64,000 bases of DNA, from assembly GCA_003514005.1 (NCBI GenBank), contig DOSJ01000006.1, forward strand, positions 66,281 through 130,280, written 5' to 3'. A program made the position numbers and the translations under genes. A model generated the notes under the pieces. The model saw only the letters and a program-made list of their open reading frames with translations, was not told the DNA's origin and did no database searches. This DNA comes from Candidatus Falkowbacteria bacterium (lineage in GTDB: Bacteria > Patescibacteriota > Patescibacteriia > Patescibacteriales > UBA12075). This document shows positions 1 through 64,000 of the stretch, piece by piece. How positions within the stretch are numbered: position 1 is the first letter of the stretch; each line of letters opens with the position of its first letter.

Positions 1-306
1 AATCAAGATAATCTGTTAGATATTCAATTATCGGCTTAGCTTTTACAATCATTGTAAATATTTAGTTTATTTAATTGGTATGAATATATACTGAAATATG
101 TCTAAAGCAAGAAAAGAACGAGAGAGTAGTGCTAAACTAAAGAATTATCTCTATTATTTTCTTAAATAAAAGATAGTAGTGGTTTATACCTAATATTAGC
201 TATAAATAAAGGTACTAGCTATCATAGTGATAATACTTCGCATAATGTAGATTAAGCGAAGTAATATCCTAAAACAGGTATTATTTTATATTTTCACTTA
301 ATCTGA

Positions 307-465
307 TTATTGCAGTATTTCCGGACTAAAATGAATCCCCATTAAATTAAATTCTGGGAAAAAAATAAAAGAAAATTTTACAAGCAATAAAAAAAACGCT
401 ATTATTATCAAGCAAAATCCAATTACGGCTAAAATGAATACTATTTTAAATGCTAATTCTGGCAT
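307..465 (-). CDS. small hydrophobic protein, 52 aa, hypothetical
   Basis: Hand-found ATG..TAA ORF below the track cutoff. One long hydrophobic stretch (AFKIVFILAVIGFCLIIIAFFLLLV). Directly downstream of the ftsQ-like gene on the same strand. No SD. Confidence 0.25.
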   Translation of the reverse strand: MPELAFKIVFILAVIGFCLIIIAFFLLLVKFSFIFFPEFNLMGIHFSPEILQ

Positions 466-508
466 ATTTTTTTTGCTAATATTAGCTATATTGGCTAAAA
501 TTAGGTAA

Positions 509-1390
509 TTATCTTATATAAATGCTATCGCCAATGCGGACATCAATATATTCTTTTTTAAAAAAATCCTCTTTTAATTTTTCATTCTTAATTATCATGA
601 CCTTGTTAAGCTGTTTGTCCATATCTTCATTAATATTGAAAAATAGCTTGGGGCCGTCTACGAGCTTTATCTTTACGGTATTTACATCATCATCAATTAT
701 AAAAAAATCTAGCGGGGGAATCTCTGTGCTTGCTTTGAATCGTTTAAACAATTCTAACACATAGCTAATATAGCGTTCTTCAATATCAGCTGAATTTTCA
801 GACAGCTTTTTTGTTTTTTGATTTTGAATCAAGGGATAGTCTTTTTTATTTACCTCCAGCGTATTCTCCAATTGGGTAATCACATAGCCCTGGCTGTCGC
901 CATAATAATAGCTCTCCCCTTCCTGCCAAATTATCGCGTACTCTTTTTCACTAAAACGGATGATAAGTTTATTGGGAATTTTTTTCTTTATCTCCAAATT
1001 ATTAAAAGCAAACCTTTCTTCAAGCAAACTTTTTAAATCGTTTTTATTAAAAATAAAAATATTCTTTTGCGGGAACAGGACAAAATACGAACTGTTGATT
1101 TGTTCCCAAACAAGCTTTTCTATCATAGCAGGATCTATGCGCCCCTCCCCTTTTATTTCGGTTGCGCTAATTGCAAAGTATTTGGAATAAATCAAAAACC
1201 ATATCAATAAACAAAAAACTAGAATACCGGAAATCGTTGCCGCGTTTGCCTTATTCAAGCCTAAAGCAAAATGCCGTTTTCTTTTTTTGCTTTCCTGAAA
1301 AAACGGATTAGTGTATTTTTTGCTTTTATAATAATTACGGCTCTGACTGCGAAAATTCTTGGTTGGTTTTAATGATTTGCTGTCTAGCAT
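509..1390 (-). CDS. ftsQ: FtsQ/DivIB-like cell division protein (basic N-tail, one TM, POTRA-like region)
   Basis: K/R-rich N-terminus, a TM helix (ISGILVFCLLIWFLIY), then a segment typical of the FtsQ POTRA/beta domain (ISATEIKGEGRID...LEIKKKIPNKLIIRFSEKE). Sits next to a Mur-ligase gene. Confidence 0.65.
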   Translation of the reverse strand: MLDSKSLKPTKNFRSQSRNYYKSKKYTNPFFQESKKRKRHFALGLNKANAATISGILVFCLLIWFLIYSKYFAISATEIKGEGRIDPAMIEKLVWEQINSSYFVLFPQKNIFIFNKNDLKSLLEERFAFNNLEIKKKIPNKLIIRFSEKEYAIIWQEGESYYYGDSQGYVITQLENTLEVNKKDYPLIQNQKTKKLSENSADIEERYISYVLELFKRFKASTEIPPLDFFIIDDDVNTVKIKLVDGPKLFFNINEDMDKQLNKVMIIKNEKLKEDFFKKEYIDVRIGDSIYIR

Positions 1391-2117
1391 AATCTTTTAT
1401 AATTAGTCCAATAAGCAAGGAGTAGACATGATGCTGTCCGAATCTTTCCAGTTTGTACTGCCTGGTCGTACCGCCAACATCTACCGTAATATATTGTCCC
1501 TGTGCGCTTTTTTCAAGTTTGGATGCATAATAATCCGCCTTATTTTCAATACCATAGGTAATGGTTTTTGCCATGCAGTCTTTTACTAATAAATCAAATC
1601 GGATGATATCGTGGTTTATGATTAGCGTGTCTCTCTTTTTTAAAGTATTAATCAAATAAATATATTCGGAAAATAAGCCGTCAATCCCGTCAAAGCCTTC
1701 CAGATGTCTTTGCGTGATATCCGTAATTATCACAACTCTCGGATTCACAATAGTCAAAAGATATTCCATATCGCCCGGATCAGATGAGCCTAGGCTCAAA
1801 ACTAAATATTTTGGAAAATGTTTTTGAAAAATTATTTTTGGCGCATTAATAATTGCCGTAATCCACTTTTTATAAGAATTGAATCCGCTGGGCAGATACA
1901 AAACAGACAAAGGCAAGCCGATTTCCGTATTAAAATTTTTCGGATTAGCCCGGCAATCAATTCCCAATCCGCTTAATACGCGCTTAATTTCTTGCTTTAC
2001 AAAAGGCTTGTTCGTACTGCCAGCAACTGCGATAATTATCGGCCGATGGATAAACAGCACGATTTTCGTGATATATTTTAAATAATACTTTAAAAATATT
2101 TTTAGAATCCCTTTCAT
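1335..2117 (-). CDS. Mur ligase family protein, MurF-like, short and with degenerate P-loop
   Basis: IIAVAGSTNKPFVKQ aligns to the Mur ligase GSNGKTT site but lacks the GKT. The central-domain pattern is present (VLSLGSSDPGDMEYL, VVIITDITQRHLE). Only 260 aa, with no C-terminal domain. Overlaps the ftsQ-like ORF by 56 nt. Confidence 0.55.
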   Translation of the reverse strand: MKGILKIFLKYYLKYITKIVLFIHRPIIIAVAGSTNKPFVKQEIKRVLSGLGIDCRANPKNFNTEIGLPLSVLYLPSGFNSYKKWITAIINAPKIIFQKHFPKYLVLSLGSSDPGDMEYLLTIVNPRVVIITDITQRHLEGFDGIDGLFSEYIYLINTLKKRDTLIINHDIIRFDLLVKDCMAKTITYGIENKADYYASKLEKSAQGQYITVDVGGTTRQYKLERFGQHHVYSLLIGLIIKDYARQQIIKTNQEFSQSEP

Positions 2118-2193
2118 GTAGTTAGTTACTGTGAAAATTCTTTATTTTAACAATTATCTTATTTTCTCAATTGACTAATGTTTAATAATTTTT

Positions 2194-2231
2194 CGCGGAT
2201 TTACGCGGATTAAAACGCGGATTTACGCGGA
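2194..2231. repeat. direct repeat cgcggatttacgcgga x2
   Basis: Two copies at 2194-2209 and 2216-2231. The reverse-complement word aatccgcgtaaa recurs in tandem at 21315-21338. Confidence 0.8.
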
Positions 2232-2263
2232 AAATAATGTACACATTAGCTAATTAAATCCCG

Positions 2264-3436
2264 CTAAATTAAGTTATTCTCAAAACGATCAAAGGCTTCA
2301 TTAATATCTTCTGGCTTGCGTCCAAAGCTTAAGCGGATATGGCCTTCGCCGTTTGGTCCGAAAGCTGAACCGGGAACAACCGCGACATGAGTTTTTTCCA
2401 AAAGTGCCAAAGCGTATTCCCAGGAATCAGGTATCGCGCTATTTTTTTGTTCCGTAAAATCGCGCAATATTTTTGGAAAAACATAATACGCGCTTTCCGG
2501 TCGGATATAGGAAAAAAATCGTGACAGGCGATCAAGCCTTTTGCAGATTAAATCGCGTCTTTTAGCATACTCTATATTGAATGCGGATACATCGCTCTCC
2601 CCCATCTCCAAGGCGCCCATGGCGGCATACTGTGAAATTACTGGCGCGCAAGTAACTAGCGAATCATGGACTTTGATTATTTCTTTGATAACCGATTCAT
2701 CACTATGTACATAGCCAACACGCCATCCGGTCATGGCATATGCCTTGGAAAAACCATAGATTCGGATGATCCTTTTTCTAAGCTCTGGAATTTCTGCTAA
2801 TGAAAATATTTTTTCATTGTTATATAAAAAATCTTTGTATACTTCATCGGTGATAATATACAAATCATGTTTTTTTGCCAACTCCGCTAATGATAAAAGC
2901 TGTTCTTTGTTATAAATCGTTCCGGTCGGATTGTTCGGATTGCAATAAAAAATTGCTCTGGTTTTATCTGTTATCGCTTTTTCATATTTATCCAACTCAA
3001 GCGCCCAGCCTTTGTCCTCGTTCAACGGGACAAAAACCGGTTTGCATCCGGACAAGATTATCACTTCGTGATAGCTGGTGTAGGTTGGTTCGGGAATTAT
3101 TATCTCATCGCCCGGGTCTGTAATCGCCAAAATAGTGGCTGTAATCCCTTCGATTGATCCGGCGGTTACGATTATCTCCTTTTCCCAATCATAAAACATA
3201 TTATCTTTCTGTAATTGCAATTCAATCAATTCCCTAAGCTCCGGCAAGCCAGGAGAAAGCGAATATTTTGCGACCACCCCTCTTTTCAAGGCCAGTTCAA
3301 CTCTCCTTTTGATACTTTCCGGTGTATCAAAACTGGGAATACCTTGTGCCAAAGATATAGAGTCCGGATATTTAGCGGCACGCAGTTCAATCTGCTTAAT
3401 TATTGATAAACGTAAATTTTTTGTTCTCTGTGACAT
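2264..3436 (-). CDS. PLP-dependent aminotransferase, class I/II (aspartate/aromatic type)
   Basis: NPNNPTG motif and the PLP-lysine context FSKAYAMTGWRVGY. Full length of 390 aa. Confidence 0.85.
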   Translation of the reverse strand: MSQRTKNLRLSIIKQIELRAAKYPDSISLAQGIPSFDTPESIKRRVELALKRGVVAKYSLSPGLPELRELIELQLQKDNMFYDWEKEIIVTAGSIEGITATILAITDPGDEIIIPEPTYTSYHEVIILSGCKPVFVPLNEDKGWALELDKYEKAITDKTRAIFYCNPNNPTGTIYNKEQLLSLAELAKKHDLYIITDEVYKDFLYNNEKIFSLAEIPELRKRIIRIYGFSKAYAMTGWRVGYVHSDESVIKEIIKVHDSLVTCAPVISQYAAMGALEMGESDVSAFNIEYAKRRDLICKRLDRLSRFFSYIRPESAYYVFPKILRDFTEQKNSAIPDSWEYALALLEKTHVAVVPGSAFGPNGEGHIRLSFGRKPEDINEAFDRFENNLI

Positions 3437-3484
3437 GTAATCATGTAATTTTTATTGTAAATCCTTAGACGTTTTTCTTTTTCT

Positions 3485-3729
3485 TGTCATTCCCGCGAAG
3501 GCGGGAATCTTGGTCTAACAATAACAAAGCGTTTTTTATAGTATGTTTGTCATAAAACCATTTTATCATATCCTTATTTTATTATTTTAGCACCGAGATT
3601 CCCGATCATTTAATATCTATTCCCTGCGGGGCTATGGAATGTCGGGAATGACAAAATATATTACCCATATAATTATCTAAAGAACCAATATTTACTCCCT
3701 GCGGGGCTATTGTGTGTCGGGAATGACAA
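3485..3729 (+). repeat. MITE-like hairpin repeat, copy 1 (type B with extra terminal half-unit)
   Basis: Begins tgtcattcccgcgaaggcgggaatcttggt. Ends with two copies of tccctgcggggcta..gtgtcgggaatgacaa. Intergenic between the aminotransferase start and the serS stop. Confidence 0.9.
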
Positions 3730-3795
3730 AAATTTTTAAACATAAAATATTTTTAAGAATCATATAGAAAAAGTTGAAAAGAGTTTACAATAAAT

Positions 3796-5115
3796 TTATT
3801 TCAATCTTTTTATCACACTAATATTATTTGGCATGAATTTGCGCAATACTTCGGGAATAATAACAGAACCGTCTGCCTGCTGAAAATTTTCCAATATCGC
3901 AATCATCGGTCTAATCGATGGCAGAGCGGTGTCGTTCAACATGTAGACAAATTTATTTTCACCGTCCTTGGTTTTGTATTTTACATTTAGCCGTCTGGAT
4001 TGCCAGTCAAGAAAATTCGAAGCCGAACCGGTTTCACCGTAGCCATTGCGAGATGGCATCCAAGCTTCCAAATCAAACATCTTGTATTTACCGGCACTCA
4101 TATCGCCGGTACAAATCTGCAGGACTCGGTAAGGCAAACCCAGTTCTTGATGGATTTCTTTTGATATTTCAACCATCTCCATATGCAAACGGTTAGACTC
4201 CTCAATATCGGCAGAGCAAATGCATACCTGTTCAACCTTCATAAATTCATGTACACGGTAAAGGCCTTTGGTGTCCTTGCCATAAGAGCCGATTTCCGAA
4301 CGATAACATTGTGAAAAACCGCAAAATTTGATTGGCAGCTGTTTTTCATCCAAAATCTCATTGGCATAGTAGGCTAACAAAGACGGCTCAGCCGTTCCGA
4401 TTAAAAATTTATCTTCTTTATTCTTATTGCCATCAGCCTCAACTTCTTCGTTGGCAATTTTGTAAATCTCATCTACTTCCGGATTATACTTCCGTCCCGA
4501 AAAATAGCCTGAACCAAACAGCGCGAATTCGCGCACCAAGGTCGGCGGAATCATAGGTGAAAAACCTTTGCCAATCAGCTTTTCCAAAGCATACATCATC
4601 AAAGCCATCTGCAGGCTAACCGCTTCGTTTTTTACATAATAGCCACGATAACCGGCGATTTTCGCGCCACGCTCCAAATCAAACAAATCCAAATCCTGCG
4701 CAATCTCGACATGGCTCTTGGGCGTAAAATCAAATTTGGTCGGCTCGCCCCATTTGAATATTTCCACGTTTTCCGAATCGTCTTTGCCGATTGGCGTATC
4801 CTCGGACGTAATTGTCGGTACCTTAACCATCAACTCCTCGTATTTTATCGTAATATCGCTAAGCGCATTTTCCAGCTCCAAAATTCTCTCTTTAATTTCT
4901 TTTCCTTTTTTTATCTGCTCTTCACTTGGCCGTTCTTTGCCCGCGCTTTTTGCCAATTCATTGCGTTCCGCCCGCAAAGTGTCAGCATCAGTTTGAAATT
5001 TTCTTCTTTTTTCATCGATCTCAAGAAGCAAATCAATATCAATTGAAATATTTTTATTCTTTGCTGCTTCTTTAACCTTGTTTAAATTATCTTTTATGTA
5101 TTTTATGTCTAGCAT
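3796..5115 (-). CDS. serS: seryl-tRNA synthetase
   Basis: N-terminal coiled-coil arm plus a class II core (FCGFSQCYRSEIGSYGKDTKGLYRVHEF...). 439 aa. Confidence 0.95.
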   Translation of the reverse strand: MLDIKYIKDNLNKVKEAAKNKNISIDIDLLLEIDEKRRKFQTDADTLRAERNELAKSAGKERPSEEQIKKGKEIKERILELENALSDITIKYEELMVKVPTITSEDTPIGKDDSENVEIFKWGEPTKFDFTPKSHVEIAQDLDLFDLERGAKIAGYRGYYVKNEAVSLQMALMMYALEKLIGKGFSPMIPPTLVREFALFGSGYFSGRKYNPEVDEIYKIANEEVEADGNKNKEDKFLIGTAEPSLLAYYANEILDEKQLPIKFCGFSQCYRSEIGSYGKDTKGLYRVHEFMKVEQVCICSADIEESNRLHMEMVEISKEIHQELGLPYRVLQICTGDMSAGKYKMFDLEAWMPSRNGYGETGSASNFLDWQSRRLNVKYKTKDGENKFVYMLNDTALPSIRPMIAILENFQQADGSVIIPEVLRKFMPNNISVIKRLK

Positions 5116-5139
5116 AATGTTTAAGTTAAAAGTAAAAAG

Positions 5140-6648
5140 TTATAAAGTTATTTTCTGATCATGTTTAACAGGAAGCTTAGGCTTTACCAAGGGGAATAAA
5201 GCAATTTCACGTACCGGCTTGTTTGCTAAAAACGCAAAGAAGCGTTCACCAAATCCGAATCCGCAAGTTGGTGGCATGCCGTATTCCAGCATTTCCACAA
5301 ATTCCCAATCAGGCATCATGGCCTCGCTGTCCCCTGCTTCAAATAACTTTTGCTGAGCTTCGAAGCGGGATTTTTGATCAAGCGGATTATTCAGCTCGGA
5401 ATAACCATTGCCAATTTCCGCCCCGGCGATTAATATCTGAAACCTCTCGGTCAATTCAGGATTGTCTTCTTTGGCTTTTGCAAGCGGTGAAACCAGCTTT
5501 GGATGGTTGATTAAAAAGGCGGGACCCGATATTGTTTTTCGACAATATTTCCAAAGTGTATCCGTAAGTCTTTCTTTGTTATCCCCTTCGTACTTCACAT
5601 GCAGTTCTTCAAGCTTCTTTTTCATTTCCGATTCCGTAGCGTTTAAAACGTCTATTCCGGTCTTTTCCAAAACAGCCGTGCGATAATCGATTGTCGGCCA
5701 CTCTCCTGACAAATCAAACTTGTGTCCCCTGCTTTCAAAAACATAGGTTCCAAAAACTTCCATCGCGATTGTCTGATAAAGTTCTTTGGTCAACTTCATA
5801 CCGTCCTCATAATTGGCATAAGCCCAATAAAATTCCATATTGGTGAATTCCTGAACATGCTCGGGACTGCTTCCCTCGTTGCGATAAACGCGTCCGATTT
5901 CAAAAGTTTTTTCAAATCCGGCGACCATAAGCCTTTTTTGCCAAAGCTCGCCAACGGAAATCCGCAAAAAAACATTCAAATCAAAATCTTTGTGATGAGT
6001 CGCAAAGGGATTTGCCTCGGCGCCGCCGGTAGTTGTTTCGAGAGTCGGCGTTTCTACTTCAAAAAAGCCTTTTGCCTTCATGAAGTTGCGGGTAACATCC
6101 CAAAATTTTGCCTTTTTCTGAAAAAGATCTTTTAATTCCGGGTTCATAAGCATATCCAAATACCGTTTGCGAAATTTTTCTTCCTCGTTCTTAAGCCCAT
6201 GCCATTTATCCGGCAATGGCCTGATTGCCTTTGTCAAAAGCGTAAAGTTTTTTACCATCAGGCTCTTTTCACCGCGATGCGTAGTAAAACATGTCCCGCT
6301 GATTTCAATAAAATCACCAACATCAACCAGATCGCTAAATATATCGTATGCTTCTTTGCCCAAATCTTTTTTGGAAAAAGCCGCTTGAATAGTACCGCTA
6401 AAATCCTCGAGATTAGCAAAACTAAGGTTGCCATGGCTACGCTTACTGCGCAAACGCCCCGCGATTATTACCTCGGTCTGAAATTCAAAAAGCTCGTCAA
6501 ATTTTTCTATCACCTGTTTGACCAAGGTGTTCCGTTTTGATTTTGCCGGATAAGCATTGACATTCATTTTTCCCAAAGCCTTAAGTTTTTCCAAGCGATC
6601 CGCTTTTTCACTGGTTTTTATTTCCGGATTTTTTTCAATATTTTCCAT
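5140..6648 (-). CDS. lysS: lysyl-tRNA synthetase, class II
   Basis: OB-fold N-domain plus class II motifs (FFEVETPTLE, GRVYRNEGSSPEHVQEFTNMEFY, GFGFGERF). 502 aa. Confidence 0.95.
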   Translation of the reverse strand: MENIEKNPEIKTSEKADRLEKLKALGKMNVNAYPAKSKRNTLVKQVIEKFDELFEFQTEVIIAGRLRSKRSHGNLSFANLEDFSGTIQAAFSKKDLGKEAYDIFSDLVDVGDFIEISGTCFTTHRGEKSLMVKNFTLLTKAIRPLPDKWHGLKNEEEKFRKRYLDMLMNPELKDLFQKKAKFWDVTRNFMKAKGFFEVETPTLETTTGGAEANPFATHHKDFDLNVFLRISVGELWQKRLMVAGFEKTFEIGRVYRNEGSSPEHVQEFTNMEFYWAYANYEDGMKLTKELYQTIAMEVFGTYVFESRGHKFDLSGEWPTIDYRTAVLEKTGIDVLNATESEMKKKLEELHVKYEGDNKERLTDTLWKYCRKTISGPAFLINHPKLVSPLAKAKEDNPELTERFQILIAGAEIGNGYSELNNPLDQKSRFEAQQKLFEAGDSEAMMPDWEFVEMLEYGMPPTCGFGFGERFFAFLANKPVREIALFPLVKPKLPVKHDQKITL

Positions 6649-6735
6649 ATTATTTGATTTTATAATAAATACTTATACTTCAAACTATTTTTCCAATGTA
6701 TTTATTATAAGCCATTATTTATTATATGTCAAAAT

Positions 6736-6786
6736 GAAAAAAAGCAAAAACAGCCTGATTTTTATTCAGGCTGTTTTGCTTTTTTA
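6736..6786 (-). terminator. intrinsic terminator hairpin, usable on both strands
   Basis: agcaaaaacagcctga / tcaggctgttttgct stem flanked by an A-run and a T-run. Immediately downstream of the 6801..9263 gene. Confidence 0.7.
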
Positions 6787-6800
6787 TGGTATTTTGCTAT

Positions 6801-9263
6801 TTACAGAATGTCTTTAAACTGTTGCTTGACCGTGTCTTTGACTGTTTCGTCTTGCAGTACTTTTAATAAAGATTCAACCGCTAATTTCGCATTATCTTTT
6901 TCACCTACTTTTTGATAAAGTACGGCTAAACTATAAAGCGCGTTGGCATGATTTGCGTTTGCCTGGATTATGCTCAGGAAAAGCTGTTCAGCAGTAGTCA
7001 AATCAGAATTCTTGGCAGTTACGCCTCCTGTAGCTTGATTTGGTTGGACACTGAGCTTATCAGTAGTTGAGGCGTCTCCATCCGGATTAATATCATTCTC
7101 AGCAATCTGAGCAGATGCCGTCTGTCCCAAATTAGGCTGAGCAACACCGCGGTTGAAATACAAGCGCCCCAATTCAAAACGATAGTCAAGGTTGTTGCGT
7201 GATACCAAATTGGCTTGTTTCAAATTTTCGATCGCATTGTCAATATCGGTATTTTTTTCATACGCAATAGCCTTGCCGTAATAAGCGGCAGCCAAATCGC
7301 CTTTTTTTGCGATTGCTTCGTCGTATTTTTTGATTGCTTCATTAACAAAATATTTCTTTTCCTCTGGATCAGCTTCGGCATTGGCTCTGGCCATATTGAT
7401 TAAAGCAGTTCGCAAATACGGTGTTGGGTTGTGTGGATCTAGTTCAATTACTTTGGCGTACAAAGATTCAGACCAACCCAGGGCATCCCTAGTATAGAAA
7501 GACGCATTTTCATAAATCAAGCCTAAAGATTCGTTATTAACCGCTTTGTTTTTGGCAATATCCACAGCAATCCGGCCTTGTTCAATCGCCTTGCTTAAAT
7601 TGATTCCCACCTCCGCCTGATCAGTGCCGCTCAAAGCCAGCTGATTCGCTTTTGCCATATAGGTATTAGCCAAATTAATATAGTAGCCGTCTTGATATGG
7701 TGAGAGCTGGATTGCCTTGTTTAACTGCGTAATCTTTTCCTCAACATCAACGGCCGCGATTGCGTTTTTGGCATAAATATCGCCCATATACATCTTAAGT
7801 CCGATAGTAAATAGAATAACAACACCAGCGCTAACAGAGAGAAATATTGCCGCTAAAGCCAAGGCGTATTTTGGCGAAGACCGGAATGACAATGTTATAT
7901 CTTTAAATCTTTCCGGATACATTACCATCGAAGATGAAACCGTCAAAATCGTAATTAACATTGACAGAAGGATAATAGAATTATTCGCGGCAAAGAGCAG
8001 ACTAAATAAGATTACCGAAATAAAACTGGCAAAGAATCCGAGCAATATGGAGTTTATTTCTTTATTTTCGGTTTTTATAATTGTTAGGAAAGTTACTGAA
8101 AGCGAAATCAAAACTAAAATCGAAATCATTAAAACGCCCAAAACGCCGACTGTTGCTAAAAATTCAAACAAAGCGCCGGATGAACTGTCAAATCTGACAT
8201 TCCATAATGGTGATGAATTAAAATCCAAACTTTTAAACTTGGAAAAACTGTAATAAAAAGTCGAAGGACCGGAGCCAAATACTGGATTTTCTCTTAAGCT
8301 GGCTTTGGCAATATCCCAAGATGCGCTTCGCGAAAGACTGACTTCGGCTGGCAGATTTAAATTAACAAAATTAAAATTCCCAAGCACCAACAAGATAATC
8401 AACAATAAAAATACGCCAAGCGGAATCAAAAGATTATTGTTATTGGTTTTGATAATTTTTGCCAAAAAGAACATTAGTATAATAACAGAACCAACAATCG
8501 CAACCGGCAAAAAAGTAAAACCGCTCAGAAGCGTAAGGACAACAAAGGCGCATATAGCGACAATGCCCAATAAAGATTTGATAATAATCGCCAACTTGGA
8601 ACTTAAACTAGGTAAAATTTCCTTGACTTGAGTGATGGCTACGACCAACAATGGCAAAACGATAACAATAAATGTTGTTAGAGCCGACAAAGACCCAAGC
8701 GGATTAAAGCTGATATTTTTTGAATAATCAAACGGAAGTATAAACCAACCCTTTAACTGTAATAATGCATATACAATAACAATACTGGCGGAAGTAATGA
8801 AAACAAAAAATAAAGATTTGATTTTTTTGGAATCAAGATTGTTTACTACTAAATAGTAAAATAAAGCAAAAATAACGGCTGCCGCCAAGCCCTTAGATGA
8901 ACTGCCATAAGAACCGATTGCACTGTCTTTGGCGCTTACGGAAAGCAAAGTTGATACGACAAAAACCACCAAGGTAGCAATAATAGGGATATCCAGCGGT
9001 GTCCGTTTTAATTGCATTTCTCCCTTGATAACGCCTTTTGTAACCCAAGCAACTAATCCGACTAAAGCCAAAAAATAGAATAATATCATTTTCTCAAAAC
9101 CAAGACCTTGCGCGGCCATACCCGTAAAAAAGATCGGGGTCAAAAAGAAAATCAAACCAATAACAGCCGTGATAATATAATCAAGGCCTTTTGTGGATAA
9201 ATTCTTTTCTTTTTTTACACCCTCACGAGAACTTGTTGAAGTGATTATTTTTTTTTCATCCAT
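6801..9263 (-). CDS. polytopic membrane protein with O-antigen ligase (Wzy_C)-like core and C-terminal TPR repeats
   Basis: More than 10 hydrophobic helices in the first ~500 aa. The C-terminal ~300 aa have TPR-like repeats (AYYGKAIAYEKNTDIDNAIENLKQA, ALYSLAVLYQKVGEKDNA). Confidence 0.65.
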   Translation of the reverse strand: MDEKKIITSTSSREGVKKEKNLSTKGLDYIITAVIGLIFFLTPIFFTGMAAQGLGFEKMILFYFLALVGLVAWVTKGVIKGEMQLKRTPLDIPIIATLVVFVVSTLLSVSAKDSAIGSYGSSSKGLAAAVIFALFYYLVVNNLDSKKIKSLFFVFITSASIVIVYALLQLKGWFILPFDYSKNISFNPLGSLSALTTFIVIVLPLLVVAITQVKEILPSLSSKLAIIIKSLLGIVAICAFVVLTLLSGFTFLPVAIVGSVIILMFFLAKIIKTNNNNLLIPLGVFLLLIILLVLGNFNFVNLNLPAEVSLSRSASWDIAKASLRENPVFGSGPSTFYYSFSKFKSLDFNSSPLWNVRFDSSSGALFEFLATVGVLGVLMISILVLISLSVTFLTIIKTENKEINSILLGFFASFISVILFSLLFAANNSIILLSMLITILTVSSSMVMYPERFKDITLSFRSSPKYALALAAIFLSVSAGVVILFTIGLKMYMGDIYAKNAIAAVDVEEKITQLNKAIQLSPYQDGYYINLANTYMAKANQLALSGTDQAEVGINLSKAIEQGRIAVDIAKNKAVNNESLGLIYENASFYTRDALGWSESLYAKVIELDPHNPTPYLRTALINMARANAEADPEEKKYFVNEAIKKYDEAIAKKGDLAAAYYGKAIAYEKNTDIDNAIENLKQANLVSRNNLDYRFELGRLYFNRGVAQPNLGQTASAQIAENDINPDGDASTTDKLSVQPNQATGGVTAKNSDLTTAEQLFLSIIQANANHANALYSLAVLYQKVGEKDNAKLAVESLLKVLQDETVKDTVKQQFKDIL

Positions 9264-9375
9264 AATTTTGTTGCTAAATTATAAATATGACATTAAGATT
9301 ATTATCATTTGTGCCATATGTAAGTATATTATATTTTTATCTCATTTATATCTTAGCAAATTTTTATATTAAAGT

Positions 9376-10548
9376 CTATTTTACTTTTAAAAATTCAGCA
9401 AAGCTTTCAAAAAGAGCCAAATGCCTTTCCGCGCTTTTTTCCCAAGTAAAATTTAATTTAAAATTAGCACTATTTTTCGAGAAATACAATTTTAAGTCGT
9501 TGTTTTCCAGACTTGCTTTCATAGCGCGTGCCAAAGAATTAATGTTAAAGACATCAACCATAATAGTGCCTTTACCCACAATTTCAGCCAGACTGGAACT
9601 TGTCCCGGTAATTGTCGGACAACCGCAAGCCACGGCCTCAAGTGGTGGAAATCCGAATCCTTCATAAAATGAGGGGTAAACAAATAATGCGGCGGATTCA
9701 TACAAATATTTTTTATCAACCTTATCAGCATATCCTAAAAATCGGATTTTATTTTTATTTTTCGACTCCTGCCATGCGTTTATTGTGCGGTTGCTTTTCC
9801 AACATTTAGCGCCGGCAATTATAAGCTCATAATCAAACGACGTATTTTCCCTTAGAACATCAAATGCTTTGATGATAGTTTCAATATTTTTTCGAGGCTC
9901 AATATTTCCTATGTAAAAAATATATTTTTCCGGCAAACGATATTTTTCTTTTATTTTAAATTGATTATTTTTTTCAAGCGCAATATTTTCATTAAAAGTA
10001 AAAAGGCTTTTGTCCAACCCGGAATAAATTACGCTTATTTTTTCAGATGGCACAGAACATAGTTCCATCAAATCCTGTTTTGTGTTTTCGCTGACTGCGA
10101 TTATTTTATCATATTTCTTTAACAAGGTTCTGATATTAATAGCCGAATGCCAAAGATTTTTCCGTAAAGAAAAAAATTCCGGATAACGTAAAAACGACAA
10201 GTCATGGATTGTTATTATTTTATAGCAGTCGTTTGAGAGCGAGTAAAAATTCAGATGAGGAGAAAAAAACATATCAACTCCCCCGATCGCTCTATCTATT
10301 TTTGGATAATGGAAAATCTTTTGCAAGCCATAATTAAAAATTTTATTCGGATACGCGGTTTTTATCATCCGGACATTATCCGCTTTGATAGGATTTTTCA
10401 GCTCCAAATCTTTAAAAGAATTATAATAAAGCACGTACTCATTCTTCTTATCAATATTTAATAATTCCGTAATCAGATTATAAGCATATTCTGATACGCC
10501 GCTATAATATTTATCAAACAAAACGCTGATATCAACTCCGATTTTCAT
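9376..10548 (-). CDS. glycosyltransferase family 4 (GT-B)
   Basis: C-terminal GT1/GT4 signature ALFVYPSFYEGFGFPPLEAVACGCPTI. Confidence 0.8.
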   Translation of the reverse strand: MKIGVDISVLFDKYYSGVSEYAYNLITELLNIDKKNEYVLYYNSFKDLELKNPIKADNVRMIKTAYPNKIFNYGLQKIFHYPKIDRAIGGVDMFFSPHLNFYSLSNDCYKIITIHDLSFLRYPEFFSLRKNLWHSAINIRTLLKKYDKIIAVSENTKQDLMELCSVPSEKISVIYSGLDKSLFTFNENIALEKNNQFKIKEKYRLPEKYIFYIGNIEPRKNIETIIKAFDVLRENTSFDYELIIAGAKCWKSNRTINAWQESKNKNKIRFLGYADKVDKKYLYESAALFVYPSFYEGFGFPPLEAVACGCPTITGTSSSLAEIVGKGTIMVDVFNINSLARAMKASLENNDLKLYFSKNSANFKLNFTWEKSAERHLALFESFAEFLKVK

Positions 10549-10582
10549 AAAAATTTAAGTCAATTTTAAATCAAAGGAGGGG

Positions 10583-11710
10583 CTAATCCCCTCCTTTGTG
10601 CTTTTCCCATTCTTTATTAATAAGCGCTTTTAGTTCTCTTGTAAAATTTGCCTTGGAAAACCTTAAGGCATGCTCACGGATTTTTTCCGGATGCCAGCTA
10701 GCAGTGTCAAATCTTTTGATAGCATGAATAATTGAATCGGCGCTTTCTTCGTTAAAAAATATCCCAGTCTCGCCTTCAACAACGGTTTCTGTCGCTCCGC
10801 CCTGGTTAAGGGCGATTACCGGGCGGCCGGAAGCCATAGCCTCAACCATGGTAATGCCAAAGTCTTCCCGTTGCGGATTGATAAAAGCACTGCATTTACT
10901 ATAAAGCCGATTGCGCTCATCATTGCTGACGCGACCCAAAAATTCAATATTCTTATCATCTTTTGCCAATTCCTCAAGACGCTCTTTGTCAATTCCGTCA
11001 CCAAAAATTTTTAGCTTGTATTTCTTGTCGCTGTCCTGATTCAACTTTTTAAAAGCCTCAATCGCAATATCGTTTCTTTTGTACGGCACAAGGCGACAAC
11101 CGGTAAGAAAATAATCTTCTTGTTTTTCCGATATATAAAAAACATCATCTTCGATATTGGGATAAATAATTTCCGAATCTCTTTTATAGTATTTTTTAAT
11201 CCTTTTTTGTACGGTTTTTGAGTTTGCGACAAAAACATCCACACGGTCGGCGGCCAGCCGATCCCACATGCGAACATAATTCAATATTAATGAGATTATT
11301 TTCTTAAAATATTTATTATACTTAAGCTCGTTTACGTATTGATGCGTATCACTCCATAAATATCTGGTCGGCGTATGGCAATAGCAAACATGCAAAGAAT
11401 CCGGTGAAGTGATTACTCCCTTGGCAAAAGCGCTTGCGCTGGAAATAATCAAATCAAAATCGCGCAAATCACAAAACTCAATAGCCATAGGCATAAAAGG
11501 CATATACCATTTGTAGTGTCTTAGACTGCCGGGAAGCTTTTGGATTATAGATGGCCGTATATCGCTGTTTGGGAAATTCTTTTTAATATTTTCCTTATCA
11601 TAGAGCAGAGTATAAATCGGCGCCTCCGGATACATTTCCTGTAAAACTTGGAGCACTTTCTCCGCCCCACCCATCTGCGCTAGGTGATCATGAATGATTG
11701 CTACTTTCAT
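10583..11710 (-). CDS. glycosyltransferase family 4 (GT-B)
   Basis: Signature FINPQREDFGITMVEAMASGRPVIA, with an N-terminal MKVAIIHDHLAQMGGAEKV. Confidence 0.8.
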   Translation of the reverse strand: MKVAIIHDHLAQMGGAEKVLQVLQEMYPEAPIYTLLYDKENIKKNFPNSDIRPSIIQKLPGSLRHYKWYMPFMPMAIEFCDLRDFDLIISSASAFAKGVITSPDSLHVCYCHTPTRYLWSDTHQYVNELKYNKYFKKIISLILNYVRMWDRLAADRVDVFVANSKTVQKRIKKYYKRDSEIIYPNIEDDVFYISEKQEDYFLTGCRLVPYKRNDIAIEAFKKLNQDSDKKYKLKIFGDGIDKERLEELAKDDKNIEFLGRVSNDERNRLYSKCSAFINPQREDFGITMVEAMASGRPVIALNQGGATETVVEGETGIFFNEESADSIIHAIKRFDTASWHPEKIREHALRFSKANFTRELKALINKEWEKHKGGD

Positions 11711-11781
11711 ATTTTGTTTTTCTCAAAATTATGGTTCTTAGAATATTATTTGTGAATGGCAAATAAATATTTTTTTCATCT

Positions 11782-11898
11782 TGTCATTCCCGCGTAGGCG
11801 GGAATCTTGGTGAAAAAATAATCAGTTATTTTTTCACCAAGATTCCCGATCATTTAATATTTATTCCCTGCGGGGCTGAGGTGTGTCGGGAATGACAA
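11782..11898 (+). repeat. MITE-like hairpin repeat, copy 2 (type B)
   Basis: tgtcattcccgcgtaggcgggaatcttggtg ... caccaagattcccgatcatttaatatttattccctgcggggctgaggtgtgtcgggaatgacaa. Intergenic. Confidence 0.9.
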
Positions 11899-11967
11899 AT
11901 TGAAAGTTTTTTTCAAGTCTTAAATTCAATTTATTTCAGAATGTCAGATTTGCGTATGTCAGCTTAT

Positions 11968-13383
11968 TTACTCCACTTCCCTATTCCTAAAAACAGCGAG
12001 CGGTGTGCGAAGCAATATTGTCAAATCCATAATCAGCGACCAGTTTTCGATATAATATGTATCGAGCTTAACCTCTTCTTCAAAACTCAAATCGCTTCTT
12101 CCGGAAATTTGCGCCATTCCGCTTATGCCCGGCTTGATTGTAAGCACTTTTTTATGATGATGTTCATAGCGCGCTACTTCTTCCGGCAGATGCGGTCGCG
12201 GTCCGACTAGGCTCATTTTTCCGGTAAATACCAAAAATAATTCTGGAAGCTCATCAATGCTGAAACGACGGATAAAACGGCCAAAGCGCGTTACACGCGG
12301 GTCGTCTTTTATCTTTACCATCGGACCGTCGCCGCGCGTATTGCGATCTGCCAATTCATTATAACGCATACTGTCCGATTTTATTATCATAGAACGGAAT
12401 TTGAAATAATGAAAGAGCTTACCGCCTTGGCCAACGCGGTACAAAAGCGAATCATCGTCTTTGCGCGAAAAAAATACCGGACCCTTTGAATCGATTTTTA
12501 TTATCAAAGCCGTAAGCCCAAGCAAAGGACTTAAAATAATTATCAAAATTGCTGAAAAAATCAAATCAAATATTCTTTTTACGATCCGACCCCAACCGTC
12601 CAGCGGAGTTTTTTTCACCTCAACAATCGGTATACCGGCAATCTCGTTCACCTCTGTTTTTAGGACTTTTGTATCCAAAAGATCAGCAGCGTATTTGAAT
12701 GTCAGATGATGCTCGTCGGCAAAATCATAAAGCCGGATAGTTTCCGCCTTGCTCATATTCGGATCGCTTTGAATAATCTCATCTATTTCTTTGATCTTGA
12801 TAAAACTTTCAAGCTCTTGCGCCGATTCGATGCTAAAATCACGCAAACGCTTTTCAACCTTGTAGCCCGAGCTTTTACTGGAAGAAAATTCATATATCAA
12901 GGTATCAACGGTCTTGCTATTGCCGATCAGTACAACCTTGTGGACTCCGATATCTTTTTTGTAAAGCGCGCGCTGGATAAAACGGATGATACTGCGGGCA
13001 AGGCTAATATAAATTATCGCCAAAACCAATCCGGCCAAAACAATAAAACGCGAATCAAACAATTCGCGCTGGATAAAAATAATCACAACAATAAGCATAA
13101 ATCCGGTCGAGCAAGCAAGCACGACGCGGTAAATCTCTTTGGCAAGCGTGCGGGCGTTTTTTATGCTGTATAATCCGGCAAGCGCAAACACGATTATCCA
13201 AATAAATCCGATGATCGCCAGAGCATTAAAATAACCGCCAAACTTCAGATCAAAAATAACCGGACGAAATGACTGGAAAAACTCAGCATAACGAATATAG
13301 TATGCCGAAACACCGGCCAGAATTATCATCAAATAATCCAAGGGTACCAATAAAAAAGAAAAAAATAATTCACTTCGTTTCAT
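11968..13383 (-). CDS. polyprenyl glycosylphosphotransferase (WbaP/sugar transferase family)
   Basis: N-terminal TM helices plus the C-terminal bacterial sugar transferase domain (KRIFDLIFSAILIIILSPLL...GPVFFSR...DELPELFLVFTGKMSLVGPRP). Confidence 0.85.
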   Translation of the reverse strand: MKRSELFFSFLLVPLDYLMIILAGVSAYYIRYAEFFQSFRPVIFDLKFGGYFNALAIIGFIWIIVFALAGLYSIKNARTLAKEIYRVVLACSTGFMLIVVIIFIQRELFDSRFIVLAGLVLAIIYISLARSIIRFIQRALYKKDIGVHKVVLIGNSKTVDTLIYEFSSSKSSGYKVEKRLRDFSIESAQELESFIKIKEIDEIIQSDPNMSKAETIRLYDFADEHHLTFKYAADLLDTKVLKTEVNEIAGIPIVEVKKTPLDGWGRIVKRIFDLIFSAILIIILSPLLGLTALIIKIDSKGPVFFSRKDDDSLLYRVGQGGKLFHYFKFRSMIIKSDSMRYNELADRNTRGDGPMVKIKDDPRVTRFGRFIRRFSIDELPELFLVFTGKMSLVGPRPHLPEEVARYEHHHKKVLTIKPGISGMAQISGRSDLSFEEEVKLDTYYIENWSLIMDLTILLRTPLAVFRNREVE

Positions 13384-13402
13384 AAAAGAAAATTAAAAGT
13401 TT

Positions 13403-13497
13403 AAATCTCAAAATTCAAAATGACAATTGAAAATGTAAAATTAATTTTTTTTATTATTAATTTTTCATTTTGAGACTTGCATTTTGCATTTTTATCA
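13403..13497. repeat. AT-rich imperfect long hairpin, related to 61055..61153
   Basis: aaatctcaaaattcaaaatgacaat matches the reverse complement of 61120-61150. Internal pairs tctcaaaat/attttgaga and aaaattaat/attaatttt. Confidence 0.7.
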
Positions 13498-13501
13498 ATA
13501 G

Positions 13502-14058
13502 TATCAAGGCAAGCTATAAGCCGGATTCTGTTCCCATAAAAACACTGCGTGTTCACGGGAGGCAATCATTTATCTAGCCCTAAAATTGCTTCTAGGGTCA
13601 TGCGAGCCACTTTTTTCCATCTTCACCTTGCATCCTGCTAACTCAGCCTTTTGGGCCTTGTCCACCGAAGCTTTAGCGTAGGTGGATTTGCTCTTGCTTT
13701 AGGCAGGGTTTACCACGTACACTCTGTCACCAGAGGACGACGCTTGTAGCCTTTTATCTCGAGAACAAAAAACACCAAGCGTCTTTTCACCTTTCCCCCG
13801 CTCCTCGAAAGAAACGAAGTAGTATTGTCTCTGTGGCACTTTCCCTCGCTTTAACTAAAAAATCTTTAAACAAAACCTAAATTGTAAAACAAATTTACAT
13901 TCGGGCCTGCCCGCCGAAGCTTTAGCGTATGGCGGGTGGGCGTTACCCACTGCCGCTTTCCTCGCGTGGGAAGCAAAGCTTCTCTACGCGGTTCAAAGTC
14001 CGGACTTTCCTCCCCTATTCAATAAAAAATAAGAGCGATCACCCGCTTACCTTGATAT
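13502..14058 (-). ncRNA. rnpB: RNase P RNA (bacterial type A-like), unusually long (~557 nt)
   Basis: Minus strand reads GGAGGAAAGUCCGG (14000-14013), GGGUAACGCC, GGGAAAGUGCCACAGAGAC and ACAGAAUCCGGCUUAU (13516-13531). P1 pairing: UAUCAAGGUAAGC with GCUUGCCUUGAUA. Confidence 0.9.
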
Positions 14059-14437
14059 TATTGATAAAAAATTCAATTTAAATAAGACAACTAAATATCA
14101 TTGTCCTTACTGTTTACACTAACATAATGGGCGCTAAAAGTCAATTTTGAATTATAGGTAAAACCGTTCAAAGTTTACCTCATTTAAATATCTTTACTTG
14201 CAAGTCTTAACAATTCCTTGTTATAATGCAAGTAACTAGTGATTGTTTTTTGCCAATTTTAAAAACTCGAATTTTCCGTTCTAATTATTTCTTCAGATTC
14301 TTATTCGACATAATTATTTTCTTCGTATAAATGTTTTTTACTAGGAATTATTATATTATTATTTAGCTAATTTTTAATAAAAAATAACTCACTATTTTGC
14401 ATATTAGGACTAATCAAAGCTAATATATCTACTTCTA

Positions 14438-14902
14438 ATGGAAAAGTACTTCGAAAAAATTCAAAACCTTTCTTTTATTCCCACTAAAGAAAAACTAAAG
14501 TGGGATGATAACACGATTGGCGATCAGTTTGTTTTTAAATTTCCAGATGGCAGTACAAGAGAACATGGTGAGGCACAGATTATTTATGAAACCATTGATG
14601 AAATCGATAAATCTGATATTCAGAGCATACTCTTCAAAAACGGTCTTCAATCAAAAGATATTATAGCTCACTTGAATCAGTTTTATCCTAACGGACATGG
14701 ACCAGATGAAAAAACAGAAGAAAACATGAAAAAAGGTATAGGTTCAGAAGTATTAGAGTATCTTATGCAAGAAGCAATTAGTCAGGGAGCCAAGGCTATG
14801 CGTACTTTTACAGGCAATGAATCTATGCGAAGATTTTTAACCAAAAAAGGTTTTGAGGCTATTGATAAATCAAAGCATAGATGGTTTAAAATGTTAACAT
14901 AA
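14438..14902 (+). CDS. hypothetical protein with GNAT-like acetyltransferase C-terminal motif
   Basis: KKGIGSEVLEYLMQEAISQGAKAM...FLTKKGFE resembles GNAT motif A. No SD. Confidence 0.4.
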   Translation: MEKYFEKIQNLSFIPTKEKLKWDDNTIGDQFVFKFPDGSTREHGEAQIIYETIDEIDKSDIQSILFKNGLQSKDIIAHLNQFYPNGHGPDEKTEENMKKGIGSEVLEYLMQEAISQGAKAMRTFTGNESMRRFLTKKGFEAIDKSKHRWFKMLT

Positions 14903-15026
14903 ATTATTAATTTACAGTCATCGACCTAAATTTTTGGATATAGAATAATTATAAAAAAGTATTCCAAATAATTCTAATATCAAAAACATTAAGTGAAATC
15001 AAAAAATAAAAATAATTATTTATTCC

Positions 15027-15248
15027 ATGAAACTAGGCAAATATAAATATTATAAAGGCAATTTTTACGAAGTTATCGGTGTGGCACATCACAGCGAAAC
15101 TTTAGAAGAATTAGCTGTTTATCGCGCTTTGTATAATCATGAAGTTTATGGTGATAACTCGCTTTGGGTTAGACCCATGGAGATGTTTAATGAAACCGTG
15201 GTTGTCGACGGGAAAGAAGTATTGCGATTCACCCTGATTAGTAATTAA
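15027..15248 (+). CDS. DUF1653-family small protein
   Basis: YKYYKGNFYEVIGVAHHSETLEELAVYRALY...LWVRPMEMF matches the DUF1653 pattern as I recall it. Confidence 0.7.
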   Translation: MKLGKYKYYKGNFYEVIGVAHHSETLEELAVYRALYNHEVYGDNSLWVRPMEMFNETVVVDGKEVLRFTLISN

Positions 15249-15352
15249 TTTTTTTACATTATTCAACCAATTATATATCCGTCTCCACCAAACACGAAAT
15301 AATTATTTTTAGAAAGCTCATTTTAATCTACAACCAACAATGGAGGTGGGAA

Positions 15353-15490
15353 ATGGAAAACGAAAAGAGTAACAAAATAAAAGAAGAAGTGTCGTCAAAA
15401 CGCACGCCAACAAACGAAAAAGAATTGGTAAAAGAATGGACCATTGATGACTTTGTGCTTGATGATGGTCCAGACGAAGATGATTATTAA
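15353..15490 (+). CDS. acidic 45-aa hypothetical protein
   Basis: Hand-found ORF MENEKSNKIKEEVSSKRTPTNEKELVKEWTIDDFVLDDGPDEDDY. GGAGGTGGG SD within ~10 nt upstream of the ATG (GGAGG core 6 nt from it). Followed by the hairpin gggggatactttcatccccc. Confidence 0.45.
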   Translation: MENEKSNKIKEEVSSKRTPTNEKELVKEWTIDDFVLDDGPDEDDY

Positions 15491-15676
15491 CAAACTTTTC
15501 GCTTTACAGGGGGATACTTTCATCCCCCGCTTTCTATAAATAATTATTTTGCAGGCTCCACCCATATTTTATCATTTTACCAAAAAGAAAAGGCTATTAT
15601 CTATATGAGACAATAGCCATGTTTTATAGGATGCTGATGAGCATTCAGCAAAGTTAAAATGAACAATTGTTTGAGT

Positions 15677-15752
15677 TGGCTCCTCGACTCGGACTTGAAC
15701 CGAGAACCAAGAGGTTAACGGCCTCTCACTCTGCCAATTGAGCTATCGAGGA
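15677..15752 (-). tRNA. tRNA-Asn (GTT), CCA encoded
   Basis: Manual cloverleaf: acceptor TCCTCGA/TCGAGGA, D GCTC/GAGT, anticodon stem AGAGG/CCTCT with loop CCGTTAA, T arm CTCGG-TTCAAGT-CCGAG, discriminator G, then CCA. Confidence 0.85.
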
Positions 15753-15932
15753 GCAACTTGTGTTATATTAACAAAATATTAAAATCTGTCAACCCCCTTA
15801 CTTCTTTCATGTTATTGCTGATATAAAAAATTAAGTAACTAAATTTTTGTAAATATACTTTTTTTCAAAATAAAATGAGCCCCATACGATTAATTTTTTA
15901 CGTACGAAGGCTCAGTTGCTAAAAAATTTGAA

Positions 15933-16196
15933 TTATTCACCAAAAAAATCTTTGACCATCTGTTCGGTTATATCATACTCATCCCAGTCTTCACGAGGGA
16001 TAACTTCTACTTCCTGGTTGGGAAAAATCGCTTCGGTACCTGGTTCTGATGATCGTTGAATTTTTCCGTCCCGGACCGGAAAAGGAAAAGACCATTCTCC
16101 ATGTTCGCAAGCAAAAAATAATTTTTTTTCGCCACAGTCATCTAGAAGAAAAAAGCCGTTCTGAAGTTTTCCAAATCTCATTTTAATTAATGCCAT
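15933..16196 (-). CDS. hypothetical 87-aa protein
   Basis: AAAAGGAGAAAAG SD 5-8 nt upstream. Hairpin terminator downstream (tgagcc...ggctca + T-run). No recognisable family. Confidence 0.55.
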   Translation of the reverse strand: MALIKMRFGKLQNGFFLLDDCGEKKLFFACEHGEWSFPFPVRDGKIQRSSEPGTEAIFPNQEVEVIPREDWDEYDITEQMVKDFFGE

Positions 16197-16410
16197 TATA
16201 CTTTTCTCCTTTTAAAAAGATTATGAAATAAGTTCAAAATAAATAAAAATAACAAACATTTTTTCCGAATTTAATCAATTGATTATGCTAATTTAGCAAA
16301 GGCAGTAGCTTCTGTCAAGTACTAGAATCAATTATCATGTTAATAAACAATCACATTTTTTCTGCTGTTCTTAATTTTATATCAAAAAAATCAAAAATAT
16401 ATTTTTTGTA

Positions 16411-16439
16411 TTTACAAAACATTAGTTCAATGATAAAAT
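16411..16439 (+). promoter_or_regulatory. sigma70-like promoter candidate for the small-protein operon
   Basis: TTTACA, 17 nt spacer, TAAAAT. About 55 nt upstream of the 16496 ATG. Confidence 0.45.
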
Positions 16440-16495
16440 CAAAATATCATTTATTTATCGTTCATTAATAATAACTAGATAATAAGGAGAATTAA

Positions 16496-16711
16496 ATGGA
16501 CTCAACAAACTCTGAAACCGGAAAAAAAATTTTTCAGGACTTGCTTGAAAGCGGAAGATGTTATGATACAGAACTTAAACCACTGCCATCCGAAACAATA
16601 AACCGCTTCAAAGAATTAATTAAACAATCAAAAGAATCAGCCAGGAGAGGGCGGTTTTTTAAAAAAAACTGTACAATTCAATTTGGCGAACAGACAAAAA
16701 AGGAGGATTAA
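16496..16711 (+). CDS. small charged two-Cys protein, paralog A (71 aa)
   Basis: AAGGAGA SD. Shares KIFQDL-SG-C ... SKE..RRG..F.K.CT..FG...KKE with the next ORF. Confidence 0.6.
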   Translation: MDSTNSETGKKIFQDLLESGRCYDTELKPLPSETINRFKELIKQSKESARRGRFFKKNCTIQFGEQTKKED

Positions 16712-16936
16712 ATGGACACAACAGACCCTAAAACCGGTAAAAGGCACAAAATATTTCAAGACTTAATTGATTCAGGAAAATGTGTTGAAAGAATACGCAG
16801 TCCGCTTTCCCCCGAAGAATTGGCGTACCTTGCTCGATTAGCAGAAGAATCAAAAGAAATGATTAGAAGAGGAGAAATTTTTAGAAAAACCTGCACAATG
16901 AAATTTGGAGGTTCGGATAAGAAGGAGGAATTATGA
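16712..16936 (+). CDS. small charged two-Cys protein, paralog B (74 aa)
   Basis: AAGGAGGA SD embedded in the last codons of paralog A, and the ATG abuts the upstream TAA. Roughly 45% identity to paralog A by eye. Confidence 0.6.
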   Translation: MDTTDPKTGKRHKIFQDLIDSGKCVERIRSPLSPEELAYLARLAEESKEMIRRGEIFRKTCTMKFGGSDKKEEL

Positions 16937-17061
16937 ATGAAACATTGAGCCAAACAGAAAATATTTTAACTTTACTTATTCCTTTTGTCTATTCCGCCGT
17001 GATTATTGTATTATATTTAATACAAACATACATCGAAGAAAGATATAATATTGACAAATAA
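16933..17061 (+). CDS. 42-aa single-TM mini-protein
   Basis: Hand-found ORF MNETLSQTENILTLLIPFVYSAVIIVLYLIQTYIEERYNIDK. GAAGGAGGA SD. ATGA overlap with the paralog B stop. Followed by a terminator. Confidence 0.5.
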   Translation: MNETLSQTENILTLLIPFVYSAVIIVLYLIQTYIEERYNIDK

Positions 17062-17075
17062 AAAAACGCATAAAA

Positions 17076-17107
17076 AAACCGACCCTCAAAAAGTCGGTTT
17101 ATTTTTT
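17076..17107. terminator. bidirectional intrinsic terminator
   Basis: aaaccgac-cctcaaaaa-gtcggttt with an A-run before and a T-run after. Lies between the convergent small-protein operon and ftsX. Confidence 0.75.
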
Positions 17108-17115
17108 GCAAAAAT

Positions 17116-18051
17116 TTATACCCGCGAATACTTCCTGACCGCTATCAAACTCGCAACGATATTGATAAGGGCGGCGGCCAGGAATTGGAGTCCGAAAATA
17201 TTGAATGCGTTGCCGTAGAAATAGGTTATCAGATTTATATTGTAACCGACAAAAAAGGTTTCCAGATATGGCTGAAGCAAGCTTAGGAATGGATAAAAAA
17301 TAACCATGATAGCGAGCACGCCGAAAAGCGTGTAAATAATGCTTGAAACCAGGTATGGCATTTGGATAAAATAATTGGATGCGCCGACCAGCTTCATGAT
17401 GGAAATTTGACGACGGTGTGTGTAGATTGCGACGCGGACGGAATTGTATATGACAAGCATTGTGATAAAAACGAAAATCGAGCTAAGCATCAAACCGGCA
17501 TCGGTTACTTTCTTTGTGATGTTGTTGATTTTTCCCAGCAGAGTTTTGTAGTTGGTAAAATTGCGCGACTCGATTATTTCACTGTCATAAGCGTTCAGCT
17601 TATTGATCAAATTATCAAACACGTCCAGATTAACCGGCTTAATAACCATTGTCGGGGTCAAGGGATTGATATTCAGCTCGCGCAAAGCACCAAGTATTTC
17701 TTGGTTCTCTTTGTGTTTTTCCGTAAAATTTTTCAAAGCGGCCTCTTTTGAAACATAAGTAACTTCTTTGACTTCGCTTAGCTCGGAAATCTTGGCTTTC
17801 AGCGCCAAAATTTCTTCTTCTTTCGCGTCTGTTTTTAGATAAAGATTAATATCAATCTTGTCATGCACAGCGCCAACAGCGGTTTCGCCGACTACACTTA
17901 CTACCAAAAGCATATTCACGGTGAACAAGGCAAGAATCAAAATGATTATCGTAACCAAAGACAGCCAGATATTACGAAAAATATCTTGAAAACTAAATTT
18001 GATTATTCTTGCGAAAGATAGAAACATATTTTTAATTAAAAATTTTGTCAT
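17116..18051 (-). CDS. ftsX: cell division permease-like protein FtsX
   Basis: 4-TM FtsX topology with a large extracytoplasmic loop, adjacent to ftsE. The called ATG lies inside the repeat at 18046-18182, so the Met 8 codons downstream (MFLSFARI) is an alternative start. Confidence 0.85.
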   Translation of the reverse strand: MTKFLIKNMFLSFARIIKFSFQDIFRNIWLSLVTIIILILALFTVNMLLVVSVVGETAVGAVHDKIDINLYLKTDAKEEEILALKAKISELSEVKEVTYVSKEAALKNFTEKHKENQEILGALRELNINPLTPTMVIKPVNLDVFDNLINKLNAYDSEIIESRNFTNYKTLLGKINNITKKVTDAGLMLSSIFVFITMLVIYNSVRVAIYTHRRQISIMKLVGASNYFIQMPYLVSSIIYTLFGVLAIMVIFYPFLSLLQPYLETFFVGYNINLITYFYGNAFNIFGLQFLAAALINIVASLIAVRKYSRV

Positions 18052-18182
18052 TCCCGCGAAGGCGGGAATCTTGGTTAAAAAATAAACAAATTATTTTACT
18101 ATAACATTCATTTTAAGAGCATTTTTATTATCCTCAATCGCCTATCTTTTCACCAAGATTCCCGCCTTCGCGGGAATGACAA
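18046..18182 (+). repeat. MITE-like hairpin repeat, copy 3 (type A, full terminal inverted repeats)
   Basis: tgtcattcccgcgaaggcgggaatcttggt ... caccaagattcccgccttcgcgggaatgacaa. Fills the ftsE-ftsX intergenic gap. Confidence 0.9.
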
Positions 18183-18193
18183 GAGGATTGTTC

Positions 18194-18874
18194 TTATAAT
18201 ATATACTTCCCCACCGCCTGATCGCTGATAATTGTTCCGTTATCAATCGTTAGCACCCGCCTTTTCAAATTGTTGACGATCTCGCGATTATGAGTTACCA
18301 AGATAACAGTTGTGCCGAATTTATTTATCCGCAACAGTAGCTCGATGATTTCATTGGCGTTTAGTGAATCCAAATTGCCGGTCGGCTCGTCTGCCAAAAG
18401 AATCTTTGGTCTATGCACAAGCGCACGCGCGATTGCCGCTCTTTGCTGTTCACCGCCGGAAACTTCCTGCGGATAGTCGTTAACCTTTCTTTCCAATCCA
18501 ACGATTTTCATAACATGCGGAACTATCTTTTTTATCTTGCCGGAAGATCCGCCGCAAACTTGCATAGCAAAAGCGACATTTTCAAACAAAGTTTTTTTGC
18601 TAAGCAGTTTGAAATCTTGAAAAATTACGCCAATCTGCCGCCGTAATACCGGTATCTCTCTTTGCCGGATATTGGTAATATCCCATCCGCCGACCACGAT
18701 TTTTCCTTCATCAATCCCCTCTTCACCGATCATAGTTTTAACCAAAGTCGTTTTTCCGGTTCCGGATTGCCCGACAATAGAAACAAATTCACCCGGTTTG
18801 ATATGAAGATTGATTTTGTTCAAAGCCTTGCCACTTTTGTGATATGTTTTTGTAACGTTATAAAATCTGATCAT
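18194..18874 (-). CDS. ftsE: cell division ATP-binding protein FtsE
   Basis: Walker A GQSGTGKTT, ABC signature VSGGEQQR, Walker B ILLADEPTGNLD. Confidence 0.9.
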   Translation of the reverse strand: MIRFYNVTKTYHKSGKALNKINLHIKPGEFVSIVGQSGTGKTTLVKTMIGEEGIDEGKIVVGGWDITNIRQREIPVLRRQIGVIFQDFKLLSKKTLFENVAFAMQVCGGSSGKIKKIVPHVMKIVGLERKVNDYPQEVSGGEQQRAAIARALVHRPKILLADEPTGNLDSLNANEIIELLLRINKFGTTVILVTHNREIVNNLKRRVLTIDNGTIISDQAVGKYIL

Positions 18875-18903
18875 ATTTAAATTAAGCCTAATGGCACATT
18901 TCT

Positions 18904-18972
18904 TCGTTAATTTCGTTTATTTTCGTGTCTCTGTTTTAGATATAAACACGAAAATGACGAAAAAATACGAAT
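18904..18972. repeat. imperfect palindrome built from ttcgt/acgaa words
   Basis: ttcgttaatttcgtttattttcgtgt ... acacgaaaatgacgaaaaaatacgaa, with a 9-bp perfect core ttttcgtgt/acacgaaaa. Confidence 0.7.
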
Positions 18973-18992
18973 AAAAGAAAACATTGAAATCT

Positions 18993-20588
18993 CTATAACT
19001 TGATAAGTCCGTATTGGATTAGTTTTTCGGTTTCACTAAAACTTTGATCTCGCGTTTCTGCACCAAAGGTTACGACAATAATATTTTTGTTTTGTTTTGT
19101 TCCAACCCTTGTCATTAGACAATATCCAGATTCATTTAAATATCCTGTCTTTGATCCGTTGACTGTATATTTATCACTCTTGATTATCTGATTCGTATTT
19201 ACTATTTTGTGATATATTTTTTTATTTACAGTTGTGAATTCATACTGTCCTATGGTACTGGCTTTGGCAATAATCGGATGCTTCAAAACCTCTTTGGTTA
19301 TTATAGCATAATCGTGGACAGAACTCACGTTTTCCGGGGCCAGGCCTGTCGGTTCGATAAAGTGCGTCGTACTAGCGCCCCATTCCTTTACGACTGAGTT
19401 CATTTTCGCAATGAATTCATCCCTATTTAAGGGGCTTATGCGCACAAGCGACTCGATAGTATTGTTTGCCGAACCAACCAGCGAGGAGTATATCAGGTCG
19501 TTAATCGTCAAAGTCTCGCCGTCGCTAATCCGCAACCGGGCCGATTCCCACTTATTAACATGTTGATAATTATATTCTTCGTCCGCCACGCTATAAGCGA
19601 CTACGTTATCCAATGTCGGCTTCGTATCCAAAAAAACTTTAACAGCAATTAGCTTTGTCAGACTTGCCAAGGGCAAGGTCTCGCTACTGTTCTTTTCCCA
19701 AATAATTTTATTATCCGTTTCGTCCATGATTAGGGCTGACTTTAATTTTATTTGCGGCGCGTCGCTCGCGCTGGTCTCGTTATTGCTTAGCGCGCTTACG
19801 GATTTGAGCGTCGCAATGCTAAGTGGCTCTACCCTGACATTCAAAGTTCCTTCGCTTAAACTGCCGATTTTCAAAAAAGCATTTTTTTCCAAATCAACAA
19901 CACGATCCGGAAAAAGCTTGCGATCCGGTCCAAAATCATTCACAACAACATCTACGAATTTATTATTCGCTTGATTATAAACACGCAATTTTGAGCCGAT
20001 CGGAAAATCCGGCGATGCGGCAAAGTCGCCTGCTTTGTGCGCGTACCAGCTTGCTTTGCCGACAGTAAGGACATTTGGATAAGCGAAAACCGCAATCCGC
20101 GCATAAGGCAAATGGATTAGCGAACGGACAAACTTTTCCTTGGGAAAATCCGTTGTGGGCAATGGCCGCCAAGAGCCGAAATTCTTATCATAAAAAAACA
20201 CTTGCTTGTGGAAATTGTTTACTTCGTTATAGGCAAATTGGATATAAAACGGCTTGTGGTTATCATAGGCCGCTTTGTTCATGAATTCAAACTGAAAAAC
20301 ATCGCTAATCATATTCATCTGCCAAGGCAAAGGCAATTCTTCACGCAAATCCAAAATCTCCACGCGCGTATCTTCTGACAAAATCCCCGGAACCAAAGAT
20401 AATTTCAACTTATCCCCAAACCCACTCACAGTGTAGCCCTTGGCAATCGTTGCTTTATCCAGATTAATCGAATACAAACTATTTTCCAGCACCGCTGTCA
20501 AACCCGCCTCTTCTGCAGAAACACAAAAAGGAAAAATAATAAACGAAGTAATCAATAAATATTGTAAGAATTTTTTTTTCATAACCAT
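18993..20588 (-). CDS. secreted fusion: RlpA-like double-psi beta-barrel domain + S11 D-alanyl-D-alanine carboxypeptidase
   Basis: Signal peptide. GKASWYAHKAGDFAASPDFPIGSKLRVYN..VDVVVNDFGP is RlpA/DPBB-like. S11 motifs: SxxK (ASLTK), SxN (GSANN), KTG (GSKTG). Confidence 0.75.
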   Translation of the reverse strand: MVMKKKFLQYLLITSFIIFPFCVSAEEAGLTAVLENSLYSINLDKATIAKGYTVSGFGDKLKLSLVPGILSEDTRVEILDLREELPLPWQMNMISDVFQFEFMNKAAYDNHKPFYIQFAYNEVNNFHKQVFFYDKNFGSWRPLPTTDFPKEKFVRSLIHLPYARIAVFAYPNVLTVGKASWYAHKAGDFAASPDFPIGSKLRVYNQANNKFVDVVVNDFGPDRKLFPDRVVDLEKNAFLKIGSLSEGTLNVRVEPLSIATLKSVSALSNNETSASDAPQIKLKSALIMDETDNKIIWEKNSSETLPLASLTKLIAVKVFLDTKPTLDNVVAYSVADEEYNYQHVNKWESARLRISDGETLTINDLIYSSLVGSANNTIESLVRISPLNRDEFIAKMNSVVKEWGASTTHFIEPTGLAPENVSSVHDYAIITKEVLKHPIIAKASTIGQYEFTTVNKKIYHKIVNTNQIIKSDKYTVNGSKTGYLNESGYCLMTRVGTKQNKNIIVVTFGAETRDQSFSETEKLIQYGLIKL

Positions 20589-20823
20589 TAAATTATAGCA
20601 CGTAACTTATTATTAAACCAGTTTAGAATTAGTTTAGAATTAATAATTTATGCTAAAATAAATATTGCAGTGTAGTAAAGGCTTAAATTAGTTATTATCG
20701 AAGCGAGGACTGTTCGAACAACGCGCAACATGAAACACGCAACACACAATAGACGATATTTTACTATTAAAAAAGTTTCTTTATACAATTCTGTGGGTAA
20801 ATATTAAACGTTTTTCCTTTATT

Positions 20824-20975
20824 TGTCATTCCCGCGTAGGCGGGAATCTTGGTGAAAAAATAATTAGATATTTATTCACCAAGATTCCCGATCATTTAAT
20901 ATTTATTCCCTGCGGGGCTATGGAGTGTCGGGAATGACAAAATATTTTAACCATAAAATTATCTAAAGAACCAAA
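20824..20975 (+). repeat. MITE-like hairpin repeat, copy 4 (type B)
   Basis: Same arms as copy 2. The 3' tail aatattttaaccataaaattatctaaagaaccaa is shared with copy 1. Confidence 0.9.
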
Positions 20976-21081
20976 AAAATTTGAATAGCAAATAACTAAT
21001 CCAAGCCTTTACGGAACGGTGCTTGATAGATATAATGACGATATTGCATTTTTTCAAAAATACTATATTATTAAAATATTC

Positions 21082-21152
21082 GCGAGCGTAGTATAATGGT
21101 AATACGCGACCTTCCCAAGGTTGAGTCGTGGGTTCGATTCCCATCGCTCGCT
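21082..21152 (+). tRNA. tRNA-Gly (CCC)
   Basis: Manual cloverleaf: GCGAGCG/CGCTCGC acceptor, anticodon loop TTCCCAA, T arm GTGGG-TTCGATT-CCCAT, discriminator T. CCA not encoded. Confidence 0.85.
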
Positions 21153-21155
21153 CAG

Positions 21156-21214
21156 GTGATTTTCGATTTTCGATTTACGATTTTTTAAATCGTAAATCGT
21201 AAATCATAAATCGC
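21156..21214 (+). repeat. long hairpin of 7-nt words in the tRNA-Gly/tRNA-Thr spacer
   Basis: gattttc gattttc gatttac gatttt / aaatcgt aaatcgt aaatcat aaatcgc. About 27 bp with 3 mismatches by hand pairing. Confidence 0.8.
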
Positions 21215-21224
21215 AAATCCCAAC

Positions 21225-21297
21225 GCCGAAATAGCTCAATTGGTAGAGCAATCCCTTCGTAAGGGAGAGGTTGTCGGTTCAAGTCCGATTTTCGGCT
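21225..21297 (+). tRNA. tRNA-Thr (CGT)
   Basis: Manual cloverleaf: GCCGAAA/TTTCGGC acceptor, anticodon loop TTCGTAA, T arm GTCGG-TTCAAGT-CCGAT, discriminator T. CCA not encoded. Confidence 0.85.
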
Positions 21298-21314
21298 CAA
21301 TCATTATCCGTGCA

Positions 21315-21338
21315 AATCCGCGTAAAAATCCGCGTAAA
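21315..21338. repeat. tandem aatccgcgtaaa x2, reverse complement of the 2194-2231 word
   Basis: Exact 12-mers at 21315-21326 and 21327-21338, with degenerate units on both sides. Confidence 0.8.
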
Positions 21339-21350
21339 TCAGCGTCTCTT

Positions 21351-22733
21351 TCAATCAACAAAACTGATAAATTTATAGCCCTCTATCATTTGCTTTAAAT
21401 ACTTATCAAAATTTTCATTTTTCACCAGAACATAGCTGAGTATCTGCTCTTTTTCGTTTTTTTCAAAACAGCGAAAAATATAATAGCCGTTATCCGCAAC
21501 CACGATTTCGCTGATAGCTCCGACCTCTAGGTTTTCCAGCTTTTTGTAGTATGGCAATTCTTCTTTATTCTCTGACAAAATCGTTGTCTTACCCAGCTCA
21601 TCGCCGTATTTTTCTGATACGCGCACAAAATCATTCTTTTCATCAATCATCTTCTTTATACTCCTTATCCGATTAATCGCGACCTGATTTATCACCTCGT
21701 CAAAAAGAGCTTTGGCGGCCAAATCTTTCATGGGTGCGTCTTTTTTAATCTCGGAAAATGCGATCGACGGCAACGAATAACGTTTCGCCAGCTCATTCAT
21801 GGCCAGATATTGCGCCAAATCTTTTCGCGCCGCTACTTCCAAGCTTTCACCTTCCTCGGGTTCAGCTTGTTTTTTTATGTCTTGCCAAAAATAATAATCA
21901 ATCACCTTGCCTTTGACAATAAACGCCGGCAAAGGAATATGGCGTGATAAGGCGCGCGCGATTGGTTTGTCAAAATCGGTTTTAATAATAAACAGGACAA
22001 AACCGAAATATAAAAATAACAAAACCAGAAAAAAAGCAATTATCATGAATAAGGCTTTTTTGGTATATTTCCAAAAATCTTTTTTAAATCCTTCCCAATT
22101 TTTTTTAAAACTATTTTTTGTTTGTTTAAAAAAATTTAGCAAAGCTTTTTGGCTTTTTTCCAATTTATTTCGTCGCTCCGCTTTTTTCTGCGCTTTTTCT
22201 TTTATATTTTTTTCTATTAATTCTTTTTTTTGCTTTTCTTTTTCTTTTTTATCGATCTGTTTAAAATCAGCTTTATTCTCTACTGCTTTTTTCTCTTCCA
22301 CTTTTTTTTCCGGTTTTGCTTTTAGCGGTTTTTCTTCTACTATTGCTTTCTTTACTTCTTTTTTTATTGTCTTTTTCAATGGAAAACCAAGCACTTTTTC
22401 AATGCTTGTTTTTCTTTTTCGGTCTAGGCGATCGTCTGTGGCATTGAGCAAATTAATCGAATCAATGAATTTCAAACCCTTGTCTTTCTTGATATTCAAA
22501 TCATATTCTTTTCTCTGTTCTTCTTTTTTCGCCTCCAAAAGATTTGCCGCCTCGCTTTTCAAAACGCTTTTGCGCGCCAAACCGTCCAGAGCGTATTTTT
22601 TTTCGCCTTTTTCCGGTGTGGTATTTTCATTCTCACCAATCGACTCCAGCACAATCTTCCGCGAATTCGCGATCTGCTCACTACCGGCCTTCAAACCGTC
22701 AATCCTCTTCTCAATTTTATTTTCGTTTGGCAT
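21351..22733 (-). CDS. membrane-anchored K/E-rich protein with possible degenerate parvulin/PrsA-like C-terminal domain
   Basis: About 220 aa of charged low complexity, one TM (ALFMIIAFFLVLLFLYFGFVLFII). The C-terminus ...DFVRVSEKYGDE...VGAISEIVVADNGYYIFRC resembles a PpiC-type fold pattern. Confidence 0.4.
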   Translation of the reverse strand: MPNENKIEKRIDGLKAGSEQIANSRKIVLESIGENENTTPEKGEKKYALDGLARKSVLKSEAANLLEAKKEEQRKEYDLNIKKDKGLKFIDSINLLNATDDRLDRKRKTSIEKVLGFPLKKTIKKEVKKAIVEEKPLKAKPEKKVEEKKAVENKADFKQIDKKEKEKQKKELIEKNIKEKAQKKAERRNKLEKSQKALLNFFKQTKNSFKKNWEGFKKDFWKYTKKALFMIIAFFLVLLFLYFGFVLFIIKTDFDKPIARALSRHIPLPAFIVKGKVIDYYFWQDIKKQAEPEEGESLEVAARKDLAQYLAMNELAKRYSLPSIAFSEIKKDAPMKDLAAKALFDEVINQVAINRIRSIKKMIDEKNDFVRVSEKYGDELGKTTILSENKEELPYYKKLENLEVGAISEIVVADNGYYIFRCFEKNEKEQILSYVLVKNENFDKYLKQMIEGYKFISFVD

Positions 22734-22797
22734 ATATTCAATAATGATTTTTTAGAAAAAACTATAGTTAAAATTAGTATTTCTTTGTAACACGGAT

Positions 22798-22935
22798 TTA
22801 ATTTTTAATTTTTAATTTGAAATTTTTATTAAATTTTTAGTTTTTAATTTTCAAAAATTTATTTAACAAAATAAATATAAATTTAAACATTTAAAATTTA
22901 TTAAAAATTTCAAATTAAAAATTTCAAATTAAAAA
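22798..22935. repeat. AT-only inverted repeat of taatttt/aaattaa words
   Basis: tttttaatttgaaatttttattaaat ... atttattaaaaatttcaaattaaaaa. The right arm runs into the stop of the FtsB-like gene. Confidence 0.6.
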
Positions 22936-23360
22936 AAGTACTCCCACCATTGCCGCGGATTGCTGATTGGTTTTTTTGTTTCTTCGTTTTTTCCTTTTAT
23001 GTCGTAGGGTGAATCCTCTGTTGCAAGCGCGCCTTCTTTGCCCGCGTTTTCTTTGTCTTTTATCACAATCATCTCCTCCCCTTCTTTTTTATAATTAAGA
23101 TTCAAGCGCGCTTGTTCGGCGATAAACTGATCCGATTCAAGATATTCAGCCAGCTTGCTAAGCTCTTGATTTTTCTTTTCCATTTCTTTGATTTCTTCCT
23201 GCAGTTTTTTGATCTCCTGATTTATAGTATAGCGCTTGCTGACATTTTTTGCCATCGGTATGCTGATAAAAATAATAATCGCCAGCCCGATCAGGCTGAT
23301 AAAAATTTTATGCGAAAATATTTTTTTGATTAGGCTTTCTTTTTTTCTTCGAAAAATCAT
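22929..23360 (-). CDS. septum formation initiator (FtsB/DivIC-like)
   Basis: N-terminal TM, coiled coil (EIKKLQEEIKEMEKKNQELSKL), then FIAEQARLNLNYKKEGEEMIVI, typical of the DivIC family. ATGA overlap with the upstream ATPase. Confidence 0.7.
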   Translation of the reverse strand: MIFRRKKESLIKKIFSHKIFISLIGLAIIIFISIPMAKNVSKRYTINQEIKKLQEEIKEMEKKNQELSKLAEYLESDQFIAEQARLNLNYKKEGEEMIVIKDKENAGKEGALATEDSPYDIKGKNEETKKPISNPRQWWEYFF

Positions 23361-26083
23361 AGCTCGATGTTACTATTTAAATGCCTTATTCTTTCTTTTT
23401 TTATTTTAATTATGTGCTTTGTTTTGACAATTTCAATCAACGCGATGCTTAGAAGGCCGATTCCAAAAGCAGTAAGCCAGCCGAACATATCCAAATCCAC
23501 AGTAGACAAAATCGTCTGCAGAGGATGCCAATAGATACCCAGAAGCATAAAACAAAAGCTCGCCGATACGGCAACCAAGAGATACGGGTTTTCCAAATGA
23601 TTGATTTTCCAAATGCGGGTATTGAAAGATCGCAAGCTGAATATGGTCATAAGCGATTTGATACCAAGGATGGCAAACATTAACGTCCTTAAATACGCCT
23701 GCGATTCAAGCGAGCCGTTGCTATAGGTCCAGAGCAGAAAAAAAAGGCCAAAGATTAGAACATCGCGGATTATGCCGACATTAAAAATGATTTTTTTCAT
23801 CTCAACATTAAGCAAAGGTTCGTTTTTTAAAAGCGGTTTTTCTTTCATGATTGTACCGTGTTCATTTTCAAAGGCCAGAGAAAAATGCGGCAGGCTGTCA
23901 TTGATAATATTTATCCACAAAATCTGCGCCGGCAAAATCGCCAAAGGCGTATTAAACAAAATCGAGCCGACAATAAGGATCATCTCGGAAAAGCTGTCTG
24001 ACACCAAAAAGGTTATGACTTTTCTAATATTCTTGAATATTATCCGGCCTTGTTTTATCGCCGAAACAATCGTGCTGAAATTGTCATCCAGCAAAACCAA
24101 ATCCGCCGTCTCTTTGGCAATATCCGTTCCTGTCCCCAGGGCAATGCCGATATCCGAGGCTTTGAGCGCCGGCGAATCGTTGATGCCGTCCCCGGTCATG
24201 GCAACCACTTCGCCGCGAGCACGCAGGGCTTTGACAATGCGCAATTTGTGGTGCGGACTGACACGTGCGTAAACATCTATTTCAGAAACCAGATGGAATA
24301 ACTTATCGTCATCAATCGCGTCCAGTGCTTCGCCTGTGATAATATTTTCGGTTTTGACTTTAAGGCCGATTTCAGAAGCAATCGCCTTGGCAGTCAGCTT
24401 GTGGTCTCCGGTTATCATAATCGGACGAATGCCGGCTTCGATACATTGCCGGATTGTTTCCTTGGCCTCGGGGCGCAATGGATCCTTAATTGCGATAAAG
24501 CCGATAAACGTCATTTCCCTGTTTATTGCTTCCCAGTTTATATTACCCTTTTCACAATAATCAGAGTATTCTTTATTTGGCAAATTGCGAATAGCCACAC
24601 CGATTACGCGCAGTCCCCTTGCCGTTAATTTTTCGTATGTGCCGATTAGCTTGTGTTTTTCTTCTTTTGATAATTTTTTAACATCACCCAAATGATAAAA
24701 TTCGCTTGATTTTTCCAAAAGCCTTTCCGGCGCGCCTTTCTCATACAAAACAAAATCACCGTCTTGACCCTCGTGCAGACTTAACATGTATTTCTTTTCA
24801 CTATCAAAAGGCATTTCACCGATCTTTGGCTCAATCTTGAGAAGCTCTTCTTTGCGTACCCCCGCCTGGATAGCGGCGGACAAAAGAGCGGTTTCGGTTC
24901 CGGATCCGATAAAGCGCCAAGCCGATAGTTCGTCATTTGGATTTTCCACAAAAGCGTCATTGCACATGGCCGCGCTTTGCAAGGCTAGGCTGACCGCGGC
25001 CGCTTCTTTTTCTTCTTGCCGACTGCCAAGTGTTGCCATCTCAAATTCTTTCTCCCCGATAACGATATGCGCGACTTGCATCTTGCCTTCGGTCAATGTT
25101 CCGGTTTTGTCAGTGCAAATGACAGTAACCGATCCCAGAGTTTCCGCCGAAACTAGTTTTCTAGTCAATGCCTTTTTTTTCAAAATTCTCTGCATCCCGA
25201 GCGCCAAAATAAAAGTAACCGCAACCGTAAGGCCCTCGGGTATCGAGGCCACGCCGACTGCCACTCCTGTTTCTATCATAGTAAGCAATGGACGTCCTTG
25301 AGCCAACCCAGCCACAACTATCAAGATACAAATCAAAGAAAATATTAATCCCAAAGTACGGCTAAACGAACCAAGTCGCAATTGCAAAGGCGTTTTTTCC
25401 TCTTTGGTTTCGTTTACGAGGGCGGCAATTTTTCCAATCTCTGTATTCCTTCCCGTTGCGCAGACTATCGCCCTTCCCTGTCCGCGGACAACAAGCGTAC
25501 CGGCATAGACCATATTTCCCCGATCCGCCAAAACCGCGTTAGCAAAAACAATCTTGATGTTCTTGCTTGCCGGCAATGATTCGCCGGTTAACCCGGATTC
25601 ATTTATCTCCAAATCAGCGGACTCGATTATTCTGGCATCCGCCGCTATGCGATTACCGGCTTTGATTATTAGGATATCGCCGATAACAACCTCTGCGCTC
25701 AAAACCATTTTTTCCTGCCCATCGCGCAAAACAAAAGCTTTGTGCTCTACCAGCTGTCTTAATTTTGCAATAGCCTGACTGGCTTTATTTTCCTGAAAAA
25801 AACCAATGATAACATTTATAAAAACAGCGCTAAAAATAACTCCGGCATCCACTCTTTCACCCAAAAAAAGGGACAATGCGCCGGCAAATAGCAAAATATA
25901 TACCAATGAATTATTAAATTGCGATATAAATATCTTAAAAGCGCCTAAAGTTTTTTCTTTGGGTATTTCGTTTAATCCGTTTTTTTGCAAACGCTTTTCG
26001 GCCTCTATACTACTTAGTCCGTTTTTCCCGCTTTTTAGCTTTTCGATAATCGATTTTACATCATGACTATGGTAATTCTCCAT
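23357..26083 (-). CDS. cation-transporting P-type ATPase (P2, Ca2+/PMCA-SERCA-like)
   Basis: TGES, ICTDKTGTLT, MITGDH, TGDGINDSPALK, and 10-TM-like hydrophobic blocks. 908 aa. Confidence 0.9.
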   Translation of the reverse strand: MENYHSHDVKSIIEKLKSGKNGLSSIEAEKRLQKNGLNEIPKEKTLGAFKIFISQFNNSLVYILLFAGALSLFLGERVDAGVIFSAVFINVIIGFFQENKASQAIAKLRQLVEHKAFVLRDGQEKMVLSAEVVIGDILIIKAGNRIAADARIIESADLEINESGLTGESLPASKNIKIVFANAVLADRGNMVYAGTLVVRGQGRAIVCATGRNTEIGKIAALVNETKEEKTPLQLRLGSFSRTLGLIFSLICILIVVAGLAQGRPLLTMIETGVAVGVASIPEGLTVAVTFILALGMQRILKKKALTRKLVSAETLGSVTVICTDKTGTLTEGKMQVAHIVIGEKEFEMATLGSRQEEKEAAAVSLALQSAAMCNDAFVENPNDELSAWRFIGSGTETALLSAAIQAGVRKEELLKIEPKIGEMPFDSEKKYMLSLHEGQDGDFVLYEKGAPERLLEKSSEFYHLGDVKKLSKEEKHKLIGTYEKLTARGLRVIGVAIRNLPNKEYSDYCEKGNINWEAINREMTFIGFIAIKDPLRPEAKETIRQCIEAGIRPIMITGDHKLTAKAIASEIGLKVKTENIITGEALDAIDDDKLFHLVSEIDVYARVSPHHKLRIVKALRARGEVVAMTGDGINDSPALKASDIGIALGTGTDIAKETADLVLLDDNFSTIVSAIKQGRIIFKNIRKVITFLVSDSFSEMILIVGSILFNTPLAILPAQILWINIINDSLPHFSLAFENEHGTIMKEKPLLKNEPLLNVEMKKIIFNVGIIRDVLIFGLFFLLWTYSNGSLESQAYLRTLMFAILGIKSLMTIFSLRSFNTRIWKINHLENPYLLVAVSASFCFMLLGIYWHPLQTILSTVDLDMFGWLTAFGIGLLSIALIEIVKTKHIIKIKKERIRHLNSNIEL

Positions 26084-26202
26084 TTTTTGCTAATTATAAA
26101 CAAATTCTAATTAATCAAAACTCTTAATAACCTCTCCTATTATAACACAAAAAACGATTATTTTCCAAATTTTATTATTTGACAAAAAACAAAAAAAATG
26201 TC

Positions 26203-26231
26203 TTGACATATTACTAAAAATATGCTAAGAT
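26203..26231 (+). promoter_or_regulatory. sigma70-like promoter P1 of the secreted-protein operon
   Basis: TTGACA, 17 nt spacer ending in atgc, then TAAGAT. The ~110-nt leader has small hairpins (attggg-aatat-cccaat, acgcaa-gcga-ttgcgt). Confidence 0.6.
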
Positions 26232-26343
26232 TTGAAATCAAAATATATTTTTTGATATTGGGAATATCCCAATTTTCTTTGACAACTTAATAACGCAAGC
26301 GATTGCGTGATAATATTTTTTTTCATTTTACAAGGAGGAAATT

Positions 26344-27087
26344 ATGAAGTATCTATTTGTAGTTATTTTTTTGTGCTTAATTGTCACAAGCCCTTTGTCT
26401 GCTGGAAATTATACCACTACTGAAGACGGAAAAATTGTATTTCACATTGAATCACTTGATCATAATTCCAGGGCAAATCTTGAAGTAAGTTATCCCGGAA
26501 ATGAAAGTGGCTCAATACATGTAGACAATGTTTATGTCATCAGCTTGCACGAATCATCAACAGACGAACAGGGCGGCAAAGCAAATTCATTATTCGGAAA
26601 ATCGGAAGTTATTATTTCCGCTTCCGGCACAATCACCATCAAGGGCGAGGGAATGTCCGGCGGAAATTCTGTAATAAAAACTGAATTTGCCGAGGCAAGA
26701 GCAGAAAGAACACAAACATTTTTATTTGACGGAAAATGTTTAACCGTTATTGATGCCAAGGAAAATATATCAATTGAAGGATATACTGCGGCATACACCA
26801 GTTCTGATGGAAGATACGTTGGAGCCGAAGTTAGCGGAAAAACAGTCATCGGTTCAAATGATTTTTCCGCAAAAATTGTCAATCAAGGTTGGGTAACTGC
26901 AAAATCCAGAGATCAAAACGGCCCTAATTATATTACTGCCATTGGTAATGCCGGCTATAACGCCCTGCCAAACACAACCGGCTTCGCAAAAACGGAAGCA
27001 TACACACAAATGGGTACTGACAAATACGGCGGTATTTCGGCAACTGGATTTGTTCAATCAGTTGTGAATACAAAGCCAAACAATTAA
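26344..27087 (+). CDS. secreted hypothetical protein (247 aa, beta-rich)
   Basis: Signal peptide MKYLFVVIFLCLIVTSPLSA. AAGGAGGA SD. No family recognised. Confidence 0.7.
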   Translation: MKYLFVVIFLCLIVTSPLSAGNYTTTEDGKIVFHIESLDHNSRANLEVSYPGNESGSIHVDNVYVISLHESSTDEQGGKANSLFGKSEVIISASGTITIKGEGMSGGNSVIKTEFAEARAERTQTFLFDGKCLTVIDAKENISIEGYTAAYTSSDGRYVGAEVSGKTVIGSNDFSAKIVNQGWVTAKSRDQNGPNYITAIGNAGYNALPNTTGFAKTEAYTQMGTDKYGGISATGFVQSVVNTKPNN

Positions 27088-27099
27088 CAGGAGGAAAAA

Positions 27100-28320
27100 A
27101 TGAAAAGATTTATATTTACAGTTATCGTATGGGGAATAACATTTTTCGTTTTTTCCCCTATTCATGTTTCTGCTGAATCAATAACTTCAACAGCGGACAA
27201 CAAAGTTCAAATCGGAGATGTATGGTACAATAACGGACAATCCGCTCCATGGGTGCAAGCGGGTCCTGCTGGCAATAACAATCCCTTGAATCCCTTGCAA
27301 AACGCAGGTCAGCAAGAAAAGGGCCCAAAAACATACCACACCCTATACATCAGCAATCTGGATGGGTTACCGGTTGATAGGCTGAGATCTATGGCAAACA
27401 TAGTGTCTCCTGACAGAGTAAAATTTATTGACGAACCTGCTACCATAGATAGATCTTTATCAAATATATTTTTTTGGAAGCCTGGTGAAGAGATATCCGG
27501 AACGTATCTGAACACCGTTGTTATCGTCGGTGAAAAAAATGAAAATCGCGAAAGTATTGAGGCACGTGCCGCGGTTGAAATGCACAAATACACAAACGGC
27601 AATTATTGTCATGTTTCCACTCTGGTTCGTGAAAAACAAGATTCAATGACACGAAGTGCCGGTGGTGGAATTACACGGATATTATCCGACATCGCATCTG
27701 TCGCCTTTGGTTTTTTACTTTCAGATTCCGAGCTTGAAGCCGGAGAATACCTAATCTACTTGGCTAAAATGTACTATGTAGATCCGGCTGAGATTAAAAG
27801 AATAAAAAGCGAAAAACCATCAACAAGCACAAAACCGGCTACAACAACTCCGGTCTCTGCGCAAACCCCACAGACAGAATTGAATACATCTGTGCCACCG
27901 CAAAAAACCGAATCTATTGCATTTTCACCAATGCCGGTTAAACTTGATTATGATATTGCCATGCCTTACGATGACCAATCACCGACTATATGGTTATGGG
28001 GAAAGGTGTTTTATCATCTTTTCAAAAATAATATCAAAATAATCATAAAAGGTTTTTGCGATGTGCGCGGCGGTGAAGACTATAATCTGGATCTCGGTAA
28101 ACATCGAGCGGAAAATGTAAAAATGCTTGTGGAAAAAGCGATGTTACTGCAAAATCCACCGGAAATGCACGCACAAATCAAAGAGTATTTCAGAACAATG
28201 GTTATTGCGGATACTGCCGGCGAATCAGAAGCGGCGTTCGGTCCGGAAAGACACTATGATGATCGCAGAGTCGATTTCATTGTAGGTGGAAAGAATATAA
28301 CCCTTCCCAATTTGATGTAA
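27100..28320 (+). CDS. secreted protein with P/T-rich linker and C-terminal OmpA-like peptidoglycan-binding domain
   Basis: Signal peptide ...SPIHVSA. AGGAGGA SD. Linker KPSTSTKPATTTPVSAQTPQ. OmpA_C-like KGFCDVRGGEDYNLDLGKHRAENVKMLV...DDRRVDFIV. Confidence 0.7.
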   Translation: MKRFIFTVIVWGITFFVFSPIHVSAESITSTADNKVQIGDVWYNNGQSAPWVQAGPAGNNNPLNPLQNAGQQEKGPKTYHTLYISNLDGLPVDRLRSMANIVSPDRVKFIDEPATIDRSLSNIFFWKPGEEISGTYLNTVVIVGEKNENRESIEARAAVEMHKYTNGNYCHVSTLVREKQDSMTRSAGGGITRILSDIASVAFGFLLSDSELEAGEYLIYLAKMYYVDPAEIKRIKSEKPSTSTKPATTTPVSAQTPQTELNTSVPPQKTESIAFSPMPVKLDYDIAMPYDDQSPTIWLWGKVFYHLFKNNIKIIIKGFCDVRGGEDYNLDLGKHRAENVKMLVEKAMLLQNPPEMHAQIKEYFRTMVIADTAGESEAAFGPERHYDDRRVDFIVGGKNITLPNLM

Positions 28321-28331
28321 GGAGACAGATA

Positions 28332-29078
28332 ATGATAAAAAGCATATTGTTGTCGATAGTATTGTTTGCATTTATATTTACCGGTTGCTCAGGCCTTCAA
28401 ACCAAAGGACTTGACCCCAGCACTTTTAAACAAGTAAATGTATCCGCAGATACTAGCAAGGATACGGAGACAGAAGATCTTTCAGGAACTGAAGAAACGG
28501 CACCTGTCGCTCCTGCAAAAGAAGGAAAAGTGCAATCAAGCCCTTTAAGTAGTGCAACAGATGGCTCCGCGCCGCCATCTTTGGGTCTTGAAAAAAAGAT
28601 TACCCCCAAGGAAAATAAAGGACCGGCCGAAAATTCAAAGGCTAAATCCGGCTCCTCGGCAAAACAAAAACAATCGGAAAAATCCGGTTCGTCGGATGGC
28701 GGAAATACTTCCGCACTCTGGGGTGAGATTAACAAGCTCAAAAACAGAGTCGGCGGGCTTGAAGATTTGGTTGAATTTGCGCATGAAGATAAAATTCACA
28801 ATAAATTGGCATTCTTTAAGCCAGGGTCGGAGCAATTCACCAAAGAAGGTGAAGCAGCCCTGAACGAAATCGCAACCAAAGCAAGTCTTGTCCTGATAAA
28901 AGGCAATGCAAGCAAAAGCGGAACCGCTACCGCAAACCAAATTCTTTCTCAAAAAAGAGCTGACGCGGCCGCAAATCTCCTTAAAGCCAAAAACCCAAAT
29001 CTCGTAATAGAGATCAGGGCAAATGGCGAAACAGACAGGTACGGAGAAAACAAAAACATCTCAATTTCTTGGAAATAA
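28332..29078 (+). CDS. lipoprotein with disordered S/K/E-rich region and degenerate OmpA-like C-terminus
   Basis: Lipobox-like LFAFIFTGCSG. AAGGAGA SD. C-terminus GNASKSGTATANQILSQKRADAAANLLK...IEIRANGE. Confidence 0.6.
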   Translation: MIKSILLSIVLFAFIFTGCSGLQTKGLDPSTFKQVNVSADTSKDTETEDLSGTEETAPVAPAKEGKVQSSPLSSATDGSAPPSLGLEKKITPKENKGPAENSKAKSGSSAKQKQSEKSGSSDGGNTSALWGEINKLKNRVGGLEDLVEFAHEDKIHNKLAFFKPGSEQFTKEGEAALNEIATKASLVLIKGNASKSGTATANQILSQKRADAAANLLKAKNPNLVIEIRANGETDRYGENKNISISWK

Positions 29079-29130
29079 TCCAAGAAAAAACCCCTCTGAT
29101 TTTAAATCAGAGGGGTATTTTTTTATAAAA

Positions 29131-32100
29131 CTATTCCGAAATATCTTGAATCACTTCCTTAAAATCTTCTTCTTCAATATTTTCTATAACATTCATGTCC
29201 TTTTCACTCACCAACTCATTAATTGTTTTTAAGCTTTCCGGCTCAAGTTTTTCCAATGGGACTTTTTTTCCAAAACCGAGAAAGGTTGACTTAACCCCCC
29301 AGGCCTTTTCTTTTTCCGGCGAATCCAATCCGATTAGGTTATTTTTTGTATCAATTAGAATACTGGTTCCCTCTTTGCCGTTTACGTCATTAATTGTAAG
29401 CAAACCGTTTTCATGAACCGTAAATCCAACCGGTTCTTCCGGCTTATAGTTTAGCTTAAACATGCTTTTTATACCATCACTTTTTTCAGAGTCATTACCG
29501 GCGAATATTTTTAAATAATTCAATTGCAAATCTTCATTCTCCTTAAAGCTGATCGGCATATTATCTATTATTTTATCCAGATTTTCCTGTTTGAGATGTG
29601 TTTCAATAAATTCTTTTACAATCGCTTCGTTCCTATTTTCCATTGCACTCGCCGTTTCGGAATTACCCGCATTTGTGAAAAATTCCTGACCACTACTTGC
29701 TTCCGATTTTTCTTGCGGTATATTAAAGCTACTACTCGTCAAACCCTTCTCTCGCCCTGCCTCATCCATCCGAATCGGCGTATTATCACCTGTCCGATCA
29801 AGCGTCACTTCAATTTTTCCGTCTTCGATTTTAATATTTTCTCCACTACCTGCAGACGAATTTTCAAAAGTAGTATTTGGCAAATCAGGCTTGGCGTCGC
29901 CACCCCTTGTCCCATTGATTTCATCACGCAATACTTTTAGTTTTAGCGCGTCCATCCGCAATTGTTCTTCGCTCGAGACACGAGCATCGCTAAGACCATC
30001 ACCTTTAAGAATCTTAAAGCTTCCGTCGGTGTTAAGCTGTCCGACATTGCCCTCATACACAAGATTTTCAACATCATCACCATCCCCGGTTTTCAAATTC
30101 AAAACCGATAATTTTCGCACTGCCCTCTTTATCAATTCCGCGCGATTACCGTCATCAATCGCGACACTATCGTCTTTTAAATAATGTCGAATAAAATTAT
30201 CCTGCGTTTTTACGTCCGATTTTTTCGCCGCCTCATAAGCCGCCTCGGAAAAAGTATTTATCTTGCCGCCAATAGTAACTTCAGTTAAATTCTCATTTAC
30301 TTCTTCCGGAGACGGAATATAATCTGAAACGCGTAATTCGCTATCCGCGCTATCAGGCGACGGCATATAAATCTTATCCGACTCATTTACTGATATAGAA
30401 TCAAATGTCCTTGATCTGGCGGTAATTGTATTTCTTGCGTCATTATTTTTTTTATTCTTAAGGTTTTTTTCGATCAAGCTTTTTAAATCCAAATTTTGTT
30501 CATTCGTTTCAGAAACATTCCACAATTCCCAGGCATTCATAGCAAATAATCTAAGCGAATCAATCATCATTAATGAGCTTGTAATTTTTGCTCCTCGCTC
30601 AACAGAGCGACTGACATACGCAACCGTATCAACCGCACCGGCATCACCAACCATGCGATCCAAGTCGTTTATAAATGACTCGTTTCTTAAAAGCAATTCT
30701 TCTCTTTGTTGTACTTTTTTACTGTCGCTTAGTCTGGGATTATTTTCTATTTTTTCCAATTTTGCATTCAGTTTATGCAAATATGAGTTTACGCCCTTGC
30801 TATTGTCAACACAAAATTTCCACCATTTCGTATACCCAATCTCGCCTCTGGAAAATCTTTTTTGCAAATCTTCTGGCAATTGCTTTTTGTATTCGGATTT
30901 GAATTGTTCGATTACTTCGGTTTTTATATACTGTTTAAGATTTTTTTCATCAAATTTCCCTGCGCTTTTATCCTGCTCTATCCGCGCTTGATCAAGAACG
31001 CTATTTGATGCTTTCTCGCCCTTTTTCATTTTTTTAAGCTCATCTTCTCCAAAAACATTCTCATAAATAGCATAAGCTTCTTCCATGGCTCTGCCCATAT
31101 CTTTTTCAGCTTTTTCGTATTTGCTTAAATCCTCTTTGTCTAATTTATTTTTTTCAGCCTCAATTTCCGCATCTGTTCTCGCGCTGTTTGTTCCATCCGC
31201 GTTTTTTATATATCTGACTTTTTCATATATCTCAAAATCACTCTCTTTGCCGACTCGCGTATTTTCCATTGCCTTTTTTGATTCAAATCGAGTTTCTTTC
31301 AATGCTTCTGCGCTTCTTCCAAGAAACATTGCGCCTGCGGTAACGTGGCGAAATGGATTCAAATTTTTAAAAGACCCGTGCAACATAAAATCATATACGA
31401 TTTTGCCATATTTCAAGAACACGCCAGCCCCTTTCCCAAAACCAACACTAGTACTTATCTTTCCTTTTCCCACCATTTCTCTTAGCTTGCGATCATTATC
31501 GGCTGATTTGTGAAAAATATTCGCATAATTATTAAAATACTTTCCAACAACACCTGCTTTCCCTTCAAATCTATTTCCAATCGCAGAAAACGCGGATGCC
31601 ATGGCAACATTTTTCTTTTCCGACGCCCAATAACCGATATTTCCAATACCTTCATACCATTTCTTTTTTTCCGCGACTGGCAATTCGTCTATTCTATTAA
31701 GCTCCTCTGCCAAGGTTTTATTAATCTCTGCTTTCTGTTCTTTTTTATTATCATTAATCAAATCTAAAATTTCTTTTTTTGTTTTTACTTCTTCCCTTTC
31801 TAAATTAATTTTATAAAACGCTTCTGTTTCATCATAATCCTCAAATTCATCTTTTTCTCTTAATTGCTCTTCTTTTTTATTATCTATTTTACGATTATCA
31901 CTTTCGTCAATATGCACCATACCCGCTTCAGTGCCCGCATAATAGTCTTCGTCATTTTTTTCTTTCTGCTTATTATCTTCAACGGTATCAGTCAACTCAA
32001 TAATTTCTTCTTTATCTTTATTATTTAAATCTTCATCATTTTCCAATACTGTATATTCCACATCAATAGGTGGCTCACCGTTATCATCTGCCTCGGTAAC

Positions 32101-33225
32101 ATCAACTGAATCAACATTAATTATATATGGTTTAATTTCTTTGGTTTGTGCTTCTTGATCTTTATTCAAGTCTTCATCCAAACTATTCAATATAAAATCA
32201 ATCTCTTTTTGAGTAACATCTGAAATATTATCCTCGTTATTACCACTCTTTTCTTCTTCAATCGACTCTGGTTCTTTCAAAATTTCATCTTTTATTTTTT
32301 CTTCACTTAATTGAATATTTTCAATTTTTTTCGTAATAATACTTACTAATCTTTGCGCATTAAAATTATTTTTATATATTTTTTCCAGCTTCGTTCTGAT
32401 GTCATCTAATTTTTTAATCAATTTTTCACCTTTTAAATTCTTATGGCTAATTGCATTATTATAATCATTCAACAAAGCATCATAACTTTGCGATTCATAG
32501 CTTTTTATTTCATTATATGTTTCTCGATCTATTATTTTTTTATTTTTTTCTGCATTTTTTAAATATTTTTCCGATTGTATTTGTTTTGATATTTTATCAT
32601 TTTCTAAAACAACATTATCTGGCTTGGCCGCTGACGCTACTGCCTTATCTTCATTTTCAAGACCAATTTCTTCGTCTTTTTTAAATTCAAAACTACTTAA
32701 TTCATCAAAGCCGGATAATGATTTTTTTTCTTTTTTTTGTTTTTTAACTTTTTCAGTTTTAGGTGGCACTAGATTATCAAAACTTTTTTCATGAATTATC
32801 ACATTACCGATACTGGCAAGAATATTCTCAATTTTATTTTTTAATACTGCTTTCTCACTATCGTCAAATTGCTGTTCATTTAAATTACTTAATAATTTTT
32901 CAAGATTACTTTTTTTCTCATCATCTGACACTTCACTCAATAAAATATCAGAAAATTTATCTTCCAAACTTCCAATTATTTTTCCTATTTCTTGTAATTT
33001 ATTTTCAGATTTATTAACACTGCTCTTTCTCGTATCTTCATTAACAGAATTTAATTTTTCACTACCAAATCTTTTCACAGGAGTGCTTTTTTTTCTTATT
33101 CCGTCAATTATTTTTTTTCCTGCATTAACATCACCACCAATTAAAGCTTCGGGATTACTGTTTAATATATTTTTTTCTATACGAGCATTTCTTCTTGTTA
33201 TATCAGTAATTTTTTCTTTTACCAT
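29131..33225 (-). CDS. giant (1364 aa) K/E/D/N-rich hypothetical protein, no signal peptide
   Basis: Single uninterrupted ORF with long charged, coiled-coil-like tracts. Has a central Gly-rich/hydrophobic block (AMASAFSAIGNRFEGKAGVVGKYF...GFGKGAGVFLKYGKIVYDF). No SD. Confidence 0.65.
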   Translation of the reverse strand: MVKEKITDITRRNARIEKNILNSNPEALIGGDVNAGKKIIDGIRKKSTPVKRFGSEKLNSVNEDTRKSSVNKSENKLQEIGKIIGSLEDKFSDILLSEVSDDEKKSNLEKLLSNLNEQQFDDSEKAVLKNKIENILASIGNVIIHEKSFDNLVPPKTEKVKKQKKEKKSLSGFDELSSFEFKKDEEIGLENEDKAVASAAKPDNVVLENDKISKQIQSEKYLKNAEKNKKIIDRETYNEIKSYESQSYDALLNDYNNAISHKNLKGEKLIKKLDDIRTKLEKIYKNNFNAQRLVSIITKKIENIQLSEEKIKDEILKEPESIEEEKSGNNEDNISDVTQKEIDFILNSLDEDLNKDQEAQTKEIKPYIINVDSVDVTEADDNGEPPIDVEYTVLENDEDLNNKDKEEIIELTDTVEDNKQKEKNDEDYYAGTEAGMVHIDESDNRKIDNKKEEQLREKDEFEDYDETEAFYKINLEREEVKTKKEILDLINDNKKEQKAEINKTLAEELNRIDELPVAEKKKWYEGIGNIGYWASEKKNVAMASAFSAIGNRFEGKAGVVGKYFNNYANIFHKSADNDRKLREMVGKGKISTSVGFGKGAGVFLKYGKIVYDFMLHGSFKNLNPFRHVTAGAMFLGRSAEALKETRFESKKAMENTRVGKESDFEIYEKVRYIKNADGTNSARTDAEIEAEKNKLDKEDLSKYEKAEKDMGRAMEEAYAIYENVFGEDELKKMKKGEKASNSVLDQARIEQDKSAGKFDEKNLKQYIKTEVIEQFKSEYKKQLPEDLQKRFSRGEIGYTKWWKFCVDNSKGVNSYLHKLNAKLEKIENNPRLSDSKKVQQREELLLRNESFINDLDRMVGDAGAVDTVAYVSRSVERGAKITSSLMMIDSLRLFAMNAWELWNVSETNEQNLDLKSLIEKNLKNKKNNDARNTITARSRTFDSISVNESDKIYMPSPDSADSELRVSDYIPSPEEVNENLTEVTIGGKINTFSEAAYEAAKKSDVKTQDNFIRHYLKDDSVAIDDGNRAELIKRAVRKLSVLNLKTGDGDDVENLVYEGNVGQLNTDGSFKILKGDGLSDARVSSEEQLRMDALKLKVLRDEINGTRGGDAKPDLPNTTFENSSAGSGENIKIEDGKIEVTLDRTGDNTPIRMDEAGREKGLTSSSFNIPQEKSEASSGQEFFTNAGNSETASAMENRNEAIVKEFIETHLKQENLDKIIDNMPISFKENEDLQLNYLKIFAGNDSEKSDGIKSMFKLNYKPEEPVGFTVHENGLLTINDVNGKEGTSILIDTKNNLIGLDSPEKEKAWGVKSTFLGFGKKVPLEKLEPESLKTINELVSEKDMNVIENIEEEDFKEVIQDISE

Positions 33226-33354
33226 AAATTAATATTATTTATTAACCTACCCCTATTTTACCAAAAAAACGTCTTTTTCACAACAAAAAATATTACTATA
33301 AAATATTCCCTAGCATTAAATAAATTTTGAATATAAAAATCTTGCCCAAAAACG

Positions 33355-33383
33355 TTGACAAAACCAAAAAATTATGCTAACGT
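33355..33383 (+). promoter_or_regulatory. sigma70-like promoter P2 (paralog of P3)
   Basis: TTGACA, 17 nt spacer ending in atgc, then TAACGT, followed by ttgatATTCTGAACctt. Confidence 0.6.
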
Positions 33384-33450
33384 TTGATATTCTGAACCTT
33401 AAAAAAAGAATAAATTAAACATATAAAATCCTTTTAACCAGGAGGTAAAA

Positions 33451-34824
33451 ATGAAAAAACTTGTTATCAGTTTACTGTTTGTCATGGCAGTGGTTTTTTG
33501 TTTTTCCGAAAAATCCTTTGCATCTAACACGATTACATCAACCGAAATTGACGACATCAGAACAATCAACAAACTTGAAATTAATTTTTCTTCCACCCCC
33601 GAATACTCAACCATAAACTACAAAGACAAATTTGGAAACAGTGTTTATGTTTTTGATTTTCCCGATACTGAACTCAGTGGAAAAAACCGCTGGTATTCAC
33701 CGGGGAGCGGAGAAAGCGGCATCAAGAAAATTTCCGTTGTGCGTTATAGTGAAAAAACTGTGCGGGTTGTCGTAACGATAAAGGAAAATTTTGCCGTAAG
33801 CAAGGTTGATGAGGGCAAAAAATTGAGCTTTACAGCCAAAAATGTTTCAGATGCTAAAAAGATTAAAGGCGTCAAACCAACCCTGAAAAACAAGATTAAA
33901 AAATCGACTATTGATGATTCGGCAAACATAAAAAAAGTTGTTGTTGAGTTTGAAGACAAACCAAAGTATGAAAAATCCTCATACGTTGATATGGGTGTGC
34001 GTTTCTGTATTTACAATTTTCCCAATACCGGACTAAAAGAAAACGATTGGCATCTGCCGACAGATCTGGGAAGCGAGATTGAGCAAGTATCTATAGTCTC
34101 CTTTAATCCGCAAACGGCAAGAATTGTAATTCGGGTGCCGGAAAATATCGGCATCAAAGAAACGGTAAAAGATAATGAAATAATTTTTTCATCGTTTGTA
34201 AAAAAAGAAACGATTGTTAAAAAATTGCCTGAGAAAAAAATCATAACCCTGCCCGCTGAATACCTTGCGGCTGAAAAAGATAAAACCAGGAATGAAGTGA
34301 TCAAAAAACCGGAAATTGAAAAGGTTCAAATTTCAGTACCAGTACAAACCGTATACAAGATTTATGACAATAAAGATATTTCTAGAATACCAATACGAGA
34401 AAAAAAACAAGAAAATGAATTTGTCAAAAACTACCCAATAATTGATAATCGACCACCAATGGTCAAAATCGCAATCGATCATCCCAAAATAGACGAAAGG
34501 ACGTCATTGGAAGAAAACAACATATTACCAAATATAATAATGAGATTTTACATTAAGGACGATTACGCAAACAATATTGCATACGACTTTTATAATATGC
34601 CCGTAGTTGAAGACTGGCATGATCTGTTCAAATCTTTTGAAAAAAATGAAACGGAAGATATTTCAATAGAAATGCTCAAAAGAGTAGCAAAAGGCGAACC
34701 GCTTCCGGTTTCCTTGGATTATTACCTAAAAACTAATCAAAACCCGAAGAATTTTCTGGTTGAAGCAACAAACAGTGAAATTGATAAATCAATACTTGAA
34801 TTTATACGAAATAACCAAAAATAA
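33451..34824 (+). CDS. secreted protein with two AMIN-like domains and an unknown C-terminal domain
   Basis: Signal peptide ...KSFAS. AGGAGGT SD. Two repeats with the AMIN pattern (INFSSTPEYS...ISVVRYSEKTVRVVVTIKE and VVVEFEDKPKYE...VSIVSFNPQTARIVIRVPE). Confidence 0.7.
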   Translation: MKKLVISLLFVMAVVFCFSEKSFASNTITSTEIDDIRTINKLEINFSSTPEYSTINYKDKFGNSVYVFDFPDTELSGKNRWYSPGSGESGIKKISVVRYSEKTVRVVVTIKENFAVSKVDEGKKLSFTAKNVSDAKKIKGVKPTLKNKIKKSTIDDSANIKKVVVEFEDKPKYEKSSYVDMGVRFCIYNFPNTGLKENDWHLPTDLGSEIEQVSIVSFNPQTARIVIRVPENIGIKETVKDNEIIFSSFVKKETIVKKLPEKKIITLPAEYLAAEKDKTRNEVIKKPEIEKVQISVPVQTVYKIYDNKDISRIPIREKKQENEFVKNYPIIDNRPPMVKIAIDHPKIDERTSLEENNILPNIIMRFYIKDDYANNIAYDFYNMPVVEDWHDLFKSFEKNETEDISIEMLKRVAKGEPLPVSLDYYLKTNQNPKNFLVEATNSEIDKSILEFIRNNQK

Positions 34825-34846
34825 AAAAGCAGAAAAGGCTGCAAAC

Positions 34847-34878
34847 AAAAACAGGACATAATATCAGTCCTGTTTTTT
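34847..34878 (+). terminator. intrinsic terminator
   Basis: acaggac-ataatatca-gtcctgt + TTTTT. The flank is homologous to 38011-38074. Confidence 0.75.
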
Positions 34879-34996
34879 AATTTGAAAAAATCAACAGAAA
34901 AAATCAACTACTTTACAAAATAAAAAAAATATTATACACTACTCTATGATTTAATAAAAAATCATTTTAAAACGAACCTTAAAAAAGGAGAGAAAA

Positions 34997-35803
34997 ATGA
35001 AAATTTATACTTATGTAGCAACACTGATTATCGGATTTTTATTTGGATTTTACAATTATACTTTTGCGGCAGAGTACCCATTTTCCGGAGAAGATTTGGC
35101 AAAGCTAATGGTTGATGCAGACCGTGGTCAAACGAGTCACCAGATTGGAAAAACCATACTCTATAACTTCAAAAACGGGGAATGGAAAATACGCCAGGAA
35201 CGTGATACGGAAATGTATTTTCGAAGAAATGGAAAAACGGATGAGCAAAAAATCGAATTTTTGTCTCCGTCCGACGTACGCGGTGTTACTTTCTTGACGA
35301 AAGATCAGGAAGGAACAGAGAATGATGAAACCTATACCTATATGCCTGCTCTGAAAAAAGCTTTTCGAATAAAGGGTAATAACCAATTCAGAGAATTTAC
35401 CAATACGGATTTTAAAAGTCTGGATTTACAAAAATTCAATCCTGATGAATTTTCATTTAACATCACAGGTAAAGAAAAAATCCAAGGACATGAGTGTTAC
35501 ATTCTAGAATCTATTGTTAAATCAACCAGTGATGAGCAATATGATAAGATTGTGTTTTGGATTATGTCGGACTCATACCTAGTTCTAAAGGCTCAGTTTT
35601 ACCACGCTAGTGAAAAAAAAGATGGGTTTTTTAAAGAGCTCCGTATAGAAAAACTGGAAAAAATTTCCGATATCTGGACACCAATGCATACGATCATGGA
35701 AAATTTTGTTAAAAAATCCAAAACAGAAATACAAACAATAACGGTTGAGTATAACTCTCCGCTTGATCCCGGTATTTTTTCCAAAAATTCATTCTACAGA
35801 TAA
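34997..35803 (+). CDS. LolA-like outer-membrane lipoprotein-sorting fold protein (DUF1329/LolA_like type)
   Basis: N-terminal signal/anchor. AAAGGAGAG SD. Pattern FLSPSDVRGVTFL...YTYMPALKKAFRI...FTNTDFKSLDL...GHECYILES...IVFWIMSDSYLVLKAQFY...W matches my recollection of the LolA_like family. Confidence 0.65.
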   Translation: MKIYTYVATLIIGFLFGFYNYTFAAEYPFSGEDLAKLMVDADRGQTSHQIGKTILYNFKNGEWKIRQERDTEMYFRRNGKTDEQKIEFLSPSDVRGVTFLTKDQEGTENDETYTYMPALKKAFRIKGNNQFREFTNTDFKSLDLQKFNPDEFSFNITGKEKIQGHECYILESIVKSTSDEQYDKIVFWIMSDSYLVLKAQFYHASEKKDGFFKELRIEKLEKISDIWTPMHTIMENFVKKSKTEIQTITVEYNSPLDPGIFSKNSFYR

Positions 35804-35813
35804 TTTCATTCTA

Positions 35814-35851
35814 TAAGCCCATTTGCAAAATCATACAAATGGGCTTATTTT
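35814..35851 (+). terminator. intrinsic terminator
   Basis: taagcccatttg-caaaatcata-caaatgggctta + TTTT. Confidence 0.75.
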
Positions 35852-35863
35852 AGTTGAATACTA

Positions 35864-35891
35864 TTGACAAATTAGAAAAAAGTGCTAATAT
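35864..35891 (+). promoter_or_regulatory. sigma70-like promoter P3 (paralog of P2)
   Basis: TTGACA, 16 nt spacer ending in gtgc, then TAATAT, followed by aagaaATTCTGAACatt. Confidence 0.6.
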
Positions 35892-35919
35892 AAGAAATTC
35901 TGAACATTGAAAATTTAAT

Positions 35920-35985
35920 TTATGATTCATCTCAAGAAGCATGCTTTATTACTTTAAAAAAGGTTTTTCTTGAGATGAATCATAA
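35920..35985 (+). promoter_or_regulatory. perfect 19-bp stem hairpin in the 5' UTR of the AMIN/barrel gene
   Basis: ttatgattcatctcaagaa (35920-35938) is the exact reverse complement of ttcttgagatgaatcataa (35967-35985). Ends 32 nt before the ATG. Confidence 0.7.
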
Positions 35986-36017
35986 AAAACTGTAAAAACA
36001 AATTGTGGAGGTGAATT

Positions 36018-38009
36018 ATGAAAAAAATTGGTTTATCATTTTTTATCGTATTTGCGTTATTGTTAAACTGTAAATTTGCGCTAGCTGAGATCTGGTATAA
36101 CCAAATGCTGGAAACAAGCGTAAATAACGAAAATAATATTTCAAGTCTTGAGATAAATTTTTCGTTGACACCGATGTATGAAAAAAAATACGCCAAAGAC
36201 CCTAAAACAGGAAAGGGCCTTGTAATTATCGAGTATTATGAAACAACATTCCCAAAAAGAAATTATTGGATACAGTCAAACGAAAATAAAGGACCGATTG
36301 AAAAAATTTCCGTTGTTCATTTTACAAACAATATTGCTCGAACGGTGTTTCGCGTAAAAGAGGGCTGGGATATTGATATTAATCAGTCGGAGAAAAAGTT
36401 AACTCTAACCGCAGTATCAAAAAATCAAAAACCCGAAAAAAAGATAGCGCATAAAACGCGAAATTTAAATCTTATACCAAAAAAACAGACCGAAAAAATC
36501 AATTCAGTAAAAACAACAGACGCCGAAGAGAAAGTACCCGTTGCAAAACAAATAAATTTGGCAGATGACAATAAGTCACCACAAAAAATTGAAACAATTC
36601 AAACATTATCTCCACAACAACCAATTGAAAAATCAGAAATAACCGAAAACGAAAAAACTAATCAAGTAACAGAATCCAAAGATGCTTTTTCAAAATCTTC
36701 TGGAATGCCAAGCCTAGATGGAAAAATCAGCTCAACCTATTATCAAGCATTTGACAATAAAGAAACCGACCATGATTCGTATTTTAACGCAAAGCTTAGC
36801 TTGGGCGGTAAATATGATTATGAAACCCCGCTCCTGGATAAACTTCAGTTTACTCTAAGGAGTGATATTCAATACAACAATCTGTGGCCGAATAATCGGA
36901 TAGAAAAAACTGATATTGAATTATCCAATGCATCGGCATATCTACGGAAAGGAAATTGGCAAATTGAAACCGGATTGTTTCCGAAACAATTGGGCGAAGT
37001 TGCCAAAATCCGGACTATGACAGATAGTCTTTGTCCGCGGGATAATCGCTTTTTCGGCTTAAGCGACGAGGAAGCGACAATGGCGAGTTTGATGACAACA
37101 ATCACTTATTCCCAAGATGAAAAATGGTCGCTTATGGCCTTTTTCAAACCTTGGGAAGACCATGATAAAATGCATTTTTTTGACGGTCAAACGGCAATTT
37201 ACGGCAATTTCAAGCAAGAGATCAAGGACTTCGGCCTACCGCCTGTGATAGACCAATACATTCAAAATATTTCAGTCGAAAAGCAAAAAGAAAAAAGCGA
37301 TTTCGGCTTTGTATTTGGGTTTGATCCTGTTGATTGGTTAAATTTAAACATTGCCTATCAACACGGATACAACGATCAACCATTCATATCCCGTTTTCCA
37401 ATTCAGGGACTGCAAGTAAACGACAAAGGAAAATTTGATTTGGCGCAATTGGGCGCGATAACCCTAGATCCGGCTAACAAGGTAATAGCGGATTATCCGG
37501 AATTCAATCAATTTTCCACTTTTGGTACAATAGAAATCGGTGAAAGATTATTTCGGTATGAGTTCGCGCATCGCGATAACCTGCCATACCTATGCAAAGA
37601 TTTACAATCAGAACTGCACGCTACCACCCAAGCTGTACTTGGGTTAGAAGAAGATACTGACTATGGATTATTTACAGGTTATATGTTATATACATATATT
37701 CATGGCAGTGATAATAACCTGCTTTTTTCACGCAAAAGCACCCCTCAACTAGCATTGGGATGGGAAAAAGGCTTTCTTGACGAAAATATCAAGACGGAAA
37801 TTGGAATTATTTCCGCGCTTGACGAATATGAATACGCAGCCAGAAGTGAAGTAACTTTCAAAGTGGCAAATCTTTTAGACTATCGTGACGGTTTTTTAAA
37901 GGATATTGATGTATCATTATTTTGCGAAAAAAATGACGGAGCAAAAAACACTCTTCTTGGCTCACGCAAAGAAACAAGATTGGGTCTAATATTTTCAAAA
38001 ACTTTTTAA
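36018..38009 (+). CDS. secreted AMIN-like domain protein with C-terminal putative beta-barrel (DUF1302-like)
   Basis: Signal peptide ...CKFALA. GGAGGTG SD. AMIN pattern (INFSLTPMYE...ISVVHFTNNIARTVFRVKE), then a charged linker. The ~430-aa C-terminal region has alternating hydrophobic strands, the motif ASAYLRKGNWQIETGLFPKQLGE....D..CPRD, and a terminal ...RLGLIFSKTF. Confidence 0.6.
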   Translation: MKKIGLSFFIVFALLLNCKFALAEIWYNQMLETSVNNENNISSLEINFSLTPMYEKKYAKDPKTGKGLVIIEYYETTFPKRNYWIQSNENKGPIEKISVVHFTNNIARTVFRVKEGWDIDINQSEKKLTLTAVSKNQKPEKKIAHKTRNLNLIPKKQTEKINSVKTTDAEEKVPVAKQINLADDNKSPQKIETIQTLSPQQPIEKSEITENEKTNQVTESKDAFSKSSGMPSLDGKISSTYYQAFDNKETDHDSYFNAKLSLGGKYDYETPLLDKLQFTLRSDIQYNNLWPNNRIEKTDIELSNASAYLRKGNWQIETGLFPKQLGEVAKIRTMTDSLCPRDNRFFGLSDEEATMASLMTTITYSQDEKWSLMAFFKPWEDHDKMHFFDGQTAIYGNFKQEIKDFGLPPVIDQYIQNISVEKQKEKSDFGFVFGFDPVDWLNLNIAYQHGYNDQPFISRFPIQGLQVNDKGKFDLAQLGAITLDPANKVIADYPEFNQFSTFGTIEIGERLFRYEFAHRDNLPYLCKDLQSELHATTQAVLGLEEDTDYGLFTGYMLYTYIHGSDNNLLFSRKSTPQLALGWEKGFLDENIKTEIGIISALDEYEYAARSEVTFKVANLLDYRDGFLKDIDVSLFCEKNDGAKNTLLGSRKETRLGLIFSKTF

Positions 38010-38030
38010 CGCAGAAAAGGCTGCAAACAA

Positions 38031-38060
38031 AAAAACAGGACTAAAAACAGTCCTGTTTTA
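38031..38060 (+). terminator. intrinsic terminator
   Basis: acaggac-taaaaaca-gtcctgt + TTT. Flank homologous to 34829-34890. Confidence 0.7.
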
Positions 38061-38084
38061 AATTTGAAAAAAAATCAAAATTTC

Positions 38085-38846
38085 CTAAATTCCGTATTCA
38101 TCAACTACAACCACTTTTTTCCCCTCCAATATTCCATACAAAAATACATCAGTAATATCACGGCGGTATTTATATTCTTTAAAATCCATAATCGTATAAT
38201 TAATCTCGCGATCAAGCTCGCCTTCCAGCTCTTTAATATGCATTAGCAATTTATCTTTGTGTACCCGTCCGACCATAAAAAGATCAACCGGAGAGGAATC
38301 ATTGCTTACAAAAAATCCGGTTAATATCAAAAGCTTTATACTACCGGCAGACTGAAGTTTGTCGATAAAATCTTTTTCATACAAAATCTGAGCCTTCATA
38401 ATCAAGGCTTTAATCTCGTGATAAAGTACAAAATTCGTATTTGCCTGATAATATTTCTTGTCGGTTTTTAATGCGGCGGTCTTATCGATTTTTTCATTGC
38501 TTTTTTTCGCTTGCTTATTTTCCGACCCATTATTCAAAAATTCTTCTATCGAACTTGGCTCCTCAATATTTGCCTCCATATCGGATATGTCCGAAGTTAA
38601 AATCCCAAAAGACTCCAGATTCTCAAGCTCTCGGCGTACGGAATTTAATTGCAAAGACAAATCACGCGCCAATTGTCGGATATAGTATTTTTCATTTGGG
38701 TGCAGAATGAATAATTTCAAAATCTTGATTCTTGCGGTAGATCCAAACAATTTACTAAGCATAAATTTGCTTTTCTCCTTTTTTTCTTTTTTTTCTTTTT
38801 TTGGTTTTATTATTTTTTTCATTATCTCGTCTATTGAATTATACAC
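38085..38846 (-). CDS. winged-helix (ArsR-like) transcriptional regulator with C-terminal alpha/beta domain
   Basis: LFGSTARIKILKLFILHPNEKYYIRQLARDLSLQLNSVRRELENLESFGILTS. A K/E-rich N-extension means the true start may be the internal Met (MLSKLFG). Confidence 0.6.
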   Translation of the reverse strand: MYNSIDEIMKKIIKPKKEKKEKKEKSKFMLSKLFGSTARIKILKLFILHPNEKYYIRQLARDLSLQLNSVRRELENLESFGILTSDISDMEANIEEPSSIEEFLNNGSENKQAKKSNEKIDKTAALKTDKKYYQANTNFVLYHEIKALIMKAQILYEKDFIDKLQSAGSIKLLILTGFFVSNDSSPVDLFMVGRVHKDKLLMHIKELEGELDREINYTIMDFKEYKYRRDITDVFLYGILEGKKVVVVDEYGI

Positions 38847-38916
38847 CTATATTTAGTATAATAATTTATAAGATTATTGTCAAAGTGAATTATTAAATAG
38901 GACTGAAATACTTCAA

Positions 38917-39019
38917 GTTTTCTTGGCTTTTTATTTTTTTTATCGGGAAGCAGCATCTTTAATAAATTTTGTTATAGAGGCATTGCAAGGAGATAAAAAA
39001 AATAAAAAGCCAAGAAAAC
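38917..39019 (+). ncRNA. 103-nt hairpin element, copy 1 (candidate structured RNA or MITE)
   Basis: 25-nt arms are perfectly complementary (gttttcttggctttttatttttttt / aaaaaaaataaaaagccaagaaaac). They enclose the conserved core atcgggaagcagcatcttt...ggcattgcaaggagat. Ends 30 nt upstream of the 39050 ATG. Confidence 0.5.
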
Positions 39020-39049
39020 AAGTGGCAAAAAACATAAGCCATGATGTAA

Positions 39050-41356
39050 ATGAACTATAAACTTGCGCAATTATTATTAAGCCCTGGAAAAAACGCTAAT
39101 AGCATTAGCGAAATTTTTGTTGCGCAAATCGATAATCACAAGGAATTTTTGGCAGGCAAGCTCTTTATTCTTTTAGAAATCGGCAAAAACGATTCCGCTT
39201 CCATTAAAATCGCTAATTTTCTGATTGACAGCCTAAATCACAATTATTATCAAAGCGAAAAAATATTACTGCGCGAAAAAATATCAACCCTAAAAGTTGA
39301 ACATATTTTTGAAGCCGCTCTGGCCAAAACCAATAAAAATTTCAAAGACTATTTGGATAATGGTAAAATCAGTATCTCAAACAAAGACATAAACATTAGC
39401 GCCGGCGTGATTCATGGCGACGCAATCTATTTGAGCAGTGCCAATAAAAACAAGGCTTTTTTAATTTTTCCCGATACCGGCGATAAAAAAAATACAACCG
39501 ACAACGTATCTACTTCAACAAATTACAAGATAATCGACATAATCAAGCAATCCGACAAAAAAGAAAAAAACCAAAAAACAACAGAACCTGACGATAAATT
39601 ATTTTCAGACGTAATCAGCGGTGAAATTCCGCCGCAATCATATTTTTTTATCACAAACGAGGCTTTACCCGAATATTTATCCAAAAATCAAATCATCCAA
39701 ACCATAACCATCCTGCCGCCAGTAAGCGCGGTCGAGCAGATCAAGCAGACATTAGCGAATATAAATTCCTACGTCTCTTTTGCCGGCCTGATCATCAAAG
39801 GCGCTAACTTCCCTTCTGTAAGTGAAAAAAAACAATTGCCAAAAACACCCAATGTCCGCGACTCGATCGTAAACCTAAACCAAACCGAAGATACGACTGA
39901 ACAACTGCTCGCGCCCTCCGGCATAATCAATGTAAAAAAATGGCTTAGCCTTTTTTTCGGTTGGCTAGGTTCGGCCAATGCCAATCGCGCAAAAAACTCC
40001 ACATATTCCCTGGCGATAAAAGACAAGATTTTTGTCAAACGCAACTCGGTGTTTTTTGCGAAAAACAATGTTTTAAAAAAACTAAAAAACTTTTTTGTCT
40101 ATATTGCCAATATTATTTTTTTTACATTCAAAACATTTAGCACAAAAAAGGATTTTTCCGCTTTTGCCAAAAATTTAAAAAATATTTTTTTCAACCTGCT
40201 TTTATTTATTCCCAAAAAAATATCAAGCCTGAATTTTAAAAGCAAGACATTGCTTGCGATTGTTTTTACGGTTTTAGTGATTTTATCAATCAATATTTAT
40301 AGCCAAAAAAACAAAAAAGAACTTAGCGAGGCTGAAAAAAATTATTCCGAAATAAGCTCACTGATTGAACAAAAGCAAAACCAAGCCGAAGCCAATATTC
40401 TTTTTAACAATGATGACGGTGCCAAAAAACTATATGAAGAAATCAAACAGCTTATGGATCAACTGCCGCAAAAAACCGATGAGCAAACCAAAAAATATTC
40501 TGAATTTGAAGATAAATATGATATTTTTTTGGAAAAAATCCGACGCGTAACCCGTTTGGAAAATTTAGAAGAAATAGCGAACTTCTCCAATCTTTCCCAA
40601 TCGGCAAGTGTTGATAATATTATTTTTCTGGAAAAAGAAAAGAAAATTTACGCAGGCGATTCATCGCAAAAATCAATTTATATTCTTGATACAGAAGACA
40701 AGCTAACAACCGCCCTTACCAATCTGGAACAACCGTATTCCGCTTTTCTGTACCCGACTTTTTTTAATGACAAGGAAATTTATTATTATAGCAACAATAA
40801 TCAACTGGCAAAAGTCAACATAGCAGACGATAAGCTTGGCGCTATAAATGCAAATTTTGGCACTGCCGCTATCTCTGATTTGGAAAATTTTAATAACAAT
40901 TTATACGCGTTGGACAGCGGCGCAAAGCAGATCTATCGCCATACAATCAGCAACTCCGTATTATCAACCCCCTATTCCTGGATCCAAGGAGAAGCAGATT
41001 TTGAAAAAGCAATTGATTTTACAATCGACGGCAGTGTGTATTTACTGGTTGAAAACGGCCGAGTTATAAAATATCTGCGTGGCGCCAAACAAGATTTTGC
41101 GCTCAAATCCGTTGAACCGGAGCTAAAAAACCCGACAAAAATATTTACATCCAAAGACATAAATTCAATCTATATCCTTGAGCCAAGCGAAAGTCGAATT
41201 GTTGTTTTTGATAAAGAAGGCCTTTTCTTAATGCAATATCAAGACAAGAATTTGAAAAATCTCAAAGACTTTATTATAGACGAAAAGAACAAAGTATTAT
41301 ATTTACTAAACGACAACACGGTTTACAAACACACACTAAATCATTTAGTCAAATAA
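39050..41356 (+). CDS. large hypothetical membrane protein (N-domain, TM segments, coiled coil, C-terminal repeat/propeller-like region)
   Basis: 768-aa uninterrupted ORF. Hydrophobic helices around residues 345-415. Coiled coil EAEKNYSEISSLIEQKQNQAE. No family recognised. Confidence 0.55.
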   Translation: MNYKLAQLLLSPGKNANSISEIFVAQIDNHKEFLAGKLFILLEIGKNDSASIKIANFLIDSLNHNYYQSEKILLREKISTLKVEHIFEAALAKTNKNFKDYLDNGKISISNKDINISAGVIHGDAIYLSSANKNKAFLIFPDTGDKKNTTDNVSTSTNYKIIDIIKQSDKKEKNQKTTEPDDKLFSDVISGEIPPQSYFFITNEALPEYLSKNQIIQTITILPPVSAVEQIKQTLANINSYVSFAGLIIKGANFPSVSEKKQLPKTPNVRDSIVNLNQTEDTTEQLLAPSGIINVKKWLSLFFGWLGSANANRAKNSTYSLAIKDKIFVKRNSVFFAKNNVLKKLKNFFVYIANIIFFTFKTFSTKKDFSAFAKNLKNIFFNLLLFIPKKISSLNFKSKTLLAIVFTVLVILSINIYSQKNKKELSEAEKNYSEISSLIEQKQNQAEANILFNNDDGAKKLYEEIKQLMDQLPQKTDEQTKKYSEFEDKYDIFLEKIRRVTRLENLEEIANFSNLSQSASVDNIIFLEKEKKIYAGDSSQKSIYILDTEDKLTTALTNLEQPYSAFLYPTFFNDKEIYYYSNNNQLAKVNIADDKLGAINANFGTAAISDLENFNNNLYALDSGAKQIYRHTISNSVLSTPYSWIQGEADFEKAIDFTIDGSVYLLVENGRVIKYLRGAKQDFALKSVEPELKNPTKIFTSKDINSIYILEPSESRIVVFDKEGLFLMQYQDKNLKNLKDFIIDEKNKVLYLLNDNTVYKHTLNHLVK

Positions 41357-41362
41357 ACCCAC

Positions 41363-41420
41363 AAAAAAAATACATGTCTTTCGTCATGTATTTTTTTAAT
41401 TGCTTAATACTTAATACTAT
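41363..41420. terminator. bidirectional terminator plus conserved gcttaatacttaatactat module
   Basis: aaaaaaaatacatg-tctttcgt-catgtattttttt, then aattgcttaatacttaatactat. The same module follows the terminator at 52033-52095. Confidence 0.7.
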
Positions 41421-41425
41421 TAACT

Positions 41426-43234
41426 TTAAACTTTATTATCTATCTTCATCATAATCTCCGCAATAAAATCTTCTCTCGGCACTTCCCGCATCTGGTCGCT
41501 TCCGCGATTACGAATAGAAAGATTGTCAGAGTTCATTTCTTTGTCGCCAATAACGAGCATATACGGCACTTTTTCCTTTACAGCCTTGCGGATTTTGTTA
41601 CCTACTGTTTCGTCACTTGCGTCAACGCTTACCCTAAAACCGCTTGAACGGAAATCATCGGCAAGTTTTAAGCAATACTCTACGTGTTTTTCGCTTACTG
41701 CTACAAGCTTAATTTGGATCGGTGATATCCAAACCGGAAAAGCGCCGGCATAGTGTTCTATCAGTAAAGCTAAAAATCTTTCAAATGATCCGAATAACGC
41801 ACGGTGCAAAACATATGGCCGTTCATCTTCGCCTTTATTATTTGTATAATTCATATCAAACCGTTCCGGCAGATTAAAATCAAACTGTAATGTCGAGCAT
41901 TGCCATTCTCTACCGATTACATCTTTAAGCTTGAAATCCAGTTTTGGTCCATAGAAAGCCGCTTCGCCTTCTTCTTCGACAAAATTCAATTCTTTATCAG
42001 TCGCAACTTTTCTTAATACATTCTCGGTAAAATCCCAGCCCTCGTCATTGCCGGCATATTTCTCTTTGTTTTTTGGATCACGCAAAGAAAGGTAAACATT
42101 AATCGTTTTTGTATCAAACCCAAAGGATTGGAAAATAAACAAGATAAAATCAACAACTCTTTTCAACTCATACTCCACTTGATCGGCACGACACATTATA
42201 TGCGCATCGTCTTGTGTAAATCCCCTGACTCTGGTCAAGCCGGACAACTCGCCTTTTTTTTCAAACCGATATACGGTACCGCATTCTGCCCAGCGCATCG
42301 GAAAATCGCGATAAGACTTGGGACTGCTTTTGAATATTTGTACATGAAATGGGCAATTCATCGGCTTTAATAAAAATTCTTCCGATTCTTTTATTTTTTC
42401 ACTTTTTTGTCTATCTTCAAGAGTTTGCCCGATTTCGATTGGCGGATACATGCTCGAATTATAAAAACCCCAATGCCCTGATGTTTCCCAAAGGATACGG
42501 TTGCCAATATGCGGCGACCTGACCAATTCATAACCGCCTTTCAAATGCTCTTTGTACCAAAAATCTTCCACCAAGCGCCAAAGCATAGCTCCGCGCGGAT
42601 GCCACAAAGGCAGACCAAGTCCGACCTTGTCGTCAATATGAAATAGATCCATCTCTTTGCCCAATTTACGATGATCCCTTTTTTCCGCTTCGGCAATCAT
42701 TTTAATATACTCATCCAATTCCTCCTTGGTCAAAAATGCCAAACCATAAATTCTGGTTAACATTTTATTTTTTTCATCACCACGCCAATAGGCTCCGGCC
42801 AATTTGTTCAACATGAAAATATCTTGCTTTATTTTTCCGCTGGCTTCCAAATGCGGTCCGCGGCACAGGTCTTCAAAATTACCAAGCTTATAATAACTAA
42901 CGCTAGTCTCCCCCGCAGCTTTTAAATCCTTAATTAATTCTTCTTTATAAATCTGCCCGGATGCTTTTTCTTTTGCAATCGCCTCGTCAATAGCCATTTC
43001 CGTGCGTTCAAACTTTAGACCTTGCTTGATAATATGCTTCATCTTTTTCTCGATTGCGCCAAGATCTTCTTCGCCGATTTTGATTTCGCCAAAATCAATA
43101 TCATAATAAAATCCGGTCTCAATAGCCGGCCCAATCGCAAATTTTACATCCGGCCACAGCTCTTTTATCGCCGCCGCCATGACATGTGACAATGAGTGGC
43201 GTAGTGTTTCTAGGTTGTTGTTTTGTTGATCCAT
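41426..43234 (-). CDS. thrS: threonyl-tRNA synthetase (lacks N-terminal TGS domain)
   Basis: Starts at the editing-domain motif LRHSLSHVMAAAIKELWP..AIGPAIETGFYYD. Has a class II core and anticodon-binding domain. 602 aa. Confidence 0.95.
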   Translation of the reverse strand: MDQQNNNLETLRHSLSHVMAAAIKELWPDVKFAIGPAIETGFYYDIDFGEIKIGEEDLGAIEKKMKHIIKQGLKFERTEMAIDEAIAKEKASGQIYKEELIKDLKAAGETSVSYYKLGNFEDLCRGPHLEASGKIKQDIFMLNKLAGAYWRGDEKNKMLTRIYGLAFLTKEELDEYIKMIAEAEKRDHRKLGKEMDLFHIDDKVGLGLPLWHPRGAMLWRLVEDFWYKEHLKGGYELVRSPHIGNRILWETSGHWGFYNSSMYPPIEIGQTLEDRQKSEKIKESEEFLLKPMNCPFHVQIFKSSPKSYRDFPMRWAECGTVYRFEKKGELSGLTRVRGFTQDDAHIMCRADQVEYELKRVVDFILFIFQSFGFDTKTINVYLSLRDPKNKEKYAGNDEGWDFTENVLRKVATDKELNFVEEEGEAAFYGPKLDFKLKDVIGREWQCSTLQFDFNLPERFDMNYTNNKGEDERPYVLHRALFGSFERFLALLIEHYAGAFPVWISPIQIKLVAVSEKHVEYCLKLADDFRSSGFRVSVDASDETVGNKIRKAVKEKVPYMLVIGDKEMNSDNLSIRNRGSDQMREVPREDFIAEIMMKIDNKV

Positions 43235-43262
43235 ATAAATTTAAATGAATTAATTAATATTT

Positions 43263-43396
43263 TGTCATTCCCGCGCAGGCGGGAATCTTGGTTAAAAAAT
43301 AACAAATTATTTTTACTATACGTGTTTAATAAAATCATTATATGTTATTTATATTTATCTATCGCAACACCGAGATTCCCGCCTGCGCGGGAATGA
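43263..43396 (+). repeat. MITE-like hairpin repeat, copy 5 (type A)
   Basis: tgtcattcccgcgcaggcgggaatcttggt ... caccgagattcccgcctgcgcgggaatga. Lies between the T-box terminator and the thrS ATG. Confidence 0.9.
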
Positions 43397-43508
43397 AAGG
43401 TAGTAGCGCTTTATTTCAAAAAAACAAAAGCTTCTTCGAGCCTCAAACTATAATATTTATTTTCTAAACAATTAGACATTAGACAATATAATTTAGATAT
43501 TTTTTATT

Positions 43509-43692
43509 AAAAAACCCCCTCCTGGTGTATCAAAAAATTTTCAATACACCGGGACGAGGTTAATCGCGGTTCCACCCGGTTTCTCTGATACAATATCAGA
43601 GCACTTTTTTATTATCAAACAAAACTTAGTTCTGCTTTCGCAAAATATTTATACAACATCACGGTTGGTAGCCGTAACAATCGTTTATTTGA
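43509..43692 (-). promoter_or_regulatory. T-box riboswitch leader (Thr, candidate specifier ACU) with intrinsic terminator
   Basis: Minus strand reads AAACCGGGUGGAACCGCGAUUAACCUCGUCCCGG, with the T-box GGGUGGAACCGCG at 43565-43577. Terminator ACCUCGUCCCGGUGUAU...AUACACCAGGAGGGGGU + U6 (43509-43560). Stem III CUCUGAUA/UAUCAGAG. GAACUAA sits above a basal helix AUCAAAUAAAC/GUUUUGUUUGAU (ACU at 43628-43630). Confidence 0.75.
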
Positions 43693-43699
43693 TATTTAT

Positions 43700-43728
43700 A
43701 TATTATTCCAAAATTCAAAAAATGTCAA
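43700..43728 (-). promoter_or_regulatory. sigma70-like promoter of the thrS leader
   Basis: Minus strand: TTGACA (43723-43728), 17 nt spacer, TAATAT (43700-43705). The -35 overlaps the stop codon of the upstream GT2 gene. Confidence 0.6.
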
Positions 43729-45302
43729 CGGCTTTTCGGCGTTACAAAAAACCCAAGATATTTTCCGAACATCAATCGTGTCTGTGAATCTAGGCCAGGG
43801 ATAGAGCCAAAAATTATAATGCTAATCGGCAGGACAATCCATTGCAACAGCATGCCGGCGTGCTTGAAAAAACCATATTTTTTTGGTTTTGGCGGTAAAA
43901 GGATTGTGGAAAGAATGGCGGAAAGAACAAGGCCGGACATAGCGATAATCATTAATGTTCTCGTAACAAAAGGCAGGTTTGTGGATAACACGGTGGAGTT
44001 GAAACGATCTCCGCCCAAGAGCATTGGCATCCAGCCGATTACGCCGATTATCAAGGCATTGGTTGCCCAAGAATGAAAACCGTAGAGTTGAACAAATATC
44101 CGGCTAATCACCTTTCCTTTTGGCATTTTTGACCAGCGGTCTTTGGCGTTAAAAATAAGATACGGAATATTTTCAACACCCCAGCCCCAGCGTCTTTGTT
44201 GTTTGTATAAATTCTTGGCAGTTTGCCAAGCAGTATTATCCATTGTTACATCCATGGACACCGGATAATAAAGCGGTTCCACCCGATAGTCGCCGTTATA
44301 GTAACAAAAGCAATGCCAAAATATTCGCGAGTCTTCACTTACCATTGTCTTTGACCACAATCCAACCTCAACCAAGGCGCGCCATGTCATAGAATGCGAT
44401 GAATAGGTCGCAAGCTTTTCTTGTCTGATCTGTTGCATCATCTGCCAAAAAGTATTGGAGCTCGCGGCTACGCGCGCAAAAAACGGCGCTTGCCAAACAT
44501 TGTTATGATAAACCGGAATCGGCTGATAGCTGGCGCGATATGGATTTTCTGTTGTCAAAAATCGGTATGTCAAACAATAAAAATAATCGGGATATATAAT
44601 AGTGTCTATATCAAAAACGCTTACTATTATTTTATCATAATCAATATTTTCCTTATCAATCAAATCTTTTTTTATCACTTCCGCGCCCCAAGACTGATTA
44701 GCGCCCTTACCTTTTAGCTCGCCGACCAATCCATCAGGATGAATAGTGATAATAAAATTGCGAAAATATTTTTCATATTCTTTCTTAACAATCTCTGCCC
44801 GTTCTTTCAACTCAACTCCGCCTCGTTCTTCGATAGACAAAAGAATAATCATATTGTCACTGGAATACGCGGAATCGGCAATCGCCTTTATGCTTGTTCT
44901 AATAACCTCCAAGCTTTCCAATGCGATTGGAAAAATTACCAAATGAATAATGTCATCAACGCTTAGATTTATCGATATAGTTTCCCCAGTTTCATGATCG
45001 GTTCGCGTAAGAGCTTGCGGTTTTAAATTTTTTAATTTTTCACGCCAATTAATTGCCGTATTTTCTTTTATTTTGTAATAAGACGAAATCAAATGTATAC
45101 CAAGATACACAACCAAAAGGAGCCAATAAACATCAAAAGCGATAATAAAAAATGCTACCCAAACTGGATAAATATAAGAAAAGATAAATAGTAAAAGCAA
45201 TGTTGACCATGATAAAACGCCTGGCAAAATTTCCAGTGCGCGATATAGCTTTCGGTCTCGTCCAGACAACTCACTAGCCTTTCCGATTTTTAAATAGTTC
45301 AT
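43725..45302 (-). CDS. processive family-2 glycosyltransferase, membrane-embedded (cellulose/chitin synthase-like)
   Basis: N- and C-terminal TM helices. D-containing motifs (VFDIDT) and a QxxRW-type motif (KQQRRWGWG). Confidence 0.75.
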   Translation of the reverse strand: MNYLKIGKASELSGRDRKLYRALEILPGVLSWSTLLLLFIFSYIYPVWVAFFIIAFDVYWLLLVVYLGIHLISSYYKIKENTAINWREKLKNLKPQALTRTDHETGETISINLSVDDIIHLVIFPIALESLEVIRTSIKAIADSAYSSDNMIILLSIEERGGVELKERAEIVKKEYEKYFRNFIITIHPDGLVGELKGKGANQSWGAEVIKKDLIDKENIDYDKIIVSVFDIDTIIYPDYFYCLTYRFLTTENPYRASYQPIPVYHNNVWQAPFFARVAASSNTFWQMMQQIRQEKLATYSSHSMTWRALVEVGLWSKTMVSEDSRIFWHCFCYYNGDYRVEPLYYPVSMDVTMDNTAWQTAKNLYKQQRRWGWGVENIPYLIFNAKDRWSKMPKGKVISRIFVQLYGFHSWATNALIIGVIGWMPMLLGGDRFNSTVLSTNLPFVTRTLMIIAMSGLVLSAILSTILLPPKPKKYGFFKHAGMLLQWIVLPISIIIFGSIPGLDSQTRLMFGKYLGFFVTPKSR

Positions 45303-45635
45303 ATATTCTAATACTCTGTAAATATTTTCTAAATGATTTTAAACTCTTATTAAAATTTTAATATTAATTTTCCTTTATTATTAGCAATAAATTTTATTTA
45401 CTATAACAAATTTCATTGTTTTCATTATAGCAGATTGATTATTTTTTACAAATTTTGGGGTTGTAGCCCAATTTAAAATGTTTAGCACTGATTCCTCAAT
45501 AAAAACCGTTTTTTTTTATTAGCAACTATTATCAACCGTAACTAGAATCAATACCTATTGCACCTCCCATACTCCTAAAACAATCCGAAGACGCTTACGC
45601 GCGTAGACCGCTTCCAAACTTTTTATTTAAACTCC

Positions 45636-45667
45636 AAAAAAAACGCCCCGGATTTTACTCCGAGGCG
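45636..45667 (-). terminator. intrinsic terminator of the 258-aa orphan gene
   Basis: Minus strand: cgcctcgg-agtaaaat-ccggggcg + T8. Confidence 0.7.
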
Positions 45668-45722
45668 GTTAATTCTAAAACTTTTGTCTAAAAGAACAAT
45701 TTTTGACACATGATTAACACCG

Positions 45723-46499
45723 CTAGTTGTGTTTTGCCATATGCTCTGCCATACCAATAAGGTAGGGGCCTAGTTTGCCGATGTGCTTAGCAAGATAGAT
45801 GTCGGAATCAGGAAAATCCAAATATTCGCTCATTCTGCCACCAGACATTAACATTACGCTGTACACGTCTTCTCTCTGGATCAACCCCAATGAATTGAGC
45901 AATACGCCATTTACGTTAAGGCGCGGAGTTAATGTAGTTCTATGACTGTTTCCGTCCCTTTCTATGGTAATAAAGGTTACGCCAAACTCAGAAGATTTAA
46001 ACATCAATCCCAGAACGACTTCTTTTTTGACCGAAACACCGATGACGATTGCACGAAGATGAATCGATCCGTACTGACTAAAAATCGATCCTCCTTCAGG
46101 CAATTCACAACCGCAACCCTGCCATTCAGGGATAATTGCCACAACCATTGAACCGCCAGCTCCTACACGGCTTGATATATCGTGGGGCATGTTTTCGGGA
46201 GTGGCCACTGTGACGCACTTTCCTTCCGTATCTCTTTTCGCCAGATTCATAATTCCAACCGCTATGGGCTTGATTGCCTCGGAAAACTCGCGGAGATGTT
46301 GACGATTAATCCAGTCATTCATCTCAGCTTCCGTAGTTTCTAAACCCTTGGATACAAGCGATTTCGCATACCAAGTGTCAGATCTTCCATCAGCTCTATT
46401 ACGAAAAGTTTTTTCAACATACTCATTCGTAGTTGATTTGAGTTGGTTATTATCAATTAGGTCCTGAAGAATCTCTACTGCAAGCTTTGTCTTTTCCAT
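45723..46499 (-). CDS. hypothetical 258-aa protein (orphan)
   Basis: ACAGGAGAG SD 6 nt upstream and its own terminator. No signal peptide and no family recognised. Confidence 0.6.
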   Translation of the reverse strand: MEKTKLAVEILQDLIDNNQLKSTTNEYVEKTFRNRADGRSDTWYAKSLVSKGLETTEAEMNDWINRQHLREFSEAIKPIAVGIMNLAKRDTEGKCVTVATPENMPHDISSRVGAGGSMVVAIIPEWQGCGCELPEGGSIFSQYGSIHLRAIVIGVSVKKEVVLGLMFKSSEFGVTFITIERDGNSHRTTLTPRLNVNGVLLNSLGLIQREDVYSVMLMSGGRMSEYLDFPDSDIYLAKHIGKLGPYLIGMAEHMAKHN

Positions 46500-46937
46500 T
46501 TTACTCTCCTGTGTTATAAGTTGTTATTGGGAAGATACTATAAACAAACCGACATCAAAATAATTAACTAATCAATTACTAAAATGTTAATTTGTTGCAA
46601 TTCATATTAAAATATAATGAGCTAAAACTAATTAAAAATTTTAGCACGAATACTATATTTTGTCAAATTTGCCCCCGATCAAGAACGTGTTTAGGATTTA
46701 TGATTGGAAGATTATTGAAGAAGAATTAATAATATTAAACATTTATATTTCTTGTCGCTAGTAGGGTCCGATCTTATTTTATTGATATTAATCTGTTTAT
46801 TTGAATTTCTGATTCGAAATAAAAAGCAGAAACGAAATTATAATACTTGAGTATATTTAAAATCAACTTAATTTAAAAAACAGAAAACCCACCTAATGAT
46901 ACAGTGAATTTACTGTTTTTTCTGGTGGGTTGTTTTT

Positions 46938-47237
46938 TTAACTTAATACGTTCTTTTTATAGTAACGTTGGTGGATATTCACAATAATCTGTGACATCTC
47001 GCTCAATTCCTCCTCAGTGCAAGGAACAGTTGTGGCACTTACAAACTCCAAAAAAATCTTAGCAAGATCAATTGGAGAATTTCCAAATCCCAATCCTAAA
47101 ACATTAACAGCTCTTACATTTCCAAATCCACTTGAAATACCTGTAATGGTGGTGGTTTGTGATGTGAGTTGCTCTGTATTTCCACCAGTTTCATCTTCTC
47201 CTATTTCAGATTTTTTAATAATAAGTTTTTTGTCCAC
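46938..47237 (-). CDS. hypothetical 99-aa protein (orphan), GTG start
   Basis: AAAGGAGGT SD with GGAGG 7 nt before the GTG. Gly-rich centre (ITGISSGFGNVRAVNVLGLGFGNSP). Terminator hairpin cccacc...ggtggg downstream. Confidence 0.55.
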   Translation of the reverse strand: MDKKLIIKKSEIGEDETGGNTEQLTSQTTTITGISSGFGNVRAVNVLGLGFGNSPIDLAKIFLEFVSATTVPCTEEELSEMSQIIVNIHQRYYKKNVLS

Positions 47238-47328
47238 GTAATACCTCCTTTGTAAGATTCATATTATTTTTGATAGCAAATTATGTATCAAAAAAGTATA
47301 GCATAAAGCTATACTTTTGTCAAGTCTG

Positions 47329-47399
47329 CTCGGGGATAGGGATTCGAACCCCAATAAACAGGACCAAAACCTGTTGTCCTACCATTAGACGATCCCCGA
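47329..47399 (-). tRNA. tRNA-Gln (TTG)
   Basis: Manual cloverleaf: TCGGGGA/TCCCCGA acceptor (U1-A72), anticodon stem ACAGG/CCTGT with loop TTTTGGT, T arm TGGGG-TTCGAAT-CCCTA, discriminator G. CCA not encoded. Confidence 0.85.
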
Positions 47400-47467
47400 A
47401 AAAATTTAACTAAACAAACAAAATACTAAAAAAACATATGTAGGACCCCTGCCTGCCGGCAGACAGG

Positions 47468-47502
47468 AAAACCTGTTGTCCTACCATTAGACGATCCCCG
47501 AA
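47468..47502 (-). pseudogene. tRNA-Gln 5'-half fragment (35-nt exact duplicate) fused to a GC palindrome
   Basis: aaaacctgttgtcctaccattagacgatccccgaa is identical to 47366-47400. It continues (tRNA sense) as cctgtctgccggcaggcagggg with no T arm. Confidence 0.8.
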
Positions 47503-47633
47503 TTTATCACGACAATAGCACTGCCATTTTTTCGTGACTTGTCACGAGAATGGCGCAGCCATTTTTTCGTGAATCAAAAACCACCAATCCGGCGGTTAAT
47601 GATATAATAGTATAAAAAAATATATTTGTAAAG

Positions 47634-47680
47634 CTATTTCAATCCTATTTCAATCCTATTTCAATCCTATTTCAATCCTA
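47634..47680 (+). repeat. tandem 11-bp repeat ctatttcaatc x4 (+cta), iteron-like
   Basis: Four perfect head-to-tail copies at 47634-47677. The 11-bp period is about one helical turn. Lies ~50 bp upstream of the PLD promoter -35. Confidence 0.9.
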
Positions 47681-47725
47681 AGAAAACTCGAGACAATTCA
47701 GCATAACTTATCCACTTTTTCGCTC

Positions 47726-47753
47726 TTGACACTTCTATATATTGTGATATAAT
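47726..47753 (+). promoter_or_regulatory. near-consensus sigma70 promoter of the PLD gene
   Basis: TTGACA, 16 nt spacer, TATAAT with an upstream tg (tgtgaTATAAT). Confidence 0.7.
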
Positions 47754-47773
47754 CAAATTATTCAATACTATAT

Positions 47774-47791
47774 ATAGTATTTTGCGAAAGA
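47774..47791. promoter_or_regulatory. perfect 18-bp palindrome aatactatatatagtatt (operator candidate)
   Basis: Self-complementary by inspection. Starts ~20 nt downstream of the -10. Confidence 0.55.
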
Positions 47792-47800
47792 ACGCTTATA

Positions 47801-47908
47801 AAGGCGTACTTAGGATCGCAGCTAATATGCTTTAGGCGCTATACCAAAATATACGCTTACAGAAATTAGCCTTTCTTAGGTATACTTTTATAAGCGTTTT
47901 ATGTTATT
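47801..47908 (+). promoter_or_regulatory. ~108-nt rod-like structured 5' leader of the PLD gene
   Basis: Nested pairings by hand: aacgcttataaa/tttataagcgtt (47801-12 with 47897-908), ggcgtacttagg with cttaggtatact (G-U rich), gctaat/attagc, gcg-tata/tatacgc. Ends 8 nt before the ATG. Confidence 0.5.
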
Positions 47909-47916
47909 ATGAATAT

Positions 47917-48978
47917 ATGAAAAACTATCAATTATTCACAGATAACGCTATTTTATATCAAGCAATGCTAGCTGATATTTTGCTTGCAAAAAAATCGATA
48001 TATCTGGAAACATATATTTATGGCAATGACGAGATCGGCCGCCAATTCCGAGACGCTTTAACAAAAAAAGCGCAGGAAGGTGTTGATGTCAAGATTATCA
48101 TTGATGATTTTGGAGCAGAAGTCAAAGAAGATTTTTTTCATGATTTAATAAAAGCCGGCGGAAAAATCAAATTCTTTTTTAAAATTATTTACTCATTCAA
48201 AATCCTAAGCAAAAACAACAACCGCAATCATCGCAAATTATTAATCATTGACGAAAACATAGTTTACTTAGGCTCATCCAATATTAAGCAAAAGCATATT
48301 GCCTGGCATGAAATGAATATTCGCCTTCAAGATGAAGTTGCGCAATACTTTGCAAGCGTATTTTTGGATAATTTTCAAATAGCGCACAAACACTCATTTT
48401 TAAAAAGATTCCACATCGCTCCAATCAGAAGCGGTTTGTTTGAAATAATCCGAGACGTGCCCTCGATTAAATTCAAAAAGATCCGAAAAAGAAAAATCGA
48501 ATTAATCAAACAGGCAAAAAAACAAATCCTTATCGAAACCCCATATTTTTTGCCTGACAAAAATTTTCGCAAAGCCCTCAAATCCGCGGTAAAAAGGAAT
48601 GTAGAGGTAATAATTATACTGCCAAAAAAATCTGATGTAAAAATGGTTGATTTAGTACGCAACCGCTATTTGGGCTTATTGCACAAAAACGGAATACAGA
48701 TATATTTTTATGATGCCAATTTTTTACATGGAAAGTTTTTGGTGATTGACGACAATTCATTCAGCCTCGGCTCCGCCAATATCAATTATCGCAGCCTGTA
48801 CATCGCATTTGAAATAAATCTATTCGGCTGGGACAAGAACATAATCAAGGATTTAAAAAACATTTTTTTTGAAGATTTAAAAAAATGTGAAATATTCAGC
48901 TATACAAAATGGGAAACAAGACCGATTATTCAAAAATGGGTTGAAAAATTATTAGGCAAGATTCGGAGTAATATGTAA
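47917..48978 (+). CDS. phospholipase D family protein (cardiolipin synthase/ClsB-like, two HKD motifs, no TM)
   Basis: HKD1 NHRKLLIIDENIVYLGSSNI and HKD2 LHGKFLVIDDNSFSLGSANINYRS. Confidence 0.85.
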   Translation: MKNYQLFTDNAILYQAMLADILLAKKSIYLETYIYGNDEIGRQFRDALTKKAQEGVDVKIIIDDFGAEVKEDFFHDLIKAGGKIKFFFKIIYSFKILSKNNNRNHRKLLIIDENIVYLGSSNIKQKHIAWHEMNIRLQDEVAQYFASVFLDNFQIAHKHSFLKRFHIAPIRSGLFEIIRDVPSIKFKKIRKRKIELIKQAKKQILIETPYFLPDKNFRKALKSAVKRNVEVIIILPKKSDVKMVDLVRNRYLGLLHKNGIQIYFYDANFLHGKFLVIDDNSFSLGSANINYRSLYIAFEINLFGWDKNIIKDLKNIFFEDLKKCEIFSYTKWETRPIIQKWVEKLLGKIRSNM

Positions 48979-49008
48979 AACCCCGCCTTTCGCGAAAGGC
49001 GGGGTTTT
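48977..49008 (+). terminator. intrinsic terminator
   Basis: aaaaccccgccttt-cgcg-aaaggcggggtttt. Confidence 0.85.
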
Positions 49009-49013
49009 AACTA

Positions 49014-49035
49014 TGTGCGCCCAACAGGATTCGGA
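49014..49035 (-). pseudogene. tRNA-Lys 3'-end fragment (22-nt exact duplicate)
   Basis: tgtgcgcccaacaggattcgga is identical to 49197-49218 (T arm 3' half + acceptor 3' strand + 3 nt of flank). Confidence 0.8.
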
Positions 49036-49198
49036 GGGCCGAGGCCCACACCATCATTAAACCATGTTTTTGCTAATAACTAAGTGTGATTGTAAATTAA
49101 TATTTTATTTTTTTATGTTATATTATCATACAGTGTCCTCAAATCTGTTGGACACACAAATATAAAAACCTTTCCATTCGGAAAGGTTTTTATATTTG

Positions 49199-49271
49199 TG
49201 CGCCCAACAGGATTCGGACCTGTGACCTTCTGCTTAAAAGGCAGCTGCTCTACCGGCTGAGCTATGGGCGC
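49199..49271 (-). tRNA. tRNA-Lys (TTT)
   Basis: Manual cloverleaf: GCGCCCA/TGGGCGC acceptor, anticodon loop CTTTTAA, T arm ACAGG-TCCGAAT-CCTGT, discriminator A. CCA not encoded. Confidence 0.85.
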
Positions 49272-49415
49272 AAAACAAAAACTGCTAAAAAGCAGTAATT
49301 TTTACTTTATAGAAACACTATAGCACAAAATATATATTTTTGCAAGGGTTTACCAATATTATTATTTTTCCTTATTTATTGGGGAAAAAGTGGAAAACAA
49401 GTGCAAAAATACAGC

Positions 49416-49444
49416 TTGAAATATTAATCTTAGTCGTGTAGTAT
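49416..49444 (+). promoter_or_regulatory. promoter candidate abutting the dnaB start codon
   Basis: TTGAAA, 17 nt spacer, TAGTAT, immediately followed by ATGATTATGGCA. Confidence 0.45.
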
Positions 49445-50833
49445 ATGATTATGGCAAATAATGATATCAACGAAAAAATACCACCCCAAAACCTCGAGGC
49501 CGAGCAATCATTTCTCGGCTCTCTTATGATAGACAAAGAAGCAATCTACAAAGTAGCGGACATGATTTCAGAAAATGATTTTTATAAAAGCGCTCACAGT
49601 ATTTTATTTGAATGTATAAAAGATTTATACGCCCGGCATGAGCCAATCGATATTATTAGTTTAACCAATCGACTGGAAGAAAAAGGACAGCTTGAAGCAA
49701 TTGGCGGCAGATCATATCTGGCAACCATTTCAAACGCGACTGCCACTTCTTCCCATGTCGAGCATTATGCCGAAATCATTCAACGCAAAGCCACTCTGCG
49801 ACGCTTAATCAATACGGCATCAGAGATAACTCAGCTTGGTTTTCGCGAAGGCGAAGATATTGACAAGCTTTTGGACGAAGCTGAACAAAAACTTTTTGGC
49901 GTATCCCAAAAATATTTAAAAAACGTTTTTATACCAATCGACAAACTGCTTAACGATGCTTTTGAACGCATAGACGAGTTGCACAAACACAGCGGAACCA
50001 TGCGCGGCATTCCCACCGGATACGCTGAGCTGGACAATCTTCTTTCCGGATTACAGAGATCTGATCTTATCATTATTGCGGCTCGGCCCAGCGTTGGTAA
50101 AACCACTTTCGCTCTGGATGTTGCCAGACAAGTCGCGGTAAAAAGCAAAACTGCCGTAGGCATATTTTCACTCGAAATGAGTAAGGAACAGCTAGTCGAC
50201 CGCATGCTTTGCGCCCAAGCCAATGTTAGTCTCTGGCGCATGCGCTCCGGAAAATTATCCGACAAAGACACTGACAACGATTTTACGCGCATCGGCGAGG
50301 CAATGGGTCAGCTATCCGAAGCGCCGATTTATATTGATGACTCCCCCAACTGCTCGATAATGGAGATTCGCACAAAAGCGCGGCGCTTGCAGATCGAGAA
50401 AAATCTCGGGGTACTTATGATAGATTATTTACAACTAATGGAAGGCCGTGGTAAATACGGCGACAACCGTGTGCAAGAAGTTGCAGAAATCACTCGCGGC
50501 CTCAAAGGTATAGCGCGCGAGCTTAATATTCCTGTCATCGCTTTGTCACAGCTGGCGCGCGCGGTCGAGCAGTCAAAACCGGCTATTCCAAAGCTATCCC
50601 ACCTGCGCGAATCCGGATCGATTGAGCAAGACGCGGACATTGTTATGTTTATTTACCGCAAAGCCGCGGACAGGAACTACAACCGCGAAGATCTTTCGCC
50701 GGAAGAACGGCACAAAGCCGAAGTGTTTATCGCCAAACACAGAAACGGCCCCACCGGAAAAGCTGATTTCTTTTTTGATGAAGAAACCGTTAGCTTTAAA
50801 AACATTGATAAATCTTATTCAGAAAACTACTAA
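49445..50833 (+). CDS. dnaB: replicative DNA helicase DnaB
   Basis: PPQNLEAEQSFLGSLM N-domain, Walker A ARPSVGKTTFAL, and the RecA-like core. The start may be the third codon (ATG at 49451). Confidence 0.95.
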   Translation: MIMANNDINEKIPPQNLEAEQSFLGSLMIDKEAIYKVADMISENDFYKSAHSILFECIKDLYARHEPIDIISLTNRLEEKGQLEAIGGRSYLATISNATATSSHVEHYAEIIQRKATLRRLINTASEITQLGFREGEDIDKLLDEAEQKLFGVSQKYLKNVFIPIDKLLNDAFERIDELHKHSGTMRGIPTGYAELDNLLSGLQRSDLIIIAARPSVGKTTFALDVARQVAVKSKTAVGIFSLEMSKEQLVDRMLCAQANVSLWRMRSGKLSDKDTDNDFTRIGEAMGQLSEAPIYIDDSPNCSIMEIRTKARRLQIEKNLGVLMIDYLQLMEGRGKYGDNRVQEVAEITRGLKGIARELNIPVIALSQLARAVEQSKPAIPKLSHLRESGSIEQDADIVMFIYRKAADRNYNREDLSPEERHKAEVFIAKHRNGPTGKADFFFDEETVSFKNIDKSYSENY

Positions 50834-50859
50834 ATAATACAAAGCGTTTTTACCTCAAA

Positions 50860-50962
50860 GTTTTCTTGCCTTTTATTTATTTTTATCGGGAGGCAGCATC
50901 TTTATTGTATTTTGTTATAAAGGCATTGCAAGGAGATAAAAATAAATAAAAGGCAAGAAAAC
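50860..50962 (+). ncRNA. 103-nt hairpin element, copy 2
   Basis: Arms gttttcttgccttttatttattttt / aaaaataaataaaaggcaagaaaac are perfectly complementary but differ from copy 1. Same core. Starts 27 nt after the dnaB stop and ends 41 nt before the ybaB ATG. Confidence 0.5.
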
Positions 50963-51003
50963 AGGTTGTTATAATAAAATATAATTTTTAAAACAATAAT
51001 ATT

Positions 51004-51279
51004 ATGTTCAACAAACTAAAACAAATCAAAGACCTGCGCAGTCAGGCAAAAACAATGCAAAACGCCCTTTCCGGCGAATCGGTTAATGTAAACAAAAACG
51101 GCGTAACTATTACTATGAACGGAAATATGGAAGTTACCAAAATAGAGATTACCAATGACTTATCAAAAGAAGAATTAGCAAAAATATTTACATCACTATT
51201 TAATGACGCGATAAAGCAAACTCAGCGCGTTATGGCTAAAAAAATGCAAGAAATGGGTGGATTTCCAAATTTATTTTAA
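51004..51279 (+). CDS. ybaB: nucleoid-associated protein YbaB/EbfC
   Basis: 91 aa, with the MQ..LS...V......GVTITMNGNMEV..I.I pattern, in the ybaB-recR gene pair. Confidence 0.85.
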   Translation: MFNKLKQIKDLRSQAKTMQNALSGESVNVNKNGVTITMNGNMEVTKIEITNDLSKEELAKIFTSLFNDAIKQTQRVMAKKMQEMGGFPNLF

Positions 51280-51285
51280 AATAGG

Positions 51286-51368
51286 TTGTAGCTAGTAGCT
51301 TTTAGCGTTTAGCAGAGCTGAATTATTAATAGTCATTTCAGCTACTAGCTACTGGCTAAACGCTACAA
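51286..51368. repeat. hairpin of 7-nt NNtagc / gctaNN words between ybaB and recR
   Basis: ttgtagc tagtagc ttttagc gtttagc agagctgaa ... ttcagct actagct actggct aaacgct acaa. Arms pair in more than one register. Confidence 0.75.
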
Positions 51369-51392
51369 GCTAATACCTAATATTTTAATGTC

Positions 51393-51989
51393 GTGCCTTA
51401 TCCCCTTTCAATCCAAAATCTAATCAATCACCTTTCCAAGCTCCCGTCAGTCGGCCCGAAAACCGCCGAGAGGTATGTGTTTTGCTTACTTAAACAAAGC
51501 GACGAAGAATTGCAGTCATTCGCGCAGGCGCTAGCCGAATTAAAAGAAAAAACCATAACTTGTGCTAGCTGTTTCGCGATATCCAATACCTCGCCTTGCG
51601 CGATTTGCAAAGATAAAAATCGCACAGCTACCACGCTTTGCATTGTCGCAAATACACGTGATCTATATTCAATCGAATCTTCCAGAGAATACAAGGGCGC
51701 TTACCACGTTCTTGGCGGCGTAATCGATGTTGTAAATGGTATCAAACCAGAAAATTTAAAAATAAAAGAACTGCTTCAAAGAATAAAAAGCCAAAAAATC
51801 AGCGAAGTCATTTTAGCGCTCAATCCAAATATGGAAGGAGAAACAACCTCTCTGTATCTAAGCAAACTATTAAAACCATTGAACATAAAAATTACAAGAA
51901 TTGCCCGCGGATTACCCATGGGTTCTGATTTGGAGTATGCGGATGAAATGACTTTGGCAAATGCTTTGAAGTTTAGGAATGAATTGTAA
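51393..51989 (+). CDS. recR: recombination protein RecR (GTG start)
   Basis: HhH LPSVGPKTAERY, Cys4 zinc finger C..C....C.IC, and a Toprim domain. Confidence 0.9.
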   Translation: MPYPLSIQNLINHLSKLPSVGPKTAERYVFCLLKQSDEELQSFAQALAELKEKTITCASCFAISNTSPCAICKDKNRTATTLCIVANTRDLYSIESSREYKGAYHVLGGVIDVVNGIKPENLKIKELLQRIKSQKISEVILALNPNMEGETTSLYLSKLLKPLNIKITRIARGLPMGSDLEYADEMTLANALKFRNEL

Positions 51990-51992
51990 AAA

Positions 51993-52095
51993 AGTATTAA
52001 GTATATAGTATTAAGTATTAAGCTCTATAATAAAAAAACGTGCATTTTATATGCACGTTTTTTGATATCAATGCTTAATACTTAATACTATATAC
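51993..52095. terminator. bidirectional terminator nested inside a perfect 23-bp inverted repeat of aagtatt words
   Basis: gtatatagtattaagtattaagc (52001-52023) is the exact reverse complement of 52073-52095. The inner hairpin aaaaaaacgtgcat-tttat-atgcacgttttttt spans 52033-52063. Confidence 0.8.
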
Positions 52096-52106
52096 CAAAT
52101 ACCAAC

Positions 52107-52421
52107 TTAATCAATCTTACTAATCTTAACCTTCGTATAATTCTGACGATGTCCTTTGTTTCTCAAATATCTGGTCTTGTTTTTGTATTTGATAACAGAA
52201 ACTTTTTTGTCTTTGAGATTTTCAATAACAATTCCCTCAACTTTTTCACCAAGAGACGGTTTGCCTAGATTAAGCTCTGCGCCGTCAGCGCTGGCGATTA
52301 ATAATGTTTCAAAATTGACTTTAGCATTTAGCTCTGCATCCAATTTTTCAATAAGCAAAATTTGCTCTTCTTTGACTTTGTACTGTTTTCCTCCGGTTTT
52401 AATAACTGCGATTTTTGACAT
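52107..52421 (-). CDS. rplU: 50S ribosomal protein L21
   Basis: MSKIAVIKTGGKQYKVKEEQ...KYKNKTRYLRNKGHRQ. Confidence 0.95.
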   Translation of the reverse strand: MSKIAVIKTGGKQYKVKEEQILLIEKLDAELNAKVNFETLLIASADGAELNLGKPSLGEKVEGIVIENLKDKKVSVIKYKNKTRYLRNKGHRQNYTKVKISKID

Positions 52422-52563
52422 ATTTTTTATGGATCTTAAGTGATTCCAAAAATTTGAAATTACATTTAGACTTAAGATATTTAATTATTTTAATATAAAA
52501 CAAAATCCGCCTAATATAGCGGTAACTATATTATACTAATTTCAGACAAAAAGTCAATAGCTT

Positions 52564-53706
52564 TTAGGCTTTTGCCATAATCGCCTTGGCAATAACTTTA
52601 ACCACGTTTTTATCTGTAATATTAGGTATTATTTTATTTTTTGTCGGCTTTTTTACTGTATACGCAAGTGCAATTGCCACTGAAATTTTCATTTCAGTCG
52701 TAACTTTTTTTATTCGGGAATCCAATAACCCCCGAAATATGCCAGGAAAAACCAGCGCATTATTGATTTGATTATCATAATCCGAGCGTCCGGTCGCGAC
52801 TATTCCGGCACCGCCTGAGAAAGCTTCTTCCGGAAATATCTCCGGTACCGGATTTGCCATGGCAAATATTATCGGTTTTGCATTCATTGTCCCGACCATC
52901 TCTTTTGTTAATTCTTTTGGTTTGGATACGCCGATATATACATCAGCATTCACAAGCGCGTCTTCTTTTGTTCCGGAGAAATTTTTATTAGCTGTTTTTG
53001 CAATCAAAGCTTTCTTATATTTATTCAGATCTATTCTTTTTCCGGAAACCACGCCCTTAGAATCAAGCAGTAATAAATCTTTTACGCCAAAAGCCAATAG
53101 CAAACGCGCAATCGCGATTCCGGCCGCTCCTGCACCGCTTATCACGATCCGAAGTTCTTTTAGGACTTTACCGCTCACGCGACAAGCATTAATCAATCCG
53201 GCGAGCGTAACAATTGCCGTTCCGTCTTGATCATCGTGAAACACAGGAATATTTAATTCCTTTTCCAATCTTTCTAAAATATAAAAACATCTTGGCGCGG
53301 AAATATCTTCCAGATTAATTCCGCCAAAGCTTGGCTCAATCTGTTTGCAAAACATAATTATCTCTTCGCTATCTGTCGTGTTAATGCACAATGGAAAAGC
53401 ATCAACCCCGGCAAATTCTTTGAATATCGCACTCTTCCCTTCCATTACCGGCATCCCGGCCTCCGGCCCAATATCACCAAGCCCAAGAATAGCCGTTCCG
53501 TCAGATACGATTGCAACTTGATTGGCACGATTAGTCAATTCCCAACTTTTCTTCTTCTCCCTTGCTATTTCCATACAGACCGCGCCAACACCAGGCGTGT
53601 AAACGGCGCTTAAATCGTCTTTGGTTTTGAGAGTAACTTTTGATGCAATTGAGATTTTACCGCGATGTTTTTTGTGTAAAGCGATGGCTTTTTTGTTGTA
53701 GTCCAT
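52564..53706 (-). CDS. NAD(P)-dependent malic enzyme (short form)
   Basis: LSAVYTPGVGAVC, DGTAILGLGDIG, GINLEDISAPRCF and the GAGAAG Rossmann motif. Confidence 0.9.
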   Translation of the reverse strand: MDYNKKAIALHKKHRGKISIASKVTLKTKDDLSAVYTPGVGAVCMEIAREKKKSWELTNRANQVAIVSDGTAILGLGDIGPEAGMPVMEGKSAIFKEFAGVDAFPLCINTTDSEEIIMFCKQIEPSFGGINLEDISAPRCFYILERLEKELNIPVFHDDQDGTAIVTLAGLINACRVSGKVLKELRIVISGAGAAGIAIARLLLAFGVKDLLLLDSKGVVSGKRIDLNKYKKALIAKTANKNFSGTKEDALVNADVYIGVSKPKELTKEMVGTMNAKPIIFAMANPVPEIFPEEAFSGGAGIVATGRSDYDNQINNALVFPGIFRGLLDSRIKKVTTEMKISVAIALAYTVKKPTKNKIIPNITDKNVVKVIAKAIMAKA

Positions 53707-53758
53707 TTTTAAAAGTATTAATTATTAAGCAATTAATTTATATTTGCTTATGCATCAT

Positions 53759-56700
53759 TCACGACACAATAATATTGCGGCCTAGGCGGGCTTTGAGTTC
53801 AGTTATGAGGAATGATGAATTATTAATGCGGAATTCGGTTTCGATTTTTTTCTTGACTCCGTTTATTTTAAATTCAAGCGTAACTCGGCTTTCGCCTTTG
53901 TGCTTAGCAAATATCTGCCTCAGCCATTCCAATCCGTCATTATCCAAATTATTTACGAACTCGATATTCAAATTCCTTTGAATCGAATATTTGCTTGGCC
54001 CGCCCTGAAAATATTCACCGCTGCCGCCGATAGCGGCGTTTTTAAACTTGCTGATGACCGCGCCGATATTTTTCAAAGAGAGTTTGAAAGCCGTATTAGC
54101 CAAAAGCTTTGTTTCCTGGTCTTTGTCAGAAAGCTTGCCTTGTGAAATTATGCCTTTACCGTCCACCCAAATATCTGAGGTTTCTTTTAACAAATTTGGA
54201 AAAACTAGTATTTCAAGTGTCCCCCCATCATCTTCAATCTTGACAAACAGCATGTTTTTGTTGGTTCTGGTCATTATCTTTTGTACTCGTGTAATTATTC
54301 CCGCCACTGTAACCTGTTGTTCGTTTTTAAATTCGGATAATTTTCGTAAAGGAGTAACAAATTCGCTGATATGTTTTTTGTATTCCGTGAAAGGATGCGA
54401 TGAAATATAAAGACCAAGCAATTCTTTTTCCCAGCGCAATTTGTCCTGCTGGTCAACACCAGGAAAAGGTGCAAGCTTGATATCGCTTGAACCCTGCAGC
54501 TCTGGAGCTGAAGTGAAAAGACTGGCTTGCATATTGTTTTGCGCTTTGATTTTCTCTTTGTTATAGGCAAGCATTGTCTCGATATTTCCCAATAGTTCGC
54601 CACGTTCGCCAAATTGATCAAGCGCACCACTTTTAATCAGACTTTCAAGCGACTTCTTGTTCAAGTCTTTATCTGTAACGCGCGTCAATAGGTCGCTAAT
54701 ATCGCGATAACGGCCGTTATTTTTCCGCTCGGCAATCAAAACCGCGGCAATATGCTCACCGATATTTTTGATTGCATTCAATCCAAAGCGGATGGTATTG
54801 GATTTTTCATCAATCGCGGCTGTTTTATTATTATCCGTACCACTGGTAACAACGGTAAAAGATTCGAATGACTGATTAACATCCGGACGCGTAACATTAA
54901 TACCCATACGCCTGCATTCTTCGATTTCAACGGATATGCGTTCGGTATTCTGCTGATCCGCTGTTAAAAGCGCGGCCATAAATTCAGTCGGCCAATGTGC
55001 TTTGAGATAAGCGGTCTGATACGCGATCATAGCATAGCACGCGGCGTGGCTACGATTAAATCCATAACCGGCGAAAGGCTCGATAAACGAAAATATTTTT
55101 TCCGCCAACTGACTGGAAATGCCATTTTTAACACAGCCTTCGATAAATTTTATTTTTTGTTCTTCCAAAAGCTTAACAATCTTTTTACCCACAGCCTTGC
55201 GCAAAACATCGGCCTGCGCCATTGTAAATCCCGCCAAATCGCGCGCCATCTGCATAACTTGTTCTTGATAGATGGCTACGCCATAGGTTTTGTTTAAAAT
55301 CGGTTCCAATTTCGGATGTAAATACTCTAGCTTTCTTTTGCTGTGCTTGCCGGAAATATAATCTGGAATCCATTCCATCGGCCCTGGTCGATACAACGCA
55401 ACCATGGCGATTATATCCTCAAATTCGCTTGGTCTAAGCTCTTTTAAATATCGTTTCATACCCGAACTTTCAAACTGAAAAATACCAGTTGTTTCACCGT
55501 CATGAAAAAGCTTATATGCCGCCTTGTCATCCAGTGGTATATTGTCAATATCTATAATCAAATCACGTGTGTTTTTGATAATGCGTATCGCCGATTCGAT
55601 GATGGTAAGATTTTTCAAACCTAAAAAATCCATTTTCAAAAGCCCCAAATCTTCTACCGGATGAAGCGAATACTGCGATACCACGCTTTTATCTGCGGAT
55701 GAAGCATATTGCACGGGCGTATACTCGGTTAAGGGCTGTTTGGTAATCAAGACTCCGCAAGCATGGGTTGAAGCATGGCGGGCAACGCCCTCCAGGCGCT
55801 TGGCATAGCCGATTATTTTCCGTCCCATATCATCACGCTTGTATTCGTCCTTGAACTCCGGCACGATTTCCAGCGCCTTATTGATTCCGGTAAACATCGG
55901 TATCATCTTTGCCAGCTTGTCGCAGTAATCATAAGGCGCGCCCAAAACGCGTCCGACATCGCGCACTGCGGCGCGGGCGGCCATGGTTCCGAAAGTGATT
56001 ATCTGCGAAACATGGTCTTTACCGTATTTATTTTCAACGTATTTGATTACTTCGTCGCGGCGGATATCGGCAAAATCCAAATCAATATCAGGCATGGATA
56101 TGCGGTCAGGATTCAAGAACCGTTCGAATAATAGATCATATTTCAAGGGATCAAGATTTGTTATACCGACAAGGTAACAGACAAGCGAACCGGCCGCGCT
56201 GCCGCGCCCGGGTCCGACAACTATTTTTCTGTCTTTTGCCCAATTCACAAAATCCGCTACAATCAAAAAATAAGAAGGCCAGCCCATTTTTTCAATAACC
56301 GACAACTCAAAATCCATCCGCTCTTTTACTTCTTTATCCGCATCGGCATAGTCTTTGCCATAACGTCGGCGCAAACCTTCTTCGCAGAGGCGGCGCAAAT
56401 AGCTATTTTCATTATACGTTTCCGGAACATTAAAAAAAGGCAATTGGATATCGCCCAGTTTGATGCCGGCATCGCACATTTCCGCTATTTTCAAAGTATT
56501 TTCCAAAGCATCCGGCACGTCTTTAAAAATTTCCCACATCTCCTGATTGGATTTGAAAGAATAATCGCTTTCCGTCATATTCATGCGATCTTTGTCGCTG
56601 ATCTTTTTTTTGTTTTGCAAACACAAAAGAATGTCCTGGGCTTCTTTATCTTCTTTTTTTAGATAATGAACATCATTAGTCGCTATCAAAGGAATATTGA

Positions 56701-57292
56701 GTTCCCGTGAAAAATCAATCAAAGTTTTATTAATCAAATCCAATCCTTCCAACTCGGGATGATGCATAATTTCCAAATAATAATTCCCCTGCCCAAAAAG
56801 CGCGTTAAACTCCAAAATCCGTTTTCGCGCTTTATCCAGCTGTCCCAGCCTGATTAGCGTCGGAATTTCGCCGCCCATGCAGGCGCTTGATGCGATTAAT
56901 CCTTCATGATGTTTTACCAAAGTTTCCCAATCAAAACGCGGCTTGTAATAAAATCCTTCCAAATGAGCGATACTTGTCAGCTTGATCAGGTTTTTATAGC
57001 CTTGATTGTTTTTTGCCAAAAGCAGTAAATGATAATTCTTTTTTTCATCCACCTTTGACATCTTGTCAAAACGCGAATTCGGAGCCATATATCCTTCCAC
57101 GCCGATAATCGGTTTGATTCCCGCCTTTAGGCATTTTTGATAAAATTCAATAACGCCATACATAACGCCATGATCGGTAATCGCAACCGCCGGAGATCCT
57201 TGTACTTTGACAGTATCAATCAACTCGTCCAGCTTAGTCAAGCCGTCGAGCAATGAATAGTGGGTATGGACGTGGAGATGGACGAAATTCAT
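53759..57292 (-). CDS. dnaE: DNA polymerase III alpha subunit
   Basis: PHP domain FVHLHVHTHYSLLDG, palm/fingers motifs (GPGRGSAAGS, PDIDLDF) and an OB fold. 1177 aa. Confidence 0.95.
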   Translation of the reverse strand: MNFVHLHVHTHYSLLDGLTKLDELIDTVKVQGSPAVAITDHGVMYGVIEFYQKCLKAGIKPIIGVEGYMAPNSRFDKMSKVDEKKNYHLLLLAKNNQGYKNLIKLTSIAHLEGFYYKPRFDWETLVKHHEGLIASSACMGGEIPTLIRLGQLDKARKRILEFNALFGQGNYYLEIMHHPELEGLDLINKTLIDFSRELNIPLIATNDVHYLKKEDKEAQDILLCLQNKKKISDKDRMNMTESDYSFKSNQEMWEIFKDVPDALENTLKIAEMCDAGIKLGDIQLPFFNVPETYNENSYLRRLCEEGLRRRYGKDYADADKEVKERMDFELSVIEKMGWPSYFLIVADFVNWAKDRKIVVGPGRGSAAGSLVCYLVGITNLDPLKYDLLFERFLNPDRISMPDIDLDFADIRRDEVIKYVENKYGKDHVSQIITFGTMAARAAVRDVGRVLGAPYDYCDKLAKMIPMFTGINKALEIVPEFKDEYKRDDMGRKIIGYAKRLEGVARHASTHACGVLITKQPLTEYTPVQYASSADKSVVSQYSLHPVEDLGLLKMDFLGLKNLTIIESAIRIIKNTRDLIIDIDNIPLDDKAAYKLFHDGETTGIFQFESSGMKRYLKELRPSEFEDIIAMVALYRPGPMEWIPDYISGKHSKRKLEYLHPKLEPILNKTYGVAIYQEQVMQMARDLAGFTMAQADVLRKAVGKKIVKLLEEQKIKFIEGCVKNGISSQLAEKIFSFIEPFAGYGFNRSHAACYAMIAYQTAYLKAHWPTEFMAALLTADQQNTERISVEIEECRRMGINVTRPDVNQSFESFTVVTSGTDNNKTAAIDEKSNTIRFGLNAIKNIGEHIAAVLIAERKNNGRYRDISDLLTRVTDKDLNKKSLESLIKSGALDQFGERGELLGNIETMLAYNKEKIKAQNNMQASLFTSAPELQGSSDIKLAPFPGVDQQDKLRWEKELLGLYISSHPFTEYKKHISEFVTPLRKLSEFKNEQQVTVAGIITRVQKIMTRTNKNMLFVKIEDDGGTLEILVFPNLLKETSDIWVDGKGIISQGKLSDKDQETKLLANTAFKLSLKNIGAVISKFKNAAIGGSGEYFQGGPSKYSIQRNLNIEFVNNLDNDGLEWLRQIFAKHKGESRVTLEFKINGVKKKIETEFRINNSSFLITELKARLGRNIIVS

Positions 57293-57300
57293 AAATTAAC

Positions 57301-57359
57301 TTTCTAAATTATAATTTCTAATTTCTAAAATTTAGACATTAGAATTTATAATTTAGAAA
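57301..57359. repeat. near-perfect 29-bp-arm palindrome of ttctaaa/tttagaa words
   Basis: tttctaaattataatttctaatttctaaa | tttagacattagaatttataatttagaaa (27/29 complementary by hand). Related words occur at 43462-43497. Confidence 0.8.
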
Positions 57360-58550
57360 TTACTCTATTATTGCCTTATCTTTTTTAATAAAATAATTTA
57401 AAACAAAAGTCAAGACACCGGCGATAACAAGTATAATCATTAAGGCTGTGCGAGTTTCAAAAATTAAAAGAAAAAACAGGAAAAACAACACCATGGTTAT
57501 TCGACCTAGATGCATATAGAACTCGCGATTCATCATCGCGTTGCCGATATTGGCATGTGAATGTTTATAAAATCCGGAATCAAGCGAAATCTGCATGAAA
57601 GCCGCGAAAATTCCGCCAAATGCCAAAACGGTTGACATGCCGAAAACACTGCGTGTAAACGCGCGCAAAATCAAAGTAGCCGCGTGTCCGATGGCACCGA
57701 TGCGGCCGATTCTGCGAACACCGGTTTTATCCGATATTTTTCCCGCCACCAAGCAAGACACTGAATAACCGATATTGCAAAAAATATAAATGAACCCGAT
57801 TGATAAAAAATTAATCGACATCACAAACATATAAATCGGCCAAATCAAACCGGACGAAAAATAATTTGCGCCATCAATGAAAAAAATCCAATTCTTCTTG
57901 TCTGACTTAAAATCCAAAATCTTGTTAAACTTGCAATCTACATCCGCGCTAATATTCCGTGATAAAAACAAAACAAACGAGGCTATGGAAAGAAGAATAA
58001 TACTAACCAAGAATGTTGCCTTGAAACCAAAAAAAGTAATTAAAAAACCGCCAAGAAATGGCGTAAAAATTCCTAGGGCATTTGGTATAGAATAAAGGAA
58101 GCCTAGCTTTTTTCCCTCATTATGCGAATGTGAAGCAATAAAAAAATAAATATGATGTGCCGTCCAGTAAGTTACGATCGCTATGACAGCCGGCACAAAA
58201 AGAATTGCCAAGAATTTAATACCGCCAGCCAATGCGCTAATTTTTTCATAGTTGCTCAGGATCACATAAAAACAGATTTCCGCAAAATAACTGATCACCA
58301 ATCCCCTTTTTACGCCGATGTGATTTATTATTTTTAATAAAAAATAATGAGCGACAATGCAGGTAATATAAAAGCAAAGATAATAAACGGCAACACAAAA
58401 AATAGAATAGCCTTTTTCAATCAAATACAATGGCACAAAAAAGGTAATCATTGATAGCGCGATATTGCGCAAAGAATCGGCAATCACCAGTCCGTAATAA
58501 CGTCCATGAATCATATGTCTGATATGTTCAAAAGAGATATGTTTTCTCAT
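57360..58550 (-). CDS. MFS transporter
   Basis: About 12 hydrophobic helices, 396 aa. Loop motif GKISDKTGVRRIGRIG between TM8 and TM9. Confidence 0.7.
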   Translation of the reverse strand: MRKHISFEHIRHMIHGRYYGLVIADSLRNIALSMITFFVPLYLIEKGYSIFCVAVYYLCFYITCIVAHYFLLKIINHIGVKRGLVISYFAEICFYVILSNYEKISALAGGIKFLAILFVPAVIAIVTYWTAHHIYFFIASHSHNEGKKLGFLYSIPNALGIFTPFLGGFLITFFGFKATFLVSIILLSIASFVLFLSRNISADVDCKFNKILDFKSDKKNWIFFIDGANYFSSGLIWPIYMFVMSINFLSIGFIYIFCNIGYSVSCLVAGKISDKTGVRRIGRIGAIGHAATLILRAFTRSVFGMSTVLAFGGIFAAFMQISLDSGFYKHSHANIGNAMMNREFYMHLGRITMVLFFLFFLLIFETRTALMIILVIAGVLTFVLNYFIKKDKAIIE

Positions 58551-58608
58551 AATTCACAAATAATAAAACATAGCATTAACCGGCACTATGTTTTAAAAAA
58601 CTAAAATA

Positions 58609-59469
58609 TTATTTTTTTACTTTGGCTATAATCTCGTGCAGTTCTTCATCGGAATAAAAATTGATGATGATCTGTCCGCCTTTGCCTTTTCGGACTATCT
58701 CCGCTTTTGCGCCAAAAAATTCACGAAGAGCAAACTCTTTGTCCTTGTCTGCATAATTAATCTTGATGCGCGCCGCTTTGGTGCCGCCCATTACTTTTGC
58801 TTCTTTATTGGTATCGCTAACTGATAAATCATTGTGCAGTATCTTTCGAAACAAAGCCATCTGCTTTGCCTCGGAATCAAGACCGACCAAGTACTTGGCA
58901 TGACCTTCGGTAATACGGCTATCCATCAAAGCCAATTGGATGTCTTCGGGCAATTTCAACATGCGCAAGGTATTGGCTACGGAAGATCGCGGCTTGCCGA
59001 TTTTTTTCGCAAGCTCGTCCTGGGTTAGATTGAATTCATCCATCAGCTTCCGGCATGCCTGCGCCGTATCGATCGGATTAAGGTCTTCTCTTTGGATATT
59101 TTCAATCAAGGCGACAGCCAGTTTTTCCTGATCATCGACTTTGCGGATAATAACCGGAACGGTTTTAAGCCCCGCCGCTTTGGAAGCGCGCAAACGCCTT
59201 TCGCCGGCGATTAATTCATGCTTTCCGTCTTTTTCCGGACAGACAATCAAAGGCTGGATTACACCATACTCCTTTACGGAAAGCGTAAGCTCATCCATGG
59301 CGCTATCGATGAATTGTTTTCGCGGCTGGAGCGAATTGACTATTATCTTGTCAATATCGATTTGAATCGCTTGTCCGTCATTTTTTGGCAATTCGTTTGG
59401 AGTTTGCGAAAATTGTGCGCTTTTGCTTGGAATCAGAGAACCCAACCCCCTACCTAGACCGTTTGTCAT
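58609..59469 (-). CDS. parB: chromosome partitioning protein ParB/Spo0J
   Basis: GLGRGLGSLIP, ParB box LIAGERRLRASK, IENIQREDLNP, and the HTH LTQDELAKKIGKPRSSVAN. Confidence 0.9.
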   Translation of the reverse strand: MTNGLGRGLGSLIPSKSAQFSQTPNELPKNDGQAIQIDIDKIIVNSLQPRKQFIDSAMDELTLSVKEYGVIQPLIVCPEKDGKHELIAGERRLRASKAAGLKTVPVIIRKVDDQEKLAVALIENIQREDLNPIDTAQACRKLMDEFNLTQDELAKKIGKPRSSVANTLRMLKLPEDIQLALMDSRITEGHAKYLVGLDSEAKQMALFRKILHNDLSVSDTNKEAKVMGGTKAARIKINYADKDKEFALREFFGAKAEIVRKGKGGQIIINFYSDEELHEIIAKVKK

Positions 59470-59576
59470 ATTGTTTATATATTATGAGATTTAATTAAAA
59501 ATACTGCTTTTGAAATATTTTCGGCCGATACGGACGTGAACTATCTGTAAAATAAGTAAAAAATATAACTTTATAT

Positions 59577-60926
59577 TTAATCAGCTAACTCCTCATCCTC
59601 CGTACTGCTAGCGGATTCTAGAACAGATGGCGCGGCGCTCCAGGCTTCTTTGCTGGACAAAAGCCAAAGCGCTTTTTCCATTTGCGGATCCTTGCCGGCA
59701 TTATAGTCCTCTAGCGTCAATTCAACCTCATGGTCAACCGCTACACCCTCGTCATTAATACTGCGTCCGTTCGGAGTCAGCCATTTTGCAATTGTAATTT
59801 TGATTGACGATCCATCCTCCAAATTTGTTAGCGACTGCACCGAACCTTTGCCAAAAGTTTTCTTGCCAACAAGCTTGGCCAAACCCTTGTCCTGCAAAGC
59901 ACCGGCAACAATTTCCGAAGCCGAAGCCGAACCCTCGTTCACAAGAACGACCGTCAAAAAATCTTTCAAACGCGCGCGACCGCGCGCTAAATGGTCGATT
60001 TTACTGTCATCACCGTATTGTTCATAAACAATCGGACCTTCGTCAACCCACTCGCTCGCCACCTCTATCGCGGTATCCAAATAGCCGCCCGGATTATTGC
60101 GCAGATCCAAAATAATCCCTTTGACGCCGGAATCCAGGGCAGAACGAACCGCATTATTGAATGCCAATTCCGTATCATTATTAAAGCTGATAATCTTTAT
60201 GATAAATATGCCATCGTCTTTTTTTTCGGTTCGGACTGAACTGACCACGATCGCACCGCGTGTGATCTCGATCTCTTTTGCCTCGCTTAAACCGTCACGA
60301 ACAATTGTCAAAGTAACCTTTGTGTCTTTTGGTCCGCGAATTTTGGTAACCGCTTCATCGACTGCCATTCCCTGGGTAATAACCGTATCAATCGCCAAAA
60401 TCTTATCCCCGGCTTTTATTCCGGCAAGTTCGGCCGGCATTCCCGGCAAAGGCGCGATAATAGTTAAAACATCGCCTTTGATTCCGATTTCCGCGCCAAT
60501 CCCTTCAAAAGTACCGGCTAAATCATCGGAAAAATCTTCGGATACTTTTGGATCCATAAAAACCGTGTACGGGTCTTCAATCGCCGCAACCATGCCACGC
60601 AGTGCACCGTAAAAAAGCTTTTTGTCAGTGATTTTTTCCTGATCAACGTATTGTTTTTTCAAAGCGTCCCAAGTTTTCCAAAATAGATTAAAATCAATAT
60701 CCTGCGTATAAGCACCGTCTTCATTTTTTTGGTATTTTCCCAAAACTTCACCAGCGTAAACAACCTCTTTTATAGCCAGTTGTTTTACTGCATCACTTTT
60801 CACAGTTATATAAATACCAAATCCAAAACTGCTCAACATTGCGGCAATAACCAAAACAACGGTTAAAAAACGCTTATAACCTTTGTATTTTTCGCTTTTT
60901 TCAATATTTTTAATTTCTTCAGTCAT
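59577..60926 (-). CDS. ctpA: S41 carboxyl-terminal processing protease with PDZ domain
   Basis: TM anchor, PDZ (PAELAGIKAGDKILAID), and the S41 core (ILDLRNNPGGYL, GSASASEI, GKKTFGKGSVQ). Confidence 0.85.
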   Translation of the reverse strand: MTEEIKNIEKSEKYKGYKRFLTVVLVIAAMLSSFGFGIYITVKSDAVKQLAIKEVVYAGEVLGKYQKNEDGAYTQDIDFNLFWKTWDALKKQYVDQEKITDKKLFYGALRGMVAAIEDPYTVFMDPKVSEDFSDDLAGTFEGIGAEIGIKGDVLTIIAPLPGMPAELAGIKAGDKILAIDTVITQGMAVDEAVTKIRGPKDTKVTLTIVRDGLSEAKEIEITRGAIVVSSVRTEKKDDGIFIIKIISFNNDTELAFNNAVRSALDSGVKGIILDLRNNPGGYLDTAIEVASEWVDEGPIVYEQYGDDSKIDHLARGRARLKDFLTVVLVNEGSASASEIVAGALQDKGLAKLVGKKTFGKGSVQSLTNLEDGSSIKITIAKWLTPNGRSINDEGVAVDHEVELTLEDYNAGKDPQMEKALWLLSSKEAWSAAPSVLESASSTEDEELAD

Positions 60927-61054
60927 TTAATTTATACTTATTAATTTTATTTATTCATTTTAACATAAAATGCACATATGTAGCAAGACAGATTTTTTAC
61001 ACTTGAAATATAGCGTAATTAGGGTATACTAAAAATTAATAGTTCTAATAAATC

Positions 61055-61153
61055 AAAATGAAAATCTCAAAATTTAAAATTACAGTTTAAAATGCAAAAT
61101 TATACTATATTTTAACTTTACATTGTCATTTTGAATTTTGAGATTTTCATTTT
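61055..61153. repeat. AT-rich long hairpin in the ctpA/murA divergent region
   Basis: aaaatgaaaatctcaaaat (61055-61073) is exactly complementary to attttgagattttcatttt (61135-61153). The inner arms are ~75% complementary. Related to 13403-13497. Confidence 0.8.
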
Positions 61154-61165
61154 AAATTTTTTAAT

Positions 61166-62437
61166 ATGTCAAAATTTATCATAAACGGCGGCAATATGCT
61201 GTCAGGAGAGATTAATGTTAAAGGTGCAAAAAATGCCGCCCTAAAAATTATTCCGGCTGCATTGTTATCCAAAGAAAAAATAACTATCAAAAATCTACCG
61301 GATATTGAGGATGTCAGCTTGGCTTTAAGCTTAATAAGCGACCTGGGAGCCGATGTCAAACGATCGAAAGGCCAAGTCGAAATCTGTTGTGAAAATATCA
61401 ACAAATCTGAATTATTACCGGAAATCGCCAATAAATTCCGTGCATCAATAATGTTTGTCGGACCGCTTTTGGCAAGATTCGGCGAAGTAAAATTCCCGCA
61501 TCCGGGCGGATGCGTTATCGGTGCCGGCGGACGGCCGATTGATATCTTTTTGAATAGCTATGAACGCTTGGGCGCAGAAATAATCGAAGGTGAAAAATAT
61601 TATCAGATAAAAGCCAAAAAACTGACAGGCTGTGATTATTTTTTTCCGCTCATCAGCGTTACCGGAACCGAGTCCTTTATTCTCACTGCCGTTTTGGCTG
61701 ATGGCGTTACTAATTTGAAAAATTGCGCTATGGAGCCGGAAATAGAGGCCTTGGCAGAATATTTAAATAAGCAAGGCGCAAAAATCAAAGGAGCTGGTAC
61801 ACCAACGATCACGATAGAAGGCGTAAAAGAGCTTAGAGCCAGCGATTTCACAATAATCCCGGATCGCATCGAAACCGGCTCGTTTGCGATAATGGCGGCC
61901 GCGGCAAAATCCAAGATAACGATTAACGATTGCAACCCCGAGCATGTCCTGATTCTTTTAAATATTTTTAAAATGATAAATATCCCTTTTGAATCAGGTA
62001 ACGATTTTATAAAAATCTTACCGGCCAAAGAAATCAAGCCTTACAATGTCAAAACCCGTGAATACCCGGGCTTTCCAACTGACCTCCAATCCCCTTTTAC
62101 ACTTTTAATGACACAAGCTAACGGTTCATCCTTGATCCATGAAACGATTTACGACCGCCGCCTGATGTTTACCGATATGCTTATGCAAATGGGTGCCGAT
62201 ATCATAATGTGCGACCCGCATCGCGTTGTCGTAAATGGTCCCTCAAAACTTTATGGTAAAAAACTAATCAGCCCGGATCTGCGCGCCGGTATAACGCTCT
62301 TGATAGCAGCGTTAATAGCAAATGGACAGACAGAAATAGATAATATTTATCAGATAAATCGCGGATACGAGAATATAGATGACCGTTTGCGAATATTAGG
62401 CGCTGATATTAAATGTATTAATAGTTTGAAAATATAA
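61166..62437 (+). CDS. murA: UDP-N-acetylglucosamine 1-carboxyvinyltransferase
   Basis: INGGNMLSGEINVKGAKNAALKIIPAALL and the active-site PHPGGCVIGAGGRPID. Confidence 0.95.
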   Translation: MSKFIINGGNMLSGEINVKGAKNAALKIIPAALLSKEKITIKNLPDIEDVSLALSLISDLGADVKRSKGQVEICCENINKSELLPEIANKFRASIMFVGPLLARFGEVKFPHPGGCVIGAGGRPIDIFLNSYERLGAEIIEGEKYYQIKAKKLTGCDYFFPLISVTGTESFILTAVLADGVTNLKNCAMEPEIEALAEYLNKQGAKIKGAGTPTITIEGVKELRASDFTIIPDRIETGSFAIMAAAAKSKITINDCNPEHVLILLNIFKMINIPFESGNDFIKILPAKEIKPYNVKTREYPGFPTDLQSPFTLLMTQANGSSLIHETIYDRRLMFTDMLMQMGADIIMCDPHRVVVNGPSKLYGKKLISPDLRAGITLLIAALIANGQTEIDNIYQINRGYENIDDRLRILGADIKCINSLKI

Positions 62438-62465
62438 CAAAAATTTTTAATTTAAAATTTCCCTT

Positions 62466-63821
62466 ATGTCCCTATCCACCCGCCGCACTCTATATATCTT
62501 TTTTATCATAATCTTCTTTACGATCACTCCACTGATCATGCTTTATGCCGCAGGCTATTCTTTGGCAGACGGACTTAAGGTGCAAAAAACTGGCATATTA
62601 ATTGCGGATACCGAGCCAGAGGGAGCCACGATCGTGATTGACGGTAAAACACAAAAAAATTTATTTAACAAGATTTTTAATATTGACGGCAAAATCATTA
62701 CCACACCGGCAAAAGTAAAGAATCTGATTCCCGGCGAATATACCATCACGCTTAGCAAAGACAAGTATTGGGATTGGCAAAAAAAGCTTTCAATCAAACC
62801 GGGAGAGTCTACCTATATTGAAAACGTAAGCTTGTTTAAAAAAGATACTCCTCTGCTTATGTCTACCGGCACTTATGAAAAAAACGCCTTTAGTCCGAAT
62901 AAGGAATATTTGGCTTTTTCTTCGCAAACCGAAATTGTCCTTATTGATGCGGAAAGCGGAACGCAAGCACCCTATTCATTAGTATCTACAACCACGCCCT
63001 TATCCGCAATAAACGATTTGCTCTGGTCGCCAAACAGTAAAAATCTGATATACGGCAACCGGCTTTTTTCCGTTAAGGACTGGCAAAACCCGATTGATTT
63101 GTCAAAAATAATCGGCAATAACATTACTGATTTCAGTTGGGATAACGATAATGACTATATTTATTATCTAAGTAATAGCACTTTACATCGTTTTAATATT
63201 GCCACCCAAAGCAGCCAAGAAGTCAAGCAAAATCTTGATTCCAAAAAATATATCATAAACGACAACCTGCTCCATTATCTCCAAAACGAAAAAAACGCCG
63301 CCAATATCACTACCTGGGACATTGACGGCAACAAGCAAACCGCAAGCATAAGCCTGCCGGTTTCCGATTATGTTCTGACTGGCAATAAAAAATATCTCAA
63401 TCTGTACGATCGATCGCACCATATCCTCTATCTACTAGACCCCTTTTCCGCGTACAAACCAATACGCGAATCAATCACCAATGTTGATTTTTTCGAATGG
63501 ATCAATGACAACAAACTGCTTTTTGCCAACCAATATGAAATCTGGATTTTTGACCTGGAACACCGTAAAAACACATTGCTAACACGCATCAGCCAAGAAA
63601 TAAAAGCGGCAATCTGGCATCCGAGCGACAATTACATAATTTACGCGACTGACAAAGATATCTTTACTATCGAACTGGACGACCGCGAGAAATACAATAT
63701 CACGAAAATTATCGAATTGGAAACTATTAAAAACCCCATTCTCAATAAAAAGGGTGATACGCTTTATTTCTACTCAAAGATCGGAAATCAAGAAGGAATG
63801 TATAAGTTAACTATACAATAA
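62466..63821 (+). CDS. membrane-anchored PEGA-domain protein with TolB-like beta-propeller repeats
   Basis: N-terminal TM, PEGA motif (TEPEGATIVIDGK ... PGEYTITLSKDKY), then a WD40-like/TolB-like repeat pattern (WSPNSKNLIY, WHPSDNYIIY). Confidence 0.65.
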   Translation: MSLSTRRTLYIFFIIIFFTITPLIMLYAAGYSLADGLKVQKTGILIADTEPEGATIVIDGKTQKNLFNKIFNIDGKIITTPAKVKNLIPGEYTITLSKDKYWDWQKKLSIKPGESTYIENVSLFKKDTPLLMSTGTYEKNAFSPNKEYLAFSSQTEIVLIDAESGTQAPYSLVSTTTPLSAINDLLWSPNSKNLIYGNRLFSVKDWQNPIDLSKIIGNNITDFSWDNDNDYIYYLSNSTLHRFNIATQSSQEVKQNLDSKKYIINDNLLHYLQNEKNAANITTWDIDGNKQTASISLPVSDYVLTGNKKYLNLYDRSHHILYLLDPFSAYKPIRESITNVDFFEWINDNKLLFANQYEIWIFDLEHRKNTLLTRISQEIKAAIWHPSDNYIIYATDKDIFTIELDDREKYNITKIIELETIKNPILNKKGDTLYFYSKIGNQEGMYKLTIQ

Positions 63822-63825
63822 ATAC

Positions 63826-64000
63826 TTAGCATCTTTCTTTTTCACCCACAAACATCATGAATAGTGTCGGAATTACGAATAGGGTCAGAAAAGAAGAAAG
63901 CATCAGCCCGGCGATAATCGCACCGCCCAATGCCATCCAAGTTTCATTGGAAAGAGTAATCGGGATAATGCCGATAATCGTGCATACTGACGTGATAACT
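63826..64000 (-). CDS. RND-family efflux permease, C-terminal fragment (gene continues beyond the window)
   Basis: Hand translation ...VITSVCTIIGIIPITLSNETWMALGGAIIAGLMLSSFLTLFVIPTLFMMFVGEKERC* matches the conserved last TM helices of AcrB-type transporters. Confidence 0.6.
   Translation of the reverse strand, partial: VITSVCTIIGIIPITLSNETWMALGGAIIAGLMLSSFLTLFVIPTLFMMFVGEKERC

Follow-up and report, generated by a model that had tools for sequence, protein, structure and literature searches.

The locus described here raises the question of why a minority of the genes of one bacterium begin behind a strong Shine-Dalgarno (SD) sequence while the genes around them begin without one. The organism, Candidatus Falkowbacteria GW2011_GWC2_38, is a tiny, uncultured groundwater member of the CPR/Patescibacteria; its closest species-representative genomes are Falkowbacteria and Patescibacteria MAGs, and the name is that given at NCBI for an identical protein. 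The stretch of 64,000 nucleotides analyzed (the window) was extended to an 82-kb contig with approximately 55 genes from this one genome, from which the genome-wide SD fraction and its association with gene class are extrapolated. Loci from relatives (~125 kb) included L011 and L012, two contigs from one sample representing one relative organism, which were used for the comparison of orthologues, as well as L003–L006, which were compared over the regions in hand. Duplex energies were computed between upstream DNA and CACCUCCUUA; no rRNA gene was found within the window or any relative locus examined. Transcription starts and leader lengths given below are predictions from consensus matches in AT-rich DNA.

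Two classes of start regions

All 13 ORFs for which a preliminary description of this DNA reported a strong SD at a spacing of 5–9 nt could be read back, with GGAG 5–9 nt before the start codon in 13 of 13 window starts and 6 nt as the most frequent spacing. The consensus of these SD-positive (SD+) starts is A-GGAG-G/A, which extends in four cases to GGAGGT(G), a sequence complementary to CACCUCC, the canonical 16S tail. The 13 SD+ starts presented duplex energies with CACCUCCUUA of −7.9 to −13.6 kcal/mol, and the remaining ORFs treated as genes (34 in the window; 41 in the 82-kb extended contig) presented energies of −3.4 to +1.9; the distribution is bimodal, and the gap between the two classes is empty. 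The extended contig contains 14 SD+ and 41 SD-less genes among 55; as an energy of −7.9 is reached by only 2.5% of all contig ATGs, 14 such genes among 55 correspond to P = 5e-11. SD+ genes are also clustered (9 runs vs. 19.8 expected, z = −4.0), forming the three islets that the preliminary description had proposed.

In the 20 nt before the SD-less starts, SD-like sequence is depleted relative to distal upstream DNA of the same genes (Mann-Whitney p = 7.5e-5): an energy of −4 or lower was found before none of these 41 starts, as compared to 9.8% in the distal DNA, and G content is 6.6% before these starts vs. 13% in the distal DNA. Structure around the start is low in both classes (approximately −3.9 kcal/mol vs. 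−8.3 for internal windows). The only clear position-specific signal of SD-less starts (n = 33–38) is U at −1, present before 66% of these starts here (p = 7e-4) and 68% in relatives; Kozak-like upstream adenines (−3, −6, and −12 region) were not found (A at −3 = 0.39) in this sample, whose size (n = 33–38) gives limited power. ATG is the start codon of 94% of the SD-less genes.

SD-led transcription units and the genes between them

Islet 1 begins with a small SD+ ORF of 45 aa (15342..15490, + strand; SD GGAGGTG at 15342–15348, ATG at 15353), which is followed by a terminator-like hairpin (15509–15528) and has no recognisable promoter of its own; this ORF may be co-transcribed with an SD-less DUF1653 gene, in which case it would be an exception to SD status at the level of the transcription unit. 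The islet also contains tRNA-Asn(GTT) (15677–15752, − strand), whose promoter, TTGACA-N14-TGTTAATAT (15765–15792, −), shows the full pattern found in SD+ units. An SD+ ORF encoding 87 aa without a Pfam family (15933..16210, −; SD AGGAG at 16206–16210, ATG at 16196) is preceded by a consensus promoter, TTGACA-N14-TGCTAAATT (16290..16318, −), with a predicted leader of ~87 nt. On the opposite strand, a promoter (TTTACA-17-TGATAAAAT, 16411..16439, +; predicted leader of ~50 nt) precedes an SD+ operon of three small ORFs (16485..17061, +), encoding two paralogues of 71 and 74 aa (16496–16711 and 16712–16936, both +) and a 42-aa protein with one TM helix (16933–17061, +). These ORFs abut or overlap, yet each has its own AGGAG(G) (16485, 16701, and 16923).

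Islet 2 starts with an SD+ operon of three genes (26333..29078, +; SDs at 26333, 27089, and 28320), which encode a 247-aa protein with a signal peptide (26344–27087, +), a 406-aa protein with a signal peptide and a weak OmpA-like match (27100–28320, +), and a 248-aa lipoprotein with an OmpA-family domain of the peptidoglycan-binding kind (28332–29078, +). The promoter of this operon (TTGACA-17-TGCTAAGAT, 26203–26231, +) would give a leader of ~106 nt with hairpins, and a bidirectional terminator (29090–29116) is located downstream. Three further SD+ genes, each encoding a protein with a signal peptide, follow: a gene for a 457-aa protein with an AMIN domain (33451–34824, +; SD AGGAGG at 33440; promoter TTGACA-17-TGCTAACGT at 33355–33383, +; predicted leader of ~61 nt), a gene for a LolA_like protein of 268 aa (34997–35803, +; SD AGGAG at 34986) in a unit (34912..35803, +) with promoter TTTACA-17-TACACT and a predicted leader of ~50 nt, and a gene for a 663-aa protein without a family (36018–38009, +; SD GGAGGTG at 36007; promoter TTGACA-16-TGCTAATAT at 35864–35891, +; predicted leader of ~120 nt). 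The leader of the last gene contains a long hairpin (~21 bp) that is conserved in L012. Islet 3 contains a gene encoding a 258-aa protein with neither signal peptide nor family (45723–46499, −; SD AGGAG at 46506–46510), with promoter TTGACA-17-TGCTAAAAT (46638–46666, −) and a predicted leader of ~132 nt, and a gene for a 99-aa protein with a GTG start at 47237 (unit 46938..47323, −; SD AGGAGG at 47244–47249), whose promoter, TTGACA-17-TGCTATACT (47295–47323, −; predicted leader of ~51 nt), abuts tRNA-Gln (47328–47399).

For most SD+ units, the promoter is among the closest σ70 consensus matches in the window and is of the type also found at two tRNA genes. The full pattern TTGACA-N13-15-TGnTAnnnT occurs in eight copies in the window (both strands, 128 kb); six of these are upstream of SD+ units, one precedes tRNA-Asn, and one precedes the PLD leader (Fisher p = 7.5e-5). 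Predicted SD+ leaders range from 50 to 130 nt, with conserved hairpins in two, and in SD+ operons an SD is found before every cistron, including operon-internal ones. SD+ genes are also biased to the lagging strand, with 10/13 SD+ vs. 9/34 SD-less genes on the plus strand (p = 0.003). SD status thus belongs to whole transcription units, and it goes along with promoter type, leader length, and strand as well as with Pfam coverage and signal peptides.

The SD-less genes include a block (509..13383, −) with genes for a hypothetical protein, a Mur-ligase-like protein, an aminotransferase, a Wzy/TPR membrane protein, two GT4 glycosyltransferases, and a sugar transferase as well as serS and lysS; lysS has a TTGACA-17-TATAAT promoter (6704–6732, −) and a predicted leader of ~49 nt without an SD. 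A second block (17116..26147, −) contains ftsX, ftsE, a D-Ala-D-Ala carboxypeptidase gene, a gene for a 460-aa protein, divIC, and a P-type ATPase gene; an extended −10 element upstream of the latter (TGTTATAAT, 26139–26147, −) is conserved in L011 and predicts an AT-rich, SD-less leader of ~49 nt. Between islets 2 and 3 (38085..45302), SD-less genes are located at 38085–38846 (−), 39050–41356 (+), 41426–43234 (−, thrS), and 43725–45302 (−, GT2), and the region 47917..63821 contains SD-less genes for PLD, malic enzyme, an MFS transporter, a ctpA-like protease, and a 451-aa protein, together with dnaB, ybaB, recR, rplU, dnaE, parB, and murA. The rplU promoter (TTGACT-16-TATAAT) would give a leader of ~100 nt, again without an SD, and clpB has a CIRCE operator, a strong promoter, and a long predicted leader but no SD. 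Genes located inside operons also lack an SD, including serS (start 24 nt after lysS), a GT4 gene (+34 nt), divIC (the ATG of which overlaps the P-type ATPase stop by 4 nt), and the gene at 62466 (+28 nt), as well as the gltX-like and M23 peptidase genes, each ≤36 nt after (or overlapping) an upstream gene on the same strand.

The preliminary description held that orphan and secreted genes carry GGAGG and that housekeeping genes have none. The latter part is borne out, as 0/14 SD+ vs. 31/41 SD-less genes belong to housekeeping families (p = 4.5e-7). Genes without a Pfam family (9/14 SD+ vs. 7/41 SD-less; p = 0.0017) and with a signal peptide (7/14 vs. 3/41; p = 0.0013) are more frequent among SD+ genes; however, only 6/13 SD+ genes in the window have signal peptides, and several orphan genes (509, 14438, 21351, 29131, 39050, and 62466) and genes for secreted proteins (D-Ala-D-Ala carboxypeptidase at 18993 and, just beyond the window, an M23 peptidase and an RND-adaptor lipoprotein) have no SD, so that the accessory class is not wholly SD+. 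The class split hence runs one way: recognisable housekeeping genes are never SD+, and accessory genes are not always so. As an SD is missing from rplU, lysS, and clpB despite their strong promoters and long leaders, the split is shown to follow core vs. accessory genes, rather than expression level or leaderlessness; promoter strength and leader length do not account for it.

Conservation in relatives and competing explanations

In L011 and L012, where orthologous proteins are only 39–76% identical, GGAGG is kept in 4/4 testable orthologues (protein identity of 39–70%; −10.7 to −13.3 kcal/mol) with changed flanking bases, and promoter and leader hairpins are kept alongside the SD. This relative, at 70% nucleotide identity, has both the 26344–29078 operon and the 36018 gene, which are SD-led there and in syntenic positions. 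The region upstream of the operon visibly aligns with L011, with two hairpin stems (26257–26273 and 26293–26308) identical in an operon region that is 70% identical overall, and the adjacent ATPase gene stays SD-less in L011. Conservation in such divergent orthologues of one relative organism shows that the SD of these accessory genes is maintained by selection. Core genes are SD-less in the loci of five relatives, including four more distant ones that also present strong SDs on a few Pfam-less genes. No homologues of these SD+ genes were found in the regions examined from L003–L006; the slot beside the ATPase gene is occupied in L004 and L006 by other SD+ genes that are not homologous, and it has no SD+ gene in L003 or L005. 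Distribution is narrow: at E ≤ 1e-3, only 31 cluster representatives among 1.84 billion match the 36018 protein, and among 5.8 billion there is a single relative for each of the 27100 and 36018 proteins and none for the LolA-like protein at E ≤ 1e-10.

The clustering, narrow distribution, and mostly lagging-strand location of the SD+ genes, the variable slot beside the ATPase gene, and the tRNA genes adjoining islets 1 and 3 would all fit horizontal acquisition of SD+ cassettes that still carry the signals of SD-using donors. We nonetheless regard this explanation as improbable, since GC content is native (0.383 for SD+ vs. 0.385 for SD-less genes, p = 0.99) and since codon usage, a comparison suggested in the preliminary description, is equivalent in both classes (log-likelihood p = 0.28), which argues against import; small differences in GC3 and NNY vanish within strand. 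There were no relevant PHROG hits to phage families, and the islets contain no mobility genes; a single integrase-family gene (XerC/D-like) is located ~15 kb from islet 1. The SDs are uniformly near-perfect, unlike a donor-like spread. Islet 2, syntenic and SD-led at 39–76% protein identity, is therefore neither recent nor decaying, which does not support the recent acquisition that had initially been proposed as one of two options; acquisition may have taken place earlier, once the lineage had diverged from the Falkowbacteria that L003–L006 represent. An explanation by expression level, in which SD, strong promoter, and stabilising leader mark the proteins of highest copy number (such as abundant envelope or secreted proteins) and these ultra-small, slow-growing cells produce little of their core enzymes and do so without an SD, is unlikely as well, if somewhat less so, and could hold at the same time as the two-mode explanation described below. 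Most full consensus promoters, of the tRNA type, precede SD+ units, several of which have strong terminators; the SD+ leader hairpins resemble known mRNA stabilisers; and half of the SD+ genes encode envelope or secreted products. However, rplU, clpB (with CIRCE), and lysS, which are usually highly expressed and have strong promoters here, lack an SD, codon usage presents no sign of translational selection with strand controlled, SD+ genes are mostly on the lagging strand, and the SD+ genes of L004 and L006 appear to encode cytoplasmic proteins.

It is also quite improbable, more so than acquisition, that the split separates leaderless from leadered mRNAs as in Actinobacteria and Deinococcus, with SD-less genes transcribed from the start codon and an SD present only in leadered or operon-internal genes. 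A −10-like box is found near the start of some SD-less genes, such as the carboxypeptidase gene, where TGCTATAAT is located 3 nt upstream of the first ATG and 9 nt upstream of the second, and the orthologue of this gene in L003 (TGTTATAAT 9 nt upstream), and both a pyrimidine at −1 before A(+1), which fits a transcription start, and the 94% ATG among SD-less starts are in line with this possibility; however, −10 hexamers do not peak at 6–8 nt (their gap distribution is flat and broad), extended −10 motifs are 16–121 nt upstream in most SD-less genes that have one, the conserved ATPase promoter leads to a leader of ~49 nt, operon-internal SD-less genes have no SD, and rplU, lysS, and clpB are SD-less behind predicted leaders of 49–100 nt. 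Least credible of all is a gene-calling artefact, whereby the true starts of the SD-less genes would be SD-led codons further downstream, or the small SD+ ORFs would be spurious. Two of these ORFs (45 and 42 aa) are missing from the NCBI annotation of the same contig, and the gene at 38085–38846 (−), the sole ambiguous case, has an alternative ATG (38762) with AGGAG 12 nt upstream. Among 123 alternative in-frame starts within the first 60 codons of the SD-less genes, however, the 10 that reach −6.5 are close to the rate for all ATGs (8.4% at −6 or lower); all but one of these are GTG or TTG, and those of the aminotransferase, D-Ala-D-Ala carboxypeptidase, and ParB would cut conserved N-terminal residues or the signal peptide. 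Nine SD+ genes encode proteins of 87–663 aa with domains or signal peptides, and four SD+ genes have conserved orthologues. Wrongly chosen starts do not explain the SD split.

Two candidate modes of initiation and comparison with known systems

The other possibility raised in the preliminary description, that a particular gene class initiates under its own regime, is supported by SD status at the unit level, by the linked promoter, leader, strand, and class traits, and by conservation in orthologues; probably, then, two modes of translation initiation operate in one cell and are assigned by gene set. The default, SD-independent mode would serve approximately three quarters of the genes, among them all core genes that could be recognised, such as rplU, clpB, dnaE, dnaB, ftsEX, murA, and four aminoacyl-tRNA synthetase genes (three in the window and one just outside). 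The last 20 nt before these starts are ~83% A+U, depleted of G, and unstructured, with U preferred at −1, suggesting that the 30S subunit may load on an open A/U-rich leader, possibly with participation of protein S1. Extended codon-anticodon pairing can involve U at −1 and A37 of the initiator tRNA; the frequency of U here suggests that such pairing may contribute. The second mode would involve 13 genes in nine transcription units of the window, with a strong (A)GGAG(G) at 5–9 nt, and conserved GGAGG(TG) sequences of this strength imply that a functional CCUCC anti-SD is probably retained in this organism. SD+ units would represent self-contained expression cassettes (promoter, leader of 50–130 nt, one SD per cistron, and a terminator in several) for lineage-restricted, accessory products. 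Approximately half of these are secreted or envelope proteins (OmpA-family lipoprotein, AMIN, LolA-like); the others are cytoplasmic and either small or orphan. The units are clustered in variable slots, mostly on the lagging strand. A flexible gene pool may need portable, host-independent expression signals; alternatively, the SD may provide a higher or separately controlled translation rate.

Partial SD dependence in plastids and cyanobacteria, reportedly described by Esposito et al. (2003, EMBO J) and Scharff et al. (2011, 2017), offers a likeness, in that a subset of mRNAs needs the SD and others use an unstructured start region; to our knowledge, no link between SD dependence and core vs. 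accessory genes or promoter class has been described there. SD+ leaders also resemble the 5′ UTR stabilisers of the E. coli ompA type, said to have been described by Emory, Bouvet and Belasco in 1992, in having long leaders, stem-loops at or near the 5′ end, and then a strong SD in front of envelope-protein genes; there is no sequence similarity, however, and a stabilising role here is putative.

Genomes that mix leaderless and SD genes reportedly form 'group C' of GeneMarkS-2. The mixed genomes of Actinobacteria and Deinococcus-Thermus (PMC3160421) are, like this one, bimodal, with one gene set using an SD and the other none, but they present a sharp −10 box ~6–8 nt before non-SD starts and an SD on operon-internal genes, neither of which was found here. 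In Bacteroidia, such as Flavobacterium johnsoniae (PMC7797042, PMC9976891, PMC13000453), most genes, including core genes, also lack an SD, upstream regions are A/U-rich and low in G, and a very small gene set has a strong functional SD that the remaining genome ignores. There, the anti-SD is sequestered by bS21, bS18, and bS6, SD genes represent ~1–2%, and the known SD gene is rpsU itself, which is autoregulated; here, by contrast, ~25% of sampled genes are SD+, these are accessory and envelope genes rather than rpsU, and U at −1 is the only clear signal in place of the upstream-adenine pattern. bS21 is reported to be often absent in Parcubacteria (PMC9297842). Approximately half of Parcubacteria 16S sequences lack CCUCCU (PMC9297842), which counts against a retained anti-SD. 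Genome surveys within the superphylum of this organism report that SD use is low and the CCUCC tail partly lost in Absconditabacteria, Campbellbacteria, Peregrinibacteria, Wolfebacteria, and around half of the Parcubacteria (PMC10783764, PMC9297842); in contrast to these lineages, the strong conserved GGAGG(TG) sequences found here would argue for a retained anti-SD. The percentages in these surveys are for whole genomes, and no division of the genes of one genome by class, promoter type, or transcription unit is described. Within this stretch, every recognisable core gene starts without an SD and a clustered minority of lineage-specific genes carries a conserved SD, suggesting that two start-up modes run in parallel.

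Translation start sites of two kinds

All 13 starts named in the preliminary description as having a strong Shine-Dalgarno (SD) sequence carried GGAG 5–9 nt (mode 6) upstream of the start codon (13/13). The motif is A-GGAG-G/A; four starts have the extended form GGAGGT(G), which perfectly complements the canonical 16S tail CACCUCC. Duplexes with CACCUCCUUA had predicted energies of −7.9 to −13.6 kcal/mol at these SD-led starts and of −3.4 to +1.9 kcal/mol at the remaining ORFs of the window taken as genes, with the gap between the two classes empty. The contig flanks extended the analysable sequence to 82.5 kb (window coordinates −8665 to 73821); they added seven genes to the SD-less set (n = 41) and one weaker SD-led case (AAGGAAGGGA, −8.1 kcal/mol), whose product belongs to the Memo family and has a signal peptide, for a total of 14 SD-led genes in a sample of about 55 genes from one genome. 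An energy of −7.9 kcal/mol was reached by only 2.5% of the ATGs on the contig, as compared to 14 of 55 genes (P = 5e-11). The SD-less genes, for their part, were depleted in anti-SD complementarity: none of the 41 reached −4 kcal/mol, a level attained by 9.8% of the 20-nt windows taken farther upstream of these genes (Mann-Whitney p = 7.5e-5), and G content was 6.6% in the last 20 nt before their starts versus 13% at −60 to −21. SDs hidden at alternative in-frame starts were considered and rejected, as their frequency was about that of all ATGs; the sole ambiguous gene is 38085–38846.

Two further parts of the preliminary description were borne out, as no recognisable housekeeping gene had an SD and the clustering of SD-led genes in three islets (15.3–17.1, 26.3–38.0, and 45.7–47.2 kb) is real (z = −4.0). 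Its statement that orphan and secreted genes have GGAGG stands only in part; several orphan genes and secreted proteins are also SD-less, and the rule relating SD to gene class is therefore one-directional. Overall, two start-site populations with different sequence determinants are shown to exist, each state being conserved across relatives. If this holds genome-wide, gene finders trained on a single RBS model would mis-score one of the classes, which includes the real small ORFs 15353 (45 aa) and 16933 (42 aa); the NCBI annotation omits both.

A palindromic element of ~103 nt, which contains an AGGAG far from any start, is present in two ~90% identical copies (38917–39019 and 50860–50962, + strand) located upstream of a 768-aa gene (39050) and ybaB (51004), respectively. 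Its outer stem has 28 bp; the two copies diverge at four positions, on both arms and with pairing kept. The element may represent either a repeat of the MITE/REP type or a structured RNA.

Transcription units of the SD-led genes

The 13 SD-led genes form nine transcription units. Each cistron of the multi-gene units 16496–17061 and 26344–29078 has its own SD, even where ORFs abut or overlap, and no SD is found at SD-less genes that overlap, or start ≤36 nt after, a same-strand upstream gene (i.e., serS, 24 nt after lysS; a GT4 gene, 34 nt after its upstream gene; divIC, overlapping the ATPase stop; and 62466, 28 nt after its upstream gene). Because internal cistrons of SD-led units have SDs and closely spaced SD-less genes have none, SD status is a property of the transcription unit, not of operon position; the 45-aa ORF 15353, with no recognisable promoter of its own, may be an exception. 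The interval between the two same-strand GT4 glycosyltransferase genes, which lie 34 nt apart, holds a perfect GC-rich hairpin at 10571–10597 (AAAGGAGGGG-CTAAT-CCCCTCCTTT) that looks like a terminator; the downstream GT4 gene has no recognisable promoter or SD. The first unit includes tandem paralogous small ORFs of 71 and 74 aa (16496–16936, + strand; N-termini MDSTNSETGKK... and MDTTDPKTGKR...), both retained in the NCBI annotation; neither these paralogues nor the overlapping downstream 42-aa membrane peptide belong to a known family.

A σ70-type pattern, TTGACA-N13-15-TGnTAnnnT, occurs at only eight sites in 128 kb (both strands). Six of these sites (26203, 33355, 35864, 47323, 46666, and 16318) lie 57–138 nt upstream of SD-led starts, all with TGCTA as the extended −10. 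The seventh leads into a tRNA-Asn(GTT) gene inside islet 1 (15677–15752, − strand; promoter at 15765–15792), which was found by ARAGORN and a local Rfam scan (60 bits) and missed by the whole-window Rfam gathering scan; the tRNA-Lys promoter reads TTGCAA-17-TGCTATAGT. The eighth leads into the long structured leader of a PLD gene. The region before this gene (47726–47916, + strand) holds its full consensus promoter, TTGACA-16-TGATATAAT, and the gene is SD-less; its predicted leader of ~157 nt forms a long hairpin (−47.5 kcal/mol, z = −5.2 versus shuffles) without an Rfam match. Another structured RNA, the class A RNase P RNA (13501–14054, − strand), measures 554 nt versus a 367-position model and so contains large insertions, a feature often reported for the structural RNAs of CPR bacteria.

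Transcription starts and leader lengths are predictions throughout, with the starts of TGCTAnnnT promoters placed about 6–7 nt beyond the box; the predicted leaders of SD-led units span 50–132 nt, and strong intrinsic terminators close several of these units (e.g., 29090–29116). Stable hairpins were identified in two leaders, with three short ones in 26238–26343 (+ strand) and one long stem (~21 bp) in 35898–36017 (+ strand), while the leaders of 33451 (encoding an AMIN protein) and 36018 have a common ATTCTGAAC box at their predicted 5′ ends. The conserved hairpins in these leaders (26344 and 36018) may serve in mRNA stabilisation or in regulation; Rfam, run on the whole window at gathering score, returned no family for any leader of an SD-led unit.

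Cleavable-type signal peptides are present in six of the 13 SD-led products of the window, among them an OmpA-family lipoprotein, whose domain type binds peptidoglycan, and the AMIN and LolA-like proteins; the other products are small or orphan, apparently cytoplasmic proteins and one 42-aa membrane peptide. Nine of 14 SD-led proteins are without a Pfam family, as compared to seven of 41 SD-less ones. Of 1.84 billion cluster representatives, just 31 matched the 663-aa product of 36018 at E ≤ 1e-3, a word-indexed search of 5.8 billion proteins linked the 27100 and 36018 proteins to one relative each, and a search for homologues of the LolA-like protein (34997) in 5.8 billion proteins at a strict E ≤ 1e-10 returned the query alone. 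The + strand, which is lagging by GC skew, carries 10 of 13 SD-led versus nine of 34 SD-less genes (p = 0.003).

Origin of the SD-led genes and correlates of the split

The window has a GC content of ~37% and is part of a 165-kb contig. Many groundwater-type samples have yielded this contig in identical form, NCBI has it under GCA_003508365.1 (contig DNVU01000008.1), and the species was found in more than 20 assemblies. The P-type ATPase of the window is 56–63% identical to those of the closest species-representative genomes, which are Candidatus Falkowbacteria and Patescibacteria MAGs, and a protein identical to the 27100 product carries the NCBI name Candidatus Falkowbacteria bacterium GW2011_GWC2_38; on these similarities, the genome is placed in the CPR/Patescibacteria (Parcubacteria group).

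One of the two readings offered initially, recent import from an SD-using donor, finds no support in composition, as SD-led and SD-less genes had equal total GC (0.383 versus 0.385) and similar leave-one-out codon-usage likelihoods (p = 0.28). Pooled SD-led genes did present an excess of C-ending NNY codons (p = 0.005) and a lower GC3; both were gone within strand, and this strand effect therefore provides no evidence for HGT or translational selection. A PHROG phage-family search gave no match beyond one weak one, of unknown function. The strongest evidence against recent import comes from a relative recovered from run SRR22388267 (GC 36.5%; contigs L011 and L012), where the genes around islet 2 are in the same order and the orthologues of 26344, 27100, 28332, and 36018 have protein identities of 55%, 70%, 39%, and 58% and SD energies of −12.6, −10.7, −12.9, and −13.3 kcal/mol, respectively. 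The strong SD is kept in all four even though adjacent bases changed, and the ATPase, divergently transcribed beside the islet 2 operon, is SD-less there too. Promoter boxes and leader hairpins are also kept, the leaders lying at 415–541 in L011 and about 730–860 in L012; the region upstream of 26344 aligns visibly throughout, with identical hairpin stems, and the operon region overall is 70% identical. This conservation in diverged orthologues, drawn from one relative, indicates that the SD of the accessory cassettes is under purifying selection and that the islet 2 arrangement is older than the split of the two organisms. In loci of four more distant relatives (L003–L006), the shared core genes (ATPase, divIC, a 460-aa protein, carboxypeptidase, ftsE, and ftsX) are all SD-less, and the strong SDs, few in number, are again found before proteins lacking a Pfam family. 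In the slot beside the ATPase, L004 and L006 have different, non-homologous SD-led genes, and L003 and L005 have no SD-led gene; since gene content differs in this way, the slot marks a flexible region, and the SD-led genes may thus represent an old acquisition. tblastn of the SD-led proteins against L003–L006 gave no homologues, and metagenome scans for their orthologues, one of which used low-complexity lysine-rich peptides, found none.

Leaderless transcription, which accounts for SD-less genes in Actinobacteria-type genomes, was rejected for this genome. The −10 hexamers show no preferred distance to the start, extended −10 motifs before SD-less genes lie 16–121 nt away in all but one case, and an extended −10 shared with L011 (TGTTATAAT) gives the ATPase a predicted AT-rich leader of ~49 nt, which argues against that model. 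Structure of the mRNA does not discriminate either: the two classes have the same weak folding between −30 and +30 (~−3.9 kcal/mol, versus −8.3 kcal/mol in internal windows). Nor do promoter strength and leader length account for the split: rplU (TTGACT-16-TATAAT, predicted leader ~100 nt), lysS (TTGACA-17-TATAAT, predicted leader ~49 nt), and clpB (TTGACA-17-TATAGT, with a textbook CIRCE operator behind it) are SD-less; because these genes are normally well expressed, they also argue against a simple tie between SD and high expression. With leaderless transcription, mRNA structure, promoter strength, and leader length set aside, gene class is the remaining discriminator, the conserved, vertically inherited core being SD-less and the lineage-restricted accessory cassettes SD-led; the other initial reading, a distinct initiation regime for a gene class, is supported. 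The perfect CIRCE operator after the clpB promoter (TTAGCACTC-N9-GAGTGCTAA; promoter and operator at 18209–18311 of L009, a locus covering the flank, or window ~−6091 to −6193, − strand) implies HrcA-type heat-shock control in this CPR genome.

Proposed initiation modes and retention of the anti-SD

We propose that SD-less genes initiate on an open, A/U-rich, G-poor leader, with a possible contribution of U at −1. This base is found at 66% of SD-less window starts (p = 7e-4) and 68% of those in L003–L006, versus 37–38% T in the remaining upstream 20 nt; among eight SD-led genes scored at −1, five had A and three T. Work on translation initiation in plastids has established that a U at −1 can pair with A37 of the initiator tRNA and so lengthen the codon-anticodon duplex. 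The SD-led genes would use a functional CCUCC tail on the 16S rRNA, which is probable because GGAGG(TG) is uniform, optimally spaced, and conserved; no rRNA genes are present in the window or the seven other loci. The tail sequence matters here since CCUCCU is reportedly missing from about half of the 16S sequences of Parcubacteria (PMC9297842) and since several CPR lineages without CCUCC fall into the SD-scarce class (PMC10783764).

In the explanation that we favour, the accessory cassettes would be portable units that belong to the flexible genome and are self-sufficient in expression, with their own promoter, leader, SD, and terminator, and the core would have co-evolved with an SD-independent default of the lineage; higher or separately regulated output from SD-led units would be a compatible addition. 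It seems to us very improbable that these units make up a translational regulon whose gate is the availability of the 16S anti-SD and which controls a whole accessory envelope/secretome programme. Under such gating, by presence or absence of bS21 or by 16S 3′-end processing, most ribosomes would ignore the SDs, and exposure of the anti-SD would switch the SD-led cassettes on together, e.g., when attaching to a host cell; the shared TTGACA-N14-TGCTA promoter and conserved structured leaders would then add a second layer, transcriptional or at the level of mRNA stability. This would resemble the bS21-free ribosomes of Flavobacterium, but with a whole accessory programme under control.

SD-poor genomes are well known from Bacteroidia, Mollicutes, some cyanobacteria, and several CPR groups (PMC10783764, PMC9297842). 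In Bacteroidia, the anti-SD is sequestered by bS21, bS18, and bS6, with rpsU as the SD-led exception (PMC7797042, PMC9976891, PMC13000453). The SD-less core found here is similar; however, about one quarter of the genes sampled here are SD-led, these belong to accessory or envelope cassettes rather than being rpsU, the upstream adenine pattern of Bacteroidia is absent, and a specific promoter architecture goes along with SD use. Within the full-text literature collection searched, no within-genome split in SD use between core and accessory genes was described for CPR. To our knowledge, the questions of why SD-poor bacteria retain the anti-SD and how they choose starts have been answered only for Bacteroidia (rpsU autoregulation). 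The stretch analysed here shows, at the level of its DNA, a different arrangement, in which the core is SD-less and avoids SD-like sequence, and conserved accessory, largely envelope or secreted cassettes are SD-led, pairing a perfect SD with consensus promoters and structured leaders. If this arrangement is genome-wide, it would provide a reason for anti-SD retention in an SD-poor CPR lineage, and the combination of an SD with TTGACA-N14-TGCTA would be a sequence-only marker for the flexible/surface gene set of uncultured CPR bacteria.

Follow-up and report, generated by a model that had tools for sequence, protein, structure and literature searches.

The leader that precedes thrS on the minus strand of this contig raises two questions, namely, whether it is a T-box riboswitch that controls the gene, and by which codon it would read tRNA-Thr. 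T-box riboswitches are a model system for the RNA–RNA recognition of tRNA. Patescibacteria (CPR bacteria) do not make most amino acids, and to our knowledge their regulation is almost unexplored. The window is the whole stretch of DNA that was analysed (64,000 nucleotides), and all positions are counted within it. From sequence comparison and folding, the leader is very probably a T-box riboswitch that senses tRNA-Thr and regulates thrS through transcription attenuation, and the triplet ACC in a terminal loop is the supported candidate for its specifier.

The minus strand between 43509 and 43728 comprises a promoter and a leader with the T-box core GGGUGGAACCGCG, antiterminator and terminator alternatives and a run of six U residues (Table 1). 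All sequence features listed in the preliminary description (promoter, GAACUAA at 43632-43626, Stem III and GGGUGGAACCGCG) were found in place on this strand. The promoter was assigned by its consensus match (10 of 12 positions, with a 17-nt spacer), and transcription would start just 3′ of it. The −35 element overlaps the stop codon of an upstream glycosyltransferase-like ORF (43725-45302). The thrS product matches TIGR00418 with 685 bits (cutoff 384), and its closest relatives are all ThrRS proteins of Patescibacteria MAGs, which agrees with the CPR-like host proposed earlier.

Table 1. Features of the thrS leader, the downstream gene and the tRNA-Thr gene in the window
Feature	Position	Strand	Description or basis
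Sigma-70-like promoter	43700..43728	−	−35 TTGACA 43728-43723; 17-nt spacer; −10 TAATAT 43705-43700
P1, 5′ strand UAUCAAAUAAAC	43683..43694	−	Closing helix; pairs with 43625-43613; MFE fold
J1 junction strand GAUU	43679..43682	−	Conserved; relatives also have AAUU, AGUU, GAUC
Specifier hairpin (ultrashort Stem I)	43658..43678	−	7-bp stem GUUACGG/CCGUGAU; heptaloop CUACCAA 43671-43665
Candidate specifier ACC, followed by purine A	43669-43667	−	In heptaloop CUACCAA
Hairpin A, degenerate remnant GUUGUAUAAAUA	43646..43657	−	Comparison with relatives
Hairpin B, UUUUGC-GAAA-GCAGAA	43630..43645	−	Sequence and loop vary among relatives
J2 junction strand CUAA	43626..43629	−	(Nearly) invariant columns in alignment of relatives
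P1, 3′ strand GUUUUGUUUGAUA	43613..43625	−	MFE fold and covariation
A-rich linker, AAGUG (RRRxG), Stem III, then AA	43583..43612	−	Fold and relatives
Antiterminator (discriminator core)	43549..43579	−	Helices A1 and A2 and T-box bulge
Intrinsic terminator	43509..43561	−	Hairpin 43561-43513; U6 43514-43509
Terminator–thrS spacer, 274 nt	43235..43508	−	Dispersed-repeat pair inside
thrS, threonine--tRNA ligase, 602 aa; predicted regulated gene	41426..43234	−	TIGR00418
tRNA-Thr(CGU), discriminator U	21225..21298	+	Gene in window

In the Rfam alignment of the leader, the match to Stem III and the antiterminator is near-perfect and posterior probability is high over the antiterminator. Stem III is formed by CUCUGAUA-UUG-UAUCAGAG (43601-43583), and its AAGUG...AA context (43606-43581) corresponds to the purine-string motif 5′-RRRxG ... 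AA-3′ as defined in Table 1 of PMC7583486. The AAGNG string and the trailing AA recur around Stem III in relatives. The antiterminator consists of helices A1 (CCGGG/CCCGG, 43579-43575 with 43553-43549) and A2 (GCGA/UCGU, 43567-43564 with 43557-43554), with a 7-nt T-box bulge, UGGAACC (43574-43568), between them. All nine pairs are intact here and are kept in 25 of the 31 leaders compared, among which helix A1 covaries (CCGGG/CCCGG, CUAGA/UCUAG, UUGAG/CUCAA).

The terminator hairpin has 21 pairs and three internal mismatches (−26.5 kcal/mol). Its 5′ arm includes the 3′ strands of A2 and A1, and the two structures are therefore mutually exclusive. The MFE structure of the nascent transcript is the antiterminator (−20.3 kcal/mol), whereas the full-length leader reaches −40.2 kcal/mol in the terminator fold and −29.2 kcal/mol with the antiterminator enforced, a gap of 11 kcal/mol. 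This refolding agrees with the alternation through CCGGG/CCCGG, followed by U6, that had been described beforehand. A hairpin with a U-run, that is, an intrinsic terminator, was present in 31/31 leaders examined by eye, and a run of at least five U residues lies 3′ of the core in 85 of the 96 metagenomic leaders.

The decoding domain was defined by comparing 28 Patescibacteria genome loci and 96 distinct metagenomic leaders. Its conserved order is P1, GAUU, a 7-bp hairpin with the heptaloop CUACCAA, one or two variable hairpins, CUAA and the 3′ strand of P1. P1 is unbroken in this leader and covaries in 23 relatives; in an independent group of 66 metagenomic leaders, its positions 1-5 are paired in 97, 100, 95, 86 and 76% of cases, above the maximum of 1000 permutations. 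The stem of the specifier hairpin is likewise complete here (7/7 pairs), and its covariation comprises 93.8% paired cells with double changes in six of the seven pairs. For P1 and Stem I together, 85.8% of cells are paired against 30-52% in slid controls, and 96 cells hold double changes against 16-27 in these controls; none of 500 shuffles was as high. Stem I was recovered by unguided RNAalifold on the alignment of relatives. The long-range P1 was missed by this procedure, and its support is therefore taken from the pair counts and the permutation test.

The remaining parts of the domain are small and variable, except for the junction strands. Hairpin A forms a 4-5-bp hairpin in many relatives, which creates a four-way junction there. 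The hairpins between Stem I and CUAA measure 3-7 bp, differ from leader to leader in number and sequence, and lack internal loops; hairpins A and B were considered as an equivalent of Stem II or the Stem IIA/B pseudoknot and rejected as too short and too variable. Rfam aligns Stem II to this leader with low posterior probability, and no F-box-like conserved pairing was seen in the leaders compared. CUAA is found in 86 of the 96 distinct metagenomic leaders, although the search pattern left it unconstrained. GAUU and CUAA were inspected for the consensus of a K-turn, S-turn/loop E, T-loop or direct J1–J2 duplex, and no fit was obtained. None of the canonical Stem I elements (K-turn, S-turn specifier loop, AG bulge and distal loop, or IDTM) was seen, the K-turn and S-turn being judged by inspection only, and 80 Stem I model positions are deleted in the Rfam alignment. 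The label 'glyQS-type' given to the leader in the preliminary description does not apply, because the Stem I of glyQS is full-length and carries an elbow-binding distal module, and no such module exists here.

Whether these elements still act on thrS depends on the region between them. The T-box core lies about 340 nt from thrS here, versus within about 100-135 nt in most relatives, and the 274-nt spacer behind the terminator therefore looks like an insertion. Inside it are two copies, inverted with respect to each other (arms 43265-43292 and 43369-43396), of a 20-nt palindromic repeat that is dispersed over seven loci within the window. With thrS situated 274 nt past the terminator and behind this repeat pair, its transcription might escape the switch by means of an unrecognised internal promoter. 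The leader could then be a former T-box that no longer regulates thrS, uncoupled by a promoter in the spacer or otherwise; the long distance and the dispersed repeat would fit such a history. We consider this improbable, since the antiterminator, Stem I, P1 and U6 are all intact, a consensus scan of the spacer gave no promoter-like site on the minus strand, and other members of the family tolerate a separation of T-box and thrS by 270-735 nt or even by an entire gene. A functional attenuator upstream of thrS is the reading retained below.

The specifier was previously placed at ACU within GAACUAA, with ACC in the loop CUACCAA as a fallback, and the comparative data favour the latter. All 28 members of the genome set have ACC in this loop. 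A metagenome scan that constrained neither the loop triplet nor the discriminator-pairing base gave 119 hits, with ACC in 111/119, UGGA in 112/119 and ThrRS downstream in 109/116. Two of the non-ACC hits are true members and carry ACG-A, a synonymous Thr codon; the other six are five chance matches with a broken stem and one canonical glyS T-box. The loop triplet of true members is limited to Thr codons. ACC-A is also read in the canonical long-Stem-I thrS T-boxes of other Patescibacteria, and ACC accounts for 200 of the 724 Thr codons here. The sequence data thus support ACC in CUACCAA, not ACU, as the likely specifier, and its context is a terminal loop rather than the canonical one.

If the leader were instead a T-box of the glyQS type, ACU would be read from the 3′ side of an internal loop above the basal helix, and CUACCAA would be merely the distal loop. 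GAACUAA does occupy the canonical position of the specifier loop, and ACU encodes Thr and precedes an A. This arrangement is nevertheless very improbable, as the 'ACU' is composed of the last base of hairpin B and the CU of the conserved junction strand CUAA. The base 5′ of CUAA is G in 41, C in 29, A in 18 and U in 8 of the 96 metagenomic leaders, and A, U, G or C also occur in the genome set, so that most relatives would read GCU, CCU or UCU. Reading CUA itself would give Leu, which is mismatched to thrS and to the UGGA bulge; CUA-A as a second specifier was rejected on the same grounds. The loop ACC, by contrast, is invariant or synonymously replaced, and no IDTM-like distal module accompanies it. 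A pairing of CUA-A with the U8-A9-G10 region of the tRNA was also considered and rejected, these tRNA bases being buried.

ACC in the heptaloop would require a tRNA-Thr with a matching anticodon and 3′ end. The discriminator is U in 3/3 tRNA-Thr genes, namely, the CGU gene in the window and the UGU genes in L096 and L143, which are T-box-bearing contigs. U73 of these genes matches the bulge, which reads UGGA in all leaders compared, and the UGGA bulge fits a discriminator-U tRNA-Thr, as proposed earlier. The window's own tRNA-Thr(CGU) reads ACG and not ACC, and it is therefore excluded as the predicted ligand. The search for suitable isoacceptors that had been proposed thus gave the expected discriminator base and no GGU anticodon: CGU and UGU were the only tRNA-Thr isoacceptors found in the window, its 10-kb extensions on both sides, the 56 genome loci and the 119 metagenomic loci. 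The match between ACC and GGU is therefore an assumption based on the usual tRNA sets of bacteria.

The following mechanism is proposed. In the first ~80 nt, P1 would close off the 7-bp hairpin to give a compact junction domain, and the heptaloop CUACCAA would carry the hallmarks of an anticodon loop (C32, U33, the triplet, A37 and A38). The ACC triplet, which precedes a purine, would then base-pair with the anticodon GGU of tRNA-Thr. Formation of Stem III and of the antiterminator is expected further 3′, where the UGGA bulge may pair with the free 3′ UCCA of uncharged tRNA-Thr; this pairing would stabilise the antiterminator, and RNA polymerase would read on into thrS. When tRNA-Thr is absent or charged, the terminator (43561-43513 and U6) should prevail as the more stable structure, and transcription should stop. 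We infer tRNA binding and tRNA-dependent readthrough from these elements, as well as the way in which a Stem I without an elbow-binding module would work fast enough for a transcriptional switch.

An anticodon-arm-like hairpin upstream of thrS also recalls the translational operator of E. coli thrS, in which ThrRS binds anticodon-arm mimics in its own mRNA and the loop carries the anticodon. In such autoregulation, the effector would be the protein instead of tRNA, and its binding to the hairpin would repress the mRNA that encodes it. The shape of the loop (seven nucleotides, U33, A37 and A38) and the identity of the gene would suit this model. It is extremely improbable here, because the loop holds the codon ACC and not an anticodon (GGU, UGU or CGU) and so complements tRNA-Thr rather than mimicking it, and because an operator needs neither a complete, covarying T-box discriminator with UGGA matched to U73 nor a terminator.

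The tRNA-sensing reading is further supported by statistics and by the distribution of the family. RF00230 matches 43547-43697 on the minus strand with an E-value of 2.3e-9 locally and 1.9e-7 over both strands of the whole window; the search proposed in the preliminary description thus gave a significant E-value, but its 48 bits lie under the gathering score of 93. The score is low because the canonical Stem I is absent, and the match was found only in the E-value mode of Rfam. A scan at the gathering threshold gave no T-box in the window or in 19/19 relatives tested. The leader folds with z = −6.0 relative to shuffles. The core UGGAACC(G/A)CG with a hairpin and U-run occurs at 30 of about 56 Patescibacteria thrS loci. 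The covariance model R1 identified 28 junction-type decoding domains, all upstream of thrS, including three held-out members and two missed by the regex. In the window, the only exact core match lies upstream of thrS, and no other T-box was found, including upstream of lysS-serS. Chance resemblance, i.e., an ordinary promoter, 5′ UTR and terminator-like hairpin with a T-box-like 13-mer, could draw on the score under gathering and on loose core motifs near chance frequency in the window (7 versus 9.45 expected), and has a negligible probability given the single exact core match, the E-value and, above all, the same architecture upstream of thrS in >120 other contigs with compensatory base changes, which refutes it. 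The proposed T-box leader controlling thrS is consistent with the E-value, the covariation and the TIGR00418 gene downstream.

These leaders may also form a structural class of their own among T-boxes, one so far undescribed and widely distributed ahead of thrS genes in Patescibacteria; we advance this tentatively, at slightly under an even chance. The class would be characterised by (i) a specifier that mimics an anticodon stem-loop (C-U-ACC-A-A) within a three- or four-way junction; and (ii) antitermination with only two tRNA contacts, the anticodon kissing loop and the 3′ NCCA, without an elbow module, Stem II or pseudoknot. No description of a T-box in Patescibacteria, CPR, Parcubacteria, Saccharibacteria or Microgenomates was found in the literature searched, a body that the primary ultrashort-Stem-I and phylogenetic papers lie outside; the ultrashort-Stem-I class was compared by means of a review and later open-access papers. 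If true, a two-contact class would contradict the generalisation that transcriptional T-boxes need the elbow contact. A covarying family of >120 examples with a minimal heptaloop specifier and a terminator would provide a natural test of the minimum RNA for reading a tRNA, and a compact scaffold of ~185 nt for structural work and engineering. It would also be one of very few concrete mechanisms of gene regulation for Patescibacteria/CPR, and it suggests that these bacteria monitor tRNA-Thr charging directly. Annotation at the Rfam gathering threshold misses all leaders of this family, and counts of T-boxes for this large section of the bacterial tree are therefore probably too low.

The leader resembles class I T-boxes of Firmicutes (B. 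subtilis tyrS/thrS, glyQS; RF00230) in the purine string, Stem III, the 7-nt UGGN-ACC bulge between A1 and A2 and the competing terminator. It also shares with them a codon and purine that match the amino acid of the downstream synthetase, and a bulge base that matches the tRNA discriminator. Unlike class I members, it lacks the K-turn, the S-turn internal specifier loop and the AG bulge/distal loop, that is, the elbow-binding interdigitated T-loop module, and it has neither Stem II nor the IIA/B pseudoknot; the codon is placed in a terminal anticodon-like heptaloop, and P1 closes a three- or four-way junction with GAUU and CUAA. Transcriptional T-boxes generally require the IDTM, and the current view is that the elbow platform of a long Stem I captures tRNA fast enough in them, whereas short-Stem-I variants are translational and reliant on Stem II and the pseudoknot (PMC7583486). 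The ultrashort-Stem-I ileS T-boxes, with structures PDB 6UFG and 6UFM (PMC7583486), are the nearest comparison in this respect. These actinobacterial translational leaders (Mycobacterium tuberculosis, Nocardia farcinica) are similar to the thrS leaders in the short Stem I and the lack of an elbow-binding module. They differ in that Stem I contains a K-turn, that a Stem II S-turn and the IIA/B pseudoknot buttress the codon–anticodon helix and that the Shine-Dalgarno sequence is sequestered; the thrS leaders have no recognisable K-turn, S-turn or pseudoknot, and contain P1, small variable hairpins and an intrinsic terminator instead. A Shine-Dalgarno sequestrator platform does not fit the thrS leaders, which show a G+C-rich hairpin and a U-run with the start codon tens to hundreds of nucleotides downstream.

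In complexes between tRNAs with complementary anticodons, the two loops, each 7 nt long and with U33 and a purine at position 37, are held together by three complementary bases. The CUACCAA loop would form the same geometry with the anticodon loop of tRNA-Thr(GGU). Such tRNA–tRNA complexes are no regulatory device, whereas here one partner is an mRNA leader, and binding would be coupled to sensing of the tRNA 3′ end. The leader shares the regulated gene and an anticodon-arm-like hairpin with the E. coli thrS operator, and is distinguished from it by a codon in the loop and by the presence of a full T-box discriminator.

All features named in the preliminary description (GAACUAA, Stem III, the T-box core, the CCGGG/CCCGG antiterminator pairing and a terminator with U6) were present at 43509-43728 on the minus strand, and their positions are listed in the table together with those of neighbouring elements. 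The leader fold was more stable than those of shuffled sequences (z = -6.0). Folding was performed with and without the antiterminator, as that description had proposed. The minimum-free-energy structure of an RNA ending at the 3′ strand of the antiterminator helix comprised Stem III and the antiterminator with the 7-nt bulge unpaired (-20.3 kcal/mol), and for the complete leader the terminator fold (-40.2) was favoured by 11 kcal/mol over the antiterminator-enforced fold (-29.2). Given this stability of the terminator, the arrangement would be default-OFF as expected, and a ligand would be needed to hold the antiterminator.

Features of the thrS leader and other elements located in the window
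Feature	Position	Strand	Remarks
Promoter	43509-43728, 5′ part	-	TTGACA-17 nt-TAATAT; sequence reading
Leader	3′ of promoter	-	~185 nt, then GGGGGUUUUUU; sequence reading
GAACUAA	43632-43626	-	sequence reading
Stem III hairpin	43601-43583	-	sequence reading and fold
T-box core GGGUGGAACCGCG	bulge UGGAACC at 43574-43568	-	sequence reading
Antiterminator pairing		-	CCGGG/CCCGG; sequence reading and fold
Terminator	43561-43513	-	long hairpin, then U6; sequence reading and fold
Hairpin-like sequence in spacer	43415-43450	-	3′ of terminator; small, then U-rich run (GGCUCGAAGAAGCUUUUGUUUUUUU); unflagged by terminator scan
thrS	41426-43234	-	TIGR00418, 685 bits; ORF downstream of leader
lysS	5140-6648	-	tandem with serS (3796-6648); plain promoter and short leader only ahead
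serS	3796-5115	-	
tRNA-Thr(CGU)	21225-21298	+	discriminator U; CCA not encoded in gene
tRNA-Gly(CCC) and tRNA-Thr(CGU)	21082-21298	+	72 nt apart
RNase P RNA, bacterial class A	13501-14054	-	554 nt vs 367-position model; insertions of 82, 33 and 72 nt (Rfam alignment)
ATTCCCGCGNAGGCGGGAAT copies	3489-3508, 11786-11805, 18050-18069 and 18158-18177, 20828-20847, 43267-43286 and 43375-43394		

No match to the Rfam T-box model was found in the window at the gathering threshold. The covariance-model search suggested earlier returned, in E-value mode, a match below that threshold at 43547-43697 (-) with 48 bits (E 2.3e-9 local, 1.9e-7 for the whole window), in which Stem III and the antiterminator (3′ half) aligned almost perfectly and 80 Stem I model positions were deleted. 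Together with thrS downstream and conservation in Patescibacteria loci, the whole-window E-value bears out the original claim that a T-box precedes thrS in this CPR genome. The gathering score was reached by none of 19 related leaders, which would explain the absence of the element from routine annotation.

Querying species-representative genomes with the ThrRS protein yielded 80 loci, of which the closest 50-odd all came from MAGs of Patescibacteria (Moraniibacteriota, Paceibacterota, Falkowbacteria, Gracilibacteria and others), with Elusimicrobia and Cloacimonadota making up the rest. The motif UGGAACC(G/A)CG was present upstream of thrS on the coding strand in 30 Patescibacteria loci, each time with a G+C-rich hairpin and then a U-run 3′ of it. 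All nine antiterminator pairs were retained in 25 of 31 leaders, across which the antiterminator helix covaried (CCGGG/CCCGG, CUAGA/UCUAG, UUGAG/CUCAA), and the bulge started with UGGA in every genome-set leader. Three thrS T-boxes from other Patescibacteria (L034, L035 and L036), likewise below the Rfam gathering score, apparently have a long Stem I of the canonical kind, in which ACC then A lies in an internal loop, and the long-Stem-I and junction-type architectures thus apparently coexist in Patescibacteria. Loci L027 and L009 probably also carry the canonical type.

Judged from the lined-up leaders, the decoding domain follows a shared plan that differs from the canonical Stem I: the 5′ strand of a closing helix (P1), the junction strand GAUU, a 7-bp stem with a heptaloop (Stem I, the specifier hairpin), one or two small variable hairpins, the junction strand CUAA and the 3′ strand of P1, and then an A-rich linker, AAGNG, Stem III, AA and the T-box core. 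The heptaloop is CUACCAA, with the rare variants UUACCAA, UUACCAG and UCACCAA, and its ACC is invariant across the genome set. So that no specifier was assumed beforehand, metagenomic contigs were scanned with a pattern that fixed neither the loop triplet nor the discriminator-pairing base (GATTG-N6-CT-NNN-AA-N6-T-N{55,85}-GGTGG-N-ACCGCG), which gave at least 119 matches. Among the 119 listed, ACC occurred in 111 and UGGA in 112, and ThrRS lay directly downstream in 109 of the 116 that extended far enough for it to be seen. Two true members among the matches listed (L123, L156) have the loop CUACGAA, 7/7 stem pairs and ThrRS downstream, and ACG is a Thr codon too. Since the loop triplet is fixed or synonymously changed in step with the regulated gene, it behaves as a specifier should. 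Other non-ACC matches among those listed comprised five chance occurrences, all in coding DNA rich in G+C and forming no more than 2-5 of the 7 stem pairs, and one canonical glyS T-box picked up by accident.

The preliminary description had preferred ACU, within GAACUAA, as the specifier. This triplet consists of the last base of the second small hairpin and the CU of CUAA, which was not constrained by the search pattern and was present in 86 of the 96 distinct metagenomic leaders among the matches listed. All four bases occur ahead of CUAA in genome-set relatives, and the base there is G in 41, C in 29, A in 18 and U in 8 of those 96 leaders, so ACU is no conserved codon. From these comparisons the specifier is read as the heptaloop ACC, which had been named as the fallback; ACC accounts for 200 of the 724 Thr codons in the window.

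Alignment A1 was made with MAFFT from 23 decoding domains, both anchors being placed gap-free. Across the 8 base pairs of P1 and the 7 of Stem I, 85.8% of cells were paired vs 30-52% with the 3′ partner slid by 1-3 columns, both-side changes occupied 96 cells vs 16-27 in the slid controls, and the covariation score was 0.726 vs at most 0.234 in controls; 0 of 500 shuffles reached the observed values. Unguided RNAalifold predicted Stem I with compensatory changes in all six predicted pairs and did not predict the long-range P1, which was therefore checked on an independent set of 66 metagenomic leaders in which CUAA occurs once, among the matches listed. Its five junction-adjacent positions were paired in 97, 100, 95, 86 and 76% of these, each value exceeding the maximum of 1000 between-sequence partner permutations. 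The first small hairpin is degenerate in the window, and the junction would thus be three-way there. Both forms are common: RNAfold of the insert gave a three-way junction in 56 and a four-way junction in 38 of the 96 distinct metagenomic leaders among the matches listed. A covariance model (R1) built from the alignment gave 28 true matches in the window and the 80 loci, every one upstream of thrS, including three members outside the training set and two loci whose T-box core had been missed by the regex (L017, L055), and none in the non-Patescibacteria loci of the 80.

Carried on a 7-bp stem, the C-U-ACC-A-A loop resembles an anticodon loop and may mimic one: position '32' is a pyrimidine and '33' is U, and the triplet is followed by A at both '37' and '38'; C-U-triplet-A-A is the commonest anticodon-loop signature. 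U33 and a purine at 37 pre-organise the triplet for pairing (PMC7583486). The most economical mechanism would be loop-loop kissing, with the specifier hairpin pairing to the anticodon loop of tRNA-Thr(GGU), the assumed reader of ACC. The bulge base A requires a discriminator U, which the window's tRNA-Thr(CGU) has, as described previously, and which also occurs in tRNA-Thr(UGU) on two contigs with junction-type T-boxes (L096, 3728-3803, and L143). In the isoacceptor look-up proposed earlier, no ACC-reading tRNA-Thr(GGU) was found in the window, the 10-kb extensions from the source scaffold or any fetched locus.

The window comes from a scaffold of 165.5 kb assembled from a groundwater metagenome. 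Unlike in most relatives, thrS starts 274 nt beyond the terminator, and the spacer holds two inverted copies of the 20-nt palindrome ATTCCCGCGNAGGCGGGAAT. This G+C-rich sequence is dispersed over seven loci of the window (37% G+C; 0 expected by chance) and twice forms an inverted pair ~108 nt apart that yields long hairpins, one pair being in the thrS 5′ UTR. In appearance the repeat is a REP- or MITE-like element. No minus-strand promoter-like site was found in the terminator-thrS spacer, and elsewhere in the family a long spacer or an intervening gene is tolerated; on these grounds the predicted switch is considered functional in this genome, with little residual doubt. Small genes lie between terminator and thrS in L002 (~2440-3014; GNAT acetyltransferase, PF13302), L049 (2393-2986; DUF2238 membrane protein) and L009 (~2430-2974; ORF start resembling that of L002), and the T-box of these loci would govern an operon of two genes.

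Other aaRS genes were scanned within the window, as had been advised: lysS and serS, also encoded there, have no T-box ahead, the thrS core is the sole exact match, and the T-box is specific to thrS within the window. A class Ic aaRS gene (PF00749, GluRS-like) lies on the same scaffold ~3-4 kb past the window's left end (L200, 13632-15113). Junction-type T-boxes also precede short ThrRS genes of ~407-420 aa (L123, L140, L150, L156; also L173, L184, L195), whose matches to the ThrRS of the window begin only around residue 160-185 of the latter, so the N-terminal TGS/editing region appears to be missing. Both ACG-specifier members are among these loci, and a UGGG bulge occurs in L140 and L150.

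Among the full texts searched, none joined T-boxes with Patescibacteria, the candidate phyla radiation, Parcubacteria, Saccharibacteria or Microgenomates; closed-access comparative papers may contain a prior description. Candidate phyla are not mentioned in the main text of the TBDB paper, nor T-boxes in two CPR papers that mention riboswitches. The finding is of clear interest for riboswitch and CPR specialists.

The discriminator domain is essentially identical across all T-boxes, with Stem I and Stem II variable (PMC7583486), and the Patescibacteria thrS family shares this domain and the codon-plus-purine rule with known T-boxes. Unlike canonical T-boxes, it is without the elbow-binding interdigitated T-loop module (IDTM) and without a recognisable K-turn, S-turn or pseudoknot, and has instead a closing helix and the conserved junction strands GAUU and CUAA, ending in an intrinsic terminator. 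[quoted passage not shown] As the leader has the discriminator features and lacks the curated Rfam score and the canonical Stem I features, it is filed as a T-box in its predicted working and as a new structural variant among T-boxes, a minimal architecture that is conserved by sequence comparison.
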